Shown: positions 1 through 64,000 of the stretch, one piece after another
How positions within the stretch are numbered: position 1 is the first letter of the stretch
How the letters are laid out: the number at the start of each line of letters is the position of its first letter
Program-made: the position numbers and the translations under genes
Assembly (NCBI GenBank): GCA_963749655.1
Contig: CAVVOB010000016.1
Span: 1-64,000, forward strand
DNA: 64,000 bases
DNA from: Nitrospirota bacterium
GTDB lineage: Bacteria > Nitrospirota > UBA9217
Reading direction: 5' to 3'
The notes under the pieces: generated by a model
Seen by the model: the letters and a program-made list of their open reading frames with translations, nothing else
Told to the model about the DNA's origin: nothing
Databases searched by the model: none

Positions 1-815
1 AAGGAGCGGAAGGCGATCCTGGATATCGACGTGAAAGGCAAGAAGCTGGCGCCTGACGTGGATTTCGAAGCCCTGGCAAAGGGCACCCCGGGCATGACCG
101 GCGCGGACCTTGAGAATCTCGCCAACGAGGCCGCTTTGGTCGCCTTGAGGAAGAACAAAGAGATGATCGACCGGCGCGACTTCCTGAGGCCGAGGACAGC
201 ATCCTGATGGGGGCCGTGAAGGAGTTGACCGTCAGCGACCTGGAAAAGCGGATAACGGCCTATCATGAGGCAGGACACACGCTCACGGCGTGGGAGCTGC
301 CCGGGGCCGATCCTATCTATAAGGTCAGTATCATCCCCCGCGGCATGGCAATGGGCGTTACGCAGCTCCTGCCCGGGGAAGACCGGCATTATTATCCCCG
401 CACCTATCTGATGAACCGGCTGAGCATCAACCTCGCCGGACGGGTGGCGGAGAAGCTCGTATTCAACGACATCAGCAGCGGCGCGCAGAACGACCTGAAG
501 GACGCAACCTCCCTTGCCGAGAAGATGGTTGCCCAGTGGGGAATGAGCGACAAAATCGGCCCGGTCAACCTCGGCCGCGGTGAAGAACATCCATTCCTGG
601 GCAGGGAGCTGTCCCTGCCGAAGCGCTACAGCGAGCAGATGGCCTGGCTCATGGACGAGGAGATCCAGAAGATGATCATTGCTGCGGAATCAAGGGCGAC
701 TGAGATATTGACCGGGAAAAGGCATACTCTTGACGCCCTTGCGGAAGCGCTGATGAAGGATGAGGTGCTTGAAAGGGCCGATGTGGAGAGGATCATCCAG
801 GGTGCAAAAGGATAA
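1..815 (+). CDS. ftsH: ATP-dependent zinc metalloprotease FtsH, 3' part (5'-truncated by window; frameshift near 185)
   Basis: Frame 1 from base 1 reads ...[21 protein letters not shown] (AAA lid). ORF 207-815 has the AYHEAGH zinc motif and SGAQNDL of peptidase M41. One base missing near 185 joins the two. Confidence 0.93.
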
Positions 816-1047
816 ACAGCGTCTATATTTTATTGACAATCCGCTATAAACGCCATTCCAGCCCCAGCCTCAAACAGGCTGATGCAGGTTCCTCAAGTGC
901 GGCATAATGACAGGGACACTCAATAATCGTCTATGGCGCGACATAGAGGAAGCCTCCGGATAGAGGACGACACCCTTTTGTACTATTCATAATGATATGT
1001 TGTATACTTGAAGTGAAGAGCGGATTTCATCGCTCAGTGAGGCAACT

Positions 1048-1464
1048 ATGAAAACGACAAAGGGTTTGTGGATAGACCACAGGAAGGCTGTTATCGTATC
1101 TGTCACGGACAAGGGAGAGGAAGTAAAGGAAATTATTTCCCATGTGGAAAAACAACTCGGCCGTTTCGAGGGCGCGCGCTCGACGACTTCCTATCCGGCC
1201 CAGCTGGTTCCTGCTGATGATTCGCAGCAGCGGGACTTTACGGGGCATCTCGACAAATACTACGATGAAGTTGTTTCGCAGCTGCGCGATGCGGAATTGA
1301 TTCTGATCTTCGGCCCCGGCGAGGCAAAAGGCGAGTTGGAAAAACGCATCGAGAGCTCCGGGCTGAGCGGCTATGTAGCCGGTATTGAGACTGTCGACAA
1401 GATGACCGACGGCCAGATTGCCGCGAAAGTCCGGATGTACTTAAAAAATAAGGTTCAGAAATAA
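1048..1464 (+). CDS. Conserved hypothetical protein, eRF1/host-attachment-like
   Basis: GLWIDHRKAVIV N-terminus, ILIFGPGEAKGEL and ETVDKMTDGQI motifs; RBS GAGG. Confidence 0.6.
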   Translation: MKTTKGLWIDHRKAVIVSVTDKGEEVKEIISHVEKQLGRFEGARSTTSYPAQLVPADDSQQRDFTGHLDKYYDEVVSQLRDAELILIFGPGEAKGELEKRIESSGLSGYVAGIETVDKMTDGQIAAKVRMYLKNKVQK

Positions 1465-1480
1465 GGACTGGTAAAACGGA

Positions 1481-2071
1481 TCAGCACTTGTCTTTATAGA
1501 GGTCGTATTTGGGATATAGTTTCTCCGCGCATTTCGGACATATACTGTGGCTGAATTCCGCTTCTGAGTGGTCGCGGATATAGGACTCTATTTGATGCCA
1601 GTAGCCCTGGTCATCCCTGATCTCCTTGCAGGATGCGCAGATCGGCAATAAGCCCCTCAGTGTCTTAACCTCGGCCTCTTTCCTCCTCAGCTCATTCTTC
1701 AACCCAGTAATATCACGTTCGGTCGTAGCGATGGAGTCAATGTTTCCGGAATCATCTCGAAGGCAGGTGAGCACGAGCGATACATCCAGAACCTCGCCGT
1801 CCCTGGTGATGCGCTGCGTTTCGAATGATTCGATGATCTCGCCGGATAGGAGCCGCTGCAAGTACTGTAATGCTTCCGTCCTCTTGTTCGGGGGCACAAG
1901 TTGGGCAATATCCATACCCACTGCTTCACCCTCCGCATAACCGTACATTTTTGCCGCGCCTTTGTTCCAGGACAGTATTTTCCCCTGCAAATCGTGAACC
2001 GTGATGGCGTCGTTTGAATCCTGGATAACTACTGCCAGACGGCGAATATCTGCATCTTTTCCAAACTTCAT
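1481..2071 (-). CDS. PAS-domain protein with C-terminal Cys/His domain
   Basis: PAS (SWNKGAAKMYGY) followed by LPICASCKEIRDDQGYW...FSHSICPKC. Confidence 0.85.
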   Translation of the reverse strand: MKFGKDADIRRLAVVIQDSNDAITVHDLQGKILSWNKGAAKMYGYAEGEAVGMDIAQLVPPNKRTEALQYLQRLLSGEIIESFETQRITRDGEVLDVSLVLTCLRDDSGNIDSIATTERDITGLKNELRRKEAEVKTLRGLLPICASCKEIRDDQGYWHQIESYIRDHSEAEFSHSICPKCAEKLYPKYDLYKDKC

Positions 2072-2408
2072 AGTTCATCTCCATAAGACGGATATTTTGC
2101 CTCAGAAGTACAGGCAAATATCCCGTTGTATGTACGCGGGGTTTGAGCATGGAACGATAGCCAACATCATTATTATAGCTAACAATCATTTCCTCCTCGC
2201 AAATAACGATATAATATTTCATCATGTGAACGGTGCTGATCAAAAGTCCGCCGAGGATGCCCCTTCTCTTTTCCGGGTCAACCGGCAACCTGCGAAAATT
2301 GGCCTTGACAGGAATCCGCCGTGCATCTAAACTTGCCTTACCCGCCGGGAACCGCGCACGAGACATCCCGGCAGACCTCAGTAACTGTTTTCCCGAAGGA
2401 GGACCTCC

Positions 2409-3266
2409 ATGGGGATCAAATTTTTCGGTCAGTTCCTGATCGAAAAGAAGCTGATCACCAAAGAAGACCTGCAGAAAGCCGTTGTTCTGACGCGCAAGTC
2501 GAATCTGCTGTTCGGCGAAACAGCCAGGTCCATGGGCCTGATCAGCCACGCCGACGTAGAGCGCGTCCATGCCGCGCAGCGGAAGGAGGACCTCAATTTC
2601 GGAGACCTCTGTGTCAAGATGGGGCTCCTGACCGAGGAACAGATGAAGCAGGTGGCCGAAGTGCAAAAAAAGAACCGCCTCCGCCTGGGTGATGCCCTGG
2701 TCACGCTCGGCTGCATCACGGCCGGGGACCTGCCGGCGCTTCTCACCGAGTACGACGCCGACCAGGCGCCCTATTACACGGCAACAACGCCGCCCAGGCC
2801 CATGGTCCCCAACGAGGACCTCTGGGAGCTGTACGCGGACCGCGCCTACAACATGTTCACCCGCGTCACCAAGCTGGACTTCAAGCCCGACCAGCGTTGC
2901 GTCGTGGAGGGGGTCGATCCCAACGATACGGTTGTTGCCATGCGCATGACCGGCGACGCGCCCTGCTGCTTCGTGCTGTCCGTATCAGCCGACATCCGGG
3001 ATGCCATTGCCAGGACTATGATGCGGGAAGAGGACATCTCCTCCGAGCCCAGGGAAGTTCTCGTCGATGCCGTACGGGAGTTCGTAAGCATTATTTGCGG
3101 GAGCATTGCCTCGAAGTGCGCTCAGATGGGCAGGAAGACCGATTACAAGAGCGCCGTGGTCCTGGATGTGCAGGACCGGTTCTGCCCTTCGTCGGAATCA
3201 AAAGCGCTGCTCTTCCCCCTTCACGTGGCCGAGGGCCGGGCCGAAATCGCGATATTCTGGGAGTAA
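2409..3266 (+). CDS. CheX-like protein with N-terminal repeated helical (FGQFL/FGET/FGDL/LGDAL) modules
   Basis: C-terminal DAVREFVSIICG resembles the CheC/CheX ExxN motif (N replaced by S); RBS GGAGG. Confidence 0.7.
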   Translation: MGIKFFGQFLIEKKLITKEDLQKAVVLTRKSNLLFGETARSMGLISHADVERVHAAQRKEDLNFGDLCVKMGLLTEEQMKQVAEVQKKNRLRLGDALVTLGCITAGDLPALLTEYDADQAPYYTATTPPRPMVPNEDLWELYADRAYNMFTRVTKLDFKPDQRCVVEGVDPNDTVVAMRMTGDAPCCFVLSVSADIRDAIARTMMREEDISSEPREVLVDAVREFVSIICGSIASKCAQMGRKTDYKSAVVLDVQDRFCPSSESKALLFPLHVAEGRAEIAIFWE

Positions 3267-3322
3267 GGCGGCAAAAACACCTTCGCGCCAGGAGGCAAAA
3301 TCGCGAGGGAATACTTGCCCCT

Positions 3323-3380
3323 GTCGGTTCCCGTCGGTTGTCGTCGCTTTCTTGTCGGTTCTCGTCGGTTCTTGCCGGTC
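3323..3380. repeat. Six phased direct repeats of GTCGGTT
   Basis: Units start at 3323, 3333, 3343 (GTCGCTT), 3354, 3364, 3374 (GCCGGTC); period 10-11 bp. Confidence 0.8.
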
Positions 3381-3543
3381 ATATCGAAGTTCACATTTCC
3401 CCTTGTCGTTTCCCGCAAAATCCGGTATTCTCGCTTTGTCGGGGGCACAACACGTCTTCCATCCCGCGAAAAACCTCCCAGCAGTATTCTTTAATTCAAG
3501 AGTCGACAGGGATGACACCATCATGCTCCACGGGAAATAAGCA

Positions 3544-6500
3544 ATGAACATCGCAGATATCTTCATCCGCAGACCGATCATGACCTCATTGATCATGCTC
3601 GCCATTTTCATTTTCGGCGTGCTCTGTTACGGCCTGCTGCCGGTAAACGACCTGCCCAACGTTGATTTCCCGACCATCCAGGTAAACGCGAACCTGCCCG
3701 GCGCCAATCCGGATACCATGGCGTCGGCGGTTGCAACTCCGCTCGAGAACCAGCTCTCCACTATTGCCGGCGTTGATTCCATGACGTCGACCAACGGTGT
3801 CGGCACGACCAGGATCACGCTCCAGTTCAACCTGGACCGCGATATCGATGCGGCAGCCCAGGATGTACAAGCCGCCATATCGCTGGCAATACGTTTTTTG
3901 CCGAAAAACATGCCGACGCCGCCGTCGTTCCGCAAGGTAAATCCGGCCGATCAACCGATCCTGTATCTTGCGCTCAGTTCTCCGACGCTGCCGCTTTCCG
4001 CAGTCGACGAGTACGCCCAGACCCTGATTGCCCGGCGCATTTCCACCATCAGCGGCGTTGCCCAGGTGAACGTCCACGGCTCGCAGAAATATGCGGTGCG
4101 GGCGCAACTCGACCCGAAGGCGCTGGCCTCCCGCAAGATCGGCATCGACGACGTGGCGGCCGCTATTGATACCGCAAACGTCAATTTGCCGACCGGGGTC
4201 CTGGATGGAACACAGCAGGCATTCACGATCGAGGCCAATGGACAGCTGTTCAGGGCGGCCGGCTACGGGCGGATCGTGGTGGCTTACCGGGGCGGCTCGC
4301 CGGTCCGCCTGGGGGAGCTGGGGCGGGTGATCGACAGCGTCGAGAATACCAAGACCGCCGGCTGGTACAACAACAGCCGCGCCATCGTCCTGACCATCCA
4401 ACGCCAGCCGGGCACCAACACCATTGAGGTCGTGGACAACGTCAGGAAGCTGCTGCCGACCTTTCGCAGCCAGATGCCGGCCGGCGTCCAGCTCGATGTG
4501 CTGTTCGACCGCTCAGCCATGATCCGCGAATCCATGCATGACGTCAAGTTCACCCTTTGCTTGACGATCTGCCTGGTAGTCATGGTGATCTTCCTCTTTC
4601 TGCGCAATCTTTCCGCCACGATCATTCCCGCGCTGGCCGTGCCGATGTCCATCGTCGGCACGTTCACGGTCATGCATCTGCTCGGGTTTTCCCTCAACAA
4701 CATCTCCATGATGGCCCTGACCCTGGCGGTCGGGTTTGTGGTGGATGACGCGATCGTCATGCTGGAGAATATCGTCCGGCACATGGAAAAGGGGGAGAGC
4801 GCCCTGGAGGCGGCATTCAAGGGCTCAAAGGAGATCGGGTTCACCATCCTCTCCATGACCATATCGCTGGTCGCGGTCTTTATCCCGGTACTGTTCATGG
4901 GCGGCATTCTGGGACGTCTGCTGCACGAATTCGCCATTACGATCAGCGTTGCCATTCTGGTCTCCTTTTTTGTATCCGTTACCCTGACCCCCATGCTCTG
5001 CAGCCGCTTCCTCAAACCTGCCTCGACGGCACGTCACGGACGCCCGTTCCTGATGATGGAGCGGTTCTTCGACAATCTGCTCCGTCTGTATGAGCGCTCC
5101 CTGCAGCAGGTTCTGCGCCGGCGGCGGACCACGATGGTCGTGACGCTCCTGGTCACGCTGCTGACCATTGCGCTCTTCATGACGGTGCCCATGGGCTTTC
5201 TGCCGATTGAAGATACCGGGCGGATCAACGCCGACACCGAGACGGCCCAGGGGACGTCGTTTGCCGACATGCAGCTGCACCAGGAAGCGGTTGCAGCCAT
5301 CATTGCCCAGGACCCGAATGTCGACGGTTTCATGTCATCCATCGGAGGAAACCGCGGGAGCAACAACGGCAGTTTGTTCATGCGGCTTAAACCGCGCGGA
5401 CAGAGAAAGCTCTCTGCAGATGAAGTCATTCAGGAACTTCGCCCCAAGCTCGCCAGGCTTGCGGGAGTCCGGACCTTTTTGAAAAACGTCCCCTCGATCC
5501 AGATCGGCGGCATGAGTTCCAAAAGCCAATACCAGTTCACCCTCCAGGATCAGGATACGGAGGTGCTGTACCGCTCTGCCGAGGATTTCGAGAGAAAGCT
5601 GCGGGAACTGCCGCAGCTTCTGGACGTGACCAGCGATCTGCAGATCAGCAATCCGCAGGTCCATGTGGAGATCAATCGGGACAAGGTGGCGGCCATGGGG
5701 CTTACCGTGCTGCAGGTGGAGGATGCCCTTGCCTATGCCTACGGCTCGCGGCAGGTTTCCTCCATCTTTGCTTCGACCAATCAGTATCAGGTGATCCTCG
5801 AACTCGATCCGCTCTACCAGGGAGATCCGGCAGCGCTCAGCATGCTCTATATTCACGGCGAAGACGGACAGCTGGTGCCGCTCCAGACAATTGCGACCAT
5901 CACCAGAACCGTCGGCCCGCTGGCGGTGAACCATCTGGGGCAGCTTCCGGCGGTAACGCTTTCTTTCAATCTGGCCCCCGGGGTTGCCCTGGGAGATGCG
6001 ATGAAGCTGATCGACAGGCTTGCCGACAGAGAACTGCCCCAGACCGTGAGCACCAGTTTCCAGGGCACCGCCCAGGCATTCAAGTCCTCGTTCAGCGGGT
6101 TATGGCTGCTCCTGGCCATGGCCATCTTCGTTATCTACATTGTGCTCGGCATTCTCTATGAAAGCTATATCCACCCCGTCACCATCCTCTCCGGGCTTCC
6201 GGCCGCCGGTTTCGGGGCGCTGATCACCCTGATGCTCTTCAAGTGCGATCTGAATATCTATGGTTTTGTCGGGATCATCATGCTGATCGGCATCGTCAAA
6301 AAGAACGCCATCATGATGATCGATTTTGCGCTGGAAGCGGAGCGAGAGGCAGGGAAGAGTCCCCTGGATGCCATTTACGAAGGCGCGATTGTCCGGTTCA
6401 GGCCGATTATGATGACTACGATGGCGGCCCTGATGGGAACCCTGCCGATCGCCATGGGTCTCGGTGCCGGCGGCGAGTCGCGGCAGCCGCTGGGTCTTGC

Positions 6501-6639
6501 GGTTGTGGGCGGGTTATTGACTTCGCAGTTATTGACCCTCTACATAACGCCTGTGGTCTACTACTATATGGATCGACTGCTGCACAAGGTGCGGCCGCGC
6601 AAAGCCGCTGCTAAAAAAGTTGCCGCGACGGATAGATAA
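3544..6639 (+). CDS. RND efflux permease, MdtB/MdtC (AcrB) family
   Basis: 1031 aa; FIRRPI start, GFVVDDAIVMLENI, GIVKKNAIMMIDF and RFRPIMMTT motifs. Confidence 0.95.
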   Translation: MNIADIFIRRPIMTSLIMLAIFIFGVLCYGLLPVNDLPNVDFPTIQVNANLPGANPDTMASAVATPLENQLSTIAGVDSMTSTNGVGTTRITLQFNLDRDIDAAAQDVQAAISLAIRFLPKNMPTPPSFRKVNPADQPILYLALSSPTLPLSAVDEYAQTLIARRISTISGVAQVNVHGSQKYAVRAQLDPKALASRKIGIDDVAAAIDTANVNLPTGVLDGTQQAFTIEANGQLFRAAGYGRIVVAYRGGSPVRLGELGRVIDSVENTKTAGWYNNSRAIVLTIQRQPGTNTIEVVDNVRKLLPTFRSQMPAGVQLDVLFDRSAMIRESMHDVKFTLCLTICLVVMVIFLFLRNLSATIIPALAVPMSIVGTFTVMHLLGFSLNNISMMALTLAVGFVVDDAIVMLENIVRHMEKGESALEAAFKGSKEIGFTILSMTISLVAVFIPVLFMGGILGRLLHEFAITISVAILVSFFVSVTLTPMLCSRFLKPASTARHGRPFLMMERFFDNLLRLYERSLQQVLRRRRTTMVVTLLVTLLTIALFMTVPMGFLPIEDTGRINADTETAQGTSFADMQLHQEAVAAIIAQDPNVDGFMSSIGGNRGSNNGSLFMRLKPRGQRKLSADEVIQELRPKLARLAGVRTFLKNVPSIQIGGMSSKSQYQFTLQDQDTEVLYRSAEDFERKLRELPQLLDVTSDLQISNPQVHVEINRDKVAAMGLTVLQVEDALAYAYGSRQVSSIFASTNQYQVILELDPLYQGDPAALSMLYIHGEDGQLVPLQTIATITRTVGPLAVNHLGQLPAVTLSFNLAPGVALGDAMKLIDRLADRELPQTVSTSFQGTAQAFKSSFSGLWLLLAMAIFVIYIVLGILYESYIHPVTILSGLPAAGFGALITLMLFKCDLNIYGFVGIIMLIGIVKKNAIMMIDFALEAEREAGKSPLDAIYEGAIVRFRPIMMTTMAALMGTLPIAMGLGAGGESRQPLGLAVVGGLLTSQLLTLYITPVVYYYMDRLLHKVRPRKAAAKKVAATDR

Positions 6640-6664
6640 TCGTAATGTGTTCACTCTTTGATGA

Positions 6665-6742
6665 AGTTTTCCCTGCCTGAGGCCGTTCTCAAAAGCCCTT
6701 TTTGGATGAAACTCGACTTGCTGAATGCGATTCAGCGCCACA
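6665..6742 (-). pseudogene. Remnant of a carboxymuconolactone decarboxylase-family gene
   Basis: Reads ALNRIQQVEFHPKRAFENGL, matching ALNRIEQVEFHLKKALENGL of the CMD gene at 13589-13913. Confidence 0.7.
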
Positions 6743-6795
6743 TGGGCTCATGATTGTTCTCCTTGGTCACCAAATCCATAAAGAGCATAGACAAA

Positions 6796-6905
6796 ATTGT
6801 CGAAAAATAGCCTATGAACTTCGACAATAATTTCCGCTTCGTCATTTCCATGCAGGTCCTCTTTTCATAAAAAACAATACCTTATCCGTTTGGCACGCAT
6901 ATTGT
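6796..6905 (+). promoter_or_regulatory. Sigma54 -24/-12 promoter with upstream palindromic enhancer
   Basis: TGGCAC-gcata-TTGT at 6891-6905; inverted repeat ATTGTCGAA (6796-6804) / TTCGACAAT (6820-6828). Confidence 0.65.
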
Positions 6906-6966
6906 AATCTACTTATACCGAATTCAAATCAACGGCCCGGGGTGGCCATTCAAGGAGGGGTTTCTA

Positions 6967-7356
6967 ATGGAATCAAAGAAAAAGTACTTATTCGTGCTGT
7001 CTCATGCAACGTCAAATCCCATGGAAGTGATCGTCATGCTGAAAATCATATCCAATATGAAAGCATTCGACGACGATGCAGAAATTGCGGTTTTCCTGGT
7101 CGGTGAAGGCGTCCAGCTCGCGAAAAAGGGAGTGGGAAAAACCATAACCATGGAACTGGAAGGCAATCTGGTCAATGTCGGCGATCTGCTGGACATGATG
7201 TCCGAGTTCAATGTGAAGTTTTACGTCTGCCACGCCTTTATGCCGCTCTTCAGCGTTGCCAAGGAAGAGCTTATCGAAGGCTCGGAGATGAAAGGAAGTT
7301 CCTACCTCGGAGAGCTGCTCCTGGCCGGCTACACGCCTTTTCCGATGGCCATGTAG
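6967..7356 (+). CDS. DsrE/DsrF-like family protein
   Basis: IAVFLVGEGVQLAKK and KFYVC motifs; RBS AAGGAGG. Confidence 0.85.
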   Translation: MESKKKYLFVLSHATSNPMEVIVMLKIISNMKAFDDDAEIAVFLVGEGVQLAKKGVGKTITMELEGNLVNVGDLLDMMSEFNVKFYVCHAFMPLFSVAKEELIEGSEMKGSSYLGELLLAGYTPFPMAM

Positions 7357-7436
7357 AGGAATGCTCGTAAGAATTCAGTAGGCGGAAGTAGGAAAGCCGG
7401 GATATTCCCTCTTTCTTAATTCTGCCTTCTTGCTTG

Positions 7437-7470
7437 AAAGGCCGGAGAGTTTCTCTCCGGCCTTTTCTTT
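7437..7470 (+). terminator. Rho-independent terminator
   Basis: AAAGGCCGGAGAG-TTT-CTCTCCGGCCTTT followed by a T-rich tail. Confidence 0.85.
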
Positions 7471-7682
7471 GTGCACAAATCCTGATCTCGAACAATCCCT
7501 GAAATCCGAACAACGATGTCCCCTATCCTCCCCCTTCGTGACCCCGCAGGTTCGTGTGAGACCGTTTAGATGTTTCTCCGCTTTATTATTTTAACGCAGT
7601 CGGAGTATAGGAGCCGGATGCCCGACAAACTTGAAAATGCAACCGATTGATGTATAGTTGTTTTAAAAGGAAGGTGATTTTT

Positions 7683-8657
7683 ATGGCTCTCAAGAAAACA
7701 CGGCCGCGCAAAGACAAAGCAGATGATAAAAGCTTTACTACTACTTTTTCAGTAGACAAAGCTCCGAAAGCGGTCTTCGATGCCATCAACAATCCACGCG
7801 GATGGTGGTCTCAGGAGATCGAAGGCAGCACGGACAAACCAGGCGCCGAGTTCAAGTACCACTACCAGGATGTGCACCGGAGCACGTTCAAGATAACCGA
7901 ATTCGTGCCGAACAAGAAAGTCACCTGGCACGTTCAGGACAACTATTTCAATTTTGTGAAAGACAAAACCGAGTGGATCGGCACGGATGTCATCTTTGAA
8001 CTAGTCAGGAAGGGCGGCAAAACAGAGGTCCAGTTTACTCACAAAGGACTCGTGCCTTCCTATGAATGCTATGGCGTTTGCTCGGAAGCATGGGGCTCGT
8101 ACGTAACCGGCAGCCTGCGCGACCTCATTACCAAGGGCAAAGGAAAGCCGAACCCGCTGGAAGACGTTGTTAATAAGGCCCGCGAAATGAGCGACACAAG
8201 CTATACGACTTCGTTTATTGTGGACCGGTCACCCCGGGAGGTGTTTGACGCCATCAACAACGTTCGCGGATGGTGGTCAGAGGAAATCGACGGGAGTACC
8301 GGCACCGTGGGAGCTGACTTCACGTTCGAACAAAAAGACCTGCACCGCAGCACCCAGAAGATCACTGAGCTGGTGCCGGCGAAGAAGGTCGCATGGCATG
8401 TCGTGGACAGCCGCCTGGACTTCGTTAAAGACAAGACCGAGTGGAAAGGCACTGATATTGTCTTTGATATCAGAGAGCAGGGAGGCAAGACCGAGGTCAG
8501 TTTCACGCACGTCGGCCTCGTCCCTGCCCTGGAATGCTACGAGGATTGTTCCGATGGATGGAACTTCTATATCCACGACAGTTTGAAGAGATTGATCAAA
8601 ACGGGTAAAGGGCAACCCAACCCGAAGGAAAAAGCGGCCGGGAAAAAGGCGGCGTGA
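7683..8657 (+). CDS. Tandem SRPBCC (AHSA1-like) domain protein
   Basis: Two near-identical domains (VFDAINN.RGWWS...KDKTEW.GT...FTH.GLVP..ECY..CS..W). Confidence 0.88.
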   Translation: MALKKTRPRKDKADDKSFTTTFSVDKAPKAVFDAINNPRGWWSQEIEGSTDKPGAEFKYHYQDVHRSTFKITEFVPNKKVTWHVQDNYFNFVKDKTEWIGTDVIFELVRKGGKTEVQFTHKGLVPSYECYGVCSEAWGSYVTGSLRDLITKGKGKPNPLEDVVNKAREMSDTSYTTSFIVDRSPREVFDAINNVRGWWSEEIDGSTGTVGADFTFEQKDLHRSTQKITELVPAKKVAWHVVDSRLDFVKDKTEWKGTDIVFDIREQGGKTEVSFTHVGLVPALECYEDCSDGWNFYIHDSLKRLIKTGKGQPNPKEKAAGKKAA

Positions 8658-8674
8658 GGGATTGGATGCAACCA

Positions 8675-8718
8675 CACCCCAGCCTTCTCCCCTCGCGAGA
8701 GAGGGCCAGGGTGAGGGG
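8675..8718. repeat. REP-like CCTCTCCCC..GAGAGG..GGTGAGGGG element
   Basis: Same motif recurs at 56594-56629. Confidence 0.6.
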
Positions 8719-8780
8719 AAAAGCCAAACTTGATCCCGCTCGAAGCCGCCAAGAACACAAAGAATACAGCAAAGCATGAT

Positions 8781-8890
8781 TTCGCGCTAAGACGCCAAGG
8801 CGCAAAGAAAGTCGAATCACTAAGACAATTTAATTTGTCATTTCTAATTACTTAAGATTCCCATTGCGTCTTTGCGGCTTTGCGCGAGAC
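8781..8890. repeat. Palindromic miniature element (CGCAAAG family)
   Basis: GC-rich inverted arms around an AT-rich spacer; reverse-complement relative at 29195-29292 and a further relative at 48032-48113. Confidence 0.75.
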
Positions 8891-8964
8891 AGCCTTTAGT
8901 TCGAATCCAACGCCAGCCAAGCTTTCCCCGCGATCTCCGCGTCTCCGCGTGAGAACTGGTTTTA

Positions 8965-9402
8965 TCATTCCGGATACTGCGCGAGTTCCATAAGGATTCC
9001 ATCAGGACCATGGAAATACACGAGGCGCTTTCCCGTTTTCTCCCAGGTCCGGATCGGGCTCAGGAACTCGACGCCGATTTCCTTGAGCCGGCGAACGACC
9101 TGCTCAATGTCTTTAACAGAAAAAGCCAGGTGACGGAAACCGATATGGTTCGGATTACCACAATCCGGATCGGACAGGGGTTTCGGATTGCTGAAGGCCA
9201 GGAGTTCTATGACGAGTTGGCTTGTCTGATGCTTCATCCCGACAAATGAACCGGCCGCCCCCTTGATGCCGGTGACGGACTCGAGGAAAAGAGCGTCGAG
9301 TGACGATCGGATCGTCTCCTCGAATCCGAGGATCTCAAAAAATTTCCTGCTTCTTTCAAGATCAGTAACGACAATCGCAAGGTGATCGATTTGCATAATC
9401 AT
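8965..9402 (-). CDS. VOC/glyoxalase family protein
   Basis: IDHLAIVVTDLERSRKFF, GFRHLAFSV, YFHGPDGILMEL; start trimmed to ATG 9402. Confidence 0.9.
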   Translation of the reverse strand: MIMQIDHLAIVVTDLERSRKFFEILGFEETIRSSLDALFLESVTGIKGAAGSFVGMKHQTSQLVIELLAFSNPKPLSDPDCGNPNHIGFRHLAFSVKDIEQVVRRLKEIGVEFLSPIRTWEKTGKRLVYFHGPDGILMELAQYPE

Positions 9403-9410
9403 AGGCAACC

Positions 9411-9974
9411 TCACCGGATTTCCGGGCGGGCCTGGATCTTCTGAGGCGCGCGAAAAAAACGGACAATCAGGGGTACGACGAGCATCGCGCCGAGAACGAT
9501 CCACATCGTCGTGTCGGGATCGCGGAAATACCTGTTCAGTCGCAGGGTCGTGACCGCAATAACGGCGTAATACAGCATGTCCCCCGCGATCGCGAAGGCC
9601 CAGCCCATCAGGAATCCATGACCCGCAGCCATCGCCGATGCCCGCCCGGTCATCGGGTCCGCGCCAAAGGAGATCATAACGAGCGCAATAGGGCCTGCAC
9701 CGATGCCGCTGAAATGGGCTGCGCTCTTGGCCATTGCAGCCTTCATCCGTGCGCTGAAACGGGCGAGAAAAGGGACTTTCCCGCACAGCCACGCAAGCAG
9801 CCGCAGGATTGGCTCGAATGCGAGGGCCAGCAGCACATCGGAAACCAGGTAGAGCCCGGCGGTCACGGGCCAGGCCAGACCATTGGTTTGGGCGAGCAAT
9901 ACGCCTGCCGGGATCCCGCCCCCGACAGGGATAAGGAAGAGCATCAATACGGAAAGCATGATGGATACTAACAA
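9411..9974 (-). CDS. Hypothetical integral membrane protein
   Basis: Several hydrophobic segments; start uncertain. Confidence 0.6.
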   Translation of the reverse strand: MLVSIMLSVLMLFLIPVGGGIPAGVLLAQTNGLAWPVTAGLYLVSDVLLALAFEPILRLLAWLCGKVPFLARFSARMKAAMAKSAAHFSGIGAGPIALVMISFGADPMTGRASAMAAGHGFLMGWAFAIAGDMLYYAVIAVTTLRLNRYFRDPDTTMWIVLGAMLVVPLIVRFFRAPQKIQARPEIR

Positions 9975-10212
9975 AAGAGACGGTAGAACGCAAGCGGCGA
10001 AGCGGGTCCCTTTCTTGCCGTAGTAGGTGCGATCAAACAGCTACAGATTCAAGCTGACTCCACACCGCACCCGGAACTGGCGGAAAAAGGCCGGAAGGCA
10101 TGCGCTTTCCGGCCAATTCACTTTCAATGCAACGAGCACGACACCATCCCTCGAAGTAATGATTCTTTTTGCACTCGAGGGAACCAACGTTAAGCATCCC
10201 ATTCCCACACCC

Positions 10213-10671
10213 TTACGCGGCAATGTCCTCAAGGATCTCGGGCTCAACGAGCTTGGCGAGGAGCGTGAGCGAGTCCTCCCACCCGAGATAACAGGCATCG
10301 ACCGGGATGGCGGCGGGAATGCCCTCCTGCACGATGTCCACCTCGGTCCCGACCGAGACCTTCCTGAGCTGCACCGTCGTCACCATCTCGCCTGTCAGTC
10401 CGGGATCGTCGAACCGGTCCGTGTACACCAGCCGCTCGTTCGGGACCAGTTCGATAAACTCACCGTGGAACGAATGGCTCCTGCCTGTCGTGAAGTTGGT
10501 GAACGACATCCGATAGGACCCGCCCTTTTTCGGGTCGAGCTGGTGGACCTTTCCCGTGAATCCGTCGGGCGGCAGCCATTTGGCCATAGCATCTGCATCG
10601 AGAAACGCGCGGTACACCCGCTCAGGCGCGGCGCGCAGTACGCGATGAAGCTTCACAGTACCTGTAGGCAT
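10213..10671 (-). CDS. SRPBCC (AHSA1) family protein
   Basis: LHRVLRAAPERVYRAFLDADAMAKWLPP...CYLGW; RBS AAGGAGG. Confidence 0.92.
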   Translation of the reverse strand: MPTGTVKLHRVLRAAPERVYRAFLDADAMAKWLPPDGFTGKVHQLDPKKGGSYRMSFTNFTTGRSHSFHGEFIELVPNERLVYTDRFDDPGLTGEMVTTVQLRKVSVGTEVDIVQEGIPAAIPVDACYLGWEDSLTLLAKLVEPEILEDIAA

Positions 10672-10784
10672 GGATATTACCTCCTTCCACTATCTTTCTA
10701 TAACTATTCTAGCTCGCTGGCGGAAAAAGACAAAATGGGATCGTTCCGACGCGAGGCGTGGACCGGAACAAGATCTCGGCATCA

Positions 10785-11911
10785 CTATCGGGCAAGTATC
10801 GCGAGGATCGAGACATTCGCACCGACAAGAAGCAATGCAACATAGGGCGGAACAGCCAGCGTGACGAGGCCAACAAACAGCAGCGCAACCCCACCGATCA
10901 CATGCAGTTGCGACCGAACGTTCGGCACGGCCCATAGATACCAGCCCTGGGCAGCCAGGAAGAGAATCGGCCCTCCAGCCCAGCAGCAGGCTCAGGCAAA
11001 CGAGGTCTGTCCCTGCGGGTGTGCGATCACCTCTTTATTCGCTACCGCCACTGCGATGAGTCCCGCAACCATTACCGTCAGAGCGTTTACCGCATGGCGG
11101 CTGGCGCGAATGGGGTCACTCGTCTTCTCCAAATGTCGAATGATGAGCCGATGGGAACGACCGAAGCTCAGCGCCCACAGGGCGACTGTTCCTGCAAGCG
11201 CGAACGTGCCCGTGATTAGGGTCATCAGCGTCGTAGGGGCCTCAGCGATGGCCGTGCCAGTGGTGAATACCGTCTCGCCCAGAGCGATGAGCAGGAACAG
11301 GCGACAGCGTTCCAGCATATGATCCGCGTCGAACTCGACATTCTCGGAACGCAGCCGCCGCCCGGGAATGGGATGCGCCAACCACCTGCCGATCTGATCG
11401 ATCCCGGCGGCCAGCGCCCACCACAGCACGCGGGCTTCAGGGTTCATCGCCGCGCCCGCGATCCACAAAGGGTGTCGTGGCGATCACCCAGAGAAGCGTC
11501 CGAAAGTAGTGCTCTCGGAGCACCGCATCGGTTGAATTTACAAGCGTCCAGACGGTGCGCCCCAGTTGGATCAGCAGAAGCGGAATGACAAAGGCCCAGC
11601 CTGATGTTGTGAAGGCCCTCGTCACCGAAGCGTTCATGAACAGGCCCAGCAGCATCACCGTCAAGACCAACCAGCGGGTCCGGGATTGATCGGCCCGGAT
11701 CATGGTGGCCGACCAGCTTGTAGTAAACCATACCGCGAAGATGGCCAGCAGCATCACCAGCGTCTCGGCCGCGCCACGCCATGAGAGATGACGTCAGGAG
11801 ATGCTGGGAGAGCTGCGACAGCGCGAATGCGAATACGAGGTCGAAGAACAGCTCCAGCGGAGTGACCTCATATTTTTGTTCGGCTACATTGCGAATGGAA
11901 TGGTCGCTCAT
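10785..11911 (-). CDS. Low temperature requirement protein A (LtrA), frameshifted
   Basis: VTPLELFFDLVFAFALSQL and HMLERCRLFLLIALGET motifs spread over several frames. Confidence 0.85.
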
Positions 11912-11915
11912 AGTG

Positions 11916-12953
11916 TCATTTTGCTCCCTTAGACAAATGCTTTTCCCAAAACCGAACAGCGTGATCTAACCATCCTTCGGCATCGGTTCCTGTGCCAAGC
12001 CCGAAGCCGTGACCGGCAGTTCTGTATCTACGATATTCGACCTCTACCCCGGCGTTTCGCAGATTTTCGACGCGCTTGTCAACGACCGCAATATTCGCTA
12101 TAGGATCATTTTCGCTCACCGTAATAAAAGTTGGAGGAAAAACTTTTGAATAGCTTGATTGACCGGTATAAGCAATAACCGCTATAGATGGTTTCGGCAG
12201 ATTACCGCCCCCGTAGGCTGCAACTCCGCTTAAAGCAATATTGCCCACCATCCTGGCGCCGGCAGAACCTCCCCATAAAGAGTAATCTTCAGTGCTTACT
12301 CCGAGTGCTTTTGCATTCCTGAAAATATAGGCTATTGCCGCCGCCAGGTCTTCCGTTGCCCTTTGCTCGCTGTCAATGCGATACCGTATGACAAAAGCGT
12401 TATATTTCTTCTTGCTTATCTCCAAAGCGAGCGGAAAACCTTCATGCAGGGAGCCGACATAGGAAAATCCTCCGCCAGGGCACACAATGGCAAACGGTGC
12501 TCCCGGTTCTCCCCGGAAGTAGAAGAGTCCTGTGTGTTCTTTGGCGGGGTCCTCCTGCTTTTGCTGCTCGGTATAGAAATCGTAGAATATGGTTTTGCCG
12601 TCTTTGACTTCGTCAATCATGTGGTTAAGCGCAGCCACTACAATGTCAGGGTCCACATGGCTGTGATAAGGCATGAGCGAACGAACATTATTCAGCGGCG
12701 TGTCATAGTAATAGGTGTTATTATCCGTCGGAAGGATGAGCTGGCTAAAGCCTTTAAATGCCGGATGGTCCACGATGTCGCGCACGGTATCATTGGTTGT
12801 TATATGGTCATAGCTTCCATGCTCTTTCAATGCCGTTGTCTTGCTGTAGGGTGTCATATGAAACTTCCTGGTCTCTTGAGCAACGAGATCGATGCCAATG
12901 ATACATGAGATGGTGATTCCGACCAGGAGCAATGTTGTTATTCGACTCGGCAA
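11916..12953 (-). CDS. Secreted alpha/beta hydrolase
   Basis: Signal peptide; CPGGG oxyanion loop, WGGSAG nucleophile, D, and GHGFG. Confidence 0.88.
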   Translation of the reverse strand: MPSRITTLLLVGITISCIIGIDLVAQETRKFHMTPYSKTTALKEHGSYDHITTNDTVRDIVDHPAFKGFSQLILPTDNNTYYYDTPLNNVRSLMPYHSHVDPDIVVAALNHMIDEVKDGKTIFYDFYTEQQKQEDPAKEHTGLFYFRGEPGAPFAIVCPGGGFSYVGSLHEGFPLALEISKKKYNAFVIRYRIDSEQRATEDLAAAIAYIFRNAKALGVSTEDYSLWGGSAGARMVGNIALSGVAAYGGGNLPKPSIAVIAYTGQSSYSKVFPPTFITVSENDPIANIAVVDKRVENLRNAGVEVEYRRYRTAGHGFGLGTGTDAEGWLDHAVRFWEKHLSKGAK

Positions 12954-13031
12954 GCTGCCCCCCCTTACCGTCCCGGCCGATATGAAGCCTTTGTGCCAGA
13001 AAGGCTCTTTTTCTCCTCTCTGCAGTCAAAA

Positions 13032-13567
13032 TCAGGAAATACTCAATCTTTCTACCCAACTCGACACGTCTGATTCAGCTGACGCTGCGCTGGTTCCATG
13101 GATAGCGATTCCCTCCAATACTGGCAGCCTTAGGACATGCTTTGGCAATGTCCTTTTCGCTATGGCCCATGCCGCTGCCTTCATGGGTGCAAAATGGAAC
13201 GATCTTCTTTCCGGAAAAATCATAACTCTCCAGGAACGTATACACCGGCATGGGCATCGTTCCCCACCAATTCGGATATCCCAGGAAGATCACATCATAT
13301 GCCTCTCATGTTCTCAACCTGTCCTGTCAGCTTCGGCCTGGCTTTGGCACGCAGTTCATTCTTGGCAACTTCCGTAGTTTCCGTATAATCGTTGGGATAG
13401 GCTGTGACGGATTCAATATGAAACATATCTCCGCCCGTTATTTTCTGAATCATGTTTGCGACAACTTCGGTATTGCCGACTTTTAGATCGACAAGCCTGC
13501 CGCTGACATAATTTTGTCCCTTCCGGGAAAAATAGGCTATCAGGCATTTTTTATTCGTTAGATTCAT
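13032..13567 (-). CDS. Flavodoxin, frameshifted
   Basis: LIAYFSRKG...GNTEVVA, IFLGYPNWWGTMPMPV, PFCTHEGSG across three frames. Confidence 0.88.
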
Positions 13568-13588
13568 AATGAAAAACTCCTCTAATTC

Positions 13589-13913
13589 TTATTTCTGATC
13601 AATCACTTTTTTCAAATGACTAAGCCCTGACGCTGCTGTCGGCCATCCGGCGTAGAATGCAATATGCGTGATCGCAGCCACAAGTTCTTCCTTCGTAAGT
13701 CCGTTTTCCAGAGCCTTCTTAAGATGAAATTCGACCTGCTCGATACGATTCAGCGCGACAAGGACGGTGACCGTGATCAGGCTTTTATCGCGCTGCGAGA
13801 GCGGCGGGACGTTTCCAAACATCACCGAAAAGAACGTCCTGTGTCAATTGCGCATAATCCGGCGCCAGAGCCTTCAATTCATCAGTCGCTTTTTTTACAT
13901 CACTGTCTGACAT
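13589..13913 (-). CDS. Carboxymuconolactone decarboxylase family protein, frameshifted
   Basis: APDYAQLTQDVLFGDVW then LSQRDKSLIT...ITHIAFYAGWP. Confidence 0.88.
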
Positions 13914-13932
13914 GGGTAATCTCCCTTTTTTA

Positions 13933-14019
13933 AACCACTGATGAACCCCAGATAAGATCAGAAAACAGTTGCTGGTCATCCGGTCTTTAACCTGTGTTCA
14001 TCTGTGTTTATCTGTGGTT
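13933..14019. repeat. Palindromic miniature element (ACCACAGATGAACAC-type)
   Basis: AACCACTGATGAAC ... TGTGTTCATCTGTGTTTATCTGTGGTT inverted arms. Confidence 0.6.
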
Positions 14020-14048
14020 CCTATCGGTCTTCAGTTACTCCCTGTTCT

Positions 14049-15066
14049 TTACGGCCGCAGCAACGTCTTGATTGCGCGGCGCTCGTCCATTGCGCGGTAG
14101 CCCTCGGCCACTTGGTCAAGCGGCAGGGTCAGGTCGAATACTTTGCCGGGGTCGATCTTCCCCTTCAGCACAAGGTCGATCAGATCGGGCAGATAGCGGC
14201 GCACCGGAGCTGGGCCGCCATGGAGATGGATGTGGGCGAAGAACAGTTCCTGACCATTGAGCTCGACTCCGTGCGGAACGCCGACGAATCCCATGTGTCC
14301 GCCCGGACGGGTGGCATGAATCGCCTGCATCATCGACTCCTTCGTACCGACGCACTCCAGCACCGAGTCAGCGCCGATCCCTTTGGTCATCTCTTTGATC
14401 CGGGCCACGCCCTCGTCACCGCGCTCGGTCACGATGTCGGTCGCGCCGAACTCGCGGGCGAGCTTTGTCCGCGACTCATGACGACTCATCGCGATGATCC
14501 GCGCGGCACCCATCTGTTTTGCAGAGAGCACGCCGAGAAGCCCGACCGCGCCGTCGCCCACGACCACGACAGTCTTGCCCGGCTTCACATTGGCCGCTTC
14601 AGCTGCGAACCAGCCGGTGCCCATGACATCCGAGAGCGTCAGCAGGCTCGGGATCTGGTCGACCGAGGGAACAGCCGGGGTCGCAACCAGGGTGCCGTCC
14701 GCGTGAGGAACGCGCAGAAAGGGCGCCTGTGCACCGCCCATAAGCTCGCGATGCTGGCAGGACGACTGATATCCGATCTGGCAGGTGGGGCAGGTGTTGT
14801 CGGACGCAAAGAACGAACCGATGACGAACTGGCCGCGTTTGACCGATGGTGACCGCGCTGCCGACCTCCTCGACAATGCCGCAGTACTCGTGCCCCATCG
14901 GGGTCGGCTGGGTGATCGGGTTGATGCCGCGGTAGGGCCACAAATCGGACCCGCACACGCAGGTGGCCGAGATCTTGATAATGGCATCAGTCGGTTTGAT
15001 GATTTTCGGGTAGTCGCGCTCCTCGAATCGCACATCGCGCGGTCCATGGATAACAGATACTTTCAT
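14049..15066 (-). CDS. Zinc-dependent alcohol dehydrogenase, frameshifted near 14845
   Basis: CVCGSDL, MGHEYCG and VGDGAVG motifs. Confidence 0.92.
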
Positions 15067-15204
15067 GATTTATCTCCCTAGTATGATTTTCCTCTTCAAA
15101 GTATATATCATTTTTTGTGCGGTGCTCTATCGATCACAAAGCGGCACTGCACGTTGTGTTTTACGCATGATTCAAACCATAAAAAAACAAAACCTACAAC
15201 CTTT

Positions 15205-15280
15205 TACCGCGGAGACGCAGAGGCGCAGAGAACTTCAACTTCCTGTATCTTTCAATCCCGAGCTGCATATCTGCGGTGAA
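15205..15280. repeat. Palindromic element (CCGCGGAGACGCAGAG family)
   Basis: TACCGCGGAGACGCAGAGGCGCAGAG ... CTGCGGTGAA; related arms at 8929-8954, 25942-25970 and 50222-50311. Confidence 0.65.
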
Positions 15281-15293
15281 TGTTTCGACATTT

Positions 15294-15426
15294 GATGGCT
15301 CCGTAAAAAAGTCGTCATTCCCGCTTGTCGGGAATCGTAGTGATTTACAACGTTTTGAAAAGAAATGATTCCGGACAAGCCGGAATGACGTCAAAAGCAG
15401 GTTTGTGACTTTTTACGAGAACCATC
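15294..15426. mobile_element. 133-bp MITE-like element with terminal inverted repeats and a 6-bp target duplication
   Basis: GATGGCTCCGTAAAAAAGTC ... GACTTTTTACGAGAACCATC flanked by ACATTT on both sides; internal GTCATTCCCG...CCGGAATGAC palindrome. Confidence 0.75.
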
Positions 15427-15430
15427 ACAT

Positions 15431-16627
<1,197 letters not shown>

Positions 16628-16790
16628 CTATTACATAAACTGTTCCGCCCTGTTGATGATCATATCCTACCCCTGAAAGAACAGAGCAGGTAGACCAATT
16701 CTGCTCATTTCTTGCCTAATTCTCTGAAACCTTCCATAATCGGGTTGACAGCGAAGCTGGGTCTGGTAGTATAGGGACAGAGAGGTATCC

Positions 16791-17735
16791 ATGAGAAAGC
16801 CGGTAAAAAAGCTGGTGTTTGAGAATATTGAAATGGAAGGTGCGCTCGAAACTTTGGGAAAGAGCATTGCCCGATGGACCGGCAATGACGATCGCGTCGA
16901 GACCACCATCCCGGGCCTGACACTGTATCGGCGGGACGAGCCGAGCGAGCCGATAAGCATTATGTACGAACCGCGCATTTGCGTGGTCGCGCAAGGGGCC
17001 AAGCGCGTGCTGCTGGGTGATGAGACGTATGCGTACGACGCTCACCATTTCTTGATCACGTCCGTGGGTCTGCCCACGTTTGCGCAGATCATCAAAGCGA
17101 GCCGGGAGAAGCCGTGCCTGGGGCTCATATTGAAACTCGATCAGCGCGTGTTGTCACAACTGATGGTGGACAGCAATCTTCCGCCGCCCCGTCCGCAGCA
17201 ATCGAGCCGCGGAATCGCGACCGGCGAGGTTACGCTGCCCCTGCTCTCCACCTTTCAACGGTTGATAGACCTGCTTGATGACCCCAAGGATATCCCGATC
17301 CTTGCGCCGATCATCGAGCGGGAAATTTTTTATCGTATGCTTGTAGGTGATCAGGGTGTGCGATTGCGCCAGATGGCGTCAACGGGAAGTCAAAGCCGGC
17401 AGATAGCGCGGGCAATCGATTGGTTGAAGGGCAACTTCACACGGCCGCTGCGAATAGAGGATCTCGCCAGCCAGGTCAACATGAGCACATCAACCTTCCA
17501 TCATCATTTCCGGGCGGTGACGGCCATGAGTCCGCTGCAGTACCAGAAATGGCTGCGTTTGAACGAAGCGCGGCGGTTGATGCTCGCTGAAGATCAGGAC
17601 GCGACGACCTCGGCGTTCCAGGTCGGCTATGAGAGCCCTTCCCAGTTCAGTCGCGAGTACGGTCGCTTGTTCGGCGCCCCGCCGGTGCGCGACATCACGA
17701 ACCTGCGACAGATGGCTACGGCAGATGTGGGGTAG
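16791..17735 (+). CDS. AraC-family transcriptional regulator (YqhC-like)
   Basis: CVVAQGAKRV N-domain; MSPLQYQK and VGYESPSQFSREY HTH; divergent from the AKR operon. Confidence 0.95.
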   Translation: MRKPVKKLVFENIEMEGALETLGKSIARWTGNDDRVETTIPGLTLYRRDEPSEPISIMYEPRICVVAQGAKRVLLGDETYAYDAHHFLITSVGLPTFAQIIKASREKPCLGLILKLDQRVLSQLMVDSNLPPPRPQQSSRGIATGEVTLPLLSTFQRLIDLLDDPKDIPILAPIIEREIFYRMLVGDQGVRLRQMASTGSQSRQIARAIDWLKGNFTRPLRIEDLASQVNMSTSTFHHHFRAVTAMSPLQYQKWLRLNEARRLMLAEDQDATTSAFQVGYESPSQFSREYGRLFGAPPVRDITNLRQMATADVG

Positions 17736-17744
17736 TCTCATATA

Positions 17745-18515
17745 CTAAACAGGAAATACAACCCCGGACAAGCGGCTGCATTCTGAAAGATACTTTTCCT
17801 GGACAGCCGGATCCGCAGCAGCGGGATGAAAGTTCCTGGGCTGCAGATGATAGAAATATCCTCCCGAGACCAGGGTTTCCTTGTCCCGGCTCACCGCCAG
17901 CCACACCTGCGTCCGCGACCCCTCCTCGATGCTGACGGGCGCTCCCGACCCGCCCATTTTCGTGGCCGCCCAGCCGGGCTCCTTTGCGTTGGACAATACG
18001 TCGAACCATTTGCGGGCGACAGCAAAAGCAAGGATGACGTTGTGCAGCTTCGAATCAGCGTACGCGCTCGATTCCGAGCATGTCCGGCTGCTCCACGTCA
18101 GGTCGTTCAAGGCAGCGTCGCCGCTTCGATGCAGACCAGAGCTCGTATAGACCAGACGTTTCGGTCTCCTGATCAGGCACGTCAGGATATAGGGGGCCAG
18201 AGAGTTCACCACAAAGATCTCCGGCAAGCCGTCGACAGTGCGCCTGCAATGATCATCGCCGTACACGCCGGCATTATGGATCACGGCGTCGAATGGTCCC
18301 CGATCGTTCACCTGGTCCGCAAGGGACCTGGTTTCCGCGATGCTGGAGAGATCGCCCACAACCGCGCTCAACGCGCTCGGGACTTTGGAAAGCGCGTCGT
18401 CCGCCCGCTTTTGATTGCGGCCATGCAGCACGACTTGGTGGCCCTGTGCGACCAGCATTCGCGCCTCCATAAGACCGAGACCGTCAGCAGAGCCTGAAAT
18501 GAATATCCTTGCCAT
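17745..18515 (-). CDS. Short-chain dehydrogenase/reductase
   Basis: ISGSADGLG, HNAG and YADSK motifs. Confidence 0.92.
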   Translation of the reverse strand: MARIFISGSADGLGLMEARMLVAQGHQVVLHGRNQKRADDALSKVPSALSAVVGDLSSIAETRSLADQVNDRGPFDAVIHNAGVYGDDHCRRTVDGLPEIFVVNSLAPYILTCLIRRPKRLVYTSSGLHRSGDAALNDLTWSSRTCSESSAYADSKLHNVILAFAVARKWFDVLSNAKEPGWAATKMGGSGAPVSIEEGSRTQVWLAVSRDKETLVSGGYFYHLQPRNFHPAAADPAVQEKYLSECSRLSGVVFPV

Positions 18516-18757
18516 GCGTTTTCTCCTGCCGTCTTCAGTATAGCGCAGACACTTGACCGGAACCGGGGGAGCATTCACCGCGACAACGCGGACCAGGCAA
18601 GCAAGGCGTAGTCGTATAGTGCGGGAGATGATCGTAAGGTCAGCGGACATGAGGAACGCTTCATCGAATCAGTTGGGGGGGAATGACAATAGAGAAGGAA
18701 TTAAAGAGGAAGGCATAAGGACGCCCCGGTCACTATGTTTCCACAGCTCTCGACGGA

Positions 18758-19390
18758 TCAAAAGACACACTTGTTCTCATAGTGCGTCGGCCGGCTGTCT
18801 CCTGCCTTGGCGAAATCGCGCTCAGCCTCGACGGTCTTTCCCAGCTTCAAATAGGCGATCGCCCGGTTGTTATATGCCTTCAAATAGTCGGGATTCAGCT
18901 CGATGGCTTTTGTGTAGTCCTGGATGGCCTCGTCGATCTTCTCCAGCTCATAATACGCAATACCCCGAATGTTGTACGCTATCTGGTTTTTGGGATACAG
19001 GCGGATCACCTCGGTGAAGTCTTCTATTGCATCGTCCATTCTACCCAGGCGATACAACGATACGCCCCGGTTAAAGTGGGCAGTGTAATCGTCCGGCGAG
19101 AGTTGAAGCGCCCTGGTAAATTCCTTTGCCCCGTCGGCAAACTTCAATTGGAGCATGTAAACCTTTCCCATGCGGTCGTAGGCCTCGACGGAATTCGGGT
19201 CAAGGGCGAGCACCTCCTGAAACGTCTTTCTCGCTTCCTCGAATCTGCCGCTTTCCTGCAAACTACGCCCCTGCTCCAGAAGCTCCTGTACCTTGGCTTT
19301 CGAATCGGGGGCCTGGACTTCTTCAGCCGCGAATGCGGGCGCTGCGCTGATCAGGGAGATGAGCGCCGCTGCTATGAGCGTCTTATTCAT
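18758..19390 (-). CDS. Secreted tetratricopeptide repeat protein
   Basis: Signal peptide (PAFA-AEE) followed by about five TPRs (AYNNRAIAY etc.). Confidence 0.9.
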   Translation of the reverse strand: MNKTLIAAALISLISAAPAFAAEEVQAPDSKAKVQELLEQGRSLQESGRFEEARKTFQEVLALDPNSVEAYDRMGKVYMLQLKFADGAKEFTRALQLSPDDYTAHFNRGVSLYRLGRMDDAIEDFTEVIRLYPKNQIAYNIRGIAYYELEKIDEAIQDYTKAIELNPDYLKAYNNRAIAYLKLGKTVEAERDFAKAGDSRPTHYENKCVF

Positions 19391-19758
19391 GATATCTGCT
19401 TCTCAACCACAGAGACCTTTCGCCTTATACCTGGTCCTGATATTACTTCTTTCAAAAGAAGAAATCATCACTCAATACAGTTCACGAACTTTTACTTGCG
19501 TTTACCTCAATTCGTAATTTTACACGCATGCCGTTCCTCGCTGCTGATACTTTCAGCGTATGGAGCAGGGGAGATAATGCTGACTCGACAGGTAAGATGG
19601 TAAGCGTGAGTCTGATGGGTACGTCGGAGAGGAAGTAGTCTGATATTGAAACCACTGCAGCAAGCTGCAGGAAAGGGCCTATTCCGTAATTTCTCTGATG
19701 GAAGGACGCAATTGCTGCATAAAGTGGTATCCGCAGCGCAGCCGGCTACAACCGGGGC

Positions 19759-20274
19759 TCATTCCTCCGGATGGTACCGATCGATCCTCACGAGCGCCAT
19801 GTCCCCTATCTTTTGCGTCGTGATCTGCAGTTCATAGGAGCTCCTGCCCGGGGCCTTTATCGTGTCCAGCACGACTGAAATCCCTTCGTAAGCCCGGCCT
19901 GCCGCAAGGGTCTCGACGATCGCATTTTTGATCCTGCACGTCTCGCAATGCGCGTCCTTGCCGCAGCCCGCCTCGGTAAAGGCATATACACAATCAAAGA
20001 CCTGGCCGCCGCGGCGCTGCTCAGCCTGATCCAGCTCCTTATCGAACAGATCGAGCGCTTTTTTGTTCGCCGTGTAAACCAGTCTCGGTTCCGCCTGCAT
20101 AACGAGCACCGGAGCATCTATGGCATCGGCATACGCCTTCAGGCTCGAAGCAGTGCTCGAAGTATGAAAAAGACCTGCGCAGGAACTGCATACCACTGCT
20201 GCGATAGCGCCCCCGGCCGGCCGATCGTGACCATGAACCGCATTTGTCCCGCAGAACGTGCAGCGTTGTTGCAT
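19759..20274 (-). CDS. Cys-rich PAS-like hypothetical protein
   Basis: N-terminal CxxC...CxxC; GQVFDC...GCG...CETCRIKN. Confidence 0.7.
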   Translation of the reverse strand: MQQRCTFCGTNAVHGHDRPAGGAIAAVVCSSCAGLFHTSSTASSLKAYADAIDAPVLVMQAEPRLVYTANKKALDLFDKELDQAEQRRGGQVFDCVYAFTEAGCGKDAHCETCRIKNAIVETLAAGRAYEGISVVLDTIKAPGRSSYELQITTQKIGDMALVRIDRYHPEE

Positions 20275-20290
20275 GCTTTCCCCCAGGGTA

Positions 20291-20463
20291 TTAATCTTTC
20301 AGCTGATGCTCTTTATCCATGCCCGACATGCCCTTCGTGCAGCGGGCCATCGGCCCTCTTTCTCGCATTTTTCTCGTTATGAAAATGCATGCCCCGAACA
20401 TCACAAAGATCATGACCGGAAAAAACCACCACCATTCAGCTCTGAAGCATTCGCCGGGAGCAT
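20291..20463 (-). CDS. Small membrane protein of about 57 aa (one frameshift near the start; absent from ORF track)
   Basis: RBS AAGGAGG and ATG at 20463; shifted frame reads GECFRAEWWWFFPVMIFVMFGACIFITRKMRERGPMARC...KD*. Confidence 0.55.
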
Positions 20464-20487
20464 GAGCAATACCCTCCTTTTATCGCT

Positions 20488-20517
20488 ATAGACGCATATC
20501 AGGAAAAAAAGGATACA
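20488..20517 (-). promoter_or_regulatory. Putative ECF sigma promoter, copy A
   Basis: Minus strand TGTATC-N17-CGTCTAT just upstream of an RBS. Confidence 0.7.
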
Positions 20518-20613
20518 GCCGATTGAACCAGTTCTTAGTTCTGAGTTCAGAGTTTTGAGTAAGAAGTGTATCTGGTGAACCGTTGTTGTTTTACCGCCAT
20601 GTCATGCCGGCGG

Positions 20614-21069
20614 CTATTGCCGCCCCACTTTCACAAGAAAGTGACAGACCTCATCGCCCCTGCCGATCGTCTGCAAGATTTCGACCTCGATCGGCCTGCC
20701 TGCCACCGAGGCGAATATGGTCTCCGTCATCCCCTGCGAACAGTAGCACTGCACCCTGTGCAGTTCGATCAGGCCGGACCTGACCAGGGGACATCCGCAC
20801 TCCCTGAATATTCCTCTGATCGACTTCTGTTCCTGCACCCATTTGCCCGACAATCCACGAGCTTCGCGGATCATGTTCCACCCGGTCACAAGGTCGTCGA
20901 GTGAGCCGACGTTTCTGCCGAGGTATCTTTCGCAGAGCGAAAGGATGTCCGCTGCGCACCCCTGTCCGCAGGGTTTCATGATCAGGGCCTGCTGCTGTTC
21001 GTCAAGTCCGCTGATGCTTGCGTGAAGAAGTGAGACCCAGCTTTTGTTCTTGTTGATGGGCAGGTTCAT
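20614..21069 (-). CDS. Cys-rich V4R/DUF6144-like protein
   Basis: CGQGC, CGCP, CYCSQG, TIGRGDEVCHF. Confidence 0.7.
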   Translation of the reverse strand: MNLPINKNKSWVSLLHASISGLDEQQQALIMKPCGQGCAADILSLCERYLGRNVGSLDDLVTGWNMIREARGLSGKWVQEQKSIRGIFRECGCPLVRSGLIELHRVQCYCSQGMTETIFASVAGRPIEVEILQTIGRGDEVCHFLVKVGRQ

Positions 21070-21153
21070 TGCAACTCCTCCAGCGGGATCAAGGCCCGTA
21101 AGCGTGTTCATCCGTGTCTCAATGCAGACATCCGCAGTGTATTCCTGCGTCGT

Positions 21154-21477
21154 TCACTGTCTCCGCTCGACAGTCCTGCAAACTTCTTCCGTAACGAATA
21201 TCGGGGCCTTCCCGTTTCCAAGCTTGACCTGTATTACTTTGCCGATGAGTTCCGCGGGGGAGTCTTCCAGCGGCCCGACTTCAACCTGCTCGCCCCGCTC
21301 GCGCATCATTTGTGCAAAATCCTCAGGCGAGACAGGAACCCTCGACAACTTCTCCATCCTGACCAGCATCTGCAGGTCTGTACAGCCGACTTCCCTTCCG
21401 AGCATGTGCCATCCCGGGTGCCGGGCAGATGCCGGCAGCGGCATAAAGAACAGAATACAGAAGAACAGACGAACCAT
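21154..21477 (-). CDS. Hypothetical secreted protein
   Basis: Signal peptide-like N-terminus; RBS AAGGGGG. Confidence 0.6.
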   Translation of the reverse strand: MVRLFFCILFFMPLPASARHPGWHMLGREVGCTDLQMLVRMEKLSRVPVSPEDFAQMMRERGEQVEVGPLEDSPAELIGKVIQVKLGNGKAPIFVTEEVCRTVERRQ

Positions 21478-21497
21478 ATGCAGCCCCCTTGCGTTGT

Positions 21498-21953
21498 TTA
21501 CTCGACCGGCAGAGATGCTTTTCCTTCGACAAGGAACGAAATGATCAGGCCCTCCAGCACGGAGCCTGTGAGCAGCAGCACGAGCTCAAGAAGATTGAGG
21601 ATCAGGGGCTCCTGGAGCAGGGTGTGATAGATGAACCACTCCTGGAACAGCCAATACAGTGCCCAGATCAGCAGGCCCCAGAAGAGTCCTTTTTGGACCC
21701 AGTTCCTGCCCGGGACGGCAGCCCGAAGAATCGCGAAGAACAGGCCATGGAGGGCGCTCAAGAGAACAAGACCGGCCACGGAAGCCGGGATATCTCGTTT
21801 CGGCGTGATCTCGATGAACAGCCGGCTTTGAAGCGCGGGATCGTAAAGTACCGATTTGATCAACGGGAGCGAAAAGAGCGCTCCCAAAACGCCGTTGCCG
21901 ATGAATCCGCCCAGCAGTCCTGCAACAATTGCCTTTCCGTAATTCCTCTTCAT
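21498..21953 (-). CDS. Hypothetical four-helix membrane protein
   Basis: KGLFWGLLIW motif; RBS GAGGAG. Confidence 0.75.
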   Translation of the reverse strand: MKRNYGKAIVAGLLGGFIGNGVLGALFSLPLIKSVLYDPALQSRLFIEITPKRDIPASVAGLVLLSALHGLFFAILRAAVPGRNWVQKGLFWGLLIWALYWLFQEWFIYHTLLQEPLILNLLELVLLLTGSVLEGLIISFLVEGKASLPVE

Positions 21954-21999
21954 TATTTAACTCCTCACGTGCAATAAGGATAATGAGGCGCTCATGTTT

Positions 22000-22458
22000 T
22001 TAAAAATATCCATCCATCAGCCTGTCTACCCAATCCGGCACCGTCGCCATCATAACACGATCATAGACCGGATAGTACGGCTTTACATCGACGACAGGAG
22101 TCCCGTCGATGGCGTCAAGCTCTCTCACTACCAATACTCCGGGTTCGATGCCCACGATGGATACCGCCGTTACACCGAGCGGATTAGGGCGGTCCTTCGC
22201 CCGCTGGGCGAAGATGCCGACTTCTGGCATGGAGGCGAGTCCTCGCGGCCTGCGAATGAGATGTGCGGAAGGTTCGAAACGGGCCTCGTGCAAAAACGTA
22301 ACGATCAATGCGTGTGAGAACTGTTCAATGCCCTGCAATCCCTCACAATACTCCGGAAGCAGAACAATCCGGGACTCGACATCTCCCCACTTTTCATCCG
22401 TCTGCTCCTTGATATGCGATCGGACATATCCGATTACTTTGAGTGCGATCCTATTCAT
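22000..22458 (-). CDS. tsaA: TrmO/TsaA (YaeB)-family tRNA methyltransferase-like protein
   Basis: IGYVRS, GIFAQRAKDRPNPLG, LDAIDGTPVVDVKPY. Confidence 0.9.
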   Translation of the reverse strand: MNRIALKVIGYVRSHIKEQTDEKWGDVESRIVLLPEYCEGLQGIEQFSHALIVTFLHEARFEPSAHLIRRPRGLASMPEVGIFAQRAKDRPNPLGVTAVSIVGIEPGVLVVRELDAIDGTPVVDVKPYYPVYDRVMMATVPDWVDRLMDGYF

Positions 22459-22550
22459 AAATGCTCCTTTGTCTATTCTCCCTCCAGGGCCTGAAACGGC
22501 GAAATCAGCGGCGGCGTTTCATTGAAGTCCGCGGGAGAACAGGAACGGTC

Positions 22551-23654
22551 CTAGTGGTCCGTGATCTGTGTTTGCAGTCCGACGCCCATGTTCTCCATAT
22601 CCCCCAGTAAGCGTCCGGGATCCACAACCTGTCCCATCATTTGGAGCCCTGGTTTACGGATTGAGCCGTCAAAATATTGTTTCAGGCACGCGATCACCGG
22701 AATAACCGTAAAATCGTATGCGCTGTCATGGTCGGCGTGAATTTCAATTGTTCTGTATTGGCCGTTCTTTTCCCCTTCTGCTTGAAGTAAAAAAACGATG
22801 CCCTCTTCTGTTTTGGAAAATCTATTCAATCCCCATATAAGGGACTTTGCCCAGAAATGGCGGAACGATCCTTTTTTGAACATATGGGACAGCATCATGA
22901 GGGGAAACAGAATATAATCGACAAACCAGTTGAATCCCGTGGTATAAACGCCTGTTTCCTTCAATTTGAATAATGCCGGCAGAGCTCGGGTTTCGATCAT
23001 GTCCATGGGCATGCAGTTCCTGACCCCAAACCGATGTCCGAATGCGATCTTGAGCATATCCTTGTATGTTGCGATCCTCCATGTGCCGTCCTTGAAGATG
23101 TCCACCCTGTAATCAGGTATCATATCCACAAGTTCATAGATCGACTCCGGTTTTTCGATCTTTACATTCATCGTAAAGGCAATGATCGCCTTGTCATAGC
23201 GGTCGAAATATTCAGCACCTTTTCGGATAAAAGCGGCAGGCAGTCCGGGATGAAAACCCGCCTGCGTGATAAAACAGCGTCCGGCCTCCCTGATCCGCTC
23301 ACTCAAACGTTCAAGCACGGGATAAACATCCTGCTGAAAATATATATCCAGGTAATCGATTCCCGATTCCAGAGCAGTTTCCGCGATCTGTTTCGCCCAC
23401 CTTGTCGTCGTTGCGGCAACAAGCACGAAATCGATGTTGCGAAAGGCCTTGCGAAGGCTTTTTATATCGCACGCATCTGCACAACGTGCGAAAATCCGAT
23501 CCGACGAAAATTCCTTTCCCAGCTTGACTGCCTGCTCTTCGGCCTTTTTGACGTCCCTTCCGGCCACAATCACGTCCGCTTCGGTCTCTTTGAGCAGATA
23601 CCGGCAGAAAACTTTTCCCGTGCCTCCGTAGCCGCCTAAGACAAGTATCTTCAT
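22551..23654 (-). CDS. Saccharopine dehydrogenase-family NAD(P)-binding protein
   Basis: ILVLGGYGGTG, VAGRD, AGFHPGL. Confidence 0.85.
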   Translation of the reverse strand: MKILVLGGYGGTGKVFCRYLLKETEADVIVAGRDVKKAEEQAVKLGKEFSSDRIFARCADACDIKSLRKAFRNIDFVLVAATTTRWAKQIAETALESGIDYLDIYFQQDVYPVLERLSERIREAGRCFITQAGFHPGLPAAFIRKGAEYFDRYDKAIIAFTMNVKIEKPESIYELVDMIPDYRVDIFKDGTWRIATYKDMLKIAFGHRFGVRNCMPMDMIETRALPALFKLKETGVYTTGFNWFVDYILFPLMMLSHMFKKGSFRHFWAKSLIWGLNRFSKTEEGIVFLLQAEGEKNGQYRTIEIHADHDSAYDFTVIPVIACLKQYFDGSIRKPGLQMMGQVVDPGRLLGDMENMGVGLQTQITDH

Positions 23655-23793
23655 ATAGTCTCCGTCTCACTCGTGGTTTTAGCACGCACCCGGCAATTTG
23701 TCCGGTACGAGCATGCACATCAGCCACAACTGGAAAATCGAAGCTTTGAACCTCATGAAGCTCGTCAGCGCTATAGACTGGTCTTTCCTGCTT

Positions 23794-24531
23794 TCAGAAC
23801 ATCACCTTTAAACGGACATATCCCCATCCGATATGCCAGAGCAGGTAGTAGGCGAATCTGAAAGCGTACATGGACATGAAATCATAGCGTTTGAAAATCA
23901 TCAACTGCAACAGATTGATCAGAAACACATGGAACCCCACATACGCGACTGCCCAAGCGGGGTATTGGTCTCCCATCCATAGTGTCTGATATACGGGCTC
24001 CACCAACGCGACGATGAGGATGCTGATCCAAAGAACATATTCAAATCGCACCTTCCTGAACAATGCCGTCAGCGTAAACAGGAGTACCGTCAGAGGCATT
24101 ACGTGAAAAAGAACTTCGACAAAAAAACCGATCGCAGGGTAAAACAGCAGCGATGCGGGAAACAGGATGTTCGTATCAGCCGGGAGCACGATCTTGAGGT
24201 CGACCAGGATCATTATCATTCCCAGAATCGCAGCAAGACCAAAAGACAGGTATAGCCCTTTCAGACTAACCTTTCTATAGATCGCGAACCAGCCCCGGGA
24301 AAGAAGAAACGTAAGAAGAGTTCCTCCCAGGATAATGATCAGCAGGCCGGCAAGGAAAGGATTTAGCTCACCGATAAACCGCTCAAAAGGCCGATTATCA
24401 GTAAACCGGATCAGGCCGGTCAGTGCGATAACTGCGATGGACAGGCCGAAATAGGCACGATATTGCCGTCGTTCCCGGAAGATAAGCTCTTTTGCATTTG
24501 TCATCACAGCAGTCCTCTGCTTCAACCGCAT
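23794..24531 (-). CDS. Hypothetical membrane protein (possibly CPBP/Abi-like)
   Basis: About seven hydrophobic segments; FFVEVLFH and YYLLWH motifs. Confidence 0.7.
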   Translation of the reverse strand: MRLKQRTAVMTNAKELIFRERRQYRAYFGLSIAVIALTGLIRFTDNRPFERFIGELNPFLAGLLIIILGGTLLTFLLSRGWFAIYRKVSLKGLYLSFGLAAILGMIMILVDLKIVLPADTNILFPASLLFYPAIGFFVEVLFHVMPLTVLLFTLTALFRKVRFEYVLWISILIVALVEPVYQTLWMGDQYPAWAVAYVGFHVFLINLLQLMIFKRYDFMSMYAFRFAYYLLWHIGWGYVRLKVMF

Positions 24532-24625
24532 TCACCTTATCATAAAATCATTCGATCTTAAAGTCACCTCTTTGTGTTTTTTGGCCCCCTTTTTTCTGGA
24601 ATGGGCATCTATGCCGTTCTTATGA

Positions 24626-25510
24626 TCATGTCTTCGGAACCTCCCGCGCCATGAGCCTCGGCAATTCCCAGGGATGCCATTTCAGGTATCCGGCTATCGG
24701 AGGCGGAACAGACGGCTGCGCCAAGGCTTCTTTCCTCGTTCCGGTCCATTCGAAAGGCAAATGTTTTATGCTGCCGGGCGTCTTCATGTCTTCTACGGCT
24801 TCGAGCGCGGCCAGGAGCACCGCCCGCTGCCGGTCCTTGTCTCCGGGTTGCCCCATGATCCGGCCGAAGGGATGCTCTATTGCTGCAAGGCGCGGTACGC
24901 CTACCGCCGATGTCAGTTCCGGTATGATTGTCAATGCGATGGTGGTTATCCCCGCTTGCTCGACCTCTCGCTGCGCCAGTCCGACGGACCAGCAGCAGAC
25001 CGGTCAGGCAGGGATGAATACGGCAATGTCGACCTTGTCCTGCCGGAGATGATTGATGATCGACGGAATGCTTTTCTGCAGCAGATCAGCCGGTTCGAGA
25101 ATATATCCCATGAACGAGTAGTGTGACGATGCCGCTTTGCCGACCTTTCCCATCTCCACCAGCTCGTCCAGCCGTTCCATAGGCAGCAGGCAGTTCATGT
25201 CCTCTTCACCGTGACGCGGATCGATGTGCATATGATACACACGAATGTCCCCGGTTCGCGTTCCGCGGGGAATGATCCGATAGGAGGGATCACCCCACCA
25301 TGGATTCTTTCGCTCCCCTTCCTGGTCAAAGGGGCGGTCGGATTTAAGAGCGATTCCCCCGGTGCTGATCAGCGCCACCTTACAGTCGGACAGGGGTTTG
25401 GACAGCGCCGTCCAGGGGACCGCGCGTGGCGATTCAAGTTTGATCCATGACTTGATCATGTTTTTCGACAGGCCGCTGATGAAGCGATAGGAGTCCACGG
25501 TTTTCGTCAT
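24626..25510 (-). CDS. PrdB/GrdB-like selenoprotein (294 aa, Sec169 in a UPVC motif)
   Basis: KPLSDCKVALISTGG, GDPSYR, HYSFMGY; in-frame TGA at 25004-25006 followed by PVCCWSVGLAQREVEQAGITT, continuing in frame into ORF 24626-24934. Confidence 0.85.
24971..24998 (-). promoter_or_regulatory. Candidate bacterial SECIS hairpin
   Basis: mRNA CUGC-U-GCUGGUCC-GUC-GGACUGGC-GCAG; upper stem starts 10 nt after the UGA and has a G in the loop. Confidence 0.65.
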
Positions 25511-25538
25511 GCTTCGCCTCCTTCTTTTCGACGAACGA

Positions 25539-25996
25539 TCACAGCTCCTCGTGCAGCATCGATCCCGGAGGAAGAACCTCTTCCGCCGCATCAAGCCGGC
25601 ACTCCATCTTTTCGGCGGCGTGCTGAAGCGCTTGAAGTTCGCCCTTGAGCCTTGCGATCTCTGCTGTTCTACGGCATCCGGTAAGGGACCCCACGGGCAG
25701 CCCGACGAACAGGAGGCCTGCTGTGTCCTTGTTCCTGCAACGCCGCTGCGCATCGGATTCGCCGGCCAGCACAGCAGTCAATTGCGCATCCTCCCGGCAA
25801 AGTTGTTCGCAATTCCAGGTCATATAGGGAGCATTGTCCATCTCGACAGGCGCTATCGCCTCCGGAAGTATCGCACAGCCGCCGGTAATAAGCGCCGCAA
25901 GTATCACTAAAATAGAGAAGATCCGCTTGGCGCCTTTGCTTTCTCCGCGAGCTCCGCGTCTCCGCGTGAAAAGAAAGAAAAAGGAATTCGTTTCAT
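25539..25996 (-). CDS. Hypothetical lipoprotein (5' end disturbed by a repeat arm or frameshift)
   Basis: Lipobox LITGGC; conserved-looking Y..W.CEQL and EIARLKGE; ATG at 25996 is out of frame with the body. Confidence 0.6.
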
Positions 25997-26016
25997 CGTT
26001 GATTTCCCTGAACTGT

Positions 26017-26484
26017 CTATTTGCCGCATCGGCACGTTGCTTCGGCATTCTTTGAACCTGCATTCTTTTCCGCCTGCAGGATGTCGAACAGGATACCGGC
26101 GGCAGCGCCGGTCATGTGTTTGCACTTAATGAGATTTTCTTGTTTGCCGAACGCGTCAAGGACGGCTTTGCATTGGGTTGCGTCGAACGCGTCGAGGAAG
26201 CGGTTTCTGAACTCCGTTGCAAGTGCATAGGCCTTCTGCTTATCGGCGCCGGGCTCCGTTCTGCCGAACAGCCAACCCAGCGCGATCATTCCTCCCGTCA
26301 ACGCACCGCAGGTCTCGCATTTGGTCCCGCCGAACCCTCCGCCGAAGGCTGTCGCGACCTTGGAAGTATACCTCTCCTGCTTTGATGCACATGACTCGAC
26401 GATGGCGGTAGAAACAGCTTCTGCGCAGTTGAAGCCTGACTGAAAAAGATCGAACGCCCTTTGTTCCACCTGTTTCCTTTCCAT
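26017..26484 (-). CDS. C_GCAxxG_C_C family putative redox-active protein
   Basis: GFNCAEAV, FGGG, TCGALTGG and two downstream Cys. Confidence 0.9.
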   Translation of the reverse strand: MERKQVEQRAFDLFQSGFNCAEAVSTAIVESCASKQERYTSKVATAFGGGFGGTKCETCGALTGGMIALGWLFGRTEPGADKQKAYALATEFRNRFLDAFDATQCKAVLDAFGKQENLIKCKHMTGAAAGILFDILQAEKNAGSKNAEATCRCGK

Positions 26485-26592
26485 GGTTATCCTCCCTCTC
26501 CGATAATCGGGTCTGTTTTCGTAAAAAAGAATTCATCCGGATACTTTGACCGGAATTTCGATTCCCAATCATCGCGTGCCATACCGGTATTT

Positions 26593-26700
26593 TCAGGAAT
26601 AAAAGAAATAACTGATTTCCGCCAATAGCACTATAAGCGCTACTATGATCTTTACACCTTGCATTGTTCTATCTTCCTCTTGCCCCGTATTGTTCATCAT
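26593..26700 (-). CDS. Putative 35-aa single-pass membrane peptide
   Basis: RBS AGGAGG 8 nt before ATG; MMNNTGQEEDRTMQGVKIIVALIVLLAEISYFFYS*. Confidence 0.45.
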   Translation of the reverse strand: MMNNTGQEEDRTMQGVKIIVALIVLLAEISYFFYS

Positions 26701-26847
26701 TTCAGCCGCCTCCTGTCGGGTCCATCACGAGCAGTACCGTGCCGGCTTGCCATACTGTTTTGATATATGTACAGCCTGCCGAATCGCGGTAAGGTACCGA
26801 TACATGGCTCAAGATTCTCACAAAGGAACACCATTTTCAATCAGGCT

Positions 26848-26879
26848 GCGACGAACGGCGGAATCAGGCGACGAACGGC
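26848..26879. promoter_or_regulatory. Direct repeat GCGACGAACGGC x2 (LytTR-type site candidate)
   Basis: Copies at 26848-26859 and 26868-26879; reverse complement GCCGTTCGTC resembles the AlgR site ACCGTTCGTC. Confidence 0.4.
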
Positions 26880-26935
26880 ATAAAAAAGGGTGCAGTCGCA
26901 CTCGCCGATTCTTTTCGCCCTCCGCGGCGTCTGGT

Positions 26936-27135
26936 AATCCCGCGCCTTGGCATCCCCCGGCTTTTGCCGGGGGTGGAAAGCGCTCACTCGCGCGTGACAC
27001 GAACGTGTCACGCATGCGCGAGTTTGCAGTTCCACCTGGCACTCCGTGCATCCGCACTCGTAAACGCCGGGTGCAGGCGGGAGGTCGCGTCAATTTTGAG
27101 TCCCGACAAGTCGGGATGCCGGAGGGGGCTCCACT
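26936..27135 (+). repeat. Structured dispersed element, copy 1 (200 bp)
   Basis: Near-identical to the reverse complement of 52272-52424, plus an extra internal segment of about 45 nt. Confidence 0.9.
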
Positions 27136-27143
27136 AAGCCGTT

Positions 27144-27980
27144 CTAGTGGAGAACTGTCTTTCTTGCCGACACTTTCAAACTGACAACGGTCTGCCCGAG
27201 TCGTTCCACTTCGTTCGCCGGCACGTTCATTTTTTTGATGAGATCTTTGAGAACAGGCTGTTCCGCGATCAGTTCAGCCGGGAAACGGCTTTCCCCGACG
27301 ACCGACACTTCGTCAAATCCTGCTTGTTTTATGGCGTCGATATACCGTTCTTTAAGCATAGCCCCGCCCACGCACCGGACATACGCTTCGACCGAATTAT
27401 GGACGTACTCCGGAAGGTCTTCAAGAAGGGCCATGTCCGAAACCATGAGCACCCCCCCGGGCTTCAGCACGCGATAGGCTTCCCGGAAGACCCGGGGCTT
27501 GTCCGTTGAAAGGTTGATGACGCAGTTCGAGATGACCACATCGACCGAGGAGCTGTCGACCGGAAGGTTTTCGATCTCTCCCAGACGAAAATCAACGTTG
27601 CGGTAGCTGTTGTTCCATGCGTTCTCTTTCGCCTTGTCTATCATCTCCGGCGTCATATCCACACCGATGACCCGGCCTCTATCGCCCACAATGTTCGCTG
27701 CAAGGAAACAGTCCACCCCCGCTCCGGAACCGAGGTCCAGGACCGTATCGCCCTCCTTGATCGCAGCGAGTGCAACAGGATTGCCGCAGCCGAGCCCGAG
27801 GTTGGCGCCCTCCGGCACCTTCTGGAGTTCATGGTCGGTATATCCTGCCACTTTGCTTGCAGTCTGAATAAACCTGTCATCGAGATAATTCTCTTTCTTT
27901 GAACAGCCGCAGGAACTGCTTTGTCTTGCCGTTGCAGCGAACCGCTCTTTTACCGCGTCTCTGATGCTTTTGATTCCCAT
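27144..27980 (-). CDS. arsM: Arsenite S-adenosylmethionine methyltransferase
   Basis: GANLGLGCGNP, VLDLGSGAGVD, ISNCVINL, CVGGA; N-terminal SSCGC. Confidence 0.92.
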   Translation of the reverse strand: MGIKSIRDAVKERFAATARQSSSCGCSKKENYLDDRFIQTASKVAGYTDHELQKVPEGANLGLGCGNPVALAAIKEGDTVLDLGSGAGVDCFLAANIVGDRGRVIGVDMTPEMIDKAKENAWNNSYRNVDFRLGEIENLPVDSSSVDVVISNCVINLSTDKPRVFREAYRVLKPGGVLMVSDMALLEDLPEYVHNSVEAYVRCVGGAMLKERYIDAIKQAGFDEVSVVGESRFPAELIAEQPVLKDLIKKMNVPANEVERLGQTVVSLKVSARKTVLH

Positions 27981-28001
27981 CTTAGTATCCTCCTTGAATG
28001 G

Positions 28002-28328
28002 TTATTTCCGTTTCTTTGCCCTCAAATTACACTGGTCCCGATCCTGTACGACATGATCAGGAGTTTCTTCGTTTTGCTCTTCCTGTAATTCTACGGCCAT
28101 GCTCGATCCGCAGACACAGACCCGTATTTCGAGATCCTTTGCGAAACGTCTGTTGGTGCGTTCTTCGGTGCCACGGAATACGCCATGAGGCGGAAGAGTC
28201 GTCCATCTCTTTTCATCGTAGAGCGCGCCACAGGAGCACTGTTTCGGGAAGGAGTTTTCTGTCCGCATCTTTTTGGATGCTGCATTTACATTGGCCGCCT
28301 TTTCGGGGTGCGTAATGCTCAATTTCAT
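28002..28328 (-). CDS. Hypothetical protein with two CxC motifs
   Basis: FPKQCSCGALY ... RVCVCGSS; lies between ECF motif copy B and arsM. Confidence 0.55.
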   Translation of the reverse strand: MKLSITHPEKAANVNAASKKMRTENSFPKQCSCGALYDEKRWTTLPPHGVFRGTEERTNRRFAKDLEIRVCVCGSSMAVELQEEQNEETPDHVVQDRDQCNLRAKKRK

Positions 28329-28359
28329 ATATCAGAACCCCACCAGCGTACCGTTATAT

Positions 28360-28389
28360 ATAGACGAAGGAACCACGAAAAAGATACAC
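28360..28389 (-). promoter_or_regulatory. Putative ECF sigma promoter, copy B
   Basis: Minus strand GTGTATC-N16-CGTCTAT. Confidence 0.7.
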
Positions 28390-28424
28390 TCCATCGGATG
28401 AAAATACGCCGAGAAACGATAGGG

Positions 28425-29070
28425 TTACTTATAAGCAACGATCACCTCGGACGGGAACAACCACTGCTGGTGGTATTCCCTCGTTGTTACGGTGAAACCG
28501 TGCTCTTTCAACCGATCCGCGAGCTTCACTCCCCTGCAGCCGCCCATCGTTCTCGGCGAAAATCGGTAAACAAGATCGTATACTTTCGCCCAGATGCTCT
28601 CGCCTTCGGTCATATTAACGAGCACCAGTTTTCCGTTCTTTTTCAGGACGCGCTTGAACTCGTCCAGCACCCTGTCCATGTCTTCATTGGCTATGAGATC
28701 GAACATATAATTGTTCACCAGGGTATCTACTGACCCGGTCGCGGCAGTCAACTCAAACGCTGTTCCCTGGGAAAGCTGGTATTGCGCGTCTGATAGTGTC
28801 GACAGACGCTTCTTTGCCTTTTCCAGCATCCCGCTGGAAAGATCGATGCCGATGATTCGTTCCTTGGGGATTCCGCTTTACGATCTCGTAAAATGCCAGG
28901 CCTGTACCGACCGCCACCTCGAGGATATTCTGTCCGTTTGTGATGCCGGCCAGTTCGATCGCCCGCGCCCTGGCACGCGACTCGGTCAACAGGCCCCATA
29001 CATCGTAGAGGCGGGCCAGTTTGTCGTATACAGCACCGATTTCTTTTTGCGATACTTTTGCATCCAGCGC
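28425..29070 (-). CDS. Class I SAM-dependent methyltransferase, frameshifted; start uncertain
   Basis: YDKLARLYDVW, ILEVAVGTG, NNYMFDL, RVLKKNG. Confidence 0.8.
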
Positions 29071-29194
29071 ACTCCGCGATATCTGAAGAATGCCCGTTCC
29101 CGAACGTAATGCCGCAGCAACCCAAAATTCTCGTCATGATCTTCCTCCTTTAAGGTATAACACGATGATTATGAACATCTTCATTTACAAAGCA

Positions 29195-29292
29195 GTCTCG
29201 CGCAAAGCCGCAAAGACGCGAAAAAACGCTTTAAAACTTAATCATGATTCAAGGGTTGGAATTTCTTTGCGCCTTTGCGTCTTGGCGCGAAA
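29195..29292. repeat. Palindromic element (CGCAAAG family)
   Basis: GTCTCGCGCAAAGCCGCAAAGACGC ... TTTGCGCCTTTGCGTCTTGGCGCGAAA. Confidence 0.75.
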
Positions 29293-29330
29293 ATCTTATT
29301 TGAGACTTTGCATTGTTATTCTCGATCGAT

Positions 29331-31697
29331 CTATTCATAGGCCAGCGCCTCGCGCGTGGACACGGACACCGCCCGCTGCGCAGGGACCCTGCTTGCAAGC
29401 CACCCGAAGGCAAGGGCGACGGCCACGGTGATCCAGAATCCTGTGGGGCTGAAGGCGAAGCGAAGCACAGAGCCTTTGCCGAGCATCAAAGTGCCGAAGA
29501 AGGATGAGGCAACGATGCTGAGCGGCCACGACAGCAGCAATCCCAGTACGATGCCTGCAGAGCTGGTTATCATGCCTTCCATGGTGAACAGCCTGAAGAT
29601 CCTGTCCGGCGTCGCGCCGATCGCGCGCAGCACTCCGATCTCACGGGTCCTTTCCATGATATTGATCCCGGTTGCAGAAGCCATCCCCATGGCGCTGACC
29701 ACAAGGACCAGGAATGAAATGAACACGATGGTCGAGAGAATGATGTTCAAATGGTCGTAAATGATCCTGGTGCGCTCGGCCTGAGACATGACGTAGAGCA
29801 CGTTCAGATCGGAGCCTACGATCGCCTTCTCGATCTCCTTCTTGAGCGTAATGACCTTGTCGTACCTCTTGTCCTTTGCCACGAACATCAGGCTGTTTAC
29901 CTTGTGCTCCCGATTGACGGCTGCGTCATAGACTTCCCGGTCCAGGTAGATCTTCGGCTTCTCGAATTCTTCGACAACGCCGACGAGCCTGACCGTGAGT
30001 TGTTTGCCGCCCACGACAAGCACCTGGGTAGAGCCGATCGCGGGGTTCCCGTAGATCTCCATTGCCTGCTGGTTCATCACCACTTCCGGTCCTGCCGAAT
30101 GTCTGAGCCACCGGCCGTACACTACCCGAAGCTTGAACAGATCGGTGTCCGGAGGAAGGGCGACGATGCCGATCCCGTCATTGGTCGCGATCGTCTTGCT
30201 CTCCATCTCGCCCCTGCCGCCGTTCCAGGCCTCGATGCGGGCTACGTTGGGAACAGACCGAAATACCGCCAGGGCCTGCTCTTTCGGGATCTGGTCCCGC
30301 AGGACCACCTGCACGTCGTGCTTCATGCCGTTTCGGACATCGGCAAGGAGCAGCGCGAGCGACTGCCGCACGTTGAATCCTGTGCTGAAAATGGCTACAC
30401 CCAGCGCCATGGTAAGGACCGTGATCGCCAGCCGCTTCTTCCTCCGGAGCGTGTTTCTGAAAGCCAGCACCATTTCGTTGGGCAACAACCGGGCGACTTC
30501 GGCCGCTCTGGCTCCCGACTTGTCCTGCCTGATGCCGTAGTCGGCCAATGCATCGTAGACCGACACCCTGATCCCTTTCACGAGTGCCGGCAGTGACAGC
30601 GCAAAGGGCATCACCAGGGCCGCCGCCCCCAGGGAGAGATAGATGCCTGTCGGCAGGCCGGTCGTCAGAATGTCGAAGTTGATCTTCGTGGACACGAAGC
30701 GCGCATAGGCCCTGCCCGACGATATCGCCAGGGGGATCGCGATCAGCCCCGCCGCTGCGGCGAGCAGCAGGATCATGAAACCGTAGATCGCGAAGATCCC
30801 GGTCCGGGAAGCGCCGATCGCCTTGAGGATCCCGATCTGGCGCACCTGTTTTGCCAGGATGGCGTCCATGAGCTGCGATACCAGGACCGCTGCCATGAAA
30901 AAGGCGAGGAAGCTGATACTCCCCTGCAGGAACAGCAGGGTATTCAGCTGCCACTGGTGAGGATGCTCGTTCAGTTTGGGCACCTCCCTGGTGTGTACGG
31001 TGATGCCGGAGGCTTTAAGATCGTTGATGATCCGGTCGGCTGCGGTCTTTACGTCCTCCGTGGTCCGGACATTCCTGAGGCGAATGATCAGCCGCTGATC
31101 GACCGGCAATCCGGTAAGGCCGGCATACGTTTTTTTATCGGCATACCCGTAGATAAAGTGGTCCTGCGTGGCTGGGGCCTGCCCCGGATCGAAAATAATG
31201 CCGCTGATCGGGACCCGCAGGGTTTTCGCGCCGCTGCGCACCCGCGCAAGCGACCCCAACCTCAGATCGGAGATCAGCCTGCCGTCGCGTTCCATAACGA
31301 TCGATCCCGGCGCCGGTTTCTTCGGCCCTGTCTGATCGAAAATTCGCGCGACCTTGACACGATCGAAATCCTCGACGCCGAAGAGCCACAGCGGTATCCA
31401 GACGTCGGGATGCACTTCGATCCGCAGGAACGTGAAGTCCCGGAACTCGGCGCTTTCGATGTCAGGCCTGGCGCGGAAGGCCGCAAGGTCCAGGCGGCTG
31501 AAATCCTCCGACCGGAGAACGGCATGCGGGGGGGCTGTCCGCAGAAAGTTCTCGTTCAGATCATGGGTCAGGATCGTGTACGATACCGCGATGGACCCGA
31601 CGCCCCACAGACCGATCACCAGAGCGAGGATCACGAGCAGGGTTCGTCCCGGATTGATCCGGAGATCGTTCAGCGCTTTTTTCATTTTGATGTTCAT
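29331..31697 (-). CDS. ABC exporter permease, duplicated FtsX/MacB-type
   Basis: RQIGILKAIGA and ERTREIGVLRAIGA motifs; ends REALAYE. Confidence 0.93.
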   Translation of the reverse strand: MNIKMKKALNDLRINPGRTLLVILALVIGLWGVGSIAVSYTILTHDLNENFLRTAPPHAVLRSEDFSRLDLAAFRARPDIESAEFRDFTFLRIEVHPDVWIPLWLFGVEDFDRVKVARIFDQTGPKKPAPGSIVMERDGRLISDLRLGSLARVRSGAKTLRVPISGIIFDPGQAPATQDHFIYGYADKKTYAGLTGLPVDQRLIIRLRNVRTTEDVKTAADRIINDLKASGITVHTREVPKLNEHPHQWQLNTLLFLQGSISFLAFFMAAVLVSQLMDAILAKQVRQIGILKAIGASRTGIFAIYGFMILLLAAAAGLIAIPLAISSGRAYARFVSTKINFDILTTGLPTGIYLSLGAAALVMPFALSLPALVKGIRVSVYDALADYGIRQDKSGARAAEVARLLPNEMVLAFRNTLRRKKRLAITVLTMALGVAIFSTGFNVRQSLALLLADVRNGMKHDVQVVLRDQIPKEQALAVFRSVPNVARIEAWNGGRGEMESKTIATNDGIGIVALPPDTDLFKLRVVYGRWLRHSAGPEVVMNQQAMEIYGNPAIGSTQVLVVGGKQLTVRLVGVVEEFEKPKIYLDREVYDAAVNREHKVNSLMFVAKDKRYDKVITLKKEIEKAIVGSDLNVLYVMSQAERTRIIYDHLNIILSTIVFISFLVLVVSAMGMASATGINIMERTREIGVLRAIGATPDRIFRLFTMEGMITSSAGIVLGLLLSWPLSIVASSFFGTLMLGKGSVLRFAFSPTGFWITVAVALAFGWLASRVPAQRAVSVSTREALAYE

Positions 31698-31770
31698 GAA
31701 ATGACTCCTTCCAATCCAAATCACCAATCCAAATAAGAACTCACAAAATAAGAACGCACAAAATTCAACA

Positions 31771-31860
31771 TTGAACCGTCAGGGCGCGAAGGTCGCGAGA
31801 AATGCTCAGGAAGTGTAACGGTTAAGGTTTCCTAGCGTCCCTGGCGCCCTCGCGGTGAAA
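31771..31860. repeat. Palindromic element (CGCGAAGG family)
   Basis: Arms related to 16471-16591; lies inside the ABC operon. Confidence 0.65.
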
Positions 31861-31881
31861 TGTCATTTTTTGTGAAGTCAT

Positions 31882-32604
31882 TCAGTGTACCGCCACCTTC
31901 TTCGTATCGTCCACGATTGCGCCGTCTGCCAGCGAAATGATCCGCTCGTATCCGCTCTCACCGTTCTTTTCGTGGGTTACAACGATCACCGTTTTCCCGT
32001 TCCGGACCAGCTGGCTGAACAGGCTTTGAACGTCTGATGCCGTCCTGCTGTCGAGGTTGCCGGTAGGCTCATCAGCGATTAAAACCGGAGGATCGTTCGC
32101 CAGCGCCCGGGCTATTGCGGCCCGCTGCTGCTCGCCCCCTGACAGGGCCGCCGGCAATTTTGCGCCCTGTGCCGCAATGCCTACCCGGTCGAGCAATGCC
32201 CGGGCACGGTCGACGCGCTCGCGCTTCGGCACTTTGTTCACGAAATCCATGGCCAGGAGCAGGTTCTCCATGATGGTGAGCGTGGGTATCAGCTGGAAGA
32301 ATTGAAATACGATCCCGATGTTCTTTCCCCTCCATATCGCAAGGCTGCTTTCGTTCAGGCTGTGCACCGCTGTGGAATTTATGAGGACGGTCCCCTGGCT
32401 TGGATGGTCGATTCCCGTGATCATATTGAGCAAGGTCGATTTTCCGCTGCCCGACTTCCCGACGATCGCGACGTATTCCCCGTTGTCGACCGCCAGATTG
32501 ACGTCCTTCAAAACCGACACGGTTCTCCCTGCCGAAGAAAATTGCTTGCTGATCCCCCGAAGATCGATGATCGTCGCCGTTGCCGGTCTTGTCTGATTAT
32601 TCAT
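31882..32604 (-). CDS. ABC transporter ATP-binding protein (LolD/MacB-like)
   Basis: [25 protein letters not shown]. Confidence 0.95.
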
Positions 32605-32642
32605 TTGACACGCTCCTTGTTGTCGAATATAATATTCATTAA

Positions 32643-32726
32643 CGAACACTATGTTCGATTAAATACTAGATGTCTTTTATCGCACTGTCAACAACCAATG
32701 TGGTCCCGATTGTTCACTACTGAACA
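32643..32726. promoter_or_regulatory. Divergent promoter region with probable TetR operators
   Basis: Palindromes CGAACA-cta-TGTTCG (32643-32657) and TGTTCA-ctac-TGAACA (32711-32726); minus-strand TTGACA-N17-TAGTAT at 32691-32663. Confidence 0.65.
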
Positions 32727-32761
32727 AAACAGTTCGATTTGTACGCGAAAAAGGGGATTCT

Positions 32762-33460
32762 ATGAAAGAAAAAAAGGAGGACCGCCGGATCAGCCGCACG
32801 CGCAAACTGATGCAGGAGGCGCTGATGGCCCTGATCGTGGAAAAAGGCTACGAGGCTGTCACCGTGCAGGACATTCTCGATAAGGCGGACATCGGCAGAT
32901 CGACCTTCTATGCGCACTACCGGGACAAGGACGAGCTTCTCCTCTCCGGCTTCGATCATCTGCGCACCCTGTTCGAGCAGCAGCAGCACTCCCTGTTTGC
33001 CGCCAAACAGGGCGGGGAAGACACCGACTTCAATATGATCCTGGAGCTCTTCCGCCACACGGGCGAACATCATAAATTGTACAAAGCCATCGTGGGCAAA
33101 CAGAGCGGCGAGATGATTTTTAAATATCTCCACCGGTATCTCTACGATCTCCTGATCGTGCCCCACACAGCGCTTATGAAGAACAGAAAAGCGCCGCCCG
33201 TGCCGATCGAGATAACGACCCACTGGCTGGTCAGCTCCCTTCTTTCCCTCATGACCTGGTGGCTCGACAACAACATGCCCTATTCAGCGGAAAAAATGGA
33301 TGGAATATACAGGAAACTGACGATGCCCGGCATCGAAGTCGCTTTGGGTCGTAAAGTGCAGAGGAAGGAATATGACAGGATTACACGGGATGACCACGAC
33401 GGGAGCGCGAAGGCGTTTTACAGTCTTTTTGTCGACGATGATTGCTGTACAGGGAAATAA
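32762..33460 (+). CDS. TetR/AcrR family regulator
   Basis: DRRISRTR...TVQDILDKADIGRSTFYAHYRDK. Confidence 0.93.
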   Translation: MKEKKEDRRISRTRKLMQEALMALIVEKGYEAVTVQDILDKADIGRSTFYAHYRDKDELLLSGFDHLRTLFEQQQHSLFAAKQGGEDTDFNMILELFRHTGEHHKLYKAIVGKQSGEMIFKYLHRYLYDLLIVPHTALMKNRKAPPVPIEITTHWLVSSLLSLMTWWLDNNMPYSAEKMDGIYRKLTMPGIEVALGRKVQRKEYDRITRDDHDGSAKAFYSLFVDDDCCTGK

Positions 33461-33690
33461 GCATTTCCGGCAAGGGGAGTCTCATTCGCATACATTTACG
33501 ACCGGGTGCCTAATAAAAAAGGGTCAGCTCAATAAGCCGACCCTTGAAAAATCGCATCACTATCCTCTGTTACGCAAACATCCGCAACAGTTCCGCGAAA
33601 AACGCTCTTAATCCGCTTCTCCTGTCCTGGAGCGTCCGTCCCAACCATCCTGCTGAATTCACGACAGACCGGCAGCTGCAGCTGTCCATC

Positions 33691-34986
33691 CTATTTCCCA
33701 TACACTGTCATCAGGTCCTTCCCCATGGAATAGACCAGGCTCGCGCCCGCGCGTTCGAACCCGTAGAGAGCACGCCACGAATTGGACTCGGCCGTCGACA
33801 TGAGCGTCACCGCGTCGAGCACGTCCGTTGCCGTGCCGACCCCCTCCTGGTAGCGGAGACGCTGAAGCCTCAGGTTTTCTTCCGCCTGGGTCACGGCGGT
33901 CTTGGCCACATCGATCTTCTTGGCAGAGCTGTCGAGATCGAGATAAGCGGACTTCACGTCCATCCTCACGGCATCGACGATCTTGTCCCTCGTGAGCCTG
34001 AGGGACAGAAGCTCGCTCCTGCCCGCTGCTGCGCGGGACCGCGTGGCTCCGCCGGAGGAAAGACTGATGGTCATGCCGGCGATGAGGGACCAGTTGTCCT
34101 CGTGCACCATATACCTGTTCTCCTGGGACTCATATCCGCCTGACAGGTAAAAGGTCGGCAGGTGCTCTGCCTCCACGGACTTGACGCTTTCCCCTTTTGC
34201 CAGGATCGCGGCATCGATGATCCTGATCTCCGGGCTTTCGGCTTCTGCCGTGGCCCAGGCGTCTTCGAGCACGATTGCCGATGACGGCATATTCTTCACC
34301 TCTTCGAGGTGTACGGGATCGTTCAAGGGCCGGAGCAGAAGGCTGTTGATCCGCGACGCCCTGAGCGACCGCAGGTTGTCGGCGGTGAGATAGCGCTGCC
34401 GCGCGTCCGCGAGGGTCACGTCGGCCTGGAGCACTTCGTTCCTGGTGACCACGCCTGCATCGTACCGCGCCTGCGCGTCCTGCTTGTGGGTCTCGTAGCG
34501 CTGCACGTCCTCGCCCGCAACCGCGAGCAGCTTTTCCGCTTCAAGAAGATCGCAGTAGGCAATGATGAATTCGAGGGCAGCCCGGTTCTTTGCCCGGACG
34601 GTCTCGATTTCCCTCGTCTTCGCGTCGAATTCAGCGGCGTTGATCGAGGCCGAGGTCTTGCCGAAGTCGTACAGGAGCTGGGTCGCGGAGACGCCGTAGG
34701 TCAGGAACTTGTCCTGCGCCGTGGGCACGGTCTCCGTGCCGAACTTGGCTGCCGGTTGGTAACGCAGCCACGTTTCGTAGCCGTAGGCGTTCACCTGCGG
34801 CAGCCAGGCAGCCCGCGCCGTCGACACGCCGCTCCGCGCCGCTTCTTCATTTGAACGGGCGATGCCTGCGTCCCGCCCTGTCTCGGCAACGATTTTCAAC
34901 CCTTCTTCAAGGGTCAAGGCGTGAACAGCCGGAGAAAAGAGCACGACAGCCGCACAAAGAAACAAGACCTTTACCGATCGTTTCAT
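33691..34986 (-). CDS. TolC-family outer membrane efflux protein
   Basis: Signal peptide; ATQLLYDFG, RYDAGV and RYQEGVGTATDVLDA. Confidence 0.92.
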   Translation of the reverse strand: MKRSVKVLFLCAAVVLFSPAVHALTLEEGLKIVAETGRDAGIARSNEEAARSGVSTARAAWLPQVNAYGYETWLRYQPAAKFGTETVPTAQDKFLTYGVSATQLLYDFGKTSASINAAEFDAKTREIETVRAKNRAALEFIIAYCDLLEAEKLLAVAGEDVQRYETHKQDAQARYDAGVVTRNEVLQADVTLADARQRYLTADNLRSLRASRINSLLLRPLNDPVHLEEVKNMPSSAIVLEDAWATAEAESPEIRIIDAAILAKGESVKSVEAEHLPTFYLSGGYESQENRYMVHEDNWSLIAGMTISLSSGGATRSRAAAGRSELLSLRLTRDKIVDAVRMDVKSAYLDLDSSAKKIDVAKTAVTQAEENLRLQRLRYQEGVGTATDVLDAVTLMSTAESNSWRALYGFERAGASLVYSMGKDLMTVYGK

Positions 34987-35052
34987 GATTACCTCGCCTC
35001 TAATTAAAAGTGCCCTTATCGCAAGCCGCGTGTTCGCACCGTGCATAAAAAC

Positions 35053-35691
35053 TCATGCCTGCGCCATGTTCTTTGCCAGGGTAATGATCGCGTCCGCAGC
35101 CCCGTCAAACCCCGTTGCCTGGGCATCAAGACAAAGATGGTAGTTCCGGGCATCGTTCCAGTCCTTGCCTGTCGTGGTCCGGATATAGGTTTCCCGCTGC
35201 TGGTCGGATTCGTCGATTTCAGCAAGCGCCTGTTCCGTGGTCAATTCGTGAAATTTTTTCAGACGCGCTATCCGGAACTCCCGGGGCGCATGGATGAATA
35301 CGTTGCAGACATTCGGCCGCCGGGCCAGCACGTTGAAGCCCGCGTGGCCGACGATCACCGCATTCTGTCTTTCGGCGATCTGCCGGATGATCCCGCATTC
35401 CGCGGCGAACAGCTCTTCATCATAGACCGGCTTCCGGGCAGGAGGGACGTAGGCCGCTTCCGGGGTGCCGAAAACGAAACTCTTCATCAGGCTTTCAATG
35501 AACCCGCTCTTCTTTTCATCCTGCCGGGAAATGTCCTTGATGTCGACGCCGAGCTCCCGTGCCGCTGCATGGAGCACTTCACGCTCAATATACCGGTAAC
35601 CGAGCTTCCGGGCGATCAGATGGCCGATATAGGCCCCCCCGCTCGCCAGCTGTCTCGATACGGTGATGATCTTTACCTGATTAGCTGTCAT
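35053..35691 (-). CDS. Cytidylate kinase-like family protein
   Basis: IITVSRQLASGG, VFIHAP, YHLCLD. Confidence 0.88.
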   Translation of the reverse strand: MTANQVKIITVSRQLASGGAYIGHLIARKLGYRYIEREVLHAAARELGVDIKDISRQDEKKSGFIESLMKSFVFGTPEAAYVPPARKPVYDEELFAAECGIIRQIAERQNAVIVGHAGFNVLARRPNVCNVFIHAPREFRIARLKKFHELTTEQALAEIDESDQQRETYIRTTTGKDWNDARNYHLCLDAQATGFDGAADAIITLAKNMAQA

Positions 35692-35761
35692 CTCTTTTTC
35701 CTCGCCGTTGCTAATTCCTGGACCCTTGCCCCATGCCCTTGACCCTGGACCCTATTTCGAG

Positions 35762-37309
35762 CTACTCTGCCACGATCTCCGCCGTCCCCTCCTGCTTCCT
35801 GTCGGATTTCAGGAAAAAGATGAAAGGGAATGAAAGGATGAACAGGAACGTGATCAGCACATACATATGGTTGTAGGCCATCATGCCGGCCTGGCGCGAC
35901 ATCTCGCCGTCGAGAAGCGAAAGCGCCATCTGCCGGGCCGAGGATGGATCGACTCCCTGGCCCTGCATGCCGCCGGTCACGGCTCCGATCCAGTTTGATC
36001 CTGTTTCTCCGTATTCGGTGACCTTTTCTGCCAGCATCGCATGATAGGAGGTCATGGACTTGGTGAGCTGTGATGCGGCGACCGCGATGCCGACGCTTCC
36101 GAAGACCTGGCGCACCACATTGTAAAGTCCTGCCGCGGCGGTCAGACGCGGCTTTTCTGTGGTCGAAAGGGTTGCCGTGCTGAGCGCGACAAAGATCACG
36201 CCGAACCCCAGCCCCTGCAGGACCTGGGGAAAGAACAGATCGTTGAAGCCCATGGTAAGAGACAGGCGCGACAGCTGGAAAAAGGATATCGCCGTCAGGA
36301 CGAGCCCTCCCCCGATCATCAGTTTCGGTCCCAGCTTGTTATAGAATTTTCCGCCGGCAGCCATGGCAACGGCCATGGCCAGGCTCCTCGGCATCTGGAT
36401 AAGCCCTGAATCCAGCGCCGGATACCCGAGCAATTGCTGCAGGAACATGGGAAGGAGAAAGAGGCCGCTCATGAGCCCCATGCCGAGAAAACCGCCGATA
36501 AGAGAGCCGGAGGTAAAATTCAGGTCCCTGAGGATCCTGAGGTCCACTGCAGGCCGGTCGCAGGTCAATTCCCGCCAGATGAACAGCACGATGCCGGCGA
36601 GCGACGCCAGCAGAAGGTAGCGGATCATCGGGGACTCGAACCACGCCTGCTGTTCGCCTTTTTCGAGCATGATCTGAAAGGCGCCGAGCCCCACGGTCAT
36701 GAACGCAAGGCCGGGCAGGTCGATCCTTCCCTTTTCACGAACCAGGAACGGCGGGTCCTTGATGTACCGCAGGACCATGATGATGTTGAGCAGCCCGATC
36801 GGCACGTTGATCAGGAACACCCAGGGCCAGGAATAATGGTCTGTCAGCCAGCCGCCGATCGTCGGCCCGAACGCGGGCCCCAGCACGACCCCGAAGCCGA
36901 AAAGGCCCATCGCCATGCCCTGTTCCTCGGGGGGGAAAGTCTCGCGCAGGATCGCCTGCGACACGGGGATCAGGGCCCCGCCGGCCATGCCCTGGAACAC
37001 GCGAAAAAATACCATCGAAGGCAGGTCCCAGGCGATGCCGCAGAGCATCGAGCTGATGGTGAAGCTGATGATGCTCAAAACATAGAAATTCTTCCTGCCG
37101 TAGCGGGCGCTCAGCATGCCTACGATCGGCATGATCAAAACGTTCGCAAGGATGTATCCCGTCGCGACCCAGGTGATCTCCTCGATCGTGGCGCTCAGAC
37201 TGCCGCGCATATAGGGAAGCGCAACGTTCACGATGCTCGAATCGAGGGCGCTCATGACGGTGCCGATCATCACCGTAAGCGTGATGATCCACTTATCGGA
37301 CTTCGCCAT
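35762..37309 (-). CDS. DHA2 (EmrB/QacA) MFS efflux permease
   Basis: SALDSSIVNVALP, GPAFGPTIGGWLTD, WVFLINVPIG. Confidence 0.95.
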   Translation of the reverse strand: MAKSDKWIITLTVMIGTVMSALDSSIVNVALPYMRGSLSATIEEITWVATGYILANVLIMPIVGMLSARYGRKNFYVLSIISFTISSMLCGIAWDLPSMVFFRVFQGMAGGALIPVSQAILRETFPPEEQGMAMGLFGFGVVLGPAFGPTIGGWLTDHYSWPWVFLINVPIGLLNIIMVLRYIKDPPFLVREKGRIDLPGLAFMTVGLGAFQIMLEKGEQQAWFESPMIRYLLLASLAGIVLFIWRELTCDRPAVDLRILRDLNFTSGSLIGGFLGMGLMSGLFLLPMFLQQLLGYPALDSGLIQMPRSLAMAVAMAAGGKFYNKLGPKLMIGGGLVLTAISFFQLSRLSLTMGFNDLFFPQVLQGLGFGVIFVALSTATLSTTEKPRLTAAAGLYNVVRQVFGSVGIAVAASQLTKSMTSYHAMLAEKVTEYGETGSNWIGAVTGGMQGQGVDPSSARQMALSLLDGEMSRQAGMMAYNHMYVLITFLFILSFPFIFFLKSDRKQEGTAEIVAE

Positions 37310-38412
37310 GCCTGACACCCGCTGTTTGTTCCTGTTTAGGCGTTTCCCTGATCGCCACGGACGGATAGACCGAGAGCCCCGGCTGCAGCGGATGGGCCGA
37401 ATCGGGCTTCGCATCGAGCACGATCTTGACCGGTATGCGCTGCACGACCTTAACGAAGTTGCCTGTCGCGTTCTGGGGAGGCAGGAGGCTGAAGACCGCT
37501 CCCGGTGCCCGGCTGAAAGCTGTCCACGCGGCCGCTGATGACGACACCGGGATAGGCGTCCACCGTGATGTCCACGGGCTGACCGGGTTTCATGCGGGAG
37601 ATCTGCGTCTCTTTGAAATTCGCCACCACCCAGAGGGCGCCGTCGTCCACGATCGCCAGCAGCGGCTGACCGGGCTGCACGTACTTGCCCTCGTCCACGT
37701 TCTTTTTGGCTATCCTGCCGCCGACGGGTGCGGTGATGGTGGTCCTGCCGAGGTCCAGCCGCGCCAGATTCAGTGCGCTTCCGGCCTCACGGATCTTGAA
37801 TTTCTGCGTCGTAACCTGGGCGTTCAGCGCCTCGATGGCGGCTTCGATCTCGGACACCGCTGCATGCGCCGAGGCTTTCCGCGCCCCGGTGTCCTTGAAG
37901 CGCGCTTCCGCCTGGTCGTACTGGCTCTGGGAAATGACTTCTTTTTCCCGGAGTTCGGTGCTTCGCTTCAGGTCTTTCTCGGCAAGGGCAACCCCTGTTT
38001 CAGCCGCATCGAGATCAGCCCGGGCGCGTGCGAGCGCCATGGTCTTCACCTTGATCAGGGCGTGCGTTTCCTGCTGCTCCGCCGTCATACGGGCAACGGA
38101 ATCCTGCCGTGACTGCACCAGCGAGTTGTAGTCGTCCGCCGCGATTTCCACGAGAGCGTCCCCGGCTTTTACGAGCTGGTTGTCCGTAACGAGCACCTTC
38201 ACGACCCTGCCCTTGACCTCCGAGCTGATCGGCACGACCGTTCCTTCGATAAAGGCGTCGTCAGTGCTCTCGTGCGCCAGCGCATAGGATATTTTCCTCG
38301 CCCCATAGACCAGCGCGAGGGCAATGCAGAAGACCAGAACGGCCCGGATACCCCAGGTCTTCACCTGCGTCCGGCGTGATGGTTCCTGTTCCGGATCATT
38401 CTTCATGAACAT
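37293..38412 (-). CDS. HlyD/EmrA membrane fusion protein, frameshifted near 37500
   Basis: ESTDDAFI, WVVANFKETQ; SLLPPQNATGNFVKVVQRIPV in the shifted frame. Confidence 0.92.
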
Positions 38413-38486
38413 AAGCTGCTTCTCCTTCTGTCTTAAAAACATATTCCGCTGATTATATGATTTCCCCGCGCCTTTCGGAAAAGGCG

Positions 38487-39125
38487 TTACTGTTTCACGA
38501 CGCCCCCCAGAAACAACCGGAGGGTCCCGCGAATCCATTCATGACGATGTTTTTCCGCTGCAGGAGATTGACCGAAGAACTCCTTTTTTGTCCTGTCCCT
38601 TCGGCACCGCTGCGCGATCTGCGCCATGAGGAATTCCGCCGCGAAATGCGGATCGACATCGGGCGCCAGAAGCCCCGTCTTTCCTGCGTGCTCGAGAAAG
38701 GTATTCAATGCCGCGCGATGCCGGAGGATGGTCTTTTTGAAAACTTCGGAGCTCCGCTCCCCTTCGCGCTGGATGATCGTCATGACTTCCGGCTGGCTGA
38801 TGATCGCCTCGATCGTCTGACCTACAAAAATTTCCAGACGGACCTTCAGGTCCTCCATGCTCTGGGGAGGCAGCAGGGTCTTTCTCGAAGAAACGAACAG
38901 CTCCGACAAAAACTCCTCGATGATGTGATGAAACAGGTTTTCCTTCGATTCAAAGTGATAGTTGACCGCGGCAATGTTCACTCCGGCCGTTTCGCTGATC
39001 TCCTTGATGGACGCCCCGTCGTACCCTTTTGCCGCGAACAGGCTTGCTGCTGCGGAAACGATGCGGTTTGCCGTATCACCCGAAGACCGGGAACGGGGAG
39101 ACGGGATATTCTCTTTTACTTTCAT
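38487..39125 (-). CDS. TetR/AcrR family regulator
   Basis: LFAAKGYDGASIKEISETAGVNIAAVNYHFESK. Confidence 0.92.
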   Translation of the reverse strand: MKVKENIPSPRSRSSGDTANRIVSAAASLFAAKGYDGASIKEISETAGVNIAAVNYHFESKENLFHHIIEEFLSELFVSSRKTLLPPQSMEDLKVRLEIFVGQTIEAIISQPEVMTIIQREGERSSEVFKKTILRHRAALNTFLEHAGKTGLLAPDVDPHFAAEFLMAQIAQRCRRDRTKKEFFGQSPAAEKHRHEWIRGTLRLFLGGVVKQ

Positions 39126-39361
39126 TCGGGCACTCCCTCATGAGGCGTCCCGGCAGGCCCGCCGGGAGAGACAGTAATACCACACCGCGGCGGCCATTGC
39201 AAATTAAATATTTTAATAATTCAAATGGACATTTTAATTTATGTCCGATCCGCGCGCCTAGCCTCTTTCCCCCGGGAGCCCCCCCTTTCTTCTTTCCGCT
39301 GCCGCTGCGGGGCGGCCGTTCAGTGCAGCCTTATACTATAACAGAACATCCGGAGAGGAGA

Positions 39362-39490
39362 TCATTCGAGCACACCTTCTTTCCCGATCATGTCAAACGG
39401 ATAGGCGCTCGTAAAAATAACATCGACATCAGGTTTCTGCCTGCGCGCTGCTTCAATGAGGCCGACAATTCCGCCCATTCCCGCATGTAT
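39362..39490 (-). pseudogene. Response-regulator receiver domain fragment
   Basis: LIEAARRQKPDVDVIFTSAYPFDMI resembles the receiver C-terminal part (compare [12 protein letters not shown] at the end of 42944-44983). Confidence 0.45.
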
Positions 39491-39744
39491 TTCTACCGGT
39501 GATTTCCGAGTTTCGAGATCGAACACGTCGGCTGGGCCGCACAATTCTGCAAGATTTGCAAAACCTGATGCGACCGCTCGAGCACTTTCCGCGACATTCT
39601 GAAGCCGACAAGCCCGGCTGGAGAGAGCTTCTTTTCCGCTGTGCTATAGTTTAAGTCATCGTGGCTATCGTTTGGATCTGCGTCAACACAGGGCCCTCTT
39701 GCGGAAATTCTCAATCATGAATGTACAACGAAGGAGGTAGTGCC

Positions 39745-40788
39745 ATGAAAATTGCAAAACTTGTCTTTACCCTGTTCATTGTTCTGGTCTTTGCGCAAAC
39801 AGCGTCTGCTGCCGACGAACTCATGAAACGGGCGCAGCAGATGTTCAAGCCGATCCCGACGAGGGCGCCCGTGATCGCGGACAACTCAGCGACACCCGAA
39901 AAAATCCAGCTCGGCAAAACGCTCTTTTTTGATCCCCGTCTGTCCGCGAGCGGCCTCATCAGCTGCAACACCTGCCACAATGTCGGCATGGGCGGCATCG
40001 ATTTCCAGGAGACCTCCATCGGGCACAAGTGGCAGAAGGGACCGCGCAATGCGCCTACGGTGCTGAATTCCGTTTTCAACATGGCCCAGTTCTGGGACGG
40101 AAGGGCCCCTACCCTCGAACAACAGGCAAAAGGGCCGGTGCAGGCGTCGGTGGAAATGAACAATACCCCCGACCGCACCGTGGAGACGCTCAAGAGCATG
40201 CCCGGGTACGTTGCCATGTTCACGAAGGCTTTCCCCGGACAAAAGGACCCGGTCTCCTTCGAGAACATGGCAAAAGCGATTGCCGTATTCGAGGCGACGC
40301 TCATAACACCCCGGTCGGCCTTTGACCAGTATCTCGACGGCAAGGTGAGCGCGCTGGAAGCTCCGGAAAAAGAGGGTCTCGCACTGTTCATGGACAAGGG
40401 TTGCGGCGCCTGCCACGGCGGTATCAACATGGGAGGAGGAGGATACTTCCCCTTCGGCGTGGCGGCAAAGCCGTCATCGGACATCATGAAGGGGGATGAA
40501 GGCAGATCTAAGGTCACCGGCGTCAAATCCGATGAATATATGTTCAAGGCTCCATCGCTCAGAAATATCGCCCTGACGCCGCCCTACTTCCACTCCGGTA
40601 TGGTATGGAGCCTTAAGGATGCCGTGGCCGTCATGGCAAACGCGCAGCTCGGCATCAGCCTGAATGCAGCGGAAATCGAGCGCGTCGATGCATTCCTCAG
40701 AAGCACGACCGGCGCCCAGCCGTCGATCGTTTATCCTATTCTGCCCGCCTCCACGGACAGCACACCAAAGCCCAAGCTGGATTTGTGA
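39745..40788 (+). CDS. Di-heme cytochrome c peroxidase (CCP/MauG family)
   Basis: LGKTLFFDPRLS, CNTCH, RNAPTVLN, QFWDGR, CGACH, FKAPSLRN; RBS AAGGAGG. Confidence 0.95.
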   Translation: MKIAKLVFTLFIVLVFAQTASAADELMKRAQQMFKPIPTRAPVIADNSATPEKIQLGKTLFFDPRLSASGLISCNTCHNVGMGGIDFQETSIGHKWQKGPRNAPTVLNSVFNMAQFWDGRAPTLEQQAKGPVQASVEMNNTPDRTVETLKSMPGYVAMFTKAFPGQKDPVSFENMAKAIAVFEATLITPRSAFDQYLDGKVSALEAPEKEGLALFMDKGCGACHGGINMGGGGYFPFGVAAKPSSDIMKGDEGRSKVTGVKSDEYMFKAPSLRNIALTPPYFHSGMVWSLKDAVAVMANAQLGISLNAAEIERVDAFLRSTTGAQPSIVYPILPASTDSTPKPKLDL

Positions 40789-41040
40789 TGTGAAAGCAGC
40801 TGTCAGTGTCAGTTCTCAGCATTCGGCTTGACTCAAGGCAGAGCCCGGGGGCGCATAGACGGCGCTCCCGGCGTCATCTATTTTATTGGCAATATCAAAT
40901 CCGTGCAATACTCACAGTATGTTTCATTCCAGTGAGTCACCGTTCAAAATAGACTGTCTATGTTGGTACGGAATGCTCATCCTGCTCACGCCAATCCGGC
41001 AAATTGCCGATGTTCCTTGATGATTCTTCATTGCATTTCA

Positions 41041-41055
41041 GGGCACGACAATTGC
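41041..41055 (+). promoter_or_regulatory. Sigma54 -24/-12 promoter candidate
   Basis: GGGCAC-gacaa-TTGC about 60 nt upstream of ATG 41114. Confidence 0.6.
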
Positions 41056-41113
41056 TAGAGTTAATTGGAGCATCTGCACAGAGACTTCTATTTTTTTGTC
41101 CGGAGGGCCACCC

Positions 41114-42667
41114 ATGAAGAAGCGACTCGGTGTTGTCATCAAATGTGCGTTAGTCCTGTCGTTCCTTTTCCTGCTCCCCCTGCTGCAGGCATGCAGCACA
41201 AGTTCCGACAACCCGCCCGCGCCCCCTGCCACGGCGACCGGCGCGATCAAGGGATCGGTCAAGGACCTCGCAACGGGCAGCGCGGTTGCGGCAGCTGTTA
41301 TTTCCGACGGAACGTATTCCACGACAACGGATGTGAGCGGCGGCTACACCCTTACGACCACGGCAGGAAGCCACACCATGACCGTTACCGCCGCGGGGTA
41401 CTCCATGCCGACCCGCAGCTGCGACGTCGCGTCGAACGCGACAACGACACTTGACTGGAGCCTCACGGTCGATCACGGCGACTACTGGGACTACAGCGCC
41501 GCGACCCCTTCGGACATCCTGATCCCCGCCGCAACCATGGACTATGTCATCCTTGCCTGGAACGACCTGGGAATGCACTGCGCCCAGGACGACTACTCGT
41601 ACTTCCTGATCCTGCCGCCCTTCAACACGCTCCATGTACAGGTGTTAAAGCGCGGGGGAGGTATTGTGACCAGCGGCATCACGGTCAAGTACGCGTTCCC
41701 GAAAAAAACGGATTCAACGCTCCATACGAACTTCTGGACCTATGCTTCGAAATACGGCTGGACCCTTGCCCCCAATGTAGGCCTCACCGGCACAACACTT
41801 GCCGGCGACATGACCCTGGACAGCAACGGGCTCGGGTACGTTGCCACGGGCATCCCGGTCACTCCTTATGACGACGACGGGACGTGGGACCCTTACGGCC
41901 AGGCGGAGATCACGCTCGTCGACAGCGGAACCGGGACGGTGCTCCAGACCGCATCGGTGGTGGTGCCGATTTCGACGGAGCTGAACTGCAGCAACTGCCA
42001 TGGAGCCGACAATCCCTTCCTGAACATCCTGCAGACCCATGACCGGCTGAGCGGAACAACGCTTGCCGCGGACCAGGCAGCCGGCGTTCTGCATGCCTGC
42101 GCCGAGTGCCATGGCGACAACGCCCTCGGCATGGCAGGCAAGGCCGGGGTGAAGAACCTCTCCCTTGCCATGCACGGCTGGCATAAAGACAAGATGAACG
42201 TATCCGCGGATCCCAACAAGCCCACGTGCTACAACTGCCATCCCGGGCCGAAGACCAAATGCCTCCGGGGGCAGATGCACCAGGCAGGCCAGTCCTGCCA
42301 GGATTGCCACGGGGACATGCAGGCGATGACGGACAAGCTTACGGCAGGCAGGAAGCCCTGGCTCGAAGAACCGCGCTGCGCAGACTGCCACGGCTCCCAG
42401 TACGCGGAGAACGACAACACGCTCTACCGGAATTCGGTGTTCATGAACACGCCGGACACAATGAACGTCCCCAGCAAAATGGACGGCAAGCTTTACTGTG
42501 AAGCGTGCCATAACAGCACCCATGCCGAATACCGGTCCTCCAATCCTGCGGACAGTTCCATCCCCCTGAAATTCCAGGGCGATGACTACTGGATCTGGAA
42601 CTGCTACGTCTGCCATACGGACTACATGCCTGCTCCCTCCATGCACCGTTCGCTGACAGGGATGTAG
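41114..42667 (+). CDS. Heptaheme c-type cytochrome lipoprotein with N-terminal carboxypeptidase-regulatory-like domain
   Basis: Lipobox LQAC; WNDLGMHC motif; seven CXXCH motifs (CSNCH, CAECH, CYNCH, CQDCH, CADCH, CEACH, CYVCH). Confidence 0.9.
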   Translation: MKKRLGVVIKCALVLSFLFLLPLLQACSTSSDNPPAPPATATGAIKGSVKDLATGSAVAAAVISDGTYSTTTDVSGGYTLTTTAGSHTMTVTAAGYSMPTRSCDVASNATTTLDWSLTVDHGDYWDYSAATPSDILIPAATMDYVILAWNDLGMHCAQDDYSYFLILPPFNTLHVQVLKRGGGIVTSGITVKYAFPKKTDSTLHTNFWTYASKYGWTLAPNVGLTGTTLAGDMTLDSNGLGYVATGIPVTPYDDDGTWDPYGQAEITLVDSGTGTVLQTASVVVPISTELNCSNCHGADNPFLNILQTHDRLSGTTLAADQAAGVLHACAECHGDNALGMAGKAGVKNLSLAMHGWHKDKMNVSADPNKPTCYNCHPGPKTKCLRGQMHQAGQSCQDCHGDMQAMTDKLTAGRKPWLEEPRCADCHGSQYAENDNTLYRNSVFMNTPDTMNVPSKMDGKLYCEACHNSTHAEYRSSNPADSSIPLKFQGDDYWIWNCYVCHTDYMPAPSMHRSLTGM

Positions 42668-42684
42668 TGCACGTTCATGATACA

Positions 42685-42720
42685 AAAAAGGAGAGCCGAG
42701 TTGGCTCGGCTCTCCTTTTT
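42685..42720. terminator. Bidirectional rho-independent terminator
   Basis: AAAAAGGAGAGCCGAG-TTGG-CTCGGCTCTCCTTTTT between convergent genes. Confidence 0.9.
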
Positions 42721-42943
42721 GACATTCGACACGCTGTCCACAGCGGACATTTTCGTTAACAGGCCATTTACCCCATTCCCCCTCCCGATTTCGCTCTCCC
42801 TTTCAAAGGAGGGGGAATGGGTTTTGTGGGCAGAAAGTCAATTCAATTTTGAAAGGCTCTTAACAAGATGGAACGGTCCTCCTACGTGTTCGCCTCGGCG
42901 GCCTCGGCAAACTGCAGGCGCCCGTCCGAACACCTGAAATCAT

Positions 42944-44983
42944 CTACGTATCCAGGACCTCCCGGACCTTCCTGATCATTTCCAGCATACTGACGGGTTT
43001 GGACAGAAAATTCGCGTCTTCTTCCATCAGGCTTTTCCGGGCTATGACGTCCTTTGTGTAGCCGCTCGTAAAGATCACCTTTATGTCCGGTTTTTCTTTT
43101 CTGATCGCTTCCAGGGTCTCCTTGCCGTTCTTTCTCGGCATGATCAGGTCGCAGATGACAAGCCGCACCGTGTCCGCGTTCCTGTGAAAGATCGCCACTG
43201 CATCTTCCCCGTCCGTCGCCTCCAGCACGGTATATCCGAATTCCTGCAGTTGGTGGCAGGTTACCATGCGGACATTCGCGTCGTCCTCGGCCAGAAGAAT
43301 CGTTTCGGTTCCTGACGGCAGCACTACTTTCTCATCGCTCAGGCTGTCCCGGAGCGCCTGAGTCGTCAACGGCAGATAGATCTTGAAGATGGTCCCTTTT
43401 CCCAGTTCGCTGTATACCCGGATAAAACCCTTGTGATTTTTAATGATGCCGTAGACCACGGCCAGCCCCAGACCGGTCCCCTTGTCCGCGCCCTTGGTTG
43501 TAAAGAAAGGCTCGAATATATGTTCCACGGTCCCCTTGTCCATGCCGATGCCGCTGTCAGACACCGCAATGACCGCGTAGGACCCACGCCGTATCTCGTC
43601 CTGGTCGGCTTGAATCGAGAAGGTATTCGTGGTGACCGTCAAAACGCCTCCGCGGGGCATGGCATCGAGGGCGTTCACGGTGAGGTTCATCAGCACCTGC
43701 TCCATCTGTCCCGCATCCGCTTCGAGGATCAGTGCCTCAGGGGCGCAGGCCACCGTAAATTGAACGTTGTCTCTGATGAGACCGGTCATCATTCTCTGGA
43801 AACCCTGAATAATGTCGTTGATGTTGACCGGTTGCAGACAGGCCGTCTGTTTTTTGCTGAACGTCAGCAGGCTCTTGGTGAGGCCCGCGGCCTTTTTGGT
43901 GGCCGAAAGGATCTGATCGATGTTGTGGCCGACGGCGTTTTCGGGACCCAGTTTTTTCTGCAGGATGCAGGCGTATCCCATGATCGCAGTCATGATGTTG
44001 TTGAAATCATGGGCCACCCCTCCCGCCAGCGTTCCGATGGCTTCCATCTTCTGGGCCAGGCGCAGCTGCTCCTCGAGCTTCTTCTGCTCGGTGATGTCCC
44101 GGAAATACCAGACCCTGCCGTAATAGTGTCCGTCTTCCCCCAGAATGGCCGAGGAATACCGGTCGAACACCCGATGGTCCTTGAGCGTAACGAGCTCCCT
44201 GCTGGTCTGCTCCCTGTGCTCGTACAGGTAGCGCACTTTTTCGAGAAACCGTTCCGGTTCGACGATCTTGTCCAGGATGGACCGGAGCGCCCGCTCGTCC
44301 GATCGGCTATCGACAACGTCGTGCGGTATTCCCCAGAGCTCGACAAAACGCCTGTTGTACGAAACCATCTTCCCCTCGGCGTCGACAACCAGGATCCCGT
44401 CCAGCGAGGTATCCTGCTGCGTGGCGAGGAGCGTGTTCCGGTACACCAGTTCCTTTTCCATCTTCTTCCGTGCATCTATTTCCTGCTGAAGGGCTGCGTT
44501 CGACTGTTCCAGCTGGCCCACCTTCTTTTCAAGCTTCCGGAACAGCGTTTCGTTGTAATCGCGGAGAAAATCCTTGTCCGACGGCCGATCTCCGGAAGCG
44601 AGCCTGCCGCCGACGGCGTCGTTCAGAATTTCATGCACCAGAGCGATCATCTCTTCCGGCTTTTTCGGCTTTACAATGAACCGCTCCGCTCCGAGACTGA
44701 GCGCAAATTCTTCGTCCTTCGGATCGGTATAGGTTGCCGTATAGAATATGAAGGGGATCGGTTTCAGACGCTCATCCGCTTTCCACTGCCGGCAGAGGGA
44801 AAAACCGTCCATGACCGGCATCAGGATGTCCGTGATGACCACATCAGGCGGCGCTTTTCGCGCAAGCTCGAGTGCTTCGGCCCCGTTGCATGCTGTGACG
44901 ACCTCGTATCCGTTTCCCTTGAGGAGCGTTTCGAGCAGGTACCGGTTCTCGGCCAAATCATCTGCGATCAGGACGCGAATCAT
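42944..44983 (-). CDS. Hybrid sensor histidine kinase (REC-PAS-HisKA-HATPase-REC)
   Basis: [30 protein letters not shown] and a C-terminal receiver. Confidence 0.95.
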
Positions 44984-45375
44984 TTCTGTGCACCTCCGGA
45001 AGACCCCGGCTCCGCAAGATACCGTTCGATCTGGGAGAGGAATGTTTCGGGGTTGATCGGCTTTTCGAGATAACCGGTGCAGCCCGCTTCAAGAGCTTTC
45101 TCCCGGTCGCCCGACATGGCGTACGAGGTGACGGCAACAATGGGAATGGTCGCAAGGTCCTTCGACTTGCGCAATGTGCGGGCCACCGTGTAGCCGTCCA
45201 TGCCCGGCAGCTGGATATCCAGAAGGATAAGCGCGGGATGGAGGCTGGACGCCGTTTCGATGCCCTGCCGTCCGTCGCGGGCGCCGGTCACCGCGTAACC
45301 GTTTTTCTCGAGAATATAGGTCACGAGATAGAGGTTCTGCTCGTTGTCCTCTATGTAAAGGACCTTGTTGTTCAT
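44980..45375 (-). CDS. Single-domain response regulator (DivK-like)
   Basis: [20 protein letters not shown]. Confidence 0.93.
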
Positions 45376-47528
45376 GCCCTCCCCCGTCCTGCCGGCAGTG
45401 TAAAACTGAACGTACTCCCCCTGCCCGGCTCGCTTTCAACACCGATCTTCCCGCCCAGGAGTTCGAGCAGCCGTGTGCAGATGGACAGGCCCGAGACCGG
45501 TGCCTTCATAGCGCCGGGTGAGCCCGCTTTCGACCTGATGAAAGGGCCGGAACAGCTTCGGGAGGTCGTCCCGCGCAATCCCGATCCCGGTGTCGGCAAC
45601 GGCGGTGCGGACGAATCCGTCCCGAACACGGCAGTCGACCGTGACTTTTCCCTGTTCCGTGTACTTGATCGCATTGCTCAGAAGATTCAGCAGGACCTGT
45701 TCGACCCGCCGCTGATCGCTCGTGATGAGACCCACATCGGCGCCGATCTCCGTGGTCAGCGTCAGGCCCTTCTTCTCCGCAAGAGGACGCACCGTCCGTT
45801 CCATCTTCAGGACCGATTCGCGCAGGTCGAACGGCTCCGATCCGACCTTCAGCTGGCCCGCCTCGATCTTGGAAATGTCCAGGACGTCGTTGATCAGGGC
45901 CAGGAGATGGTCCGCGCTCTTCTGCACCATTTCCATCTGTTTTTTCTGCTCGTCGTTCAGGGGACCGGCCAGCCCCTGTCGCAGGATGCCGGTAAAGCCG
46001 ATAATGGAATTGAGCGGCGTCCGCAGCTCGTGGGACATGGTCGCCAGGAACGCCGATTTCAGGCGGTCGGCGGCCTCGGCCCGTTCCTTGGCAACGGCGA
46101 GGTCCTCGAGGGCGCAGCGCAGCTCCTGCTGGGCCCGGGACCGCTGCTCGATCTCGCCCTTCAGCCTGATGTTCGTTTCCTCCAGGGTCGTCGTCCGGTC
46201 CTTGACGAGCTCTTCAAGATGGTCCCGGTACCGAAGCAGTTCGTCCTCGGCCCGCTTGCGGCTGGTGATGTCGATGGCGCTTCCGACGACAAGCGGCGCG
46301 TCTCCGTCGTCGATCCGTCTTCCCGTAAAGAGAAAATACCGTTCTCCTTCACGGGTGTTGATCCGCGCTTCTGCCTCCGCTTCTCCGGTTCTGAAGGCCT
46401 CTTTGATGGAGCGCGCAATGACCGCCTTGTCTTCCTCCCGTATGTTGCGCAGACTGTTCATGCCATTGAGCTCATCCGTCGGGAGAGTTCGTTGAGCTTT
46501 GCCAGATACCGGTTCCAGCGCACGAGCCGGCCTGAGGCATCGATCACATAAAAGGCGCCCGGTACGCTGTCGATGATCTTTTCCGCAAATGCTTTTTCCT
46601 TCCGAAGCGCGGACTCTGCAGCATGCTGCTTCCTGATCACGAGGGAAAGAACGATCACGATCGCGGCTCCCAGGACAATGCCGACGATCCGCACCCACGC
46701 CGGCAATTTGAACTGCACCTCTTCGGACGTCCATCGTTTCAGGGAAGCGTAATATGCGGACCGGTGGTCTTGTTTCAGTTCCGTAAGACGGCGGTCGATG
46801 GCCTCCAGAATAGAGCGCGGGGCGTTCCGGGGAGCCGCAAAAAAGAAAGGGGCGGGATCGAACATGATGGGCGTATCTTCAAGCCCGTACTTCCTTGCAT
46901 ACATCAGGCCGTAAAACCGGTTGGTAAGGCCGGCGTCCGCTTTCCCCGTGGAGACCATCTCGAACTCGGTTTTGTAATCCGGCACGGGAAGGAGAATGAT
47001 CTTCAGCCCGAAGCTGTTCGTGAGCCTCTGAAAGGTTTCGAGCTGGATCGTCTGCTCCAGGGCCGCGACCCTCTTGCCGTTCAGGTCCAGTATGGACTGG
47101 ATGCGGCTGCCTTTGGGAGCATACACCTGGGACCAGACGGACAGGACCGGCACTTTGTGGAAGGAGAAGAGCTTTTCACGGTCCGTCGTATATGCCACGT
47201 CGGGCATGAGATCGATCTCCCCTTTTGCAAGGCGTTCGAGGCCCTCGCTCCACGTTCCGGGGACATAGCGCAGGTCCCAGCCTTCGCTTTTCGCGATGGA
47301 TTCGATGATGTCGATGAAGATTCCTGAGGGCTTGCCTGATTCGGAGGTGAAGACCTTTGGCGCGTTTTCATAGACGCCGACAGTCACGGTGCGGCTGCCG
47401 GCATGTACCGGCAGCGGCAGGAAGAGGAGCAACGGCAGGAGAAACAGCGTGATAAATCGAAAGGCTGCTGAAACACCGGAAAGCCGAAAATTGAGAAGGG
47501 GCGCCCTCAGTATCCTTTTTCCCGACAT
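45372..47528 (-). CDS. Sensor histidine kinase with periplasmic substrate-binding domain and PAS; frameshifts near 46480 and 45490
   Basis: SBP_bac_3-like N-terminal domain, transmembrane helix, [27 protein letters not shown]. Confidence 0.9.
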
Positions 47529-48031
47529 GCGAAGTTCCTTCCCCGGTCCGCTGTCTGCGCCGGTTCCTGCCGACGCTGATACTTTCCGTCGACTTCTGCC
47601 ATCGTGAAGCCTTCGAGCACGCCATCAGATATTTGCCGGTCGGAATTCCGAATGATTACGCGCCGGTATCAGATATCTAAAACAGTACTACAACTAACAT
47701 AAAATGTCTAGGAAAGAACAGGGAAATAAGCGATCGCTGATATTGTAGGGTTCCCGCGGGGAGGACGTTTCACGGGACCGTTTCCCGGTCTTTTAGCGCA
47801 GAACTTTGGTTTCGGCTTCATTACAGATGCTGCCTTCTCGAAGATGACGTTGTAAGACGACCGTGGGCAATTCAGGGCGATGCGGGAGCAGTTAATGATT
47901 TCGGTTGCCCGTAATGCAAAATTGCACGATCATGGAGATGCGCCCATCCCGTTCTCTGCCAGGCGGTTAGTCGTGTGATGATTACGCCGTTCCGCAGAAA
48001 GGCTCGGAAGGCAGAAAGGCTGAAGACTATT

Positions 48032-48113
48032 ATCGCGCAAAGCCTCGGAGCACGCAAGAAAAGCCAAATTCCATTTTTTCTCAATTTGCGTCTTTGCGCC
48101 TCTCTGCGCGAAA
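48032..48113. repeat. Palindromic element (CGCAAAG family)
   Basis: TCGCGCAAAG ... TTTGCGTCTTTGCGCCTCTCTGCGCGAAA. Confidence 0.65.
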
Positions 48114-48141
48114 ATCGATATTCCTCTCAAAATCGAAATAC

Positions 48142-48896
48142 TCAACGCCGGGGGCTCGCGGGCTGCATCTTCTTCAGGGAGCTGTACACCCCCTGCAGAT
48201 CAGCGACGATCGTGTCGAGATCGAACTTGTGCCAATCCAGCCGTGGCGGACTGCAGGGACGACCGGGCCTCGCGCAGGGCGCGGGCCTGTTCGGTTCCTT
48301 CGGCAGGATGATAAAGCTTCGCGTTCGCGTCGAGAAGGGCCGCGCTTTCCGTCAGCAGAAGCAGCACCGCCTTCGCTTTTTCCGGCACATAGGGAAAGAT
48401 GCCCATTCGCTCGTTGTGGCACTGCACGCATACGGCGGCTACGGTATCGGGCGTAAGAATGCCCGTGACCATGGACCCGTGGCAGGTCACGCATTCAGGC
48501 CCCTTTCCTGCCGATTGCAGGATATTGTAATGCCGGCTCTGGGAGAACTTGAAGAACTCGGCGCCGTGGCATTTGCCGCAGGTGGTCGGGATGTTCTTGA
48601 AGTAGACCGTGCTTTGAGGATCGGTCGAGCCGAGGACCCCTGCATGGGCATCCTTCTGCTCCGCTGCAAGGGGATTCCCTCCATGGCATTTTTCGCAGGT
48701 GACCCCGTGTTTCTGGTGTATCGATCCCTTCCAGCTGTGGGACTTCGCTCCCACGAAACTGCTGCCCGGAAGCCGGGAATGACAAGTGACGCAGGAATTT
48801 CCCGTTTTTTTCATCCGCGGCCTCGTCCGCGCGGGGAGCAGCAGAAGGACGCACACGAAAAGAGCGCAAAGAAGAACGCTGATCAACCTTTGCCAT
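48142..48896 (-). CDS. Pentaheme c-type cytochrome, frameshifted
   Basis: CVTCH, CEKCH, CGKCH, CVTCH, CVQCH; ATG overlaps the cytochrome b stop (TAATG); C-terminus LDWHKFDL in a shifted frame. Confidence 0.85.
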
Positions 48897-50139
48897 TATT
48901 GCCTCTCTTTCTGTTGTACCGCCGCAGCAGCGCAAAGCTGGCGCTCCACGCCGCCGCTGTTGCGACGATCGCATAGACCGTCATTGCCTTTGGGCGTGAT
49001 ATGAAGCACGTCGATGTATCCGGCCACGACCATCATGCAAAGGAAAACGATGCCCCCGATGCCCAGCGAGGTCATGAAGGGCCTGTGGAGCGGGTTTTCC
49101 ATATAAGTGCTGCGGTTCCTTTGACCGGTCGAGGAACGGTATCAGTGCGTAGGCAAGGAAGGTACACGCCGGGAAGATGACGCCGCCGATGGTCTCGGGC
49201 GTGATCTTCCCTCCCAGGATGGAAAACGACAGGTCGCCGGGCACGAGCTTCAGGAATCCGTAGACCACGAGAAAATACCAGTCAGGCCTCATCACGGGCG
49301 TTCCCGGCGACGGCGGACCGTACGTCTCTATCGGGTTCAAGGGGATATAGGTCGCCATCAGCACGATCACGAACAGCAGGAACAGGAAATAACGACAGGC
49401 TGATGACGGCCTGTTCAGGCCAGATCGGGATGCCGATGAGCCGCTTGCCGCCCTGCGCCTCCTTTCGGCCTTTGTTGGACGCGGCTCGGTATGTTTCTGT
49501 TTTATCAGGATGAGCATGTGCAGGCTGATGAGGCCGATCAGCGTGACCGGAATCAGCATGACATGCATGAAGAAGAAGCGGGGGACGGTCCCGTCCGAAC
49601 GGAAAGTCGCCGGCAAAGAGAAGACTGGACATCCAGTCCCCGATCCAGGGCATCGACTTTGCCATATAGTAGGCTATCGACGTGGCGGTCACCGAGAACT
49701 GGCTGTAGGGAAGCAGATAGCCGGTAAAGGCCGCGATCATCGCCGTGCCCCACAGGCTGAGCCCCACGAGCCAGTTTATCTCCCGCGGCTTCCGATAGGC
49801 CCCGGTAAAATAGACCCTCAGGAGATGGGCGAGAATGGCGGCTATCATGATCATGGCCGACCAGTGGTGGATGCGCCTGACGATCAGGCCCATCGGGAGC
49901 AGGTCGATCCTGACGACGCTCGCATAGGCCGCCGGGACCATTGCCCCGAAAAGAGAGACCATCTTGGTCGAAGGCTCGTAGAGAAACCCGAGGAAGATGC
50001 CGGTGACGACAAGGGTGATGAAGGAAAACAGCGCCGTTTCTCCGAGCAGGAACAACGGGTGCGTCGGAAAAGTCTTGCTCAGGAATTTGTCCTTGAACTT
50101 TTTGAGTTCCAGTCTTTCATCAAACCATTTAAAGATCAT
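48896..50139 (-). CDS. Cytochrome b of a Rieske/cytochrome b complex (unsplit), frameshifted
   Basis: WFDERL, RRIHHWSA...AHLLRV, YRKPREINW, TGYLLP, H-14aa-H pair and PDWY Qo motif. Confidence 0.92.
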
Positions 50140-50221
50140 GGCAGTGTCCTCCGCGTCCTTGGAGAGTCTTATTGCTTCTCATTTAAATTCTGAGTCAAAT
50201 TCTTAAATCAAAAAAACAATT

Positions 50222-50311
50222 ATCGCGCGGGGGCGCAGGGACGCAGAGGAAAGAAAATCTGCTCTTAAAACCTTCATGCATTTCCCGGCGACTCCGCGTC
50301 TCAGCGCGAGA
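50222..50311. repeat. Palindromic element between Rieske and cytochrome b genes
   Basis: TCGCGCGGGGGCGCAGGGACGCAGAG ... CTCCGCGTCTCAGCGCGAGA. Confidence 0.65.
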
Positions 50312-50359
50312 CGGCCCTTGATTGAGAACTCATGCCTCACTTCTCTGAGGTCAGTCTCG

Positions 50360-50975
50360 CTACACCTGCGGTCCGATCGGTCCGTTGAAATCGCTCGTAA
50401 AGGCGAGCGTGCCGTCCTCTTTCACCTTCACCCCGATCTGGGAGAGCGGGATCGGGGCAGGACCTCCCATGACCTTCGCTCCCTCGGCGGGATTGAAGAT
50501 GCTGCCGTGGCAGCGGCATTCCGTGACCGAGGCGTCGGGAGATTCCTTGTTCCTGGTCCAGTCAACGGTGCAGCCCAGATGGGTGCAGATGGCGCTGTAG
50601 GCCGCGAACCCCTTGTCCGTGAGCGACATGTCGGTGGGCGGTTTGAAGGTCTTTTCATCCAGCCTGATAAGCTGGACGAGGTTTGCGGGATTGGACGATT
50701 TGCCCGTCGGATAGGCGAGCACGGCGTCGCCGGCCTTCATCGATGAAGCCGTTACGGGCGAACCCGTGTGGTCGCCCTGGGCGATACATGAGCACGTCTC
50801 CCGGCTTGATCGTCGTTGCATAGCCTCCCCCCTTCTTTTCGGGGGCGAGCACTTTTAAGAAGGCAAAAAGAGATCCGAAAGCTCCTGCAAGCGAGGCGAG
50901 CATCACGCCGAGGGTGAACTTCCTCCGGGTGATCCCCTCGCGGTCTCTATCTTTCCCGGAGGTTCCCTCTACCAT
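50360..50975 (-). CDS. Rieske [2Fe-2S] protein, frameshifted near 50785
   Basis: Tat motif TRRKF; CTHLGC and CRCHGSIF boxes; GGPAP. Confidence 0.92.
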
Positions 50976-51232
50976 AGCAGTTCCTCCTCACGGTCCTCCG
51001 ATACCTCCCTGAAGGGGATGAAATATCGCGCAAAGAGCACGATCTCGACGCCCGCGAGCAGGAACTCGCACGCAAGCAGGGTGCCGAGGAGGTAATCGCT
51101 TCCCTTGCCGGTTATCAGGAGATAGGCGAATGCAACGCCCGCAGCGAGAAGCAGGATTGCCAGGACCAGAACCGCTGTTGCGGCGGCCTTTGGATAAGCG
51201 GGCTTTTTTTCTTTTATGATCTCAAAACTCAT
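50969..51232 (-). CDS. Small two-helix membrane subunit (FbcX-like position)
   Basis: Two transmembrane segments; overlaps or abuts both neighbours. Confidence 0.75.
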   Translation of the reverse strand: MSFEIIKEKKPAYPKAAATAVLVLAILLLAAGVAFAYLLITGKGSDYLLGTLLACEFLLAGVEIVLFARYFIPFREVSEDREEELLW

Positions 51233-51233
51233 A

Positions 51234-51966
51234 TCATTCCCTCTTTTCCAGAACGAAATACACGATATAGCCGATGATGAACAAAACGATCACGGCGCCG
51301 AAGGCGAAGAAGCCGATCTGAAAGGCATCCAGGTCGCTGGGGAACTCGGGAATGAAGGCCGGCTTCTTTCCTGTTGTTTTCTCCTGGGCGATCTTTATCC
51401 GGATGCCCGACAGCGTGTTCACCGTTGATTCAGTAACGTCCATCGGATCGATTTGATCAAAGCCCGTCGTATCCTTGTGGCAGCTTTCACAGACCCTGGG
51501 CACCTCCGGCATCGTATTGCGATGTGCGTGGTGGCAGGTAACGCAGGAGGGTCCCGCCTTTTTGGTCGAGATAGGCCTTGCCCATGATGCTCCTTGCATA
51601 CCGGTCCACCGATGCGCTGTGGCACCGGCTGCACATGGAAAACAGTCCCTTGCCGGAAGGCTTGCCCACGAAGCCGTGGGACGTTGACATGGCCCGCGAC
51701 ATCCTGTCCCCGAACTCCTGGCCGCCGAGGCTTTTCACGTCGCCGACATCGACGCTTGCATCTCCCCCGTGGCAGCGGTCGCAGGTGATCCCGTTCTGCT
51801 GGTGGATCGAGCCCTTCCATTCCATGACTGGCTGCGCCAGTTGCCCCCCGAGAAAGGTGTGGCACGCGACGCAGGCCGAAGGCCCCTGCTCCGCACGACC
51901 CTTTGTCCCGGAAAGAACGAACACCGATGCGCAGACCAGGATCAATACAGGACTTTTTATTTTCAT
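51234..51966 (-). CDS. Membrane-anchored pentaheme c-type cytochrome, frameshifted near 51560
   Basis: Signal peptide; CVACH, CDRCH, CSRCH, CVTCH, CESCH; C-terminal transmembrane helix. Confidence 0.87.
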
Positions 51967-52178
51967 GCTTTTGCCTCGTGTGTTCTATCGTTTCGGGACC
52001 CGGCTCGACCAGGGTTTCCGGACATTCATCAGTGTAAACGAAATAATTAACGTAATTCTGCGGAAAGAGGGTTAAAAGGCATACCTAGGAATTAAGTATA
52101 CCTCATCAATATTCAGAAATCACGTACCGTCGGTATTTTCTTGATAAAAAGGGGGTAACAGTGAGGGGTTTCATTCAC

Positions 52179-52528
52179 CCGGCAAGCCGTAAAAAATTCC
52201 TGGAATGTCATTGTGAGAAGAGCTTTGCTCGACGCGGAAATCTCGAATTTCTCGACTTCATCATGGCTGAGAGTGGAGCCCCCTCCGGCATCCCGACCTG
52301 TCGGGACTAAAATTGACGCGACCTCCCGGAACTGCGAACTCGCGCATGCGTGACACGTTCGTGTCACGCGCGAGTGAGCGCTTTCCACCCCGGTAGGAGC
52401 CGGGGGATGCCAAGGCGCGGGATTGCGGAGTTTATCCCGAGCAAATAGTTAGATTGCTTCGTTACACTCGCAAGGACTGCGAGGGACCCGCCCGCAAAGA
52501 CGGCTACAAGTTTTCAGCGACTTGCCGG
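52179..52528. mobile_element. Nested composite of miniature elements
   Basis: Outer inverted ends CCGGCAAGCCGTAAAAAATT / AAGTTTTCAGCGACTTGCCGG; middle GTCATTGTGAG...CTCGCAAGGAC (52207-52477); inner 153-bp element. Confidence 0.6.
52272..52424 (-). repeat. Structured dispersed element, copy 2 (153 bp)
   Basis: Reverse complement of 26936-27135 lacking the internal extra segment. Confidence 0.9.
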
Positions 52529-52538
52529 ATTATACCGG

Positions 52539-53060
52539 TCAATCGAAACGAAAAGCAGCGAGATAATCCTGCAATTTCATGCGGCCGTCGTCATCCAGCG
52601 GGTCGCAGTCCCCGGCGTCCTTCGCGCCTGAGGCTGCCAGCACTGCAAAGGCCATGCAGGTCGGCTGCCCGCAGGCCTTGCAGTTGGTTCGCGGCAGGAA
52701 TTTAAAGATAGTGAGCGGATGGGCTTTTGCCGCCCCTTCGAACTTGGGAACAATTGATTCCCGGCTGTCCCAGGCCTCATTGATCTTGCTCTTGAGCCAT
52801 TCGAGAACAGCGCGCGCCTCCGCTTCGTCCCGAAGAGCGTTGACGGCGATCTTTCGGCTGTGGACCGTCACGAGCTTTCCGTTCATTTTGAACGTTACGG
52901 ACGGGGGATTCCTGATATACGTGTCTCCGCCCAGCAGGGCATTGAGATAGGGCAGCGCATCCCCCACGTCATTATCGAGATGGGCAATGCAGTGCACCGA
53001 CTGGAAGCTGGAATTGCACGTCGGTTTGAAGATCTCCGGCTGGTAGCCGTTCAGCAGCAT
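52539..53060 (-). CDS. Fe-S cluster-binding protein (AcsC/CdhE-like C-terminal 4Fe-4S domain)
   Basis: LPYLNALL; LPRTNCKACGQPTCMAFA...CDPL. Confidence 0.88.
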   Translation of the reverse strand: MLLNGYQPEIFKPTCNSSFQSVHCIAHLDNDVGDALPYLNALLGGDTYIRNPPSVTFKMNGKLVTVHSRKIAVNALRDEAEARAVLEWLKSKINEAWDSRESIVPKFEGAAKAHPLTIFKFLPRTNCKACGQPTCMAFAVLAASGAKDAGDCDPLDDDGRMKLQDYLAAFRFD

Positions 53061-53071
53061 CGGTCCCCTCC

Positions 53072-53332
53072 TCAGGCCCCACATCCGCAGCTCTGGCCTG
53101 CGCTGCAGCCGGCCGGCGCTGCCTCTGTTCCCAGCCCTGCTGCGAAGTCATCCATCTTTGCAGCGGCCCCTTTTCTTACGGCTTTGGCAACGGCAATGGC
53201 CATGGTGATGTCCTCGTCATCGGCCCCGCTCTCCCGGGCCATTGACACATGATACTGAAGGCAGGGCTGACAGTTGGCGGTTATTGATGCCCCCACGGAG
53301 ATCAATGCTTTTGTTCGTGCGTCAAGACTCAT
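53072..53332 (-). CDS. AhpD/CMD-family protein
   Basis: ANCQPCLQYH; Cys-rich tail. Confidence 0.88.
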   Translation of the reverse strand: MSLDARTKALISVGASITANCQPCLQYHVSMARESGADDEDITMAIAVAKAVRKGAAAKMDDFAAGLGTEAAPAGCSAGQSCGCGA

Positions 53333-53458
53333 GATTATTTCCTCCTACTATTTTAGCAGTTGATTCCAATTTGCACGGTCCAATTGAACTTTTTTACACT
53401 TACTCAAGTTCGTCGAAAATTCTACATTCATCGCACCGTCTTTCCCCGTGAGAAGGCA

Positions 53459-54010
53459 TCAGCTGCAGCCGCAGCCCGCTGTCTTGTCCGATGCAGTACC
53501 AGCGCCGCACCCGGCGCCGACCGGCGCCGTGTGAGCACCAGACTTCGCCAGTTCTGCAAGCACGGCGTCCGCCACCAGCCGCGCCGCCGCCTTGCGGTCC
53601 GCTTCCGGCACCTCATCGATATCGAAGTTCTCGCTGTATTTACGGTAATAAGAAAGCGCGTCGAACTGCGCAAGTTTCTCCTTACCCACCAGGTTCTCGA
53701 GCACTCTGCCGTGACAGTGCAGGAAACAGCCGTCGATCAGCACGATCTTTTCCGCTGTCGTCATCCACTTCGCCAGCGCCGACCCCGGGACGGTCAACAG
53801 CTCTCCATGGCAGCCGCGGCGATACGGTTCCTCCTTTGCCACCATATGCGCGGCAAGCCGCGCGATCTCCCCTCGGATGCACGCGCCTTCGCAGGACAGG
53901 ACCGGAATCTTCCCTTCCTTTATGTAACGGTCTCCCGCCTTTTCTCCCGCCGGACAGTGGTTACTGGTTTTCGAAATTTCGAGGGTGAAGCGGTTATTTG
54001 TATTACTCAT
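53459..54010 (-). CDS. DGC-domain putative zinc-binding protein
   Basis: SCEGAC, GCHG, LIDGCFLHC. Confidence 0.88.
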   Translation of the reverse strand: MSNTNNRFTLEISKTSNHCPAGEKAGDRYIKEGKIPVLSCEGACIRGEIARLAAHMVAKEEPYRRGCHGELLTVPGSALAKWMTTAEKIVLIDGCFLHCHGRVLENLVGKEKLAQFDALSYYRKYSENFDIDEVPEADRKAAARLVADAVLAELAKSGAHTAPVGAGCGAGTASDKTAGCGCS

Positions 54011-54032
54011 TGTCTTCCTCCCGACTTTCTTT

Positions 54033-54551
54033 TCAATTTTTCTTTGAATGCGAAGACAAATACAACAGTAGTTGCTGTTCTTCGTCCTCACGCATTTTTT
54101 TCACAAAGCATTCGTCACTGGTACAAAGATTTTTTGACCAGTAGTCCGGCGTGTGAGATTCCGGCGCGATAAGATCGTGACATCGTCCACAGTGAGATTC
54201 GTACAGATTTTTACCCGTCCTGACGTCAGCCATGTAATTCTGCACCGTGGCGAGAGCTTCTTTGGAAGAATTTTTTGTGCACTCGTCTCTGGCAGGAACG
54301 GATAGAGCAGGGTCCGGTACCTTGTGGCAGATACTGCAAGTCGATGCAAATGCGCGCCCGGCATCGTGATAGCTCTGCTTCAATAGGACTGTCTTTTTCT
54401 CTGCTGCGGGCGGGATGTCTATGGATGCTGCCTTGGCGGGGAAAAACAGGATGCTCAAGAGCACCGTAGAGACAAACAATGCGGCAATGGCGTGGATACT
54501 GGGATGTAACGTCTTCTTCCCTGTAATAGGGGACAGTCTTTCATATGACAT
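54033..54551 (-). CDS. Diheme c-type cytochrome
   Basis: Signal peptide; CSICH and CGRCH; RBS AGGAGG. Confidence 0.8.
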   Translation of the reverse strand: MSYERLSPITGKKTLHPSIHAIAALFVSTVLLSILFFPAKAASIDIPPAAEKKTVLLKQSYHDAGRAFASTCSICHKVPDPALSVPARDECTKNSSKEALATVQNYMADVRTGKNLYESHCGRCHDLIAPESHTPDYWSKNLCTSDECFVKKMREDEEQQLLLYLSSHSKKN

Positions 54552-54576
54552 TTTCTCACCTCCTCCTTTTGACCGT

Positions 54577-54607
54577 ATAGACGGAGGCGAGGGGAAAAAA
54601 GATACAC
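54577..54607 (-). promoter_or_regulatory. Putative ECF sigma promoter, copy C
   Basis: Minus strand GTGTATC-N17-CGTCTAT directly after the sigma gene stop codon. Confidence 0.75.
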
Positions 54608-55216
54608 CTATTGCATGGGAAATTTTACGTGGATGGTCTTCCGGTCACAGGACAGCTCGTTCCGTTCATCGTGGTACAGATGGCATGCCTGGTCCATGGC
54701 CTTCCTGAGCTGCTGCCGGCCGCGGTGCAGCCGTATCTTGATCGTATCGAGGGAGAGGCCGAGAAGATCTGCGATCTCGGCATTCGTGAAACCTTCAAGG
54801 TCGCCGAGGACCAGGACGGTGCGGTAGTTTTCAGGGAGATCGTTCACCATGCCGCGGATACACTCATTCATGTCCTTTCTGATCAGGAGCGTATCGACTA
54901 AAGGACCGGTATCCATGAGCACCACACTATTTGTATCACCAGTGCTGTCGTCGATTGAAGAACCGTTGAATTGTCTTTTTGCCTGTTCAACAGGCTTTCT
55001 CAGATGGTCCAAGGCAGTGTTCGTCGCGATCCGGTAGATCCACGTGGCAAGAGAAGAGTCTCCCCGGAAGCTGTCCAGGGACCGGCTCACTTTCACGAAG
55101 ACTTCCTGGGCCGCGTCCTCGGCGTCAACATCGCCGACGAGCCGCCGGAGATAGCCGACGATTTTCGGACGGTACTCTGCGTATATCGTTGAAAATTCCT
55201 TTTGACTGTCAGTCAT
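54608..55216 (-). CDS. ECF RNA polymerase sigma factor (SigZ-like, Cys-containing C-terminus)
   Basis: DAEDAAQEVF, WIYRIATN, LPENYR, TIKIRLHRGR; tail ACHLYHDERNELSC. Confidence 0.93.
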   Translation of the reverse strand: MTDSQKEFSTIYAEYRPKIVGYLRRLVGDVDAEDAAQEVFVKVSRSLDSFRGDSSLATWIYRIATNTALDHLRKPVEQAKRQFNGSSIDDSTGDTNSVVLMDTGPLVDTLLIRKDMNECIRGMVNDLPENYRTVLVLGDLEGFTNAEIADLLGLSLDTIKIRLHRGRQQLRKAMDQACHLYHDERNELSCDRKTIHVKFPMQ

Positions 55217-55425
55217 TGCATGCTTTCATCGGACCGTAATGAACGCCCGTATACCCGTCATCCAATAAATTAAGCCCGCCCATTATCAGTATGGTACCGC
55301 TGACCTGTTTTGTATACAAGGAAAAATTTTCCACTTCTTGATAACTCAGGATGCCTCCAATAAGATAAAAATCCCGGTAGAATAATAAAGATCAGAGGAC
55401 GCCATAGGGCTCACGAGAACCCCGG

Positions 55426-55698
55426 TCATTCTCCTTTTTTCCTCACCAGCAAAACAGCAAGGGAGTCCAGATCATAATCGCAAACGCCGGACAGAAACTT
55501 CTTTTCCTTGCAGTGACGGATGATCTTATCAACAATGTCCTTAAATTCCTCTCTCAAGGTCATGAGTTCGCCTGTTCCACTGCAGCCTTTGTGCCGCTGC
55601 TTCGCAAGAAAATAAACCTGTGCGTACTCACTGGCCTCGTCTACAAGCGCGGCAAGGCGACTATCCGATTTTGCTGCCGTGAAAATTATATTTATCAT
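55426..55698 (-). CDS. Hypothetical protein
   Basis: RBS AGGAG; 90 aa ORF co-oriented with neighbours. Confidence 0.65.
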   Translation of the reverse strand: MINIIFTAAKSDSRLAALVDEASEYAQVYFLAKQRHKGCSGTGELMTLREEFKDIVDKIIRHCKEKKFLSGVCDYDLDSLAVLLVRKKGE

Positions 55699-55814
55699 AG
55701 GATAAGCTCTCCTGCTGTCACTTCACCGGTGTATTCTAGAAATCGTTGTCTATTCTTTTGCACAGGTCCTTGCACGAGGATTCCGGCCATTTGAGAACCT
55801 CATGCGCTGCGCCT

Positions 55815-56570
55815 TTACAGCAGGCCCCACGCCATCTTTGCTGCAATGACATAGAGCACGATGCCGATGATCTTCTTAACCTGGTTCGCGTCCAGCTTCT
55901 TGTGCATGAGCCATGAGCCAAGGATCGCTCCTGCGATCGAGCCGACTGCGGCGAAGGCCAGGAGGTTCCAGTTGATGCTTCCCGTGGCGGCATGGCCGAA
56001 AAAGCCCGAGAGCGAAGCGAACACGACGATAAAGGCCGTGGTAGCCGACGCCTTCTTTGGATCGATGCCAAGCCAGACAAGGGCCGGAACGATGAAGTTC
56101 CCGCCGCCCACGCCGAGAAGCCCGCCGAGATACCCCGCGCCGATACCGAGACCGATCCCGGTTTTGAGTTCTTTCCTGCCGTTCCCCTCGCCCGTCCTCC
56201 TTCTTCTTCGGCTTGTAGAAAAGCATCATCGAGGCAGCGAAGACCAGAAAAAGGACGAACAGCAGGATGAGCGCGTTTTTCGGGAAAGTACCGCGTTGAA
56301 TACGCGCCCAGGGGAGAAAAGAGCACGGCAAGGACAATGATCGGAATAGCGGTCCGGAACAGGACGAGCTTGTAGCGGATATAATTGGCCGACGCAAAGG
56401 TCATGCTGATGGCGTTCAGCAGCAGGCCGATCGCCATGGCCTCGGTAAGCGGCACGCCGAGCCAGTAGAACGTCGGGAATAACGACGAACGCCGAGCCTA
56501 CGCCTGCGATGGTCAGGACCGTGGTGAAAACGAAAACGATGCCGGCGGCGGCAATATTGATGACAGACAC
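55815..56570 (-). CDS. Sulfite exporter TauE/SafE family protein, frameshifted
   Basis: AGVGSAFV, GVGGGNFIVPAL, ASATTAF; GTG start with RBS GGAGG. Confidence 0.88.
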
Positions 56571-56593
56571 AATATGCCTCCTTAAAAAGTATT

Positions 56594-56629
56594 CCTCTCC
56601 CCTCACGGGGAGAGGTTAGGTGAGGGGTG
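56594..56629. repeat. REP-like element
   Basis: CCTCTCCCC-TCAC-GGGGAGAGG-TTA-GGTGAGGGG. Confidence 0.65.
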
Positions 56630-56652
56630 GCACCAGACTACGATATCCGCCG

Positions 56653-57259
56653 CTATTTATCGTATCCTGAACAGGGAATGCAGACGATCTTGCCGCCTTG
56701 ACGCGGGTGTTCCGCTCAACGACCATCTCGCCGCACTGGGAGCAGGCCATGGTCTCGAAAGGTGTGCGGCACGTCTCTCCAGGGATGGTTCTTGATCTCT
56801 CCTACGTTGTAGAGCATCTCTGCAGGTGCGGTGGTCACGCCCTCGAACAACGGGGCAACGACCTCGGGCGGCACCTGGGACGCCGGTATGCCGGAGCTGC
56901 GCATCTCCATGAACTTGGAACCCTTGTTCTTTGCCATCACTTCGGCCTTGGGCACGACGCGTATCGGAGCGGCTTGTCTTCTTGTCGATCAGGGTCAGGC
57001 CCCATTTGCCGTAGCCTGTCCGGGTGATGTTGCCCTTGCCGTAGGTGCAGCCTGTCGCGACCTGGACACCGTCGGCAAAGCAGGTTGCGCAGTGGTTCTC
57101 GTCCAGTTCAACGATCGCCATAAGCTGGCCGTCCGGCGCTTTCGATACGCCGAGCTTCTCCATTGCGGTCAGTCCCGCCCGAAGCCCCATGGGCATGGCC
57201 GGGCACTTGTGGCCATGGAATTTAAGGCCCATTTCCAACAGTTCTTTGAAATCCTGCAT
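56653..57259 (-). CDS. FmdE family protein with C-terminal C4 zinc finger, frameshifted
   Basis: FHGHKCP, HCATCFADGVQVATGCTYGKGN; CSQC...CIPC in shifted frames. Confidence 0.88.
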
Positions 57260-57335
57260 GATAATCCTCCTGATAGATTAGTTGAGTTTCGGTTGACCCT
57301 GAACTATGAACTTTGAACTCTGAACCCGAACCAAC

Positions 57336-57398
57336 CTACCAGCCGTTCCACCAGCAGTGGCAAATGACGGAAAATCTCTTTTTTGCCCTGATCTTCAT
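57336..57398 (-). CDS. Putative 20-aa peptide MKIRAKKRFSVICHCWWNGW
   Basis: ATG to TAG in 63 nt, preceded by AGGAGATTGGGA; co-oriented between the permease and fmdE-like genes. Confidence 0.5.
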   Translation of the reverse strand: MKIRAKKRFSVICHCWWNGW

Positions 57399-57428
57399 AG
57401 TATGTTCCCAATCTCCTGTACGTCTCTA

Positions 57429-58466
57429 TCACTGTATACGTCCGAACAGATACCCGCCAAAGACCGTGAATATAATGATCAGGCTTACGTACGCAACCGT
57501 TCTTTTTGTCCCCATGATCTTGCTGACAACCAGGATGCTCGGAAGCGACAGCACCGGGTCCGCGAGAAGATAGGCCATGAGCGGACCTTTCCCCATGCCG
57601 AGATCAAGAAAGACCTTTGCCATCGGCACCTCGACCAGCGTCGGAAAATACACAAGCACGCCGAACAGAACGGGGATGAGCAAGGCGGTCAGAGAATTCG
57701 ATCCCACGTAGGTCGTAACGAATTCCTGCGGCAATAAGACCTTGACCATGCCTGAAACGAAGACGCCGCCAAGGAGAAGCGGGGCGATCGTTTTGGCAAA
57801 ACCCCAGGTTTCTTTCATCCAGCTTTCGATCTCTTCTTTGATAAATAACTTTTTCGCGATCAAGGCGCTCGCGCCGATCAGAATGAGCACGATCACATAC
57901 TTGATCCAGGGTACGCTGACCCGTGTCCCGACAAGCAATATCCCGATAAGAACGCTGAAAAGATAAACCAGCCGTTTAATATCATGGCTCTTCGAGCTTC
58001 TGACAAAGGTATCCGAGGCCTGCGCCTCTTCCTGCTCATGGAACATTTTACTGATGATCATGCCTATCGAAACAGCGAACAGGATGGATAGGAATATCCG
58101 GGCCGCTGCAACGTCCCAGCCGATGAGACTGCCGGTATACAGGATTGCCACGATGTTCGTTGCCGGCGCGGTATAGAGAAACGCAATCGCTGGTCCGATG
58201 CCTGCCCCGCCTTTTTTTATCCCGGCAAAGAGCGGAAGGACCGTACAGGAGCAGACGGCCAGCAAAAGGCCCGAAGCTACGGATAGGGGATAGGCAATAT
58301 GCTTTGGCGAGTCTTTCCCGAGGTACGGCAGGAGCAGGTCCTTGGGGATGAGCGCCGCCATTGCACCGGCAATGAAAAACGCCGGGACGAGACAGAACAG
58401 CGTGTGCGCAAGCACATAATCATACACAGCGGCGAAGCCAGAGGATACTATCGCAGAGATGTTCAT
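57429..58466 (-). CDS. ArsP/DUF318-family permease
   Basis: LAVCSCTVLPLF; PVLSLPS. Confidence 0.9.
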   Translation of the reverse strand: MNISAIVSSGFAAVYDYVLAHTLFCLVPAFFIAGAMAALIPKDLLLPYLGKDSPKHIAYPLSVASGLLLAVCSCTVLPLFAGIKKGGAGIGPAIAFLYTAPATNIVAILYTGSLIGWDVAAARIFLSILFAVSIGMIISKMFHEQEEAQASDTFVRSSKSHDIKRLVYLFSVLIGILLVGTRVSVPWIKYVIVLILIGASALIAKKLFIKEEIESWMKETWGFAKTIAPLLLGGVFVSGMVKVLLPQEFVTTYVGSNSLTALLIPVLFGVLVYFPTLVEVPMAKVFLDLGMGKGPLMAYLLADPVLSLPSILVVSKIMGTKRTVAYVSLIIIFTVFGGYLFGRIQ

Positions 58467-58471
58467 ACTTA

Positions 58472-58705
58472 CTACCTACGCAAGAGCGCGGCGATCTCTT
58501 CAACGCTGGGGATCTTGCCGCTTGCCACGGTCTTGCCGTCTATAAGCAATGCCGGTGTCATAAATATGCCTCGTTCGATGATCTTGCCCATATCATAAAC
58601 ATGCTCCACCGTGGCAGCAGCCCCGGTAAGAGCAACCGCTTCCTTTGTACGCTTCTCAAGCTCTGCGCATTTACTGCATCCAGAACCGCAGACTTCGATC
58701 TTCAT
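58472..58705 (-). CDS. Small thioredoxin-like protein (MTH895/ArsE family)
   Basis: GSGCSKC, MTPALLIDG, GKIPS. Confidence 0.9.
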   Translation of the reverse strand: MKIEVCGSGCSKCAELEKRTKEAVALTGAAATVEHVYDMGKIIERGIFMTPALLIDGKTVASGKIPSVEEIAALLRR

Positions 58706-58721
58706 GGTGCGCCTCCTCTTT

Positions 58722-59420
58722 TCAAAAAGCGCTTATTCCGATATAGATGCCGATTACGACAAGCAATGCGCCGCTGAAACGCTTCGAGTACAAGGAAAAG
58801 TTCTTAACGCCTTTCGAGCTGACAATGCTCTCCGTCAGCCCGATGGAAAGACCGGCAATGAAGATCAGCGCACAATGACCCACGGCATATGCAAAGAGGA
58901 GCGACCCGCCGTACAGGATATCGCCTTGCGTTGACACGTAGGCGAGGATCACGGCCAGCACCGGCGTTGCGCAGGGAGACGAGACCGTGCCGGTCAGAAG
59001 TCCGAGGAGGAATGCGCCCCAGAGTCCACGGGATTTGACCTGATGCGTCTTCTGGAACGGAAGCGGGATCTTGATGAGGCCCATGAGCTGAAGCCCCATG
59101 GTCACGGCGATCACGGCGAGGCCGATATAGAGCCACTGGCCCGCAAAGGAAAGAAATCGGCCCATGGCCGACGCCGCCGCGCCCAGGACCGTGAAGGTAA
59201 TTGAAAGACCGAGAATGAATACCAGGGAGTAGATCGCCGCTTTCTTTTTGTCTCCCCCGGAGTAACCGCCCACATACCCGATGATCAGGGGGATGGCTGC
59301 GAGCACGCAGGGACTTGCGGCAGAGATCAATCCGCCGATAAAAACAGTCCCGTATGCCAGGCCGTGATTATTCTGGACGATCGATTGTATATTGTTCAGC
59401 ATGGACTCCATTGTTATCAC
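58722..59420 (-). CDS. CcdA/DsbD-type thiol-disulfide transporter
   Basis: SPCVLAAIP and SPCATPVL. Confidence 0.9.
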   Translation of the reverse strand: MITMESMLNNIQSIVQNNHGLAYGTVFIGGLISAASPCVLAAIPLIIGYVGGYSGGDKKKAAIYSLVFILGLSITFTVLGAAASAMGRFLSFAGQWLYIGLAVIAVTMGLQLMGLIKIPLPFQKTHQVKSRGLWGAFLLGLLTGTVSSPCATPVLAVILAYVSTQGDILYGGSLLFAYAVGHCALIFIAGLSIGLTESIVSSKGVKNFSLYSKRFSGALLVVIGIYIGISAF

Positions 59421-59471
59421 CCGCTGCCTTACTCCGCTTCCCCGCAGCTCACTGCCGACCTGTCTGACTGG

Positions 59472-59849
59472 CTAAATCCCCGCCTTCTTCAGCGCCGGGA
59501 CTATTTCCTCGTAGGCATAGAAACCGACATGGCGGTGAAACTCCTTGCCGTTTCTGTCGAGGAAGACCTGCGTGGGTATCACATGCGCACCGAAACGGCG
59601 GCCGGTCTTATTATCCTTGCGCACATCGACAAAGATGACTTCAAGCTTGCCGATGTATGTTTCACGAAGCTTCTGCATAACCGGTTTCATATTCTCGCAG
59701 GGAATGCAGCCAACAGAACCAAGCTCCAGCATGACGATCTTGCCTTCTGCTTTCGCCTTGTTCAGCGCACCGTCGATATTGCCGGCGCTGCTGCATGCCG
59801 AAGAGGCAAGCAGGAGCACCACTGCCATCATTACGATCTTCGTTCTCAT
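59472..59849 (-). CDS. Exported thioredoxin family protein
   Basis: Signal or lipoprotein peptide; GCIPC and IPTQVF. Confidence 0.9.
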   Translation of the reverse strand: MRTKIVMMAVVLLLASSACSSAGNIDGALNKAKAEGKIVMLELGSVGCIPCENMKPVMQKLRETYIGKLEVIFVDVRKDNKTGRRFGAHVIPTQVFLDRNGKEFHRHVGFYAYEEIVPALKKAGI

Positions 59850-59932
59850 TTTCCCTCCCTCAGTCTCTCTGTCGGTTACCGCATACCGCAAGCTTCATAT
59901 AATTACGTCAAGAGCCGTGACACCGATCAGCC

Positions 59933-61015
59933 TCAAACAGTATCGGTTCCCTTGACCTTGCAGTACTCAACGCTGAAATAGGTGCGCTGAAAGTACTTCG
60001 CAACGTTCACCAGGCTGATCAAGACCGGCACTTCCACGAGCGGGCCGATGACGGCGGCGAAGGCGGCCCCGGAATTGATGCCGAACACAGCAACAGCCAC
60101 TGCGATGGCAAGCTCGAAATTGTTACTCGCCGCGGTAAAGGAAAGGGTCGCGGTCTTCGGATAGTCCGCGCCGATCTTCTTCCCAAGATAAAACGACACC
60201 AGGAACATCACAACGAAATAGATGAGCAGCGGCACGGCGATGCGCACAACATCAAGCGGCAGGCGGACGATATAATTACCTTTGAGCGAGAACATGACAA
60301 CGATGGTGAACAAGAGTGAGATGAGGGTGATCGGGCTGATCTTCGGGATAAAGACCTTATCGTACCATTCACGGTCCTTCACCTTGATGAGCGTGAAGCG
60401 GGTCACCATGCCTGCCAGAAATGGTATGCCGAGATAGATGAATACACTCTTGGCAATCTGTGTGATCGTCACGTTGACCACGACGCCTTTGAGCCCAAAC
60501 CAGGCCGGGAGCACGGTTATGAAGATATAGGCATACAGGGAGAAGAAAAGAACCTGAAAAATCGAGTTGAAAGCCACGAGACCGGCAGCATACTCGGGAT
60601 CGCCGCAGGCAAGGTCGTTCCACACGATTACCATGGCGATGCAACGTGCAAGGCCGATCATGATGAGGCCGACCATATAGTCGGGATAGGACCGGAGAAA
60701 GATGATCGCGAGCGCGAACATCAGGACCGGGCCGATGACCCAGTTCTGGATGAGCGAGAGACCCAGTACCTTCTTGTTCCGAAAGACCTCGCCGAGCTCT
60801 TCATACTTCACCTTGGCCAGCGGCGGGTACATCATCAAGATGAGGCCGATGGCGATGGGGATATTGGTCGTACCAACCTGAAAGCTGTTGATAAAACCCT
60901 CGGTGCCCTGGATAAAGTACCCGAGGCCCACGCCGAAGGCCATTGCCGCAAATATCCACAACGTGAGAAACCGATCCACAAACGAAAGCTGTTTTCCCCC
61001 TTGTTCAGCCATCAT
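59933..61015 (-). CDS. acr3: Acr3-family arsenite efflux transporter
   Basis: [37 protein letters not shown]. Confidence 0.96.
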
Positions 61016-61029
61016 TGGCCCCCTTTCGA

Positions 61030-61740
61030 TTAAAGCGATGGTTTACTGCCGTCAATGCCTGATAATTGGCTTTCAGAGGTTTTCGTCCGGCAGGCCCCGC
61101 CGCAGGCGAAGCTCTTGGCCTTGGCCTTCTCAAATGCCTCTTTCCCTTCGCGTACACACAGACCGGCAATCACGAACGTTCCGACGGAATCGATACCTCC
61201 GATATGGGTCAGTTCGTAACCGATGCTTGCAATGAGAAGGACGATCGACAGCTGCAGGCAGGCGCGCGTGCATGCCGCGTCCGACAGAATGGCCTCGGAT
61301 CCAAGCTCTTTGCCGACCTTGACCTTGTAATGGATCAGAACCCACATCGAGGCGATGGAGACAAGTGAAATCACAATGCCCCAGGAGGTGGTGTCCGGCT
61401 TGTGCCCCTGGTACAGATCCACGGCAGCGGTGATGGCGAGCCCCACGGCAAGGACAACAAATCCTGTCCCGGTAATTTTAAGCGCTGTCTGTTCGAACTG
61501 GTCGGGATTTCCCCTGCCGTTGTTTCTGATCCTGCGCACCATGTGCCAGATACCGATGCCTGAAACAACCTCCACAAAGGAATCGACGCCGAAACCGAAA
61601 AGCGCCATGCTTCCGTCTTCGAGGCCGAAGAACACGGAGACCACTCCCTCAACGACATTGTATGCGATCGTGATAAGCGCAAGTGCAGACGCGAACGAAT
61701 AGAGTTTATTGTTTTTTTGAGCGAACGTCAGGGCGATCAA
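61030..61740 (-). CDS. Cation efflux (CDF-like) membrane protein
   Basis: [21 protein letters not shown]; tail CGGAC. Confidence 0.85.
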
Positions 61741-61813
61741 CTTTCTCTCCTTTACCCGCTCCAGAGCACCGGATTAGGTCTGTGGACGGCTACTTTGGCG
61801 CGGGCTGCACGGT

Positions 61814-62191
61814 TCACGCTCCGCACGTGCAGGCCTTGCCTTTTTCCGCGGATGACGGAGCTGCTGATTTCTTCGACTTGAGAAAACGGGTGAGTTTTTT
61901 CCGGTCTTCGGCTCCAAGGGCTCCATTGGCCTTTTCGCAGAGAGACACCATCAGCATTCTTTTGAACAGGTCGGACTCGTTCAGGCTGTAATGGATCCAT
62001 TTCCCCGCTTTCCGATCCCTGATGAGCCCCGCTTCCTTGAGCGTGCTGAGATGGAAAGACACCTTCGGCTGAACCATTTCGAGCGCAGCTGTTATGTCAC
62101 ACACGCACAATTCACCCTGCTCCAGAAGCTTTATGATGCGCAGTCTTGTTTCGTCCGACAGGGCTTTAAATATTGATACCAGCTCCTCCAT
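61814..62191 (-). CDS. arsR: ArsR/SmtB metalloregulator
   Basis: FKALSDETRLRI, ELCVCD, QPKVSFHL. Confidence 0.93.
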   Translation of the reverse strand: MEELVSIFKALSDETRLRIIKLLEQGELCVCDITAALEMVQPKVSFHLSTLKEAGLIRDRKAGKWIHYSLNESDLFKRMLMVSLCEKANGALGAEDRKKLTRFLKSKKSAAPSSAEKGKACTCGA

Positions 62192-62211
62192 AGATCTCCT
62201 TTATTTCAACG

Positions 62212-62235
62212 TTCCGCATTCGACATTCCGTATTT
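62212..62235. repeat. Degenerate ATTCCGC heptamer repeats (intergenic)
   Basis: TTCCGCATTCGACATTCCGTATTT. Confidence 0.55.
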
Positions 62236-62239
62236 GTTC

Positions 62240-62482
62240 TCACAGCTCGCCCCTGATCAGTTCCTTCACTTTGTCCAGGCTTGGGAGCGGTTTGCCTGTA
62301 TGTTTGATCTTGTTGTTCACGATAAGACCCGGTGTCGAAAGTATGCCATGCATGGCAATCTGTCCGATGTCCGTGATCTTGTCGATCTTCGCTTCAATAC
62401 CCAGTTCCTTCACGGCAGTTTTCGCCATCTCCTCCATCTTGTGGCAATTCGCACATCCCGGTCCGAGGACTTTGATCTCCAT
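62240..62482 (-). CDS. Small thioredoxin-like protein (MTH895/ArsE family)
   Basis: MEIKVLGPGCANC, STPGL. Confidence 0.92.
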   Translation of the reverse strand: MEIKVLGPGCANCHKMEEMAKTAVKELGIEAKIDKITDIGQIAMHGILSTPGLIVNNKIKHTGKPLPSLDKVKELIRGEL

Positions 62483-62492
62483 GTACAGCCTC

Positions 62493-63446
62493 CTATATGA
62501 TTGCGTTGAACAGATAGCCGACAGCAATGATGGTTATGGTCATGATTCCTGCAAACACGGCAAGAAGCTTGATTTTCAACACCTTCCTGAGAATGATCAT
62601 CTCGGGAAGGGACAGGGCGGTCACGGCCATCATGAAAGCAAGCACCGTGCCCATGCTCATCCCCTTCTCCATGAGCGCATACACAATGGGGATGACCCCG
62701 GCGGCATTGGAGTACAGAGGCACGCCGATAGCGACAGCGAGCGGCACGGCAAAAGGATTGCCGTTTCCCGCGTACCGCGCAAGAAAATCATCGGGAGCAT
62801 ATCCGTGGATGAAACCGCCGATTCCGATGGCGACGATCACATAGAGCCAGACCTTTTGCAGGATTTCCAGCGTATTGGCACGGGCATACACGAGACGGTC
62901 CTTAAACGTCTGCTTGACCGCGATGATTCCCACGCCGAGAGACTGTATCTTGTAGACGTATTCCTCGACCCATTTCTCCAGCTTGAGTTTTCCGATCAGG
63001 AACCCTGCAAAAATGGCAACTGATAATCCTGCACTCATATAGATCACAGCGATCTTCCAGCCGAAAAGACCCCAGAGAAGCACAACAGCAACTTCGTTCA
63101 CCATGGGAGAGGAAATCAGGAAGGAAAAGGTGACGCCGAGCGGCACTCCCGCTTCGACAAAACCGATAAAGAGCGGAACAGCAGAGCAGGAGCAGAAGGG
63201 CGTGACGATGCCCAACAGCGCGGCAAGAATATTTCCTATAAATTCCCGTTTATGGGACAGAATTCGCTTCGTCCGTTCGGGAGGGAAATAGCTCCGGATG
63301 GCCGATACCGCGAAAATAATGACCGAGAGCAGGATGAATATCTTAATTGTGTCATAAATGAAGAAATTCAGGGCATCGGCAAGTCGCACGCCCTGAACCA
63401 TTCCGAAGACCGAATAGACGATATAGTCAGCAAAACCTTTGAGCAT
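62493..63446 (-). CDS. ArsP/DUF318-family permease
   Basis: TPFCSCSAVPLF, SSPMVNE, GVPLYSNAAG, ALSLPE. Confidence 0.93.
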   Translation of the reverse strand: MLKGFADYIVYSVFGMVQGVRLADALNFFIYDTIKIFILLSVIIFAVSAIRSYFPPERTKRILSHKREFIGNILAALLGIVTPFCSCSAVPLFIGFVEAGVPLGVTFSFLISSPMVNEVAVVLLWGLFGWKIAVIYMSAGLSVAIFAGFLIGKLKLEKWVEEYVYKIQSLGVGIIAVKQTFKDRLVYARANTLEILQKVWLYVIVAIGIGGFIHGYAPDDFLARYAGNGNPFAVPLAVAIGVPLYSNAAGVIPIVYALMEKGMSMGTVLAFMMAVTALSLPEMIILRKVLKIKLLAVFAGIMTITIIAVGYLFNAII

Positions 63447-63456
63447 CACCGCACCT

Positions 63457-63504
63457 CATATAAAATTATTTTTATATGTTAGCGAAAGGATGCGGGTTTG
63501 TCAA
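63457..63504 (-). promoter_or_regulatory. Sigma70 promoter overlapped by a probable ArsR operator
   Basis: Minus strand TTGACA-N17-TAACAT (63504-63476); palindrome CATATAAAA-ttat-TTTTATATG at 63457-63478. Confidence 0.8.
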
Positions 63505-63628
63505 TGCAGATATATGGGCTGTTTCAGCGTGACGAACAACGAGAGGACCACGGATGAAAGGACCGAGGAAACCAGAATATCGTCCGGGATGACTTCCCAG
63601 GGAAAGCACCGTACCGATACAGTGAGCC

Positions 63629-64000
63629 CTAACCGATCTTTCCAAAGGGACAGACCGGATACCTGCACACGTCGCATTTCATGCAGAGTCCGCCATGGCC
63701 CAGCTCGGCCAACTCTTTGCGTCCGATCCGTTCTCCGGCAAGTACCCGCGGAAGTATCAGATCGAAAATCGTGGTTTTTGCATACATTCCGCAGGCGGGA
63801 ATGCCGAGGATGGGGATTAATTCGGAATGCGGAATTCGGAATGCGGAATGTGCGTCTTGTGCTTGTTCGAATTCCCCATTCCGCATTCGCCATGCCGCAT
63901 TATCGATGTATCCCACCAGAAACATAGCTCCCGGCAGAACAGCCGAACCATAGGTAATGTCCGTGGCGCCCAGCTCCCGGATCGCGAACCGCGTCACATC
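63629..64000 (-). CDS. Molybdopterin-binding (MoeA/CinA-like) protein, 3' part, with a 28-aa in-frame repeat insertion
   Basis: YGSAVLPGAMFL...GIPACGMY..TTIFDLILPRVLAGE...LGHGGLC..C..C.YP.CPFGK. Confidence 0.88.
   Translation of the reverse strand, partial: DVTRFAIRELGATDITYGSAVLPGAMFLVGYIDNAAWRMRNGEFEQAQDAHSAFRIPHSELIPILGIPACGMYAKTTIFDLILPRVLAGERIGRKELAELGHGGLCMKCDVCRYPVCPFGKIG
63818..63901. repeat. Inverted GGAATGC/GCATTCC heptamer arrays inside the coding sequence
   Basis: TTCGGAATGCGGAATTCGGAATGCGGAATG ... CATTCCGCATTCGCCATGCCGCATT; 84 nt. Confidence 0.8.

Follow-up and report, generated by a model that had tools for sequence, protein, structure and literature searches.

Which promoters are read by an ECF sigma factor that is encoded beside arsenic genes in a Nitrospirota genome, and what could switch it on? 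The question arises in a stretch of 64,000 nucleotides, here called the window (assembly GCA_963749655.1, contig CAVVOB010000016.1, positions 1 to 64,000), in which a first-pass annotation had noticed three copies of a bipartite motif on the minus strand, each intergenic and shortly ahead of a start codon, and one of them abutting the stop codon of the sigma gene. Here we examine the motif in the assembly and in relatives, together with the sigma factor and the genes on either side of the sites (Table 1).

Table 1 Features of the window, with the three motif copies, the sigma gene and their surroundings
Feature	Position	Strand	Remarks
Predicted promoter C	54577..54606	-	-35 TGTATC, T-tract, 17-nt spacer, -10 CGTCTAT; matrix score 39.9, the genome's best
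Predicted promoter B	28360..28388	-	16-nt spacer; ahead of the 108-aa ORF and arsM; matrix score 36.4
Predicted promoter A	20488..20517	-	17-nt spacer; ahead of the small Trp-rich membrane gene and the Cys-rich gene; matrix score 32.4
ECF sigma factor, 202 aa	54608..55216	-	PF04542, PF08281; SigZ-like, under SigZ cut-offs
c-type cytochrome, two CxxCH, N-terminal hydrophobic stretch	54033..54551	-	First gene behind C
DGC-domain protein, likely ATG 54010	53459..54010	-	PF08859; recurrent target family
CMD/AhpD-like protein, NCQPC motif	53072..53332	-	PF02627, TIGR00778; commonest target family
Protein with C-terminal putative Fe-S domain	52539..53084	-	PF04060; recurrent target family
108-aa ORF, two CxC motifs	28002..28328	-	No family; local
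arsM, arsenite methyltransferase	27144..27980	-	PRK11873, 314.3 bits against a cut-off of 263
Small Trp-rich membrane protein	20291..20463	-	Recurrent target family; frameshifted just past the ATG in the assembly
Cys-rich protein, 171 aa	19759..20274	-	No family match; homologues behind the motif in L014, L095
Context upstream of the sigma gene	55426..63449	-	ArsP_1 permease, thioredoxin-like, ArsR, cation efflux, Acr3, thioredoxin, CcdA, thioredoxin-like, second ArsP_1 permease, FmdE, TauE, 90-aa protein

Three sites in the assembly

Written as TGTATC-N16/17-CGTCTAT, the motif has the bipartite -35/-10 form, with a spacer of 16 or 17 nucleotides. It occurs three times in the window, exactly and on the minus strand as had been noticed, and in none of 100 shuffles; beyond these three copies, the assembly (39 contigs, 4.27 Mb, 87% complete) holds no match. 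The limits first given for copy A hold, and those for B and C were each one base too long. All three are indeed intergenic, and C, B and A lie 25, 31 and 24 nt from the ATG, respectively; the ribosome-binding site downstream of B is weak. Copy C begins 1 nt past the TAG stop codon of the sigma gene, close to the abutment first described, and this position is repeated in 16 of the 26 loci of the sigma clade defined below.

A scoring matrix trained without the window's own genome ranks C, B and A at the top of that genome; the next-best match scores 19.4 and the maximum in the reversed genome is 18.3. The scan thus returned exactly three strong sites, far above the control, and nothing else above background. 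For copies A and B, the scores match those of sigma-adjacent sites in other loci. C, B and A would be the whole strong regulon of the sigma factor in this assembly. On sequence grounds, the three boxes are very probably promoters of the ECF sigma factor encoded at 54608–55216. A literature search found no paper whose listing describes the motif.

A SigZ-like sigma factor with conserved cysteines

The ECF assignment (sigma-70 group 4) made at first sight was borne out: PF04542 and PF08281 are above cut-off, TIGR02937 scores 94.5 against a cut-off of 42.9, and the top Foldseek matches are AlgU, sigmaE, SigH and SigW. The best NCBIfam match is SigZ (Bacillus subtilis; TIGR02959, originally ECF24, now ECF238), but at 115 bits against a cut-off of 168.65; PRK09637 gives 117.9 bits against 212. 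In two quick trees, made without bootstrap, the clade of the window's protein and SigZ fall on opposite sides of one branch (SH-aLRT 85/100 and 91/98). The grouping of both against other ECFs has a support of 67 and 86 in these unrooted trees, with an outgroup picked by likeness to the clade. Given its scores and its place outside the SigZ branch, we rejected identity with SigZ itself.

Cys119 lies at the start of sigma-4, and Cys178 and Cys190 lie in a C-terminal hairpin of the predicted secondary structure; the best 120 homologues retain them in 120, 120 and 119 cases, respectively. Their nearness to one another is suggested by predicted secondary structure only, the structure model having a pTM of 0.46. 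ECF238, which unites ECF24 and ECF44, is characterized in the 2021 classification by a conserved linker cysteine and a short, Cys-bearing C-terminal extension; where it treats this group, the supplement calls the promoter motifs non-conserved and the SigZ signal a long-standing enigma (PMC7826278 supplement). The window's protein shares this trait, with Cys119 in the linker and just two cysteines, Cys178 and Cys190, in the extension.

The closest functional models are CorE and CorE2 of Myxococcus xanthus (originally ECF44), described as models for ligand-activated sigma factors: they have linker and C-terminal-tail cysteines and are activated by metal through the Cys tail, without an anti-sigma (PMC3107203, PMC4937300). 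The clade differs from CorE in having two tail cysteines against six and in lacking the linker CxC, which is absent from the window's protein and present in 1 of the best 120 homologues, a comparison based on motif counts. The predicted -35 of CorE is defined around AAC, and its targets are copper-handling genes. CorE was rejected as an identity on the CxC count, and ECF29 because the RCE/D motif occurs in 0 of 120 clade tails and its promoter, GGGAACCT / CATCCAAT, differs. ECF29, ECF105, ECF116, ECF122, ECF253 and ECF18 were set aside as alike in the tail or in one promoter half, but different in the other half or in the anti-sigma.

The sigma factor has no evident anti-sigma partner, and none has been reported for SigZ. 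No constant gene occupies the +1 position: the first gene behind 63 sigma-linked sites encodes a CMD/AhpD-like protein in 21 cases, a Trp-rich membrane protein in 20 (both by motif rules), a DGC protein in 6 and others in 16, all behind the promoter, although one of them may have an inhibitory role. The sigma factor is neither SigZ nor CorE, but it probably works like them, and Cys-dependent self-activation is likely.

Motif and sigma clade occur together

With consensus patterns loosened after the loci had been inspected, phylogenetically non-independent loci and a Paenibacillus-rich set of other ECF loci as control, the TGTATC-type consensus occurs in 20 of 26 clade loci from several phyla, 0 of 36 SigZ loci and 0 of 54 other ECF loci, and TGCRTC-N16-CGTCT occurs in 33 of 36 SigZ loci, 0 of 26 clade loci and 0 of 54 others. 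The motif accompanies this one ECF clade. The pattern derived from the window alone gave 16/26, 0/36 and 0/54 for clade, SigZ and other loci. Spacers are mostly 17 nt long in the clade (64 of 85) and always 16 nt at SigZ loci (34 of 34). When the motif alone was the query in a blind scan of metagenomes, a clade sigma was found in the flank of 41 of 119 loci (33 of 80 with long flanks only). Class-wide, the motif is present in 7 of 10 genomes with a clade sigma and 3 of 54 without; the reversed motif gave 8 matches among these 64 genomes. In two of the three sigma-bearing genomes that lack the motif, a variant differing by one base lies next to the sigma gene, and the sigma gene of the third has an in-frame stop. 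The clade sigma of G212 is found without the pattern.

Genomes hold 1–4 sites. The site usually lies just behind the sigma gene, so surveys confined to upstream promoters would miss it. The one-contig relative G055 also has distant sites, around 840 kb from its own sigma gene.

Small thiol proteins behind the sites

The conserved targets predicted from these loci are small thiol proteins (AhpD/CMD-like, DGC and Trp-rich membrane proteins), with arsM as an occasional target. First ORFs behind sigma-linked sites have a median length of 85 aa, and 57 of 63 encode at least two cysteines. Fe-S protein homologues stand behind the motif in L121, L170, L205 and L206, and OsmC-like, VKOR and rhodanese families are also found there. 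The operon behind A adjoins the sigma gene directly in L095. The layout of B (site, small gene, arsM) recurs in L144, which with L083 makes up the two other loci with arsM behind the motif; arsM is more often upstream of the sigma gene. The window's copy is the sole strong ArsM match of the assembly.

Family matches agree with the DGC, AhpD-like, Fe-S and arsM genes of the first-pass annotation. Its diheme cytochrome retains two CxxCH motifs, but the DHC assignment falls below cut-off; a gene that it called PAS-like (19759–20274) has no Pfam or NCBIfam match; and its small membrane gene behind A belongs to a membrane family, but without an intact frame in the assembly. The cytochrome and the 108-aa CxC ORF, for which homology searches gave unnamed or generic matches only, have no counterpart in any other locus examined and are therefore not core regulon members. 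The proposal that the sigma drives a dispersed regulon accordingly survives in its motif–clade pairing and three strong sites, minus these two genes as core members. Frameshifts are numerous in the window. Two DNA sequencing runs gave scattered short pieces only, none of them over site A or B.

Arsenic and mercury-methylation neighbours

Beyond the genes upstream of the sigma gene, arrAB-like pieces lie 4–7 kb past the window end. Among relatives, the sigma gene stands 18–63 nt behind ArsR–arsM or hgcAB genes in L009, L014, L015 and L017, and the motif heads ArsR-containing stretches in L083 and L318, so that the suggestion of a regulon separate from the ArsR circuit finds no support. Arsenic or hgc genes besides ArsR occur in 7 of 26 clade loci, 28 of 36 SigZ loci and 0 of 54 control loci; the 19 clade loci without them include many short ones, and the query set was limited. 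hgcA is upstream in 3 of the 26 loci and in G033 and L140, and hgcB is upstream in L138. We rejected hgcAB as targets, since all the examples seen are located upstream of the site. In the window, we found neither a motif upstream of the sigma gene nor a terminator between it and the preceding gene; a sigma-70-like site picked by eye there was not returned by a promoter scan and was dropped.

A proposed thiol-ligand switch and its alternatives

Our preferred explanation as a whole, held at slightly better than even confidence, is that the sigma factor reads promoters C, B and A, is governed by a thiol-ligand switch and yields ArsM and Cys-rich proteins as outputs. With no site of its own upstream, the sigma gene would be expressed at the tail of the arsenic island from a promoter outside its own recognition, by read-through from the ars genes or from a housekeeping promoter. 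A thiol-seeking ligand at Cys119, Cys178 and Cys190 may then clamp the C-terminal hairpin onto sigma-4; conservation and predicted secondary structure point to such a switch, whereas the closeness of the cysteines, the ligand and activation are conjectural. The ligand would most likely be trivalent arsenic, as arsenite or methylarsenite. The holoenzyme would read TGTATC and CGTCTA and start a few bases on, giving short leaders, as the co-occurrence and spacing of the motif suggest. The outputs would be ArsM and small Cys proteins, which probably act in thiol buffering or repair and form a second tier after the efflux genes led by ArsR. We rate the chance that arsenic, presumably in its trivalent form, is the main signal at about even; we counted against it that generic thiol proteins, rather than Ars proteins, are the most frequent targets.

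The same sigma–promoter pair might instead form a redox switch, with a disulfide made or lost, a general thiol-stress regulon and arsenic as an indirect trigger. The targets (CxxC AhpD-like, OsmC-like, VKOR, rhodanese, DGC and Fe-S proteins) and the majority of clade loci, which lack arsenic genes, would suit it, but we consider it unlikely: three cysteines are conserved and not two, arsenic or hgc genes mark clade loci and no control loci, and 1–4 sites per genome are few for a general stress regulon. It is rather unlikely that the signal is a different soft metal (Hg, Cu, Cd or Zn), detected by the cysteines in the manner of CorE and CorE2, which respond to Cu(II) and to Cd and Zn, respectively, and in which one Cys change shifts specificity (PMC4937300). 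The upstream hgc genes and the cation-efflux gene in the window's cluster are in keeping with this, but metal pumps or oxidases do not recur behind the motif, hgcAB are never behind it, and arsM, ArsI/CadI and ArsP_1 genes stand behind the SigZ-type promoter.

An improbable reading has the sigma factor constitutively active, its cysteines structural (for example, Zn-binding) and ArsR in control of an operon that ends in the sigma gene. The sigma genes close behind arsM or hgcB and, in the window, the missing upstream site and terminator are compatible with it; however, many loci have no ArsR nearby, over-expressed CorE was described as inactive without metal (PMC3107203), and in L016, L024, L025, L098, L138, L140, L153 and G055 the sigma gene is preceded by the site. 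Such a site makes a positive loop, so a post-translational switch is needed.

The window's assembly also holds a true SigZ above cut-off, frameshifted and 20 nt from its contig end; SigZ-type sites in the genome amount to three loose matches, none convincing, and a DNA search of plasmids with this sigZ gave no match. That the boxes are read by this SigZ or another regulator, or that rearranged cassettes left A and B behind as dead relics, is very improbable: G042 and G056 (99% and 97% complete) do retain sites without a detectable clade sigma, a frameshift affects the first gene after A, and no relatives were seen for the gene after B, but the TGTATC form occurs in no SigZ locus, the genome's SigZ is itself frameshifted, A and B score like sigma-adjacent sites elsewhere, and frameshifts are common across the assembly, including in core genes.

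A possible pair of arsenic sigma factors

The clade resembles SigZ in several respects. It shares the position of the cysteine that precedes the sigma-4 Leu-Pro by nine residues with 33 of 36 SigZ proteins, and that of the cysteine which ends the last helix with 35 of 36; the promoters are one letter apart and have the T-tract and CGTCT in common, and both have arsM, hgcC and ArsP_1 as neighbours. The clade differs in its tail (C-x11-C against Cys-Cys), recognition helix (DTVKIRLHR against SGAKSRVQR), -35 element (TGTATC against TGCRTC), spacer and targets, which for SigZ are arsM, ArsI/CadI and ArsP_1. ArsR-type repressors, found in the same gene clusters, have three-cysteine As(III) sites. 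ArsR has an unrelated fold and is a repressor released by arsenic, whereas the sigma factor would be a positive switch acting through promoter recognition.

We tentatively propose that the clade and SigZ are paired sigma factors: both would bind trivalent arsenic directly, and each would read a promoter of its own, the two promoters being non-overlapping and one letter apart. SigZ would lead to organoarsenical detoxification (arsM, ArsI, ArsP) and the clade to small proteins that protect thiols, as a second tier. As part of the same tentative reading, anaerobes would produce the clade sigma along with their genes for arsenic and mercury methylation. If so, a positive arsenic switch would stand beside ArsR, and the signal and promoter that SigZ has lacked would be named. 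The loci yield a conserved predicted promoter for a SigZ-like clade and its one-letter variant at SigZ loci, and with them signal, specificity and regulon become testable with simple reporters. The sigma factor is a candidate regulator of arsM and of unstudied small Cys proteins in arsenic- and mercury-methylating anaerobes, and, with its motif, it may offer a natural orthogonal sigma–promoter pair.

Three predicted promoters and the sigma clade that shares them

The motif TGTATC-N16/17-CGTCTAT occurs three times in the window (sites A–C; see the table), compared with no match in 100 shuffles, and has no further exact match in the 4.27-Mb assembly. All copies are intergenic, as the first-pass annotation had described; an ATG lies 24–31 nt downstream of each, and site C starts 1 nt past the stop codon of the gene for an ECF sigma factor. 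When the genome was scanned with a weight matrix trained on 85 sites, all from other genomes, C, B and A ranked highest; the next-best site scored 19.4 and the reversed-genome maximum was 18.3. This gap points to three predicted promoters, within 34 kb, in an assembly that is 87% complete. TGTAAC-N-CGTCT/GGTCT-like sites before genes (matrix scores of 14–19) are probably promoters of another ECF sigma factor.

The sigma factor’s closest relatives belong to Nitrospirota and further uncultured lineages. Scanning genome contigs yielded 80 loci, of which 26 encode the same cysteine-bearing tail (the clade) and 54 encode other ECF sigma factors. The motif is conserved near orthologous sigma genes: the pattern derived from the window only is present in 16 of 26 clade loci and in 0 of 54 others, and the consensus YGTATCYTT-N13/14-CGTCW, relaxed only after the loci had been inspected, in 20 of 26 compared with 0 of 54. 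Sixteen of these 20 sites lie behind the sigma gene; of the remaining four, three precede it in the same orientation and one is divergent. Records label the clade loci as Nitrospirota, Desulfobacterota, Chloroflexota, Acidobacteriota, Spirochaetota and Proteobacteria.

Among the matches listed in a blind, motif-only metagenome scan, a clade sigma factor flanked 41 of 119 loci, and 33 of 80 loci with long flanks. In 64 genomes of the window’s class, the motif occurs in 7 of the 10 sigma-bearing genomes compared with 3 of the other 54 (reversed pattern, 8 matches). Two of the three misses carry a one-base motif variant beside the sigma gene and the third has an in-frame stop in it; one of the three motif-bearing genomes counted as lacking the sigma factor has a split copy adjoining its site. 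No clade sigma factor was found in G042 and G056, two compared genomes with motif sites. A phylum-wide draw of 201 genomes, which overlaps the class set, placed a looser pattern in 6 of 8 sigma-bearing genomes compared with 15 of 193 others (reversed control, 15 of 201). The motif is very probably the promoter of this clade, and a real sigma–promoter system is well supported by sequence comparison.

Coordinates of sites and other features (window positions unless a contig of the window’s genome, G000, or of another genome is named)
Feature	Position	Strand	Form	Matrix score
Site C	54577-54606	minus	TGTATC-N16/17-CGTCTAT	39.9
Site B	28360-28388	minus	TGTATC-N16/17-CGTCTAT	36.4
Site A	20488-20517	minus	TGTATC-N16/17-CGTCTAT	32.4
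TGTAAC-type sites	G000:C23:117039; C30:159634; C30:348496; C12:9901			14–19
Motif-led alpha/beta-hydrolase genes	G055:C1:984129; G056:C17:60870; G057:C115:6863
90-aa protein gene	55426-55698
Palindromic repeats	26935-27140; 52272-52424
arrAB-like pieces	G000:C16 ~67700-71100 (L228:5666-9101)
SigZ gene	G000:C12:21-895 (L243)
GrdB/PrdB-like gene	24626-25753
bc-type cluster	48200-51966
Split methyltransferase gene	28425-28989

Genes behind the sites

First open reading frames (ORFs) behind 63 sigma-linked sites in other genomes, a count that covers only sites with a called ORF, have a median length of 85 amino acids, and 57 encode at least two cysteines. Motif rules, loose in the case of membrane proteins, assigned 21 to CMD/AhpD-like, 20 to small Trp-rich membrane and 6 to DGC proteins; the other 16 include OsmC-like, VKOR and Fe–S proteins. 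The originally proposed targets stand in part: the DGC, CMD and Fe–S genes behind C match families that recur at other loci, whereas the cytochrome behind C and the 108-amino-acid CxC ORF behind B were found in no other fetched locus. The operon behind A recurs immediately behind the sigma gene in L095. In L144 the site is again followed by a small gene and arsM, as at B, and in L083 the order is site, CMD, ArsR, arsM. Distant targets, anticipated in the idea of dispersed sites, do occur, as single-contig genome G055 has a site around 840 kb from its sigma gene, followed by genes for a hydrolase and ArsR.

A motif-led alpha/beta-hydrolase gene followed by ArsR-cluster genes is conserved in three genomes of one genus. 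A 90-amino-acid protein with RHKGCxGxGEL, encoded before the sigma gene, has homologues behind the motif in L123, L150, L206, L207 and L237. A palindromic repeat of about 200 bp, present after arsM and after the site C operon (61 BLAST pieces genome-wide), is probably a REP/MITE-type element.

Arsenic and hgc context

The first-pass annotation placed the regulon apart from the ArsR circuit. The window’s sigma gene is instead the last gene in a co-oriented run that includes those for ArsP_1, ArsR, Acr3 and thioredoxin, and at several loci the sigma gene directly follows arsM or hgcB; the circuits therefore look interlocked. Arsenic or hgc genes other than ArsR accompany 7 of 26 clade loci compared with 0 of 54 controls, and were not found in the other 19 clade loci. 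ArsP and ArsI have roles in methylarsenite resistance. Related background is given in PMC6138428 and PMC5258700.

hgcA/hgcB lie upstream of a clade sigma gene or its promoter in L004, L014, L017, L138, L140 and L229 (G033:C22), and hgcC and arsM precede it in L015 and L134; hgcAB were rejected as targets, being neighbours only. Just past the window are frameshifted pieces resembling the respiratory arsenate reductase ArrAB, each scoring under cut-off, with chaperone and molybdopterin genes.

Cysteines and a candidate mechanism

The best-matching models of the sigma factor are SigZ, yet it scores under their cut-offs. In the best 120 of 6,643 hits, Cys119 and Cys178 are conserved in all 120 and Cys190 in 119; the window’s protein lacks a CxC motif. 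In an AlphaFold2 model (pLDDT 84, pTM 0.46), Cys119 sits on the helix that leads into sigma-4, and the other two cysteines, Cys178 and Cys190, are part of a hairpin at the C terminus. Because the first and last helices of sigma-4 pack together, a three-thiol site is plausible. The As(III) site of ArsR consists of three cysteines.

Judged from its sequence, this is a sigma factor of the SigZ/CorE sort, with its own promoter and a predicted three-operon regulon. On balance, we lean towards a sensor that would activate itself when its three cysteines bind a thiol-seeking ligand, As(III) or methylarsenite being the likeliest, and would then transcribe arsM and genes for small thiol proteins from sites A–C. 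That these conserved cysteines form a redox switch is unlikely, and marginally less likely is another soft metal as ligand, as in the metal-activated, Cys-tailed CorE. A purely transcriptional cascade under ArsR, whose gene shares the run that the sigma gene closes, is improbable. That the clade-linked boxes have another reader, or are relics, is very improbable.

Comparison with SigZ

We compared 36 distinct SigZ-model loci (L245–L280), some under cut-off and many from related genomes. TGCRTC-YTT-CGTCW is present in 33 of them, always with a 16-nt spacer, whereas the clade promoter has TGTATC and a spacer of 16 or 17 nt; the TGTATC form occurs in 0 of 36 SigZ-model loci and the TGCRTC form in 0 of 26 clade loci. 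First noticed in five loci, the SigZ-type pattern was then present in 14 of 15 later-fetched loci, which came from an order related to Bacillus and from a class of Proteobacteria. Across whole genomes of the latter class, it occurs in 10 of 12 SigZ-bearing genomes compared with 8 of 189 others (reversed control, 18 of 201). Behind it are arsM, ArsI/CadI or ArsP_1 permease genes, and 28 of 36 loci hold one. Quick trees separate clade and SigZ but leave their sisterhood unsettled; common cysteine positions, promoter and neighbours suggest sister groups. The window’s genome has a true, frameshifted SigZ gene directly behind an HgcC-family gene, and no hgcA match.

According to the PMC7826278 supplement, ECF238 has cysteines in the linker and in the tail, lacks an anti-sigma factor and shows no conservation of promoter motifs; subgroup motifs in its Table S2 may bear on the novelty of the clade promoter. 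Motifs upstream of sigma genes are surveyed in PMC3817407 and PMC7776599, and PMC4937300, PMC3107203, PMC8999054, PMC6851896 and PMC7438021 give further background. No account of the TGTATC motif, the clade or a SigZ–arsenic link was found in literature searched largely without subscription journals.

Other features of the window

A GrdB/PrdB-like reductase gene adjoins that of a C-GCAxxG-C-C protein. Two consecutive same-strand ORFs, the first ending at 25004, align with successive portions of PrdB; the stop codon that separates them may therefore encode selenocysteine. Downstream of the site C operon is a frameshifted bc-type cluster (multiheme cytochrome c, Rieske and cytochrome b). Single-base frameshifts split many genes across the window, including TauE, cytochrome b and a methyltransferase, which suggests assembly errors.
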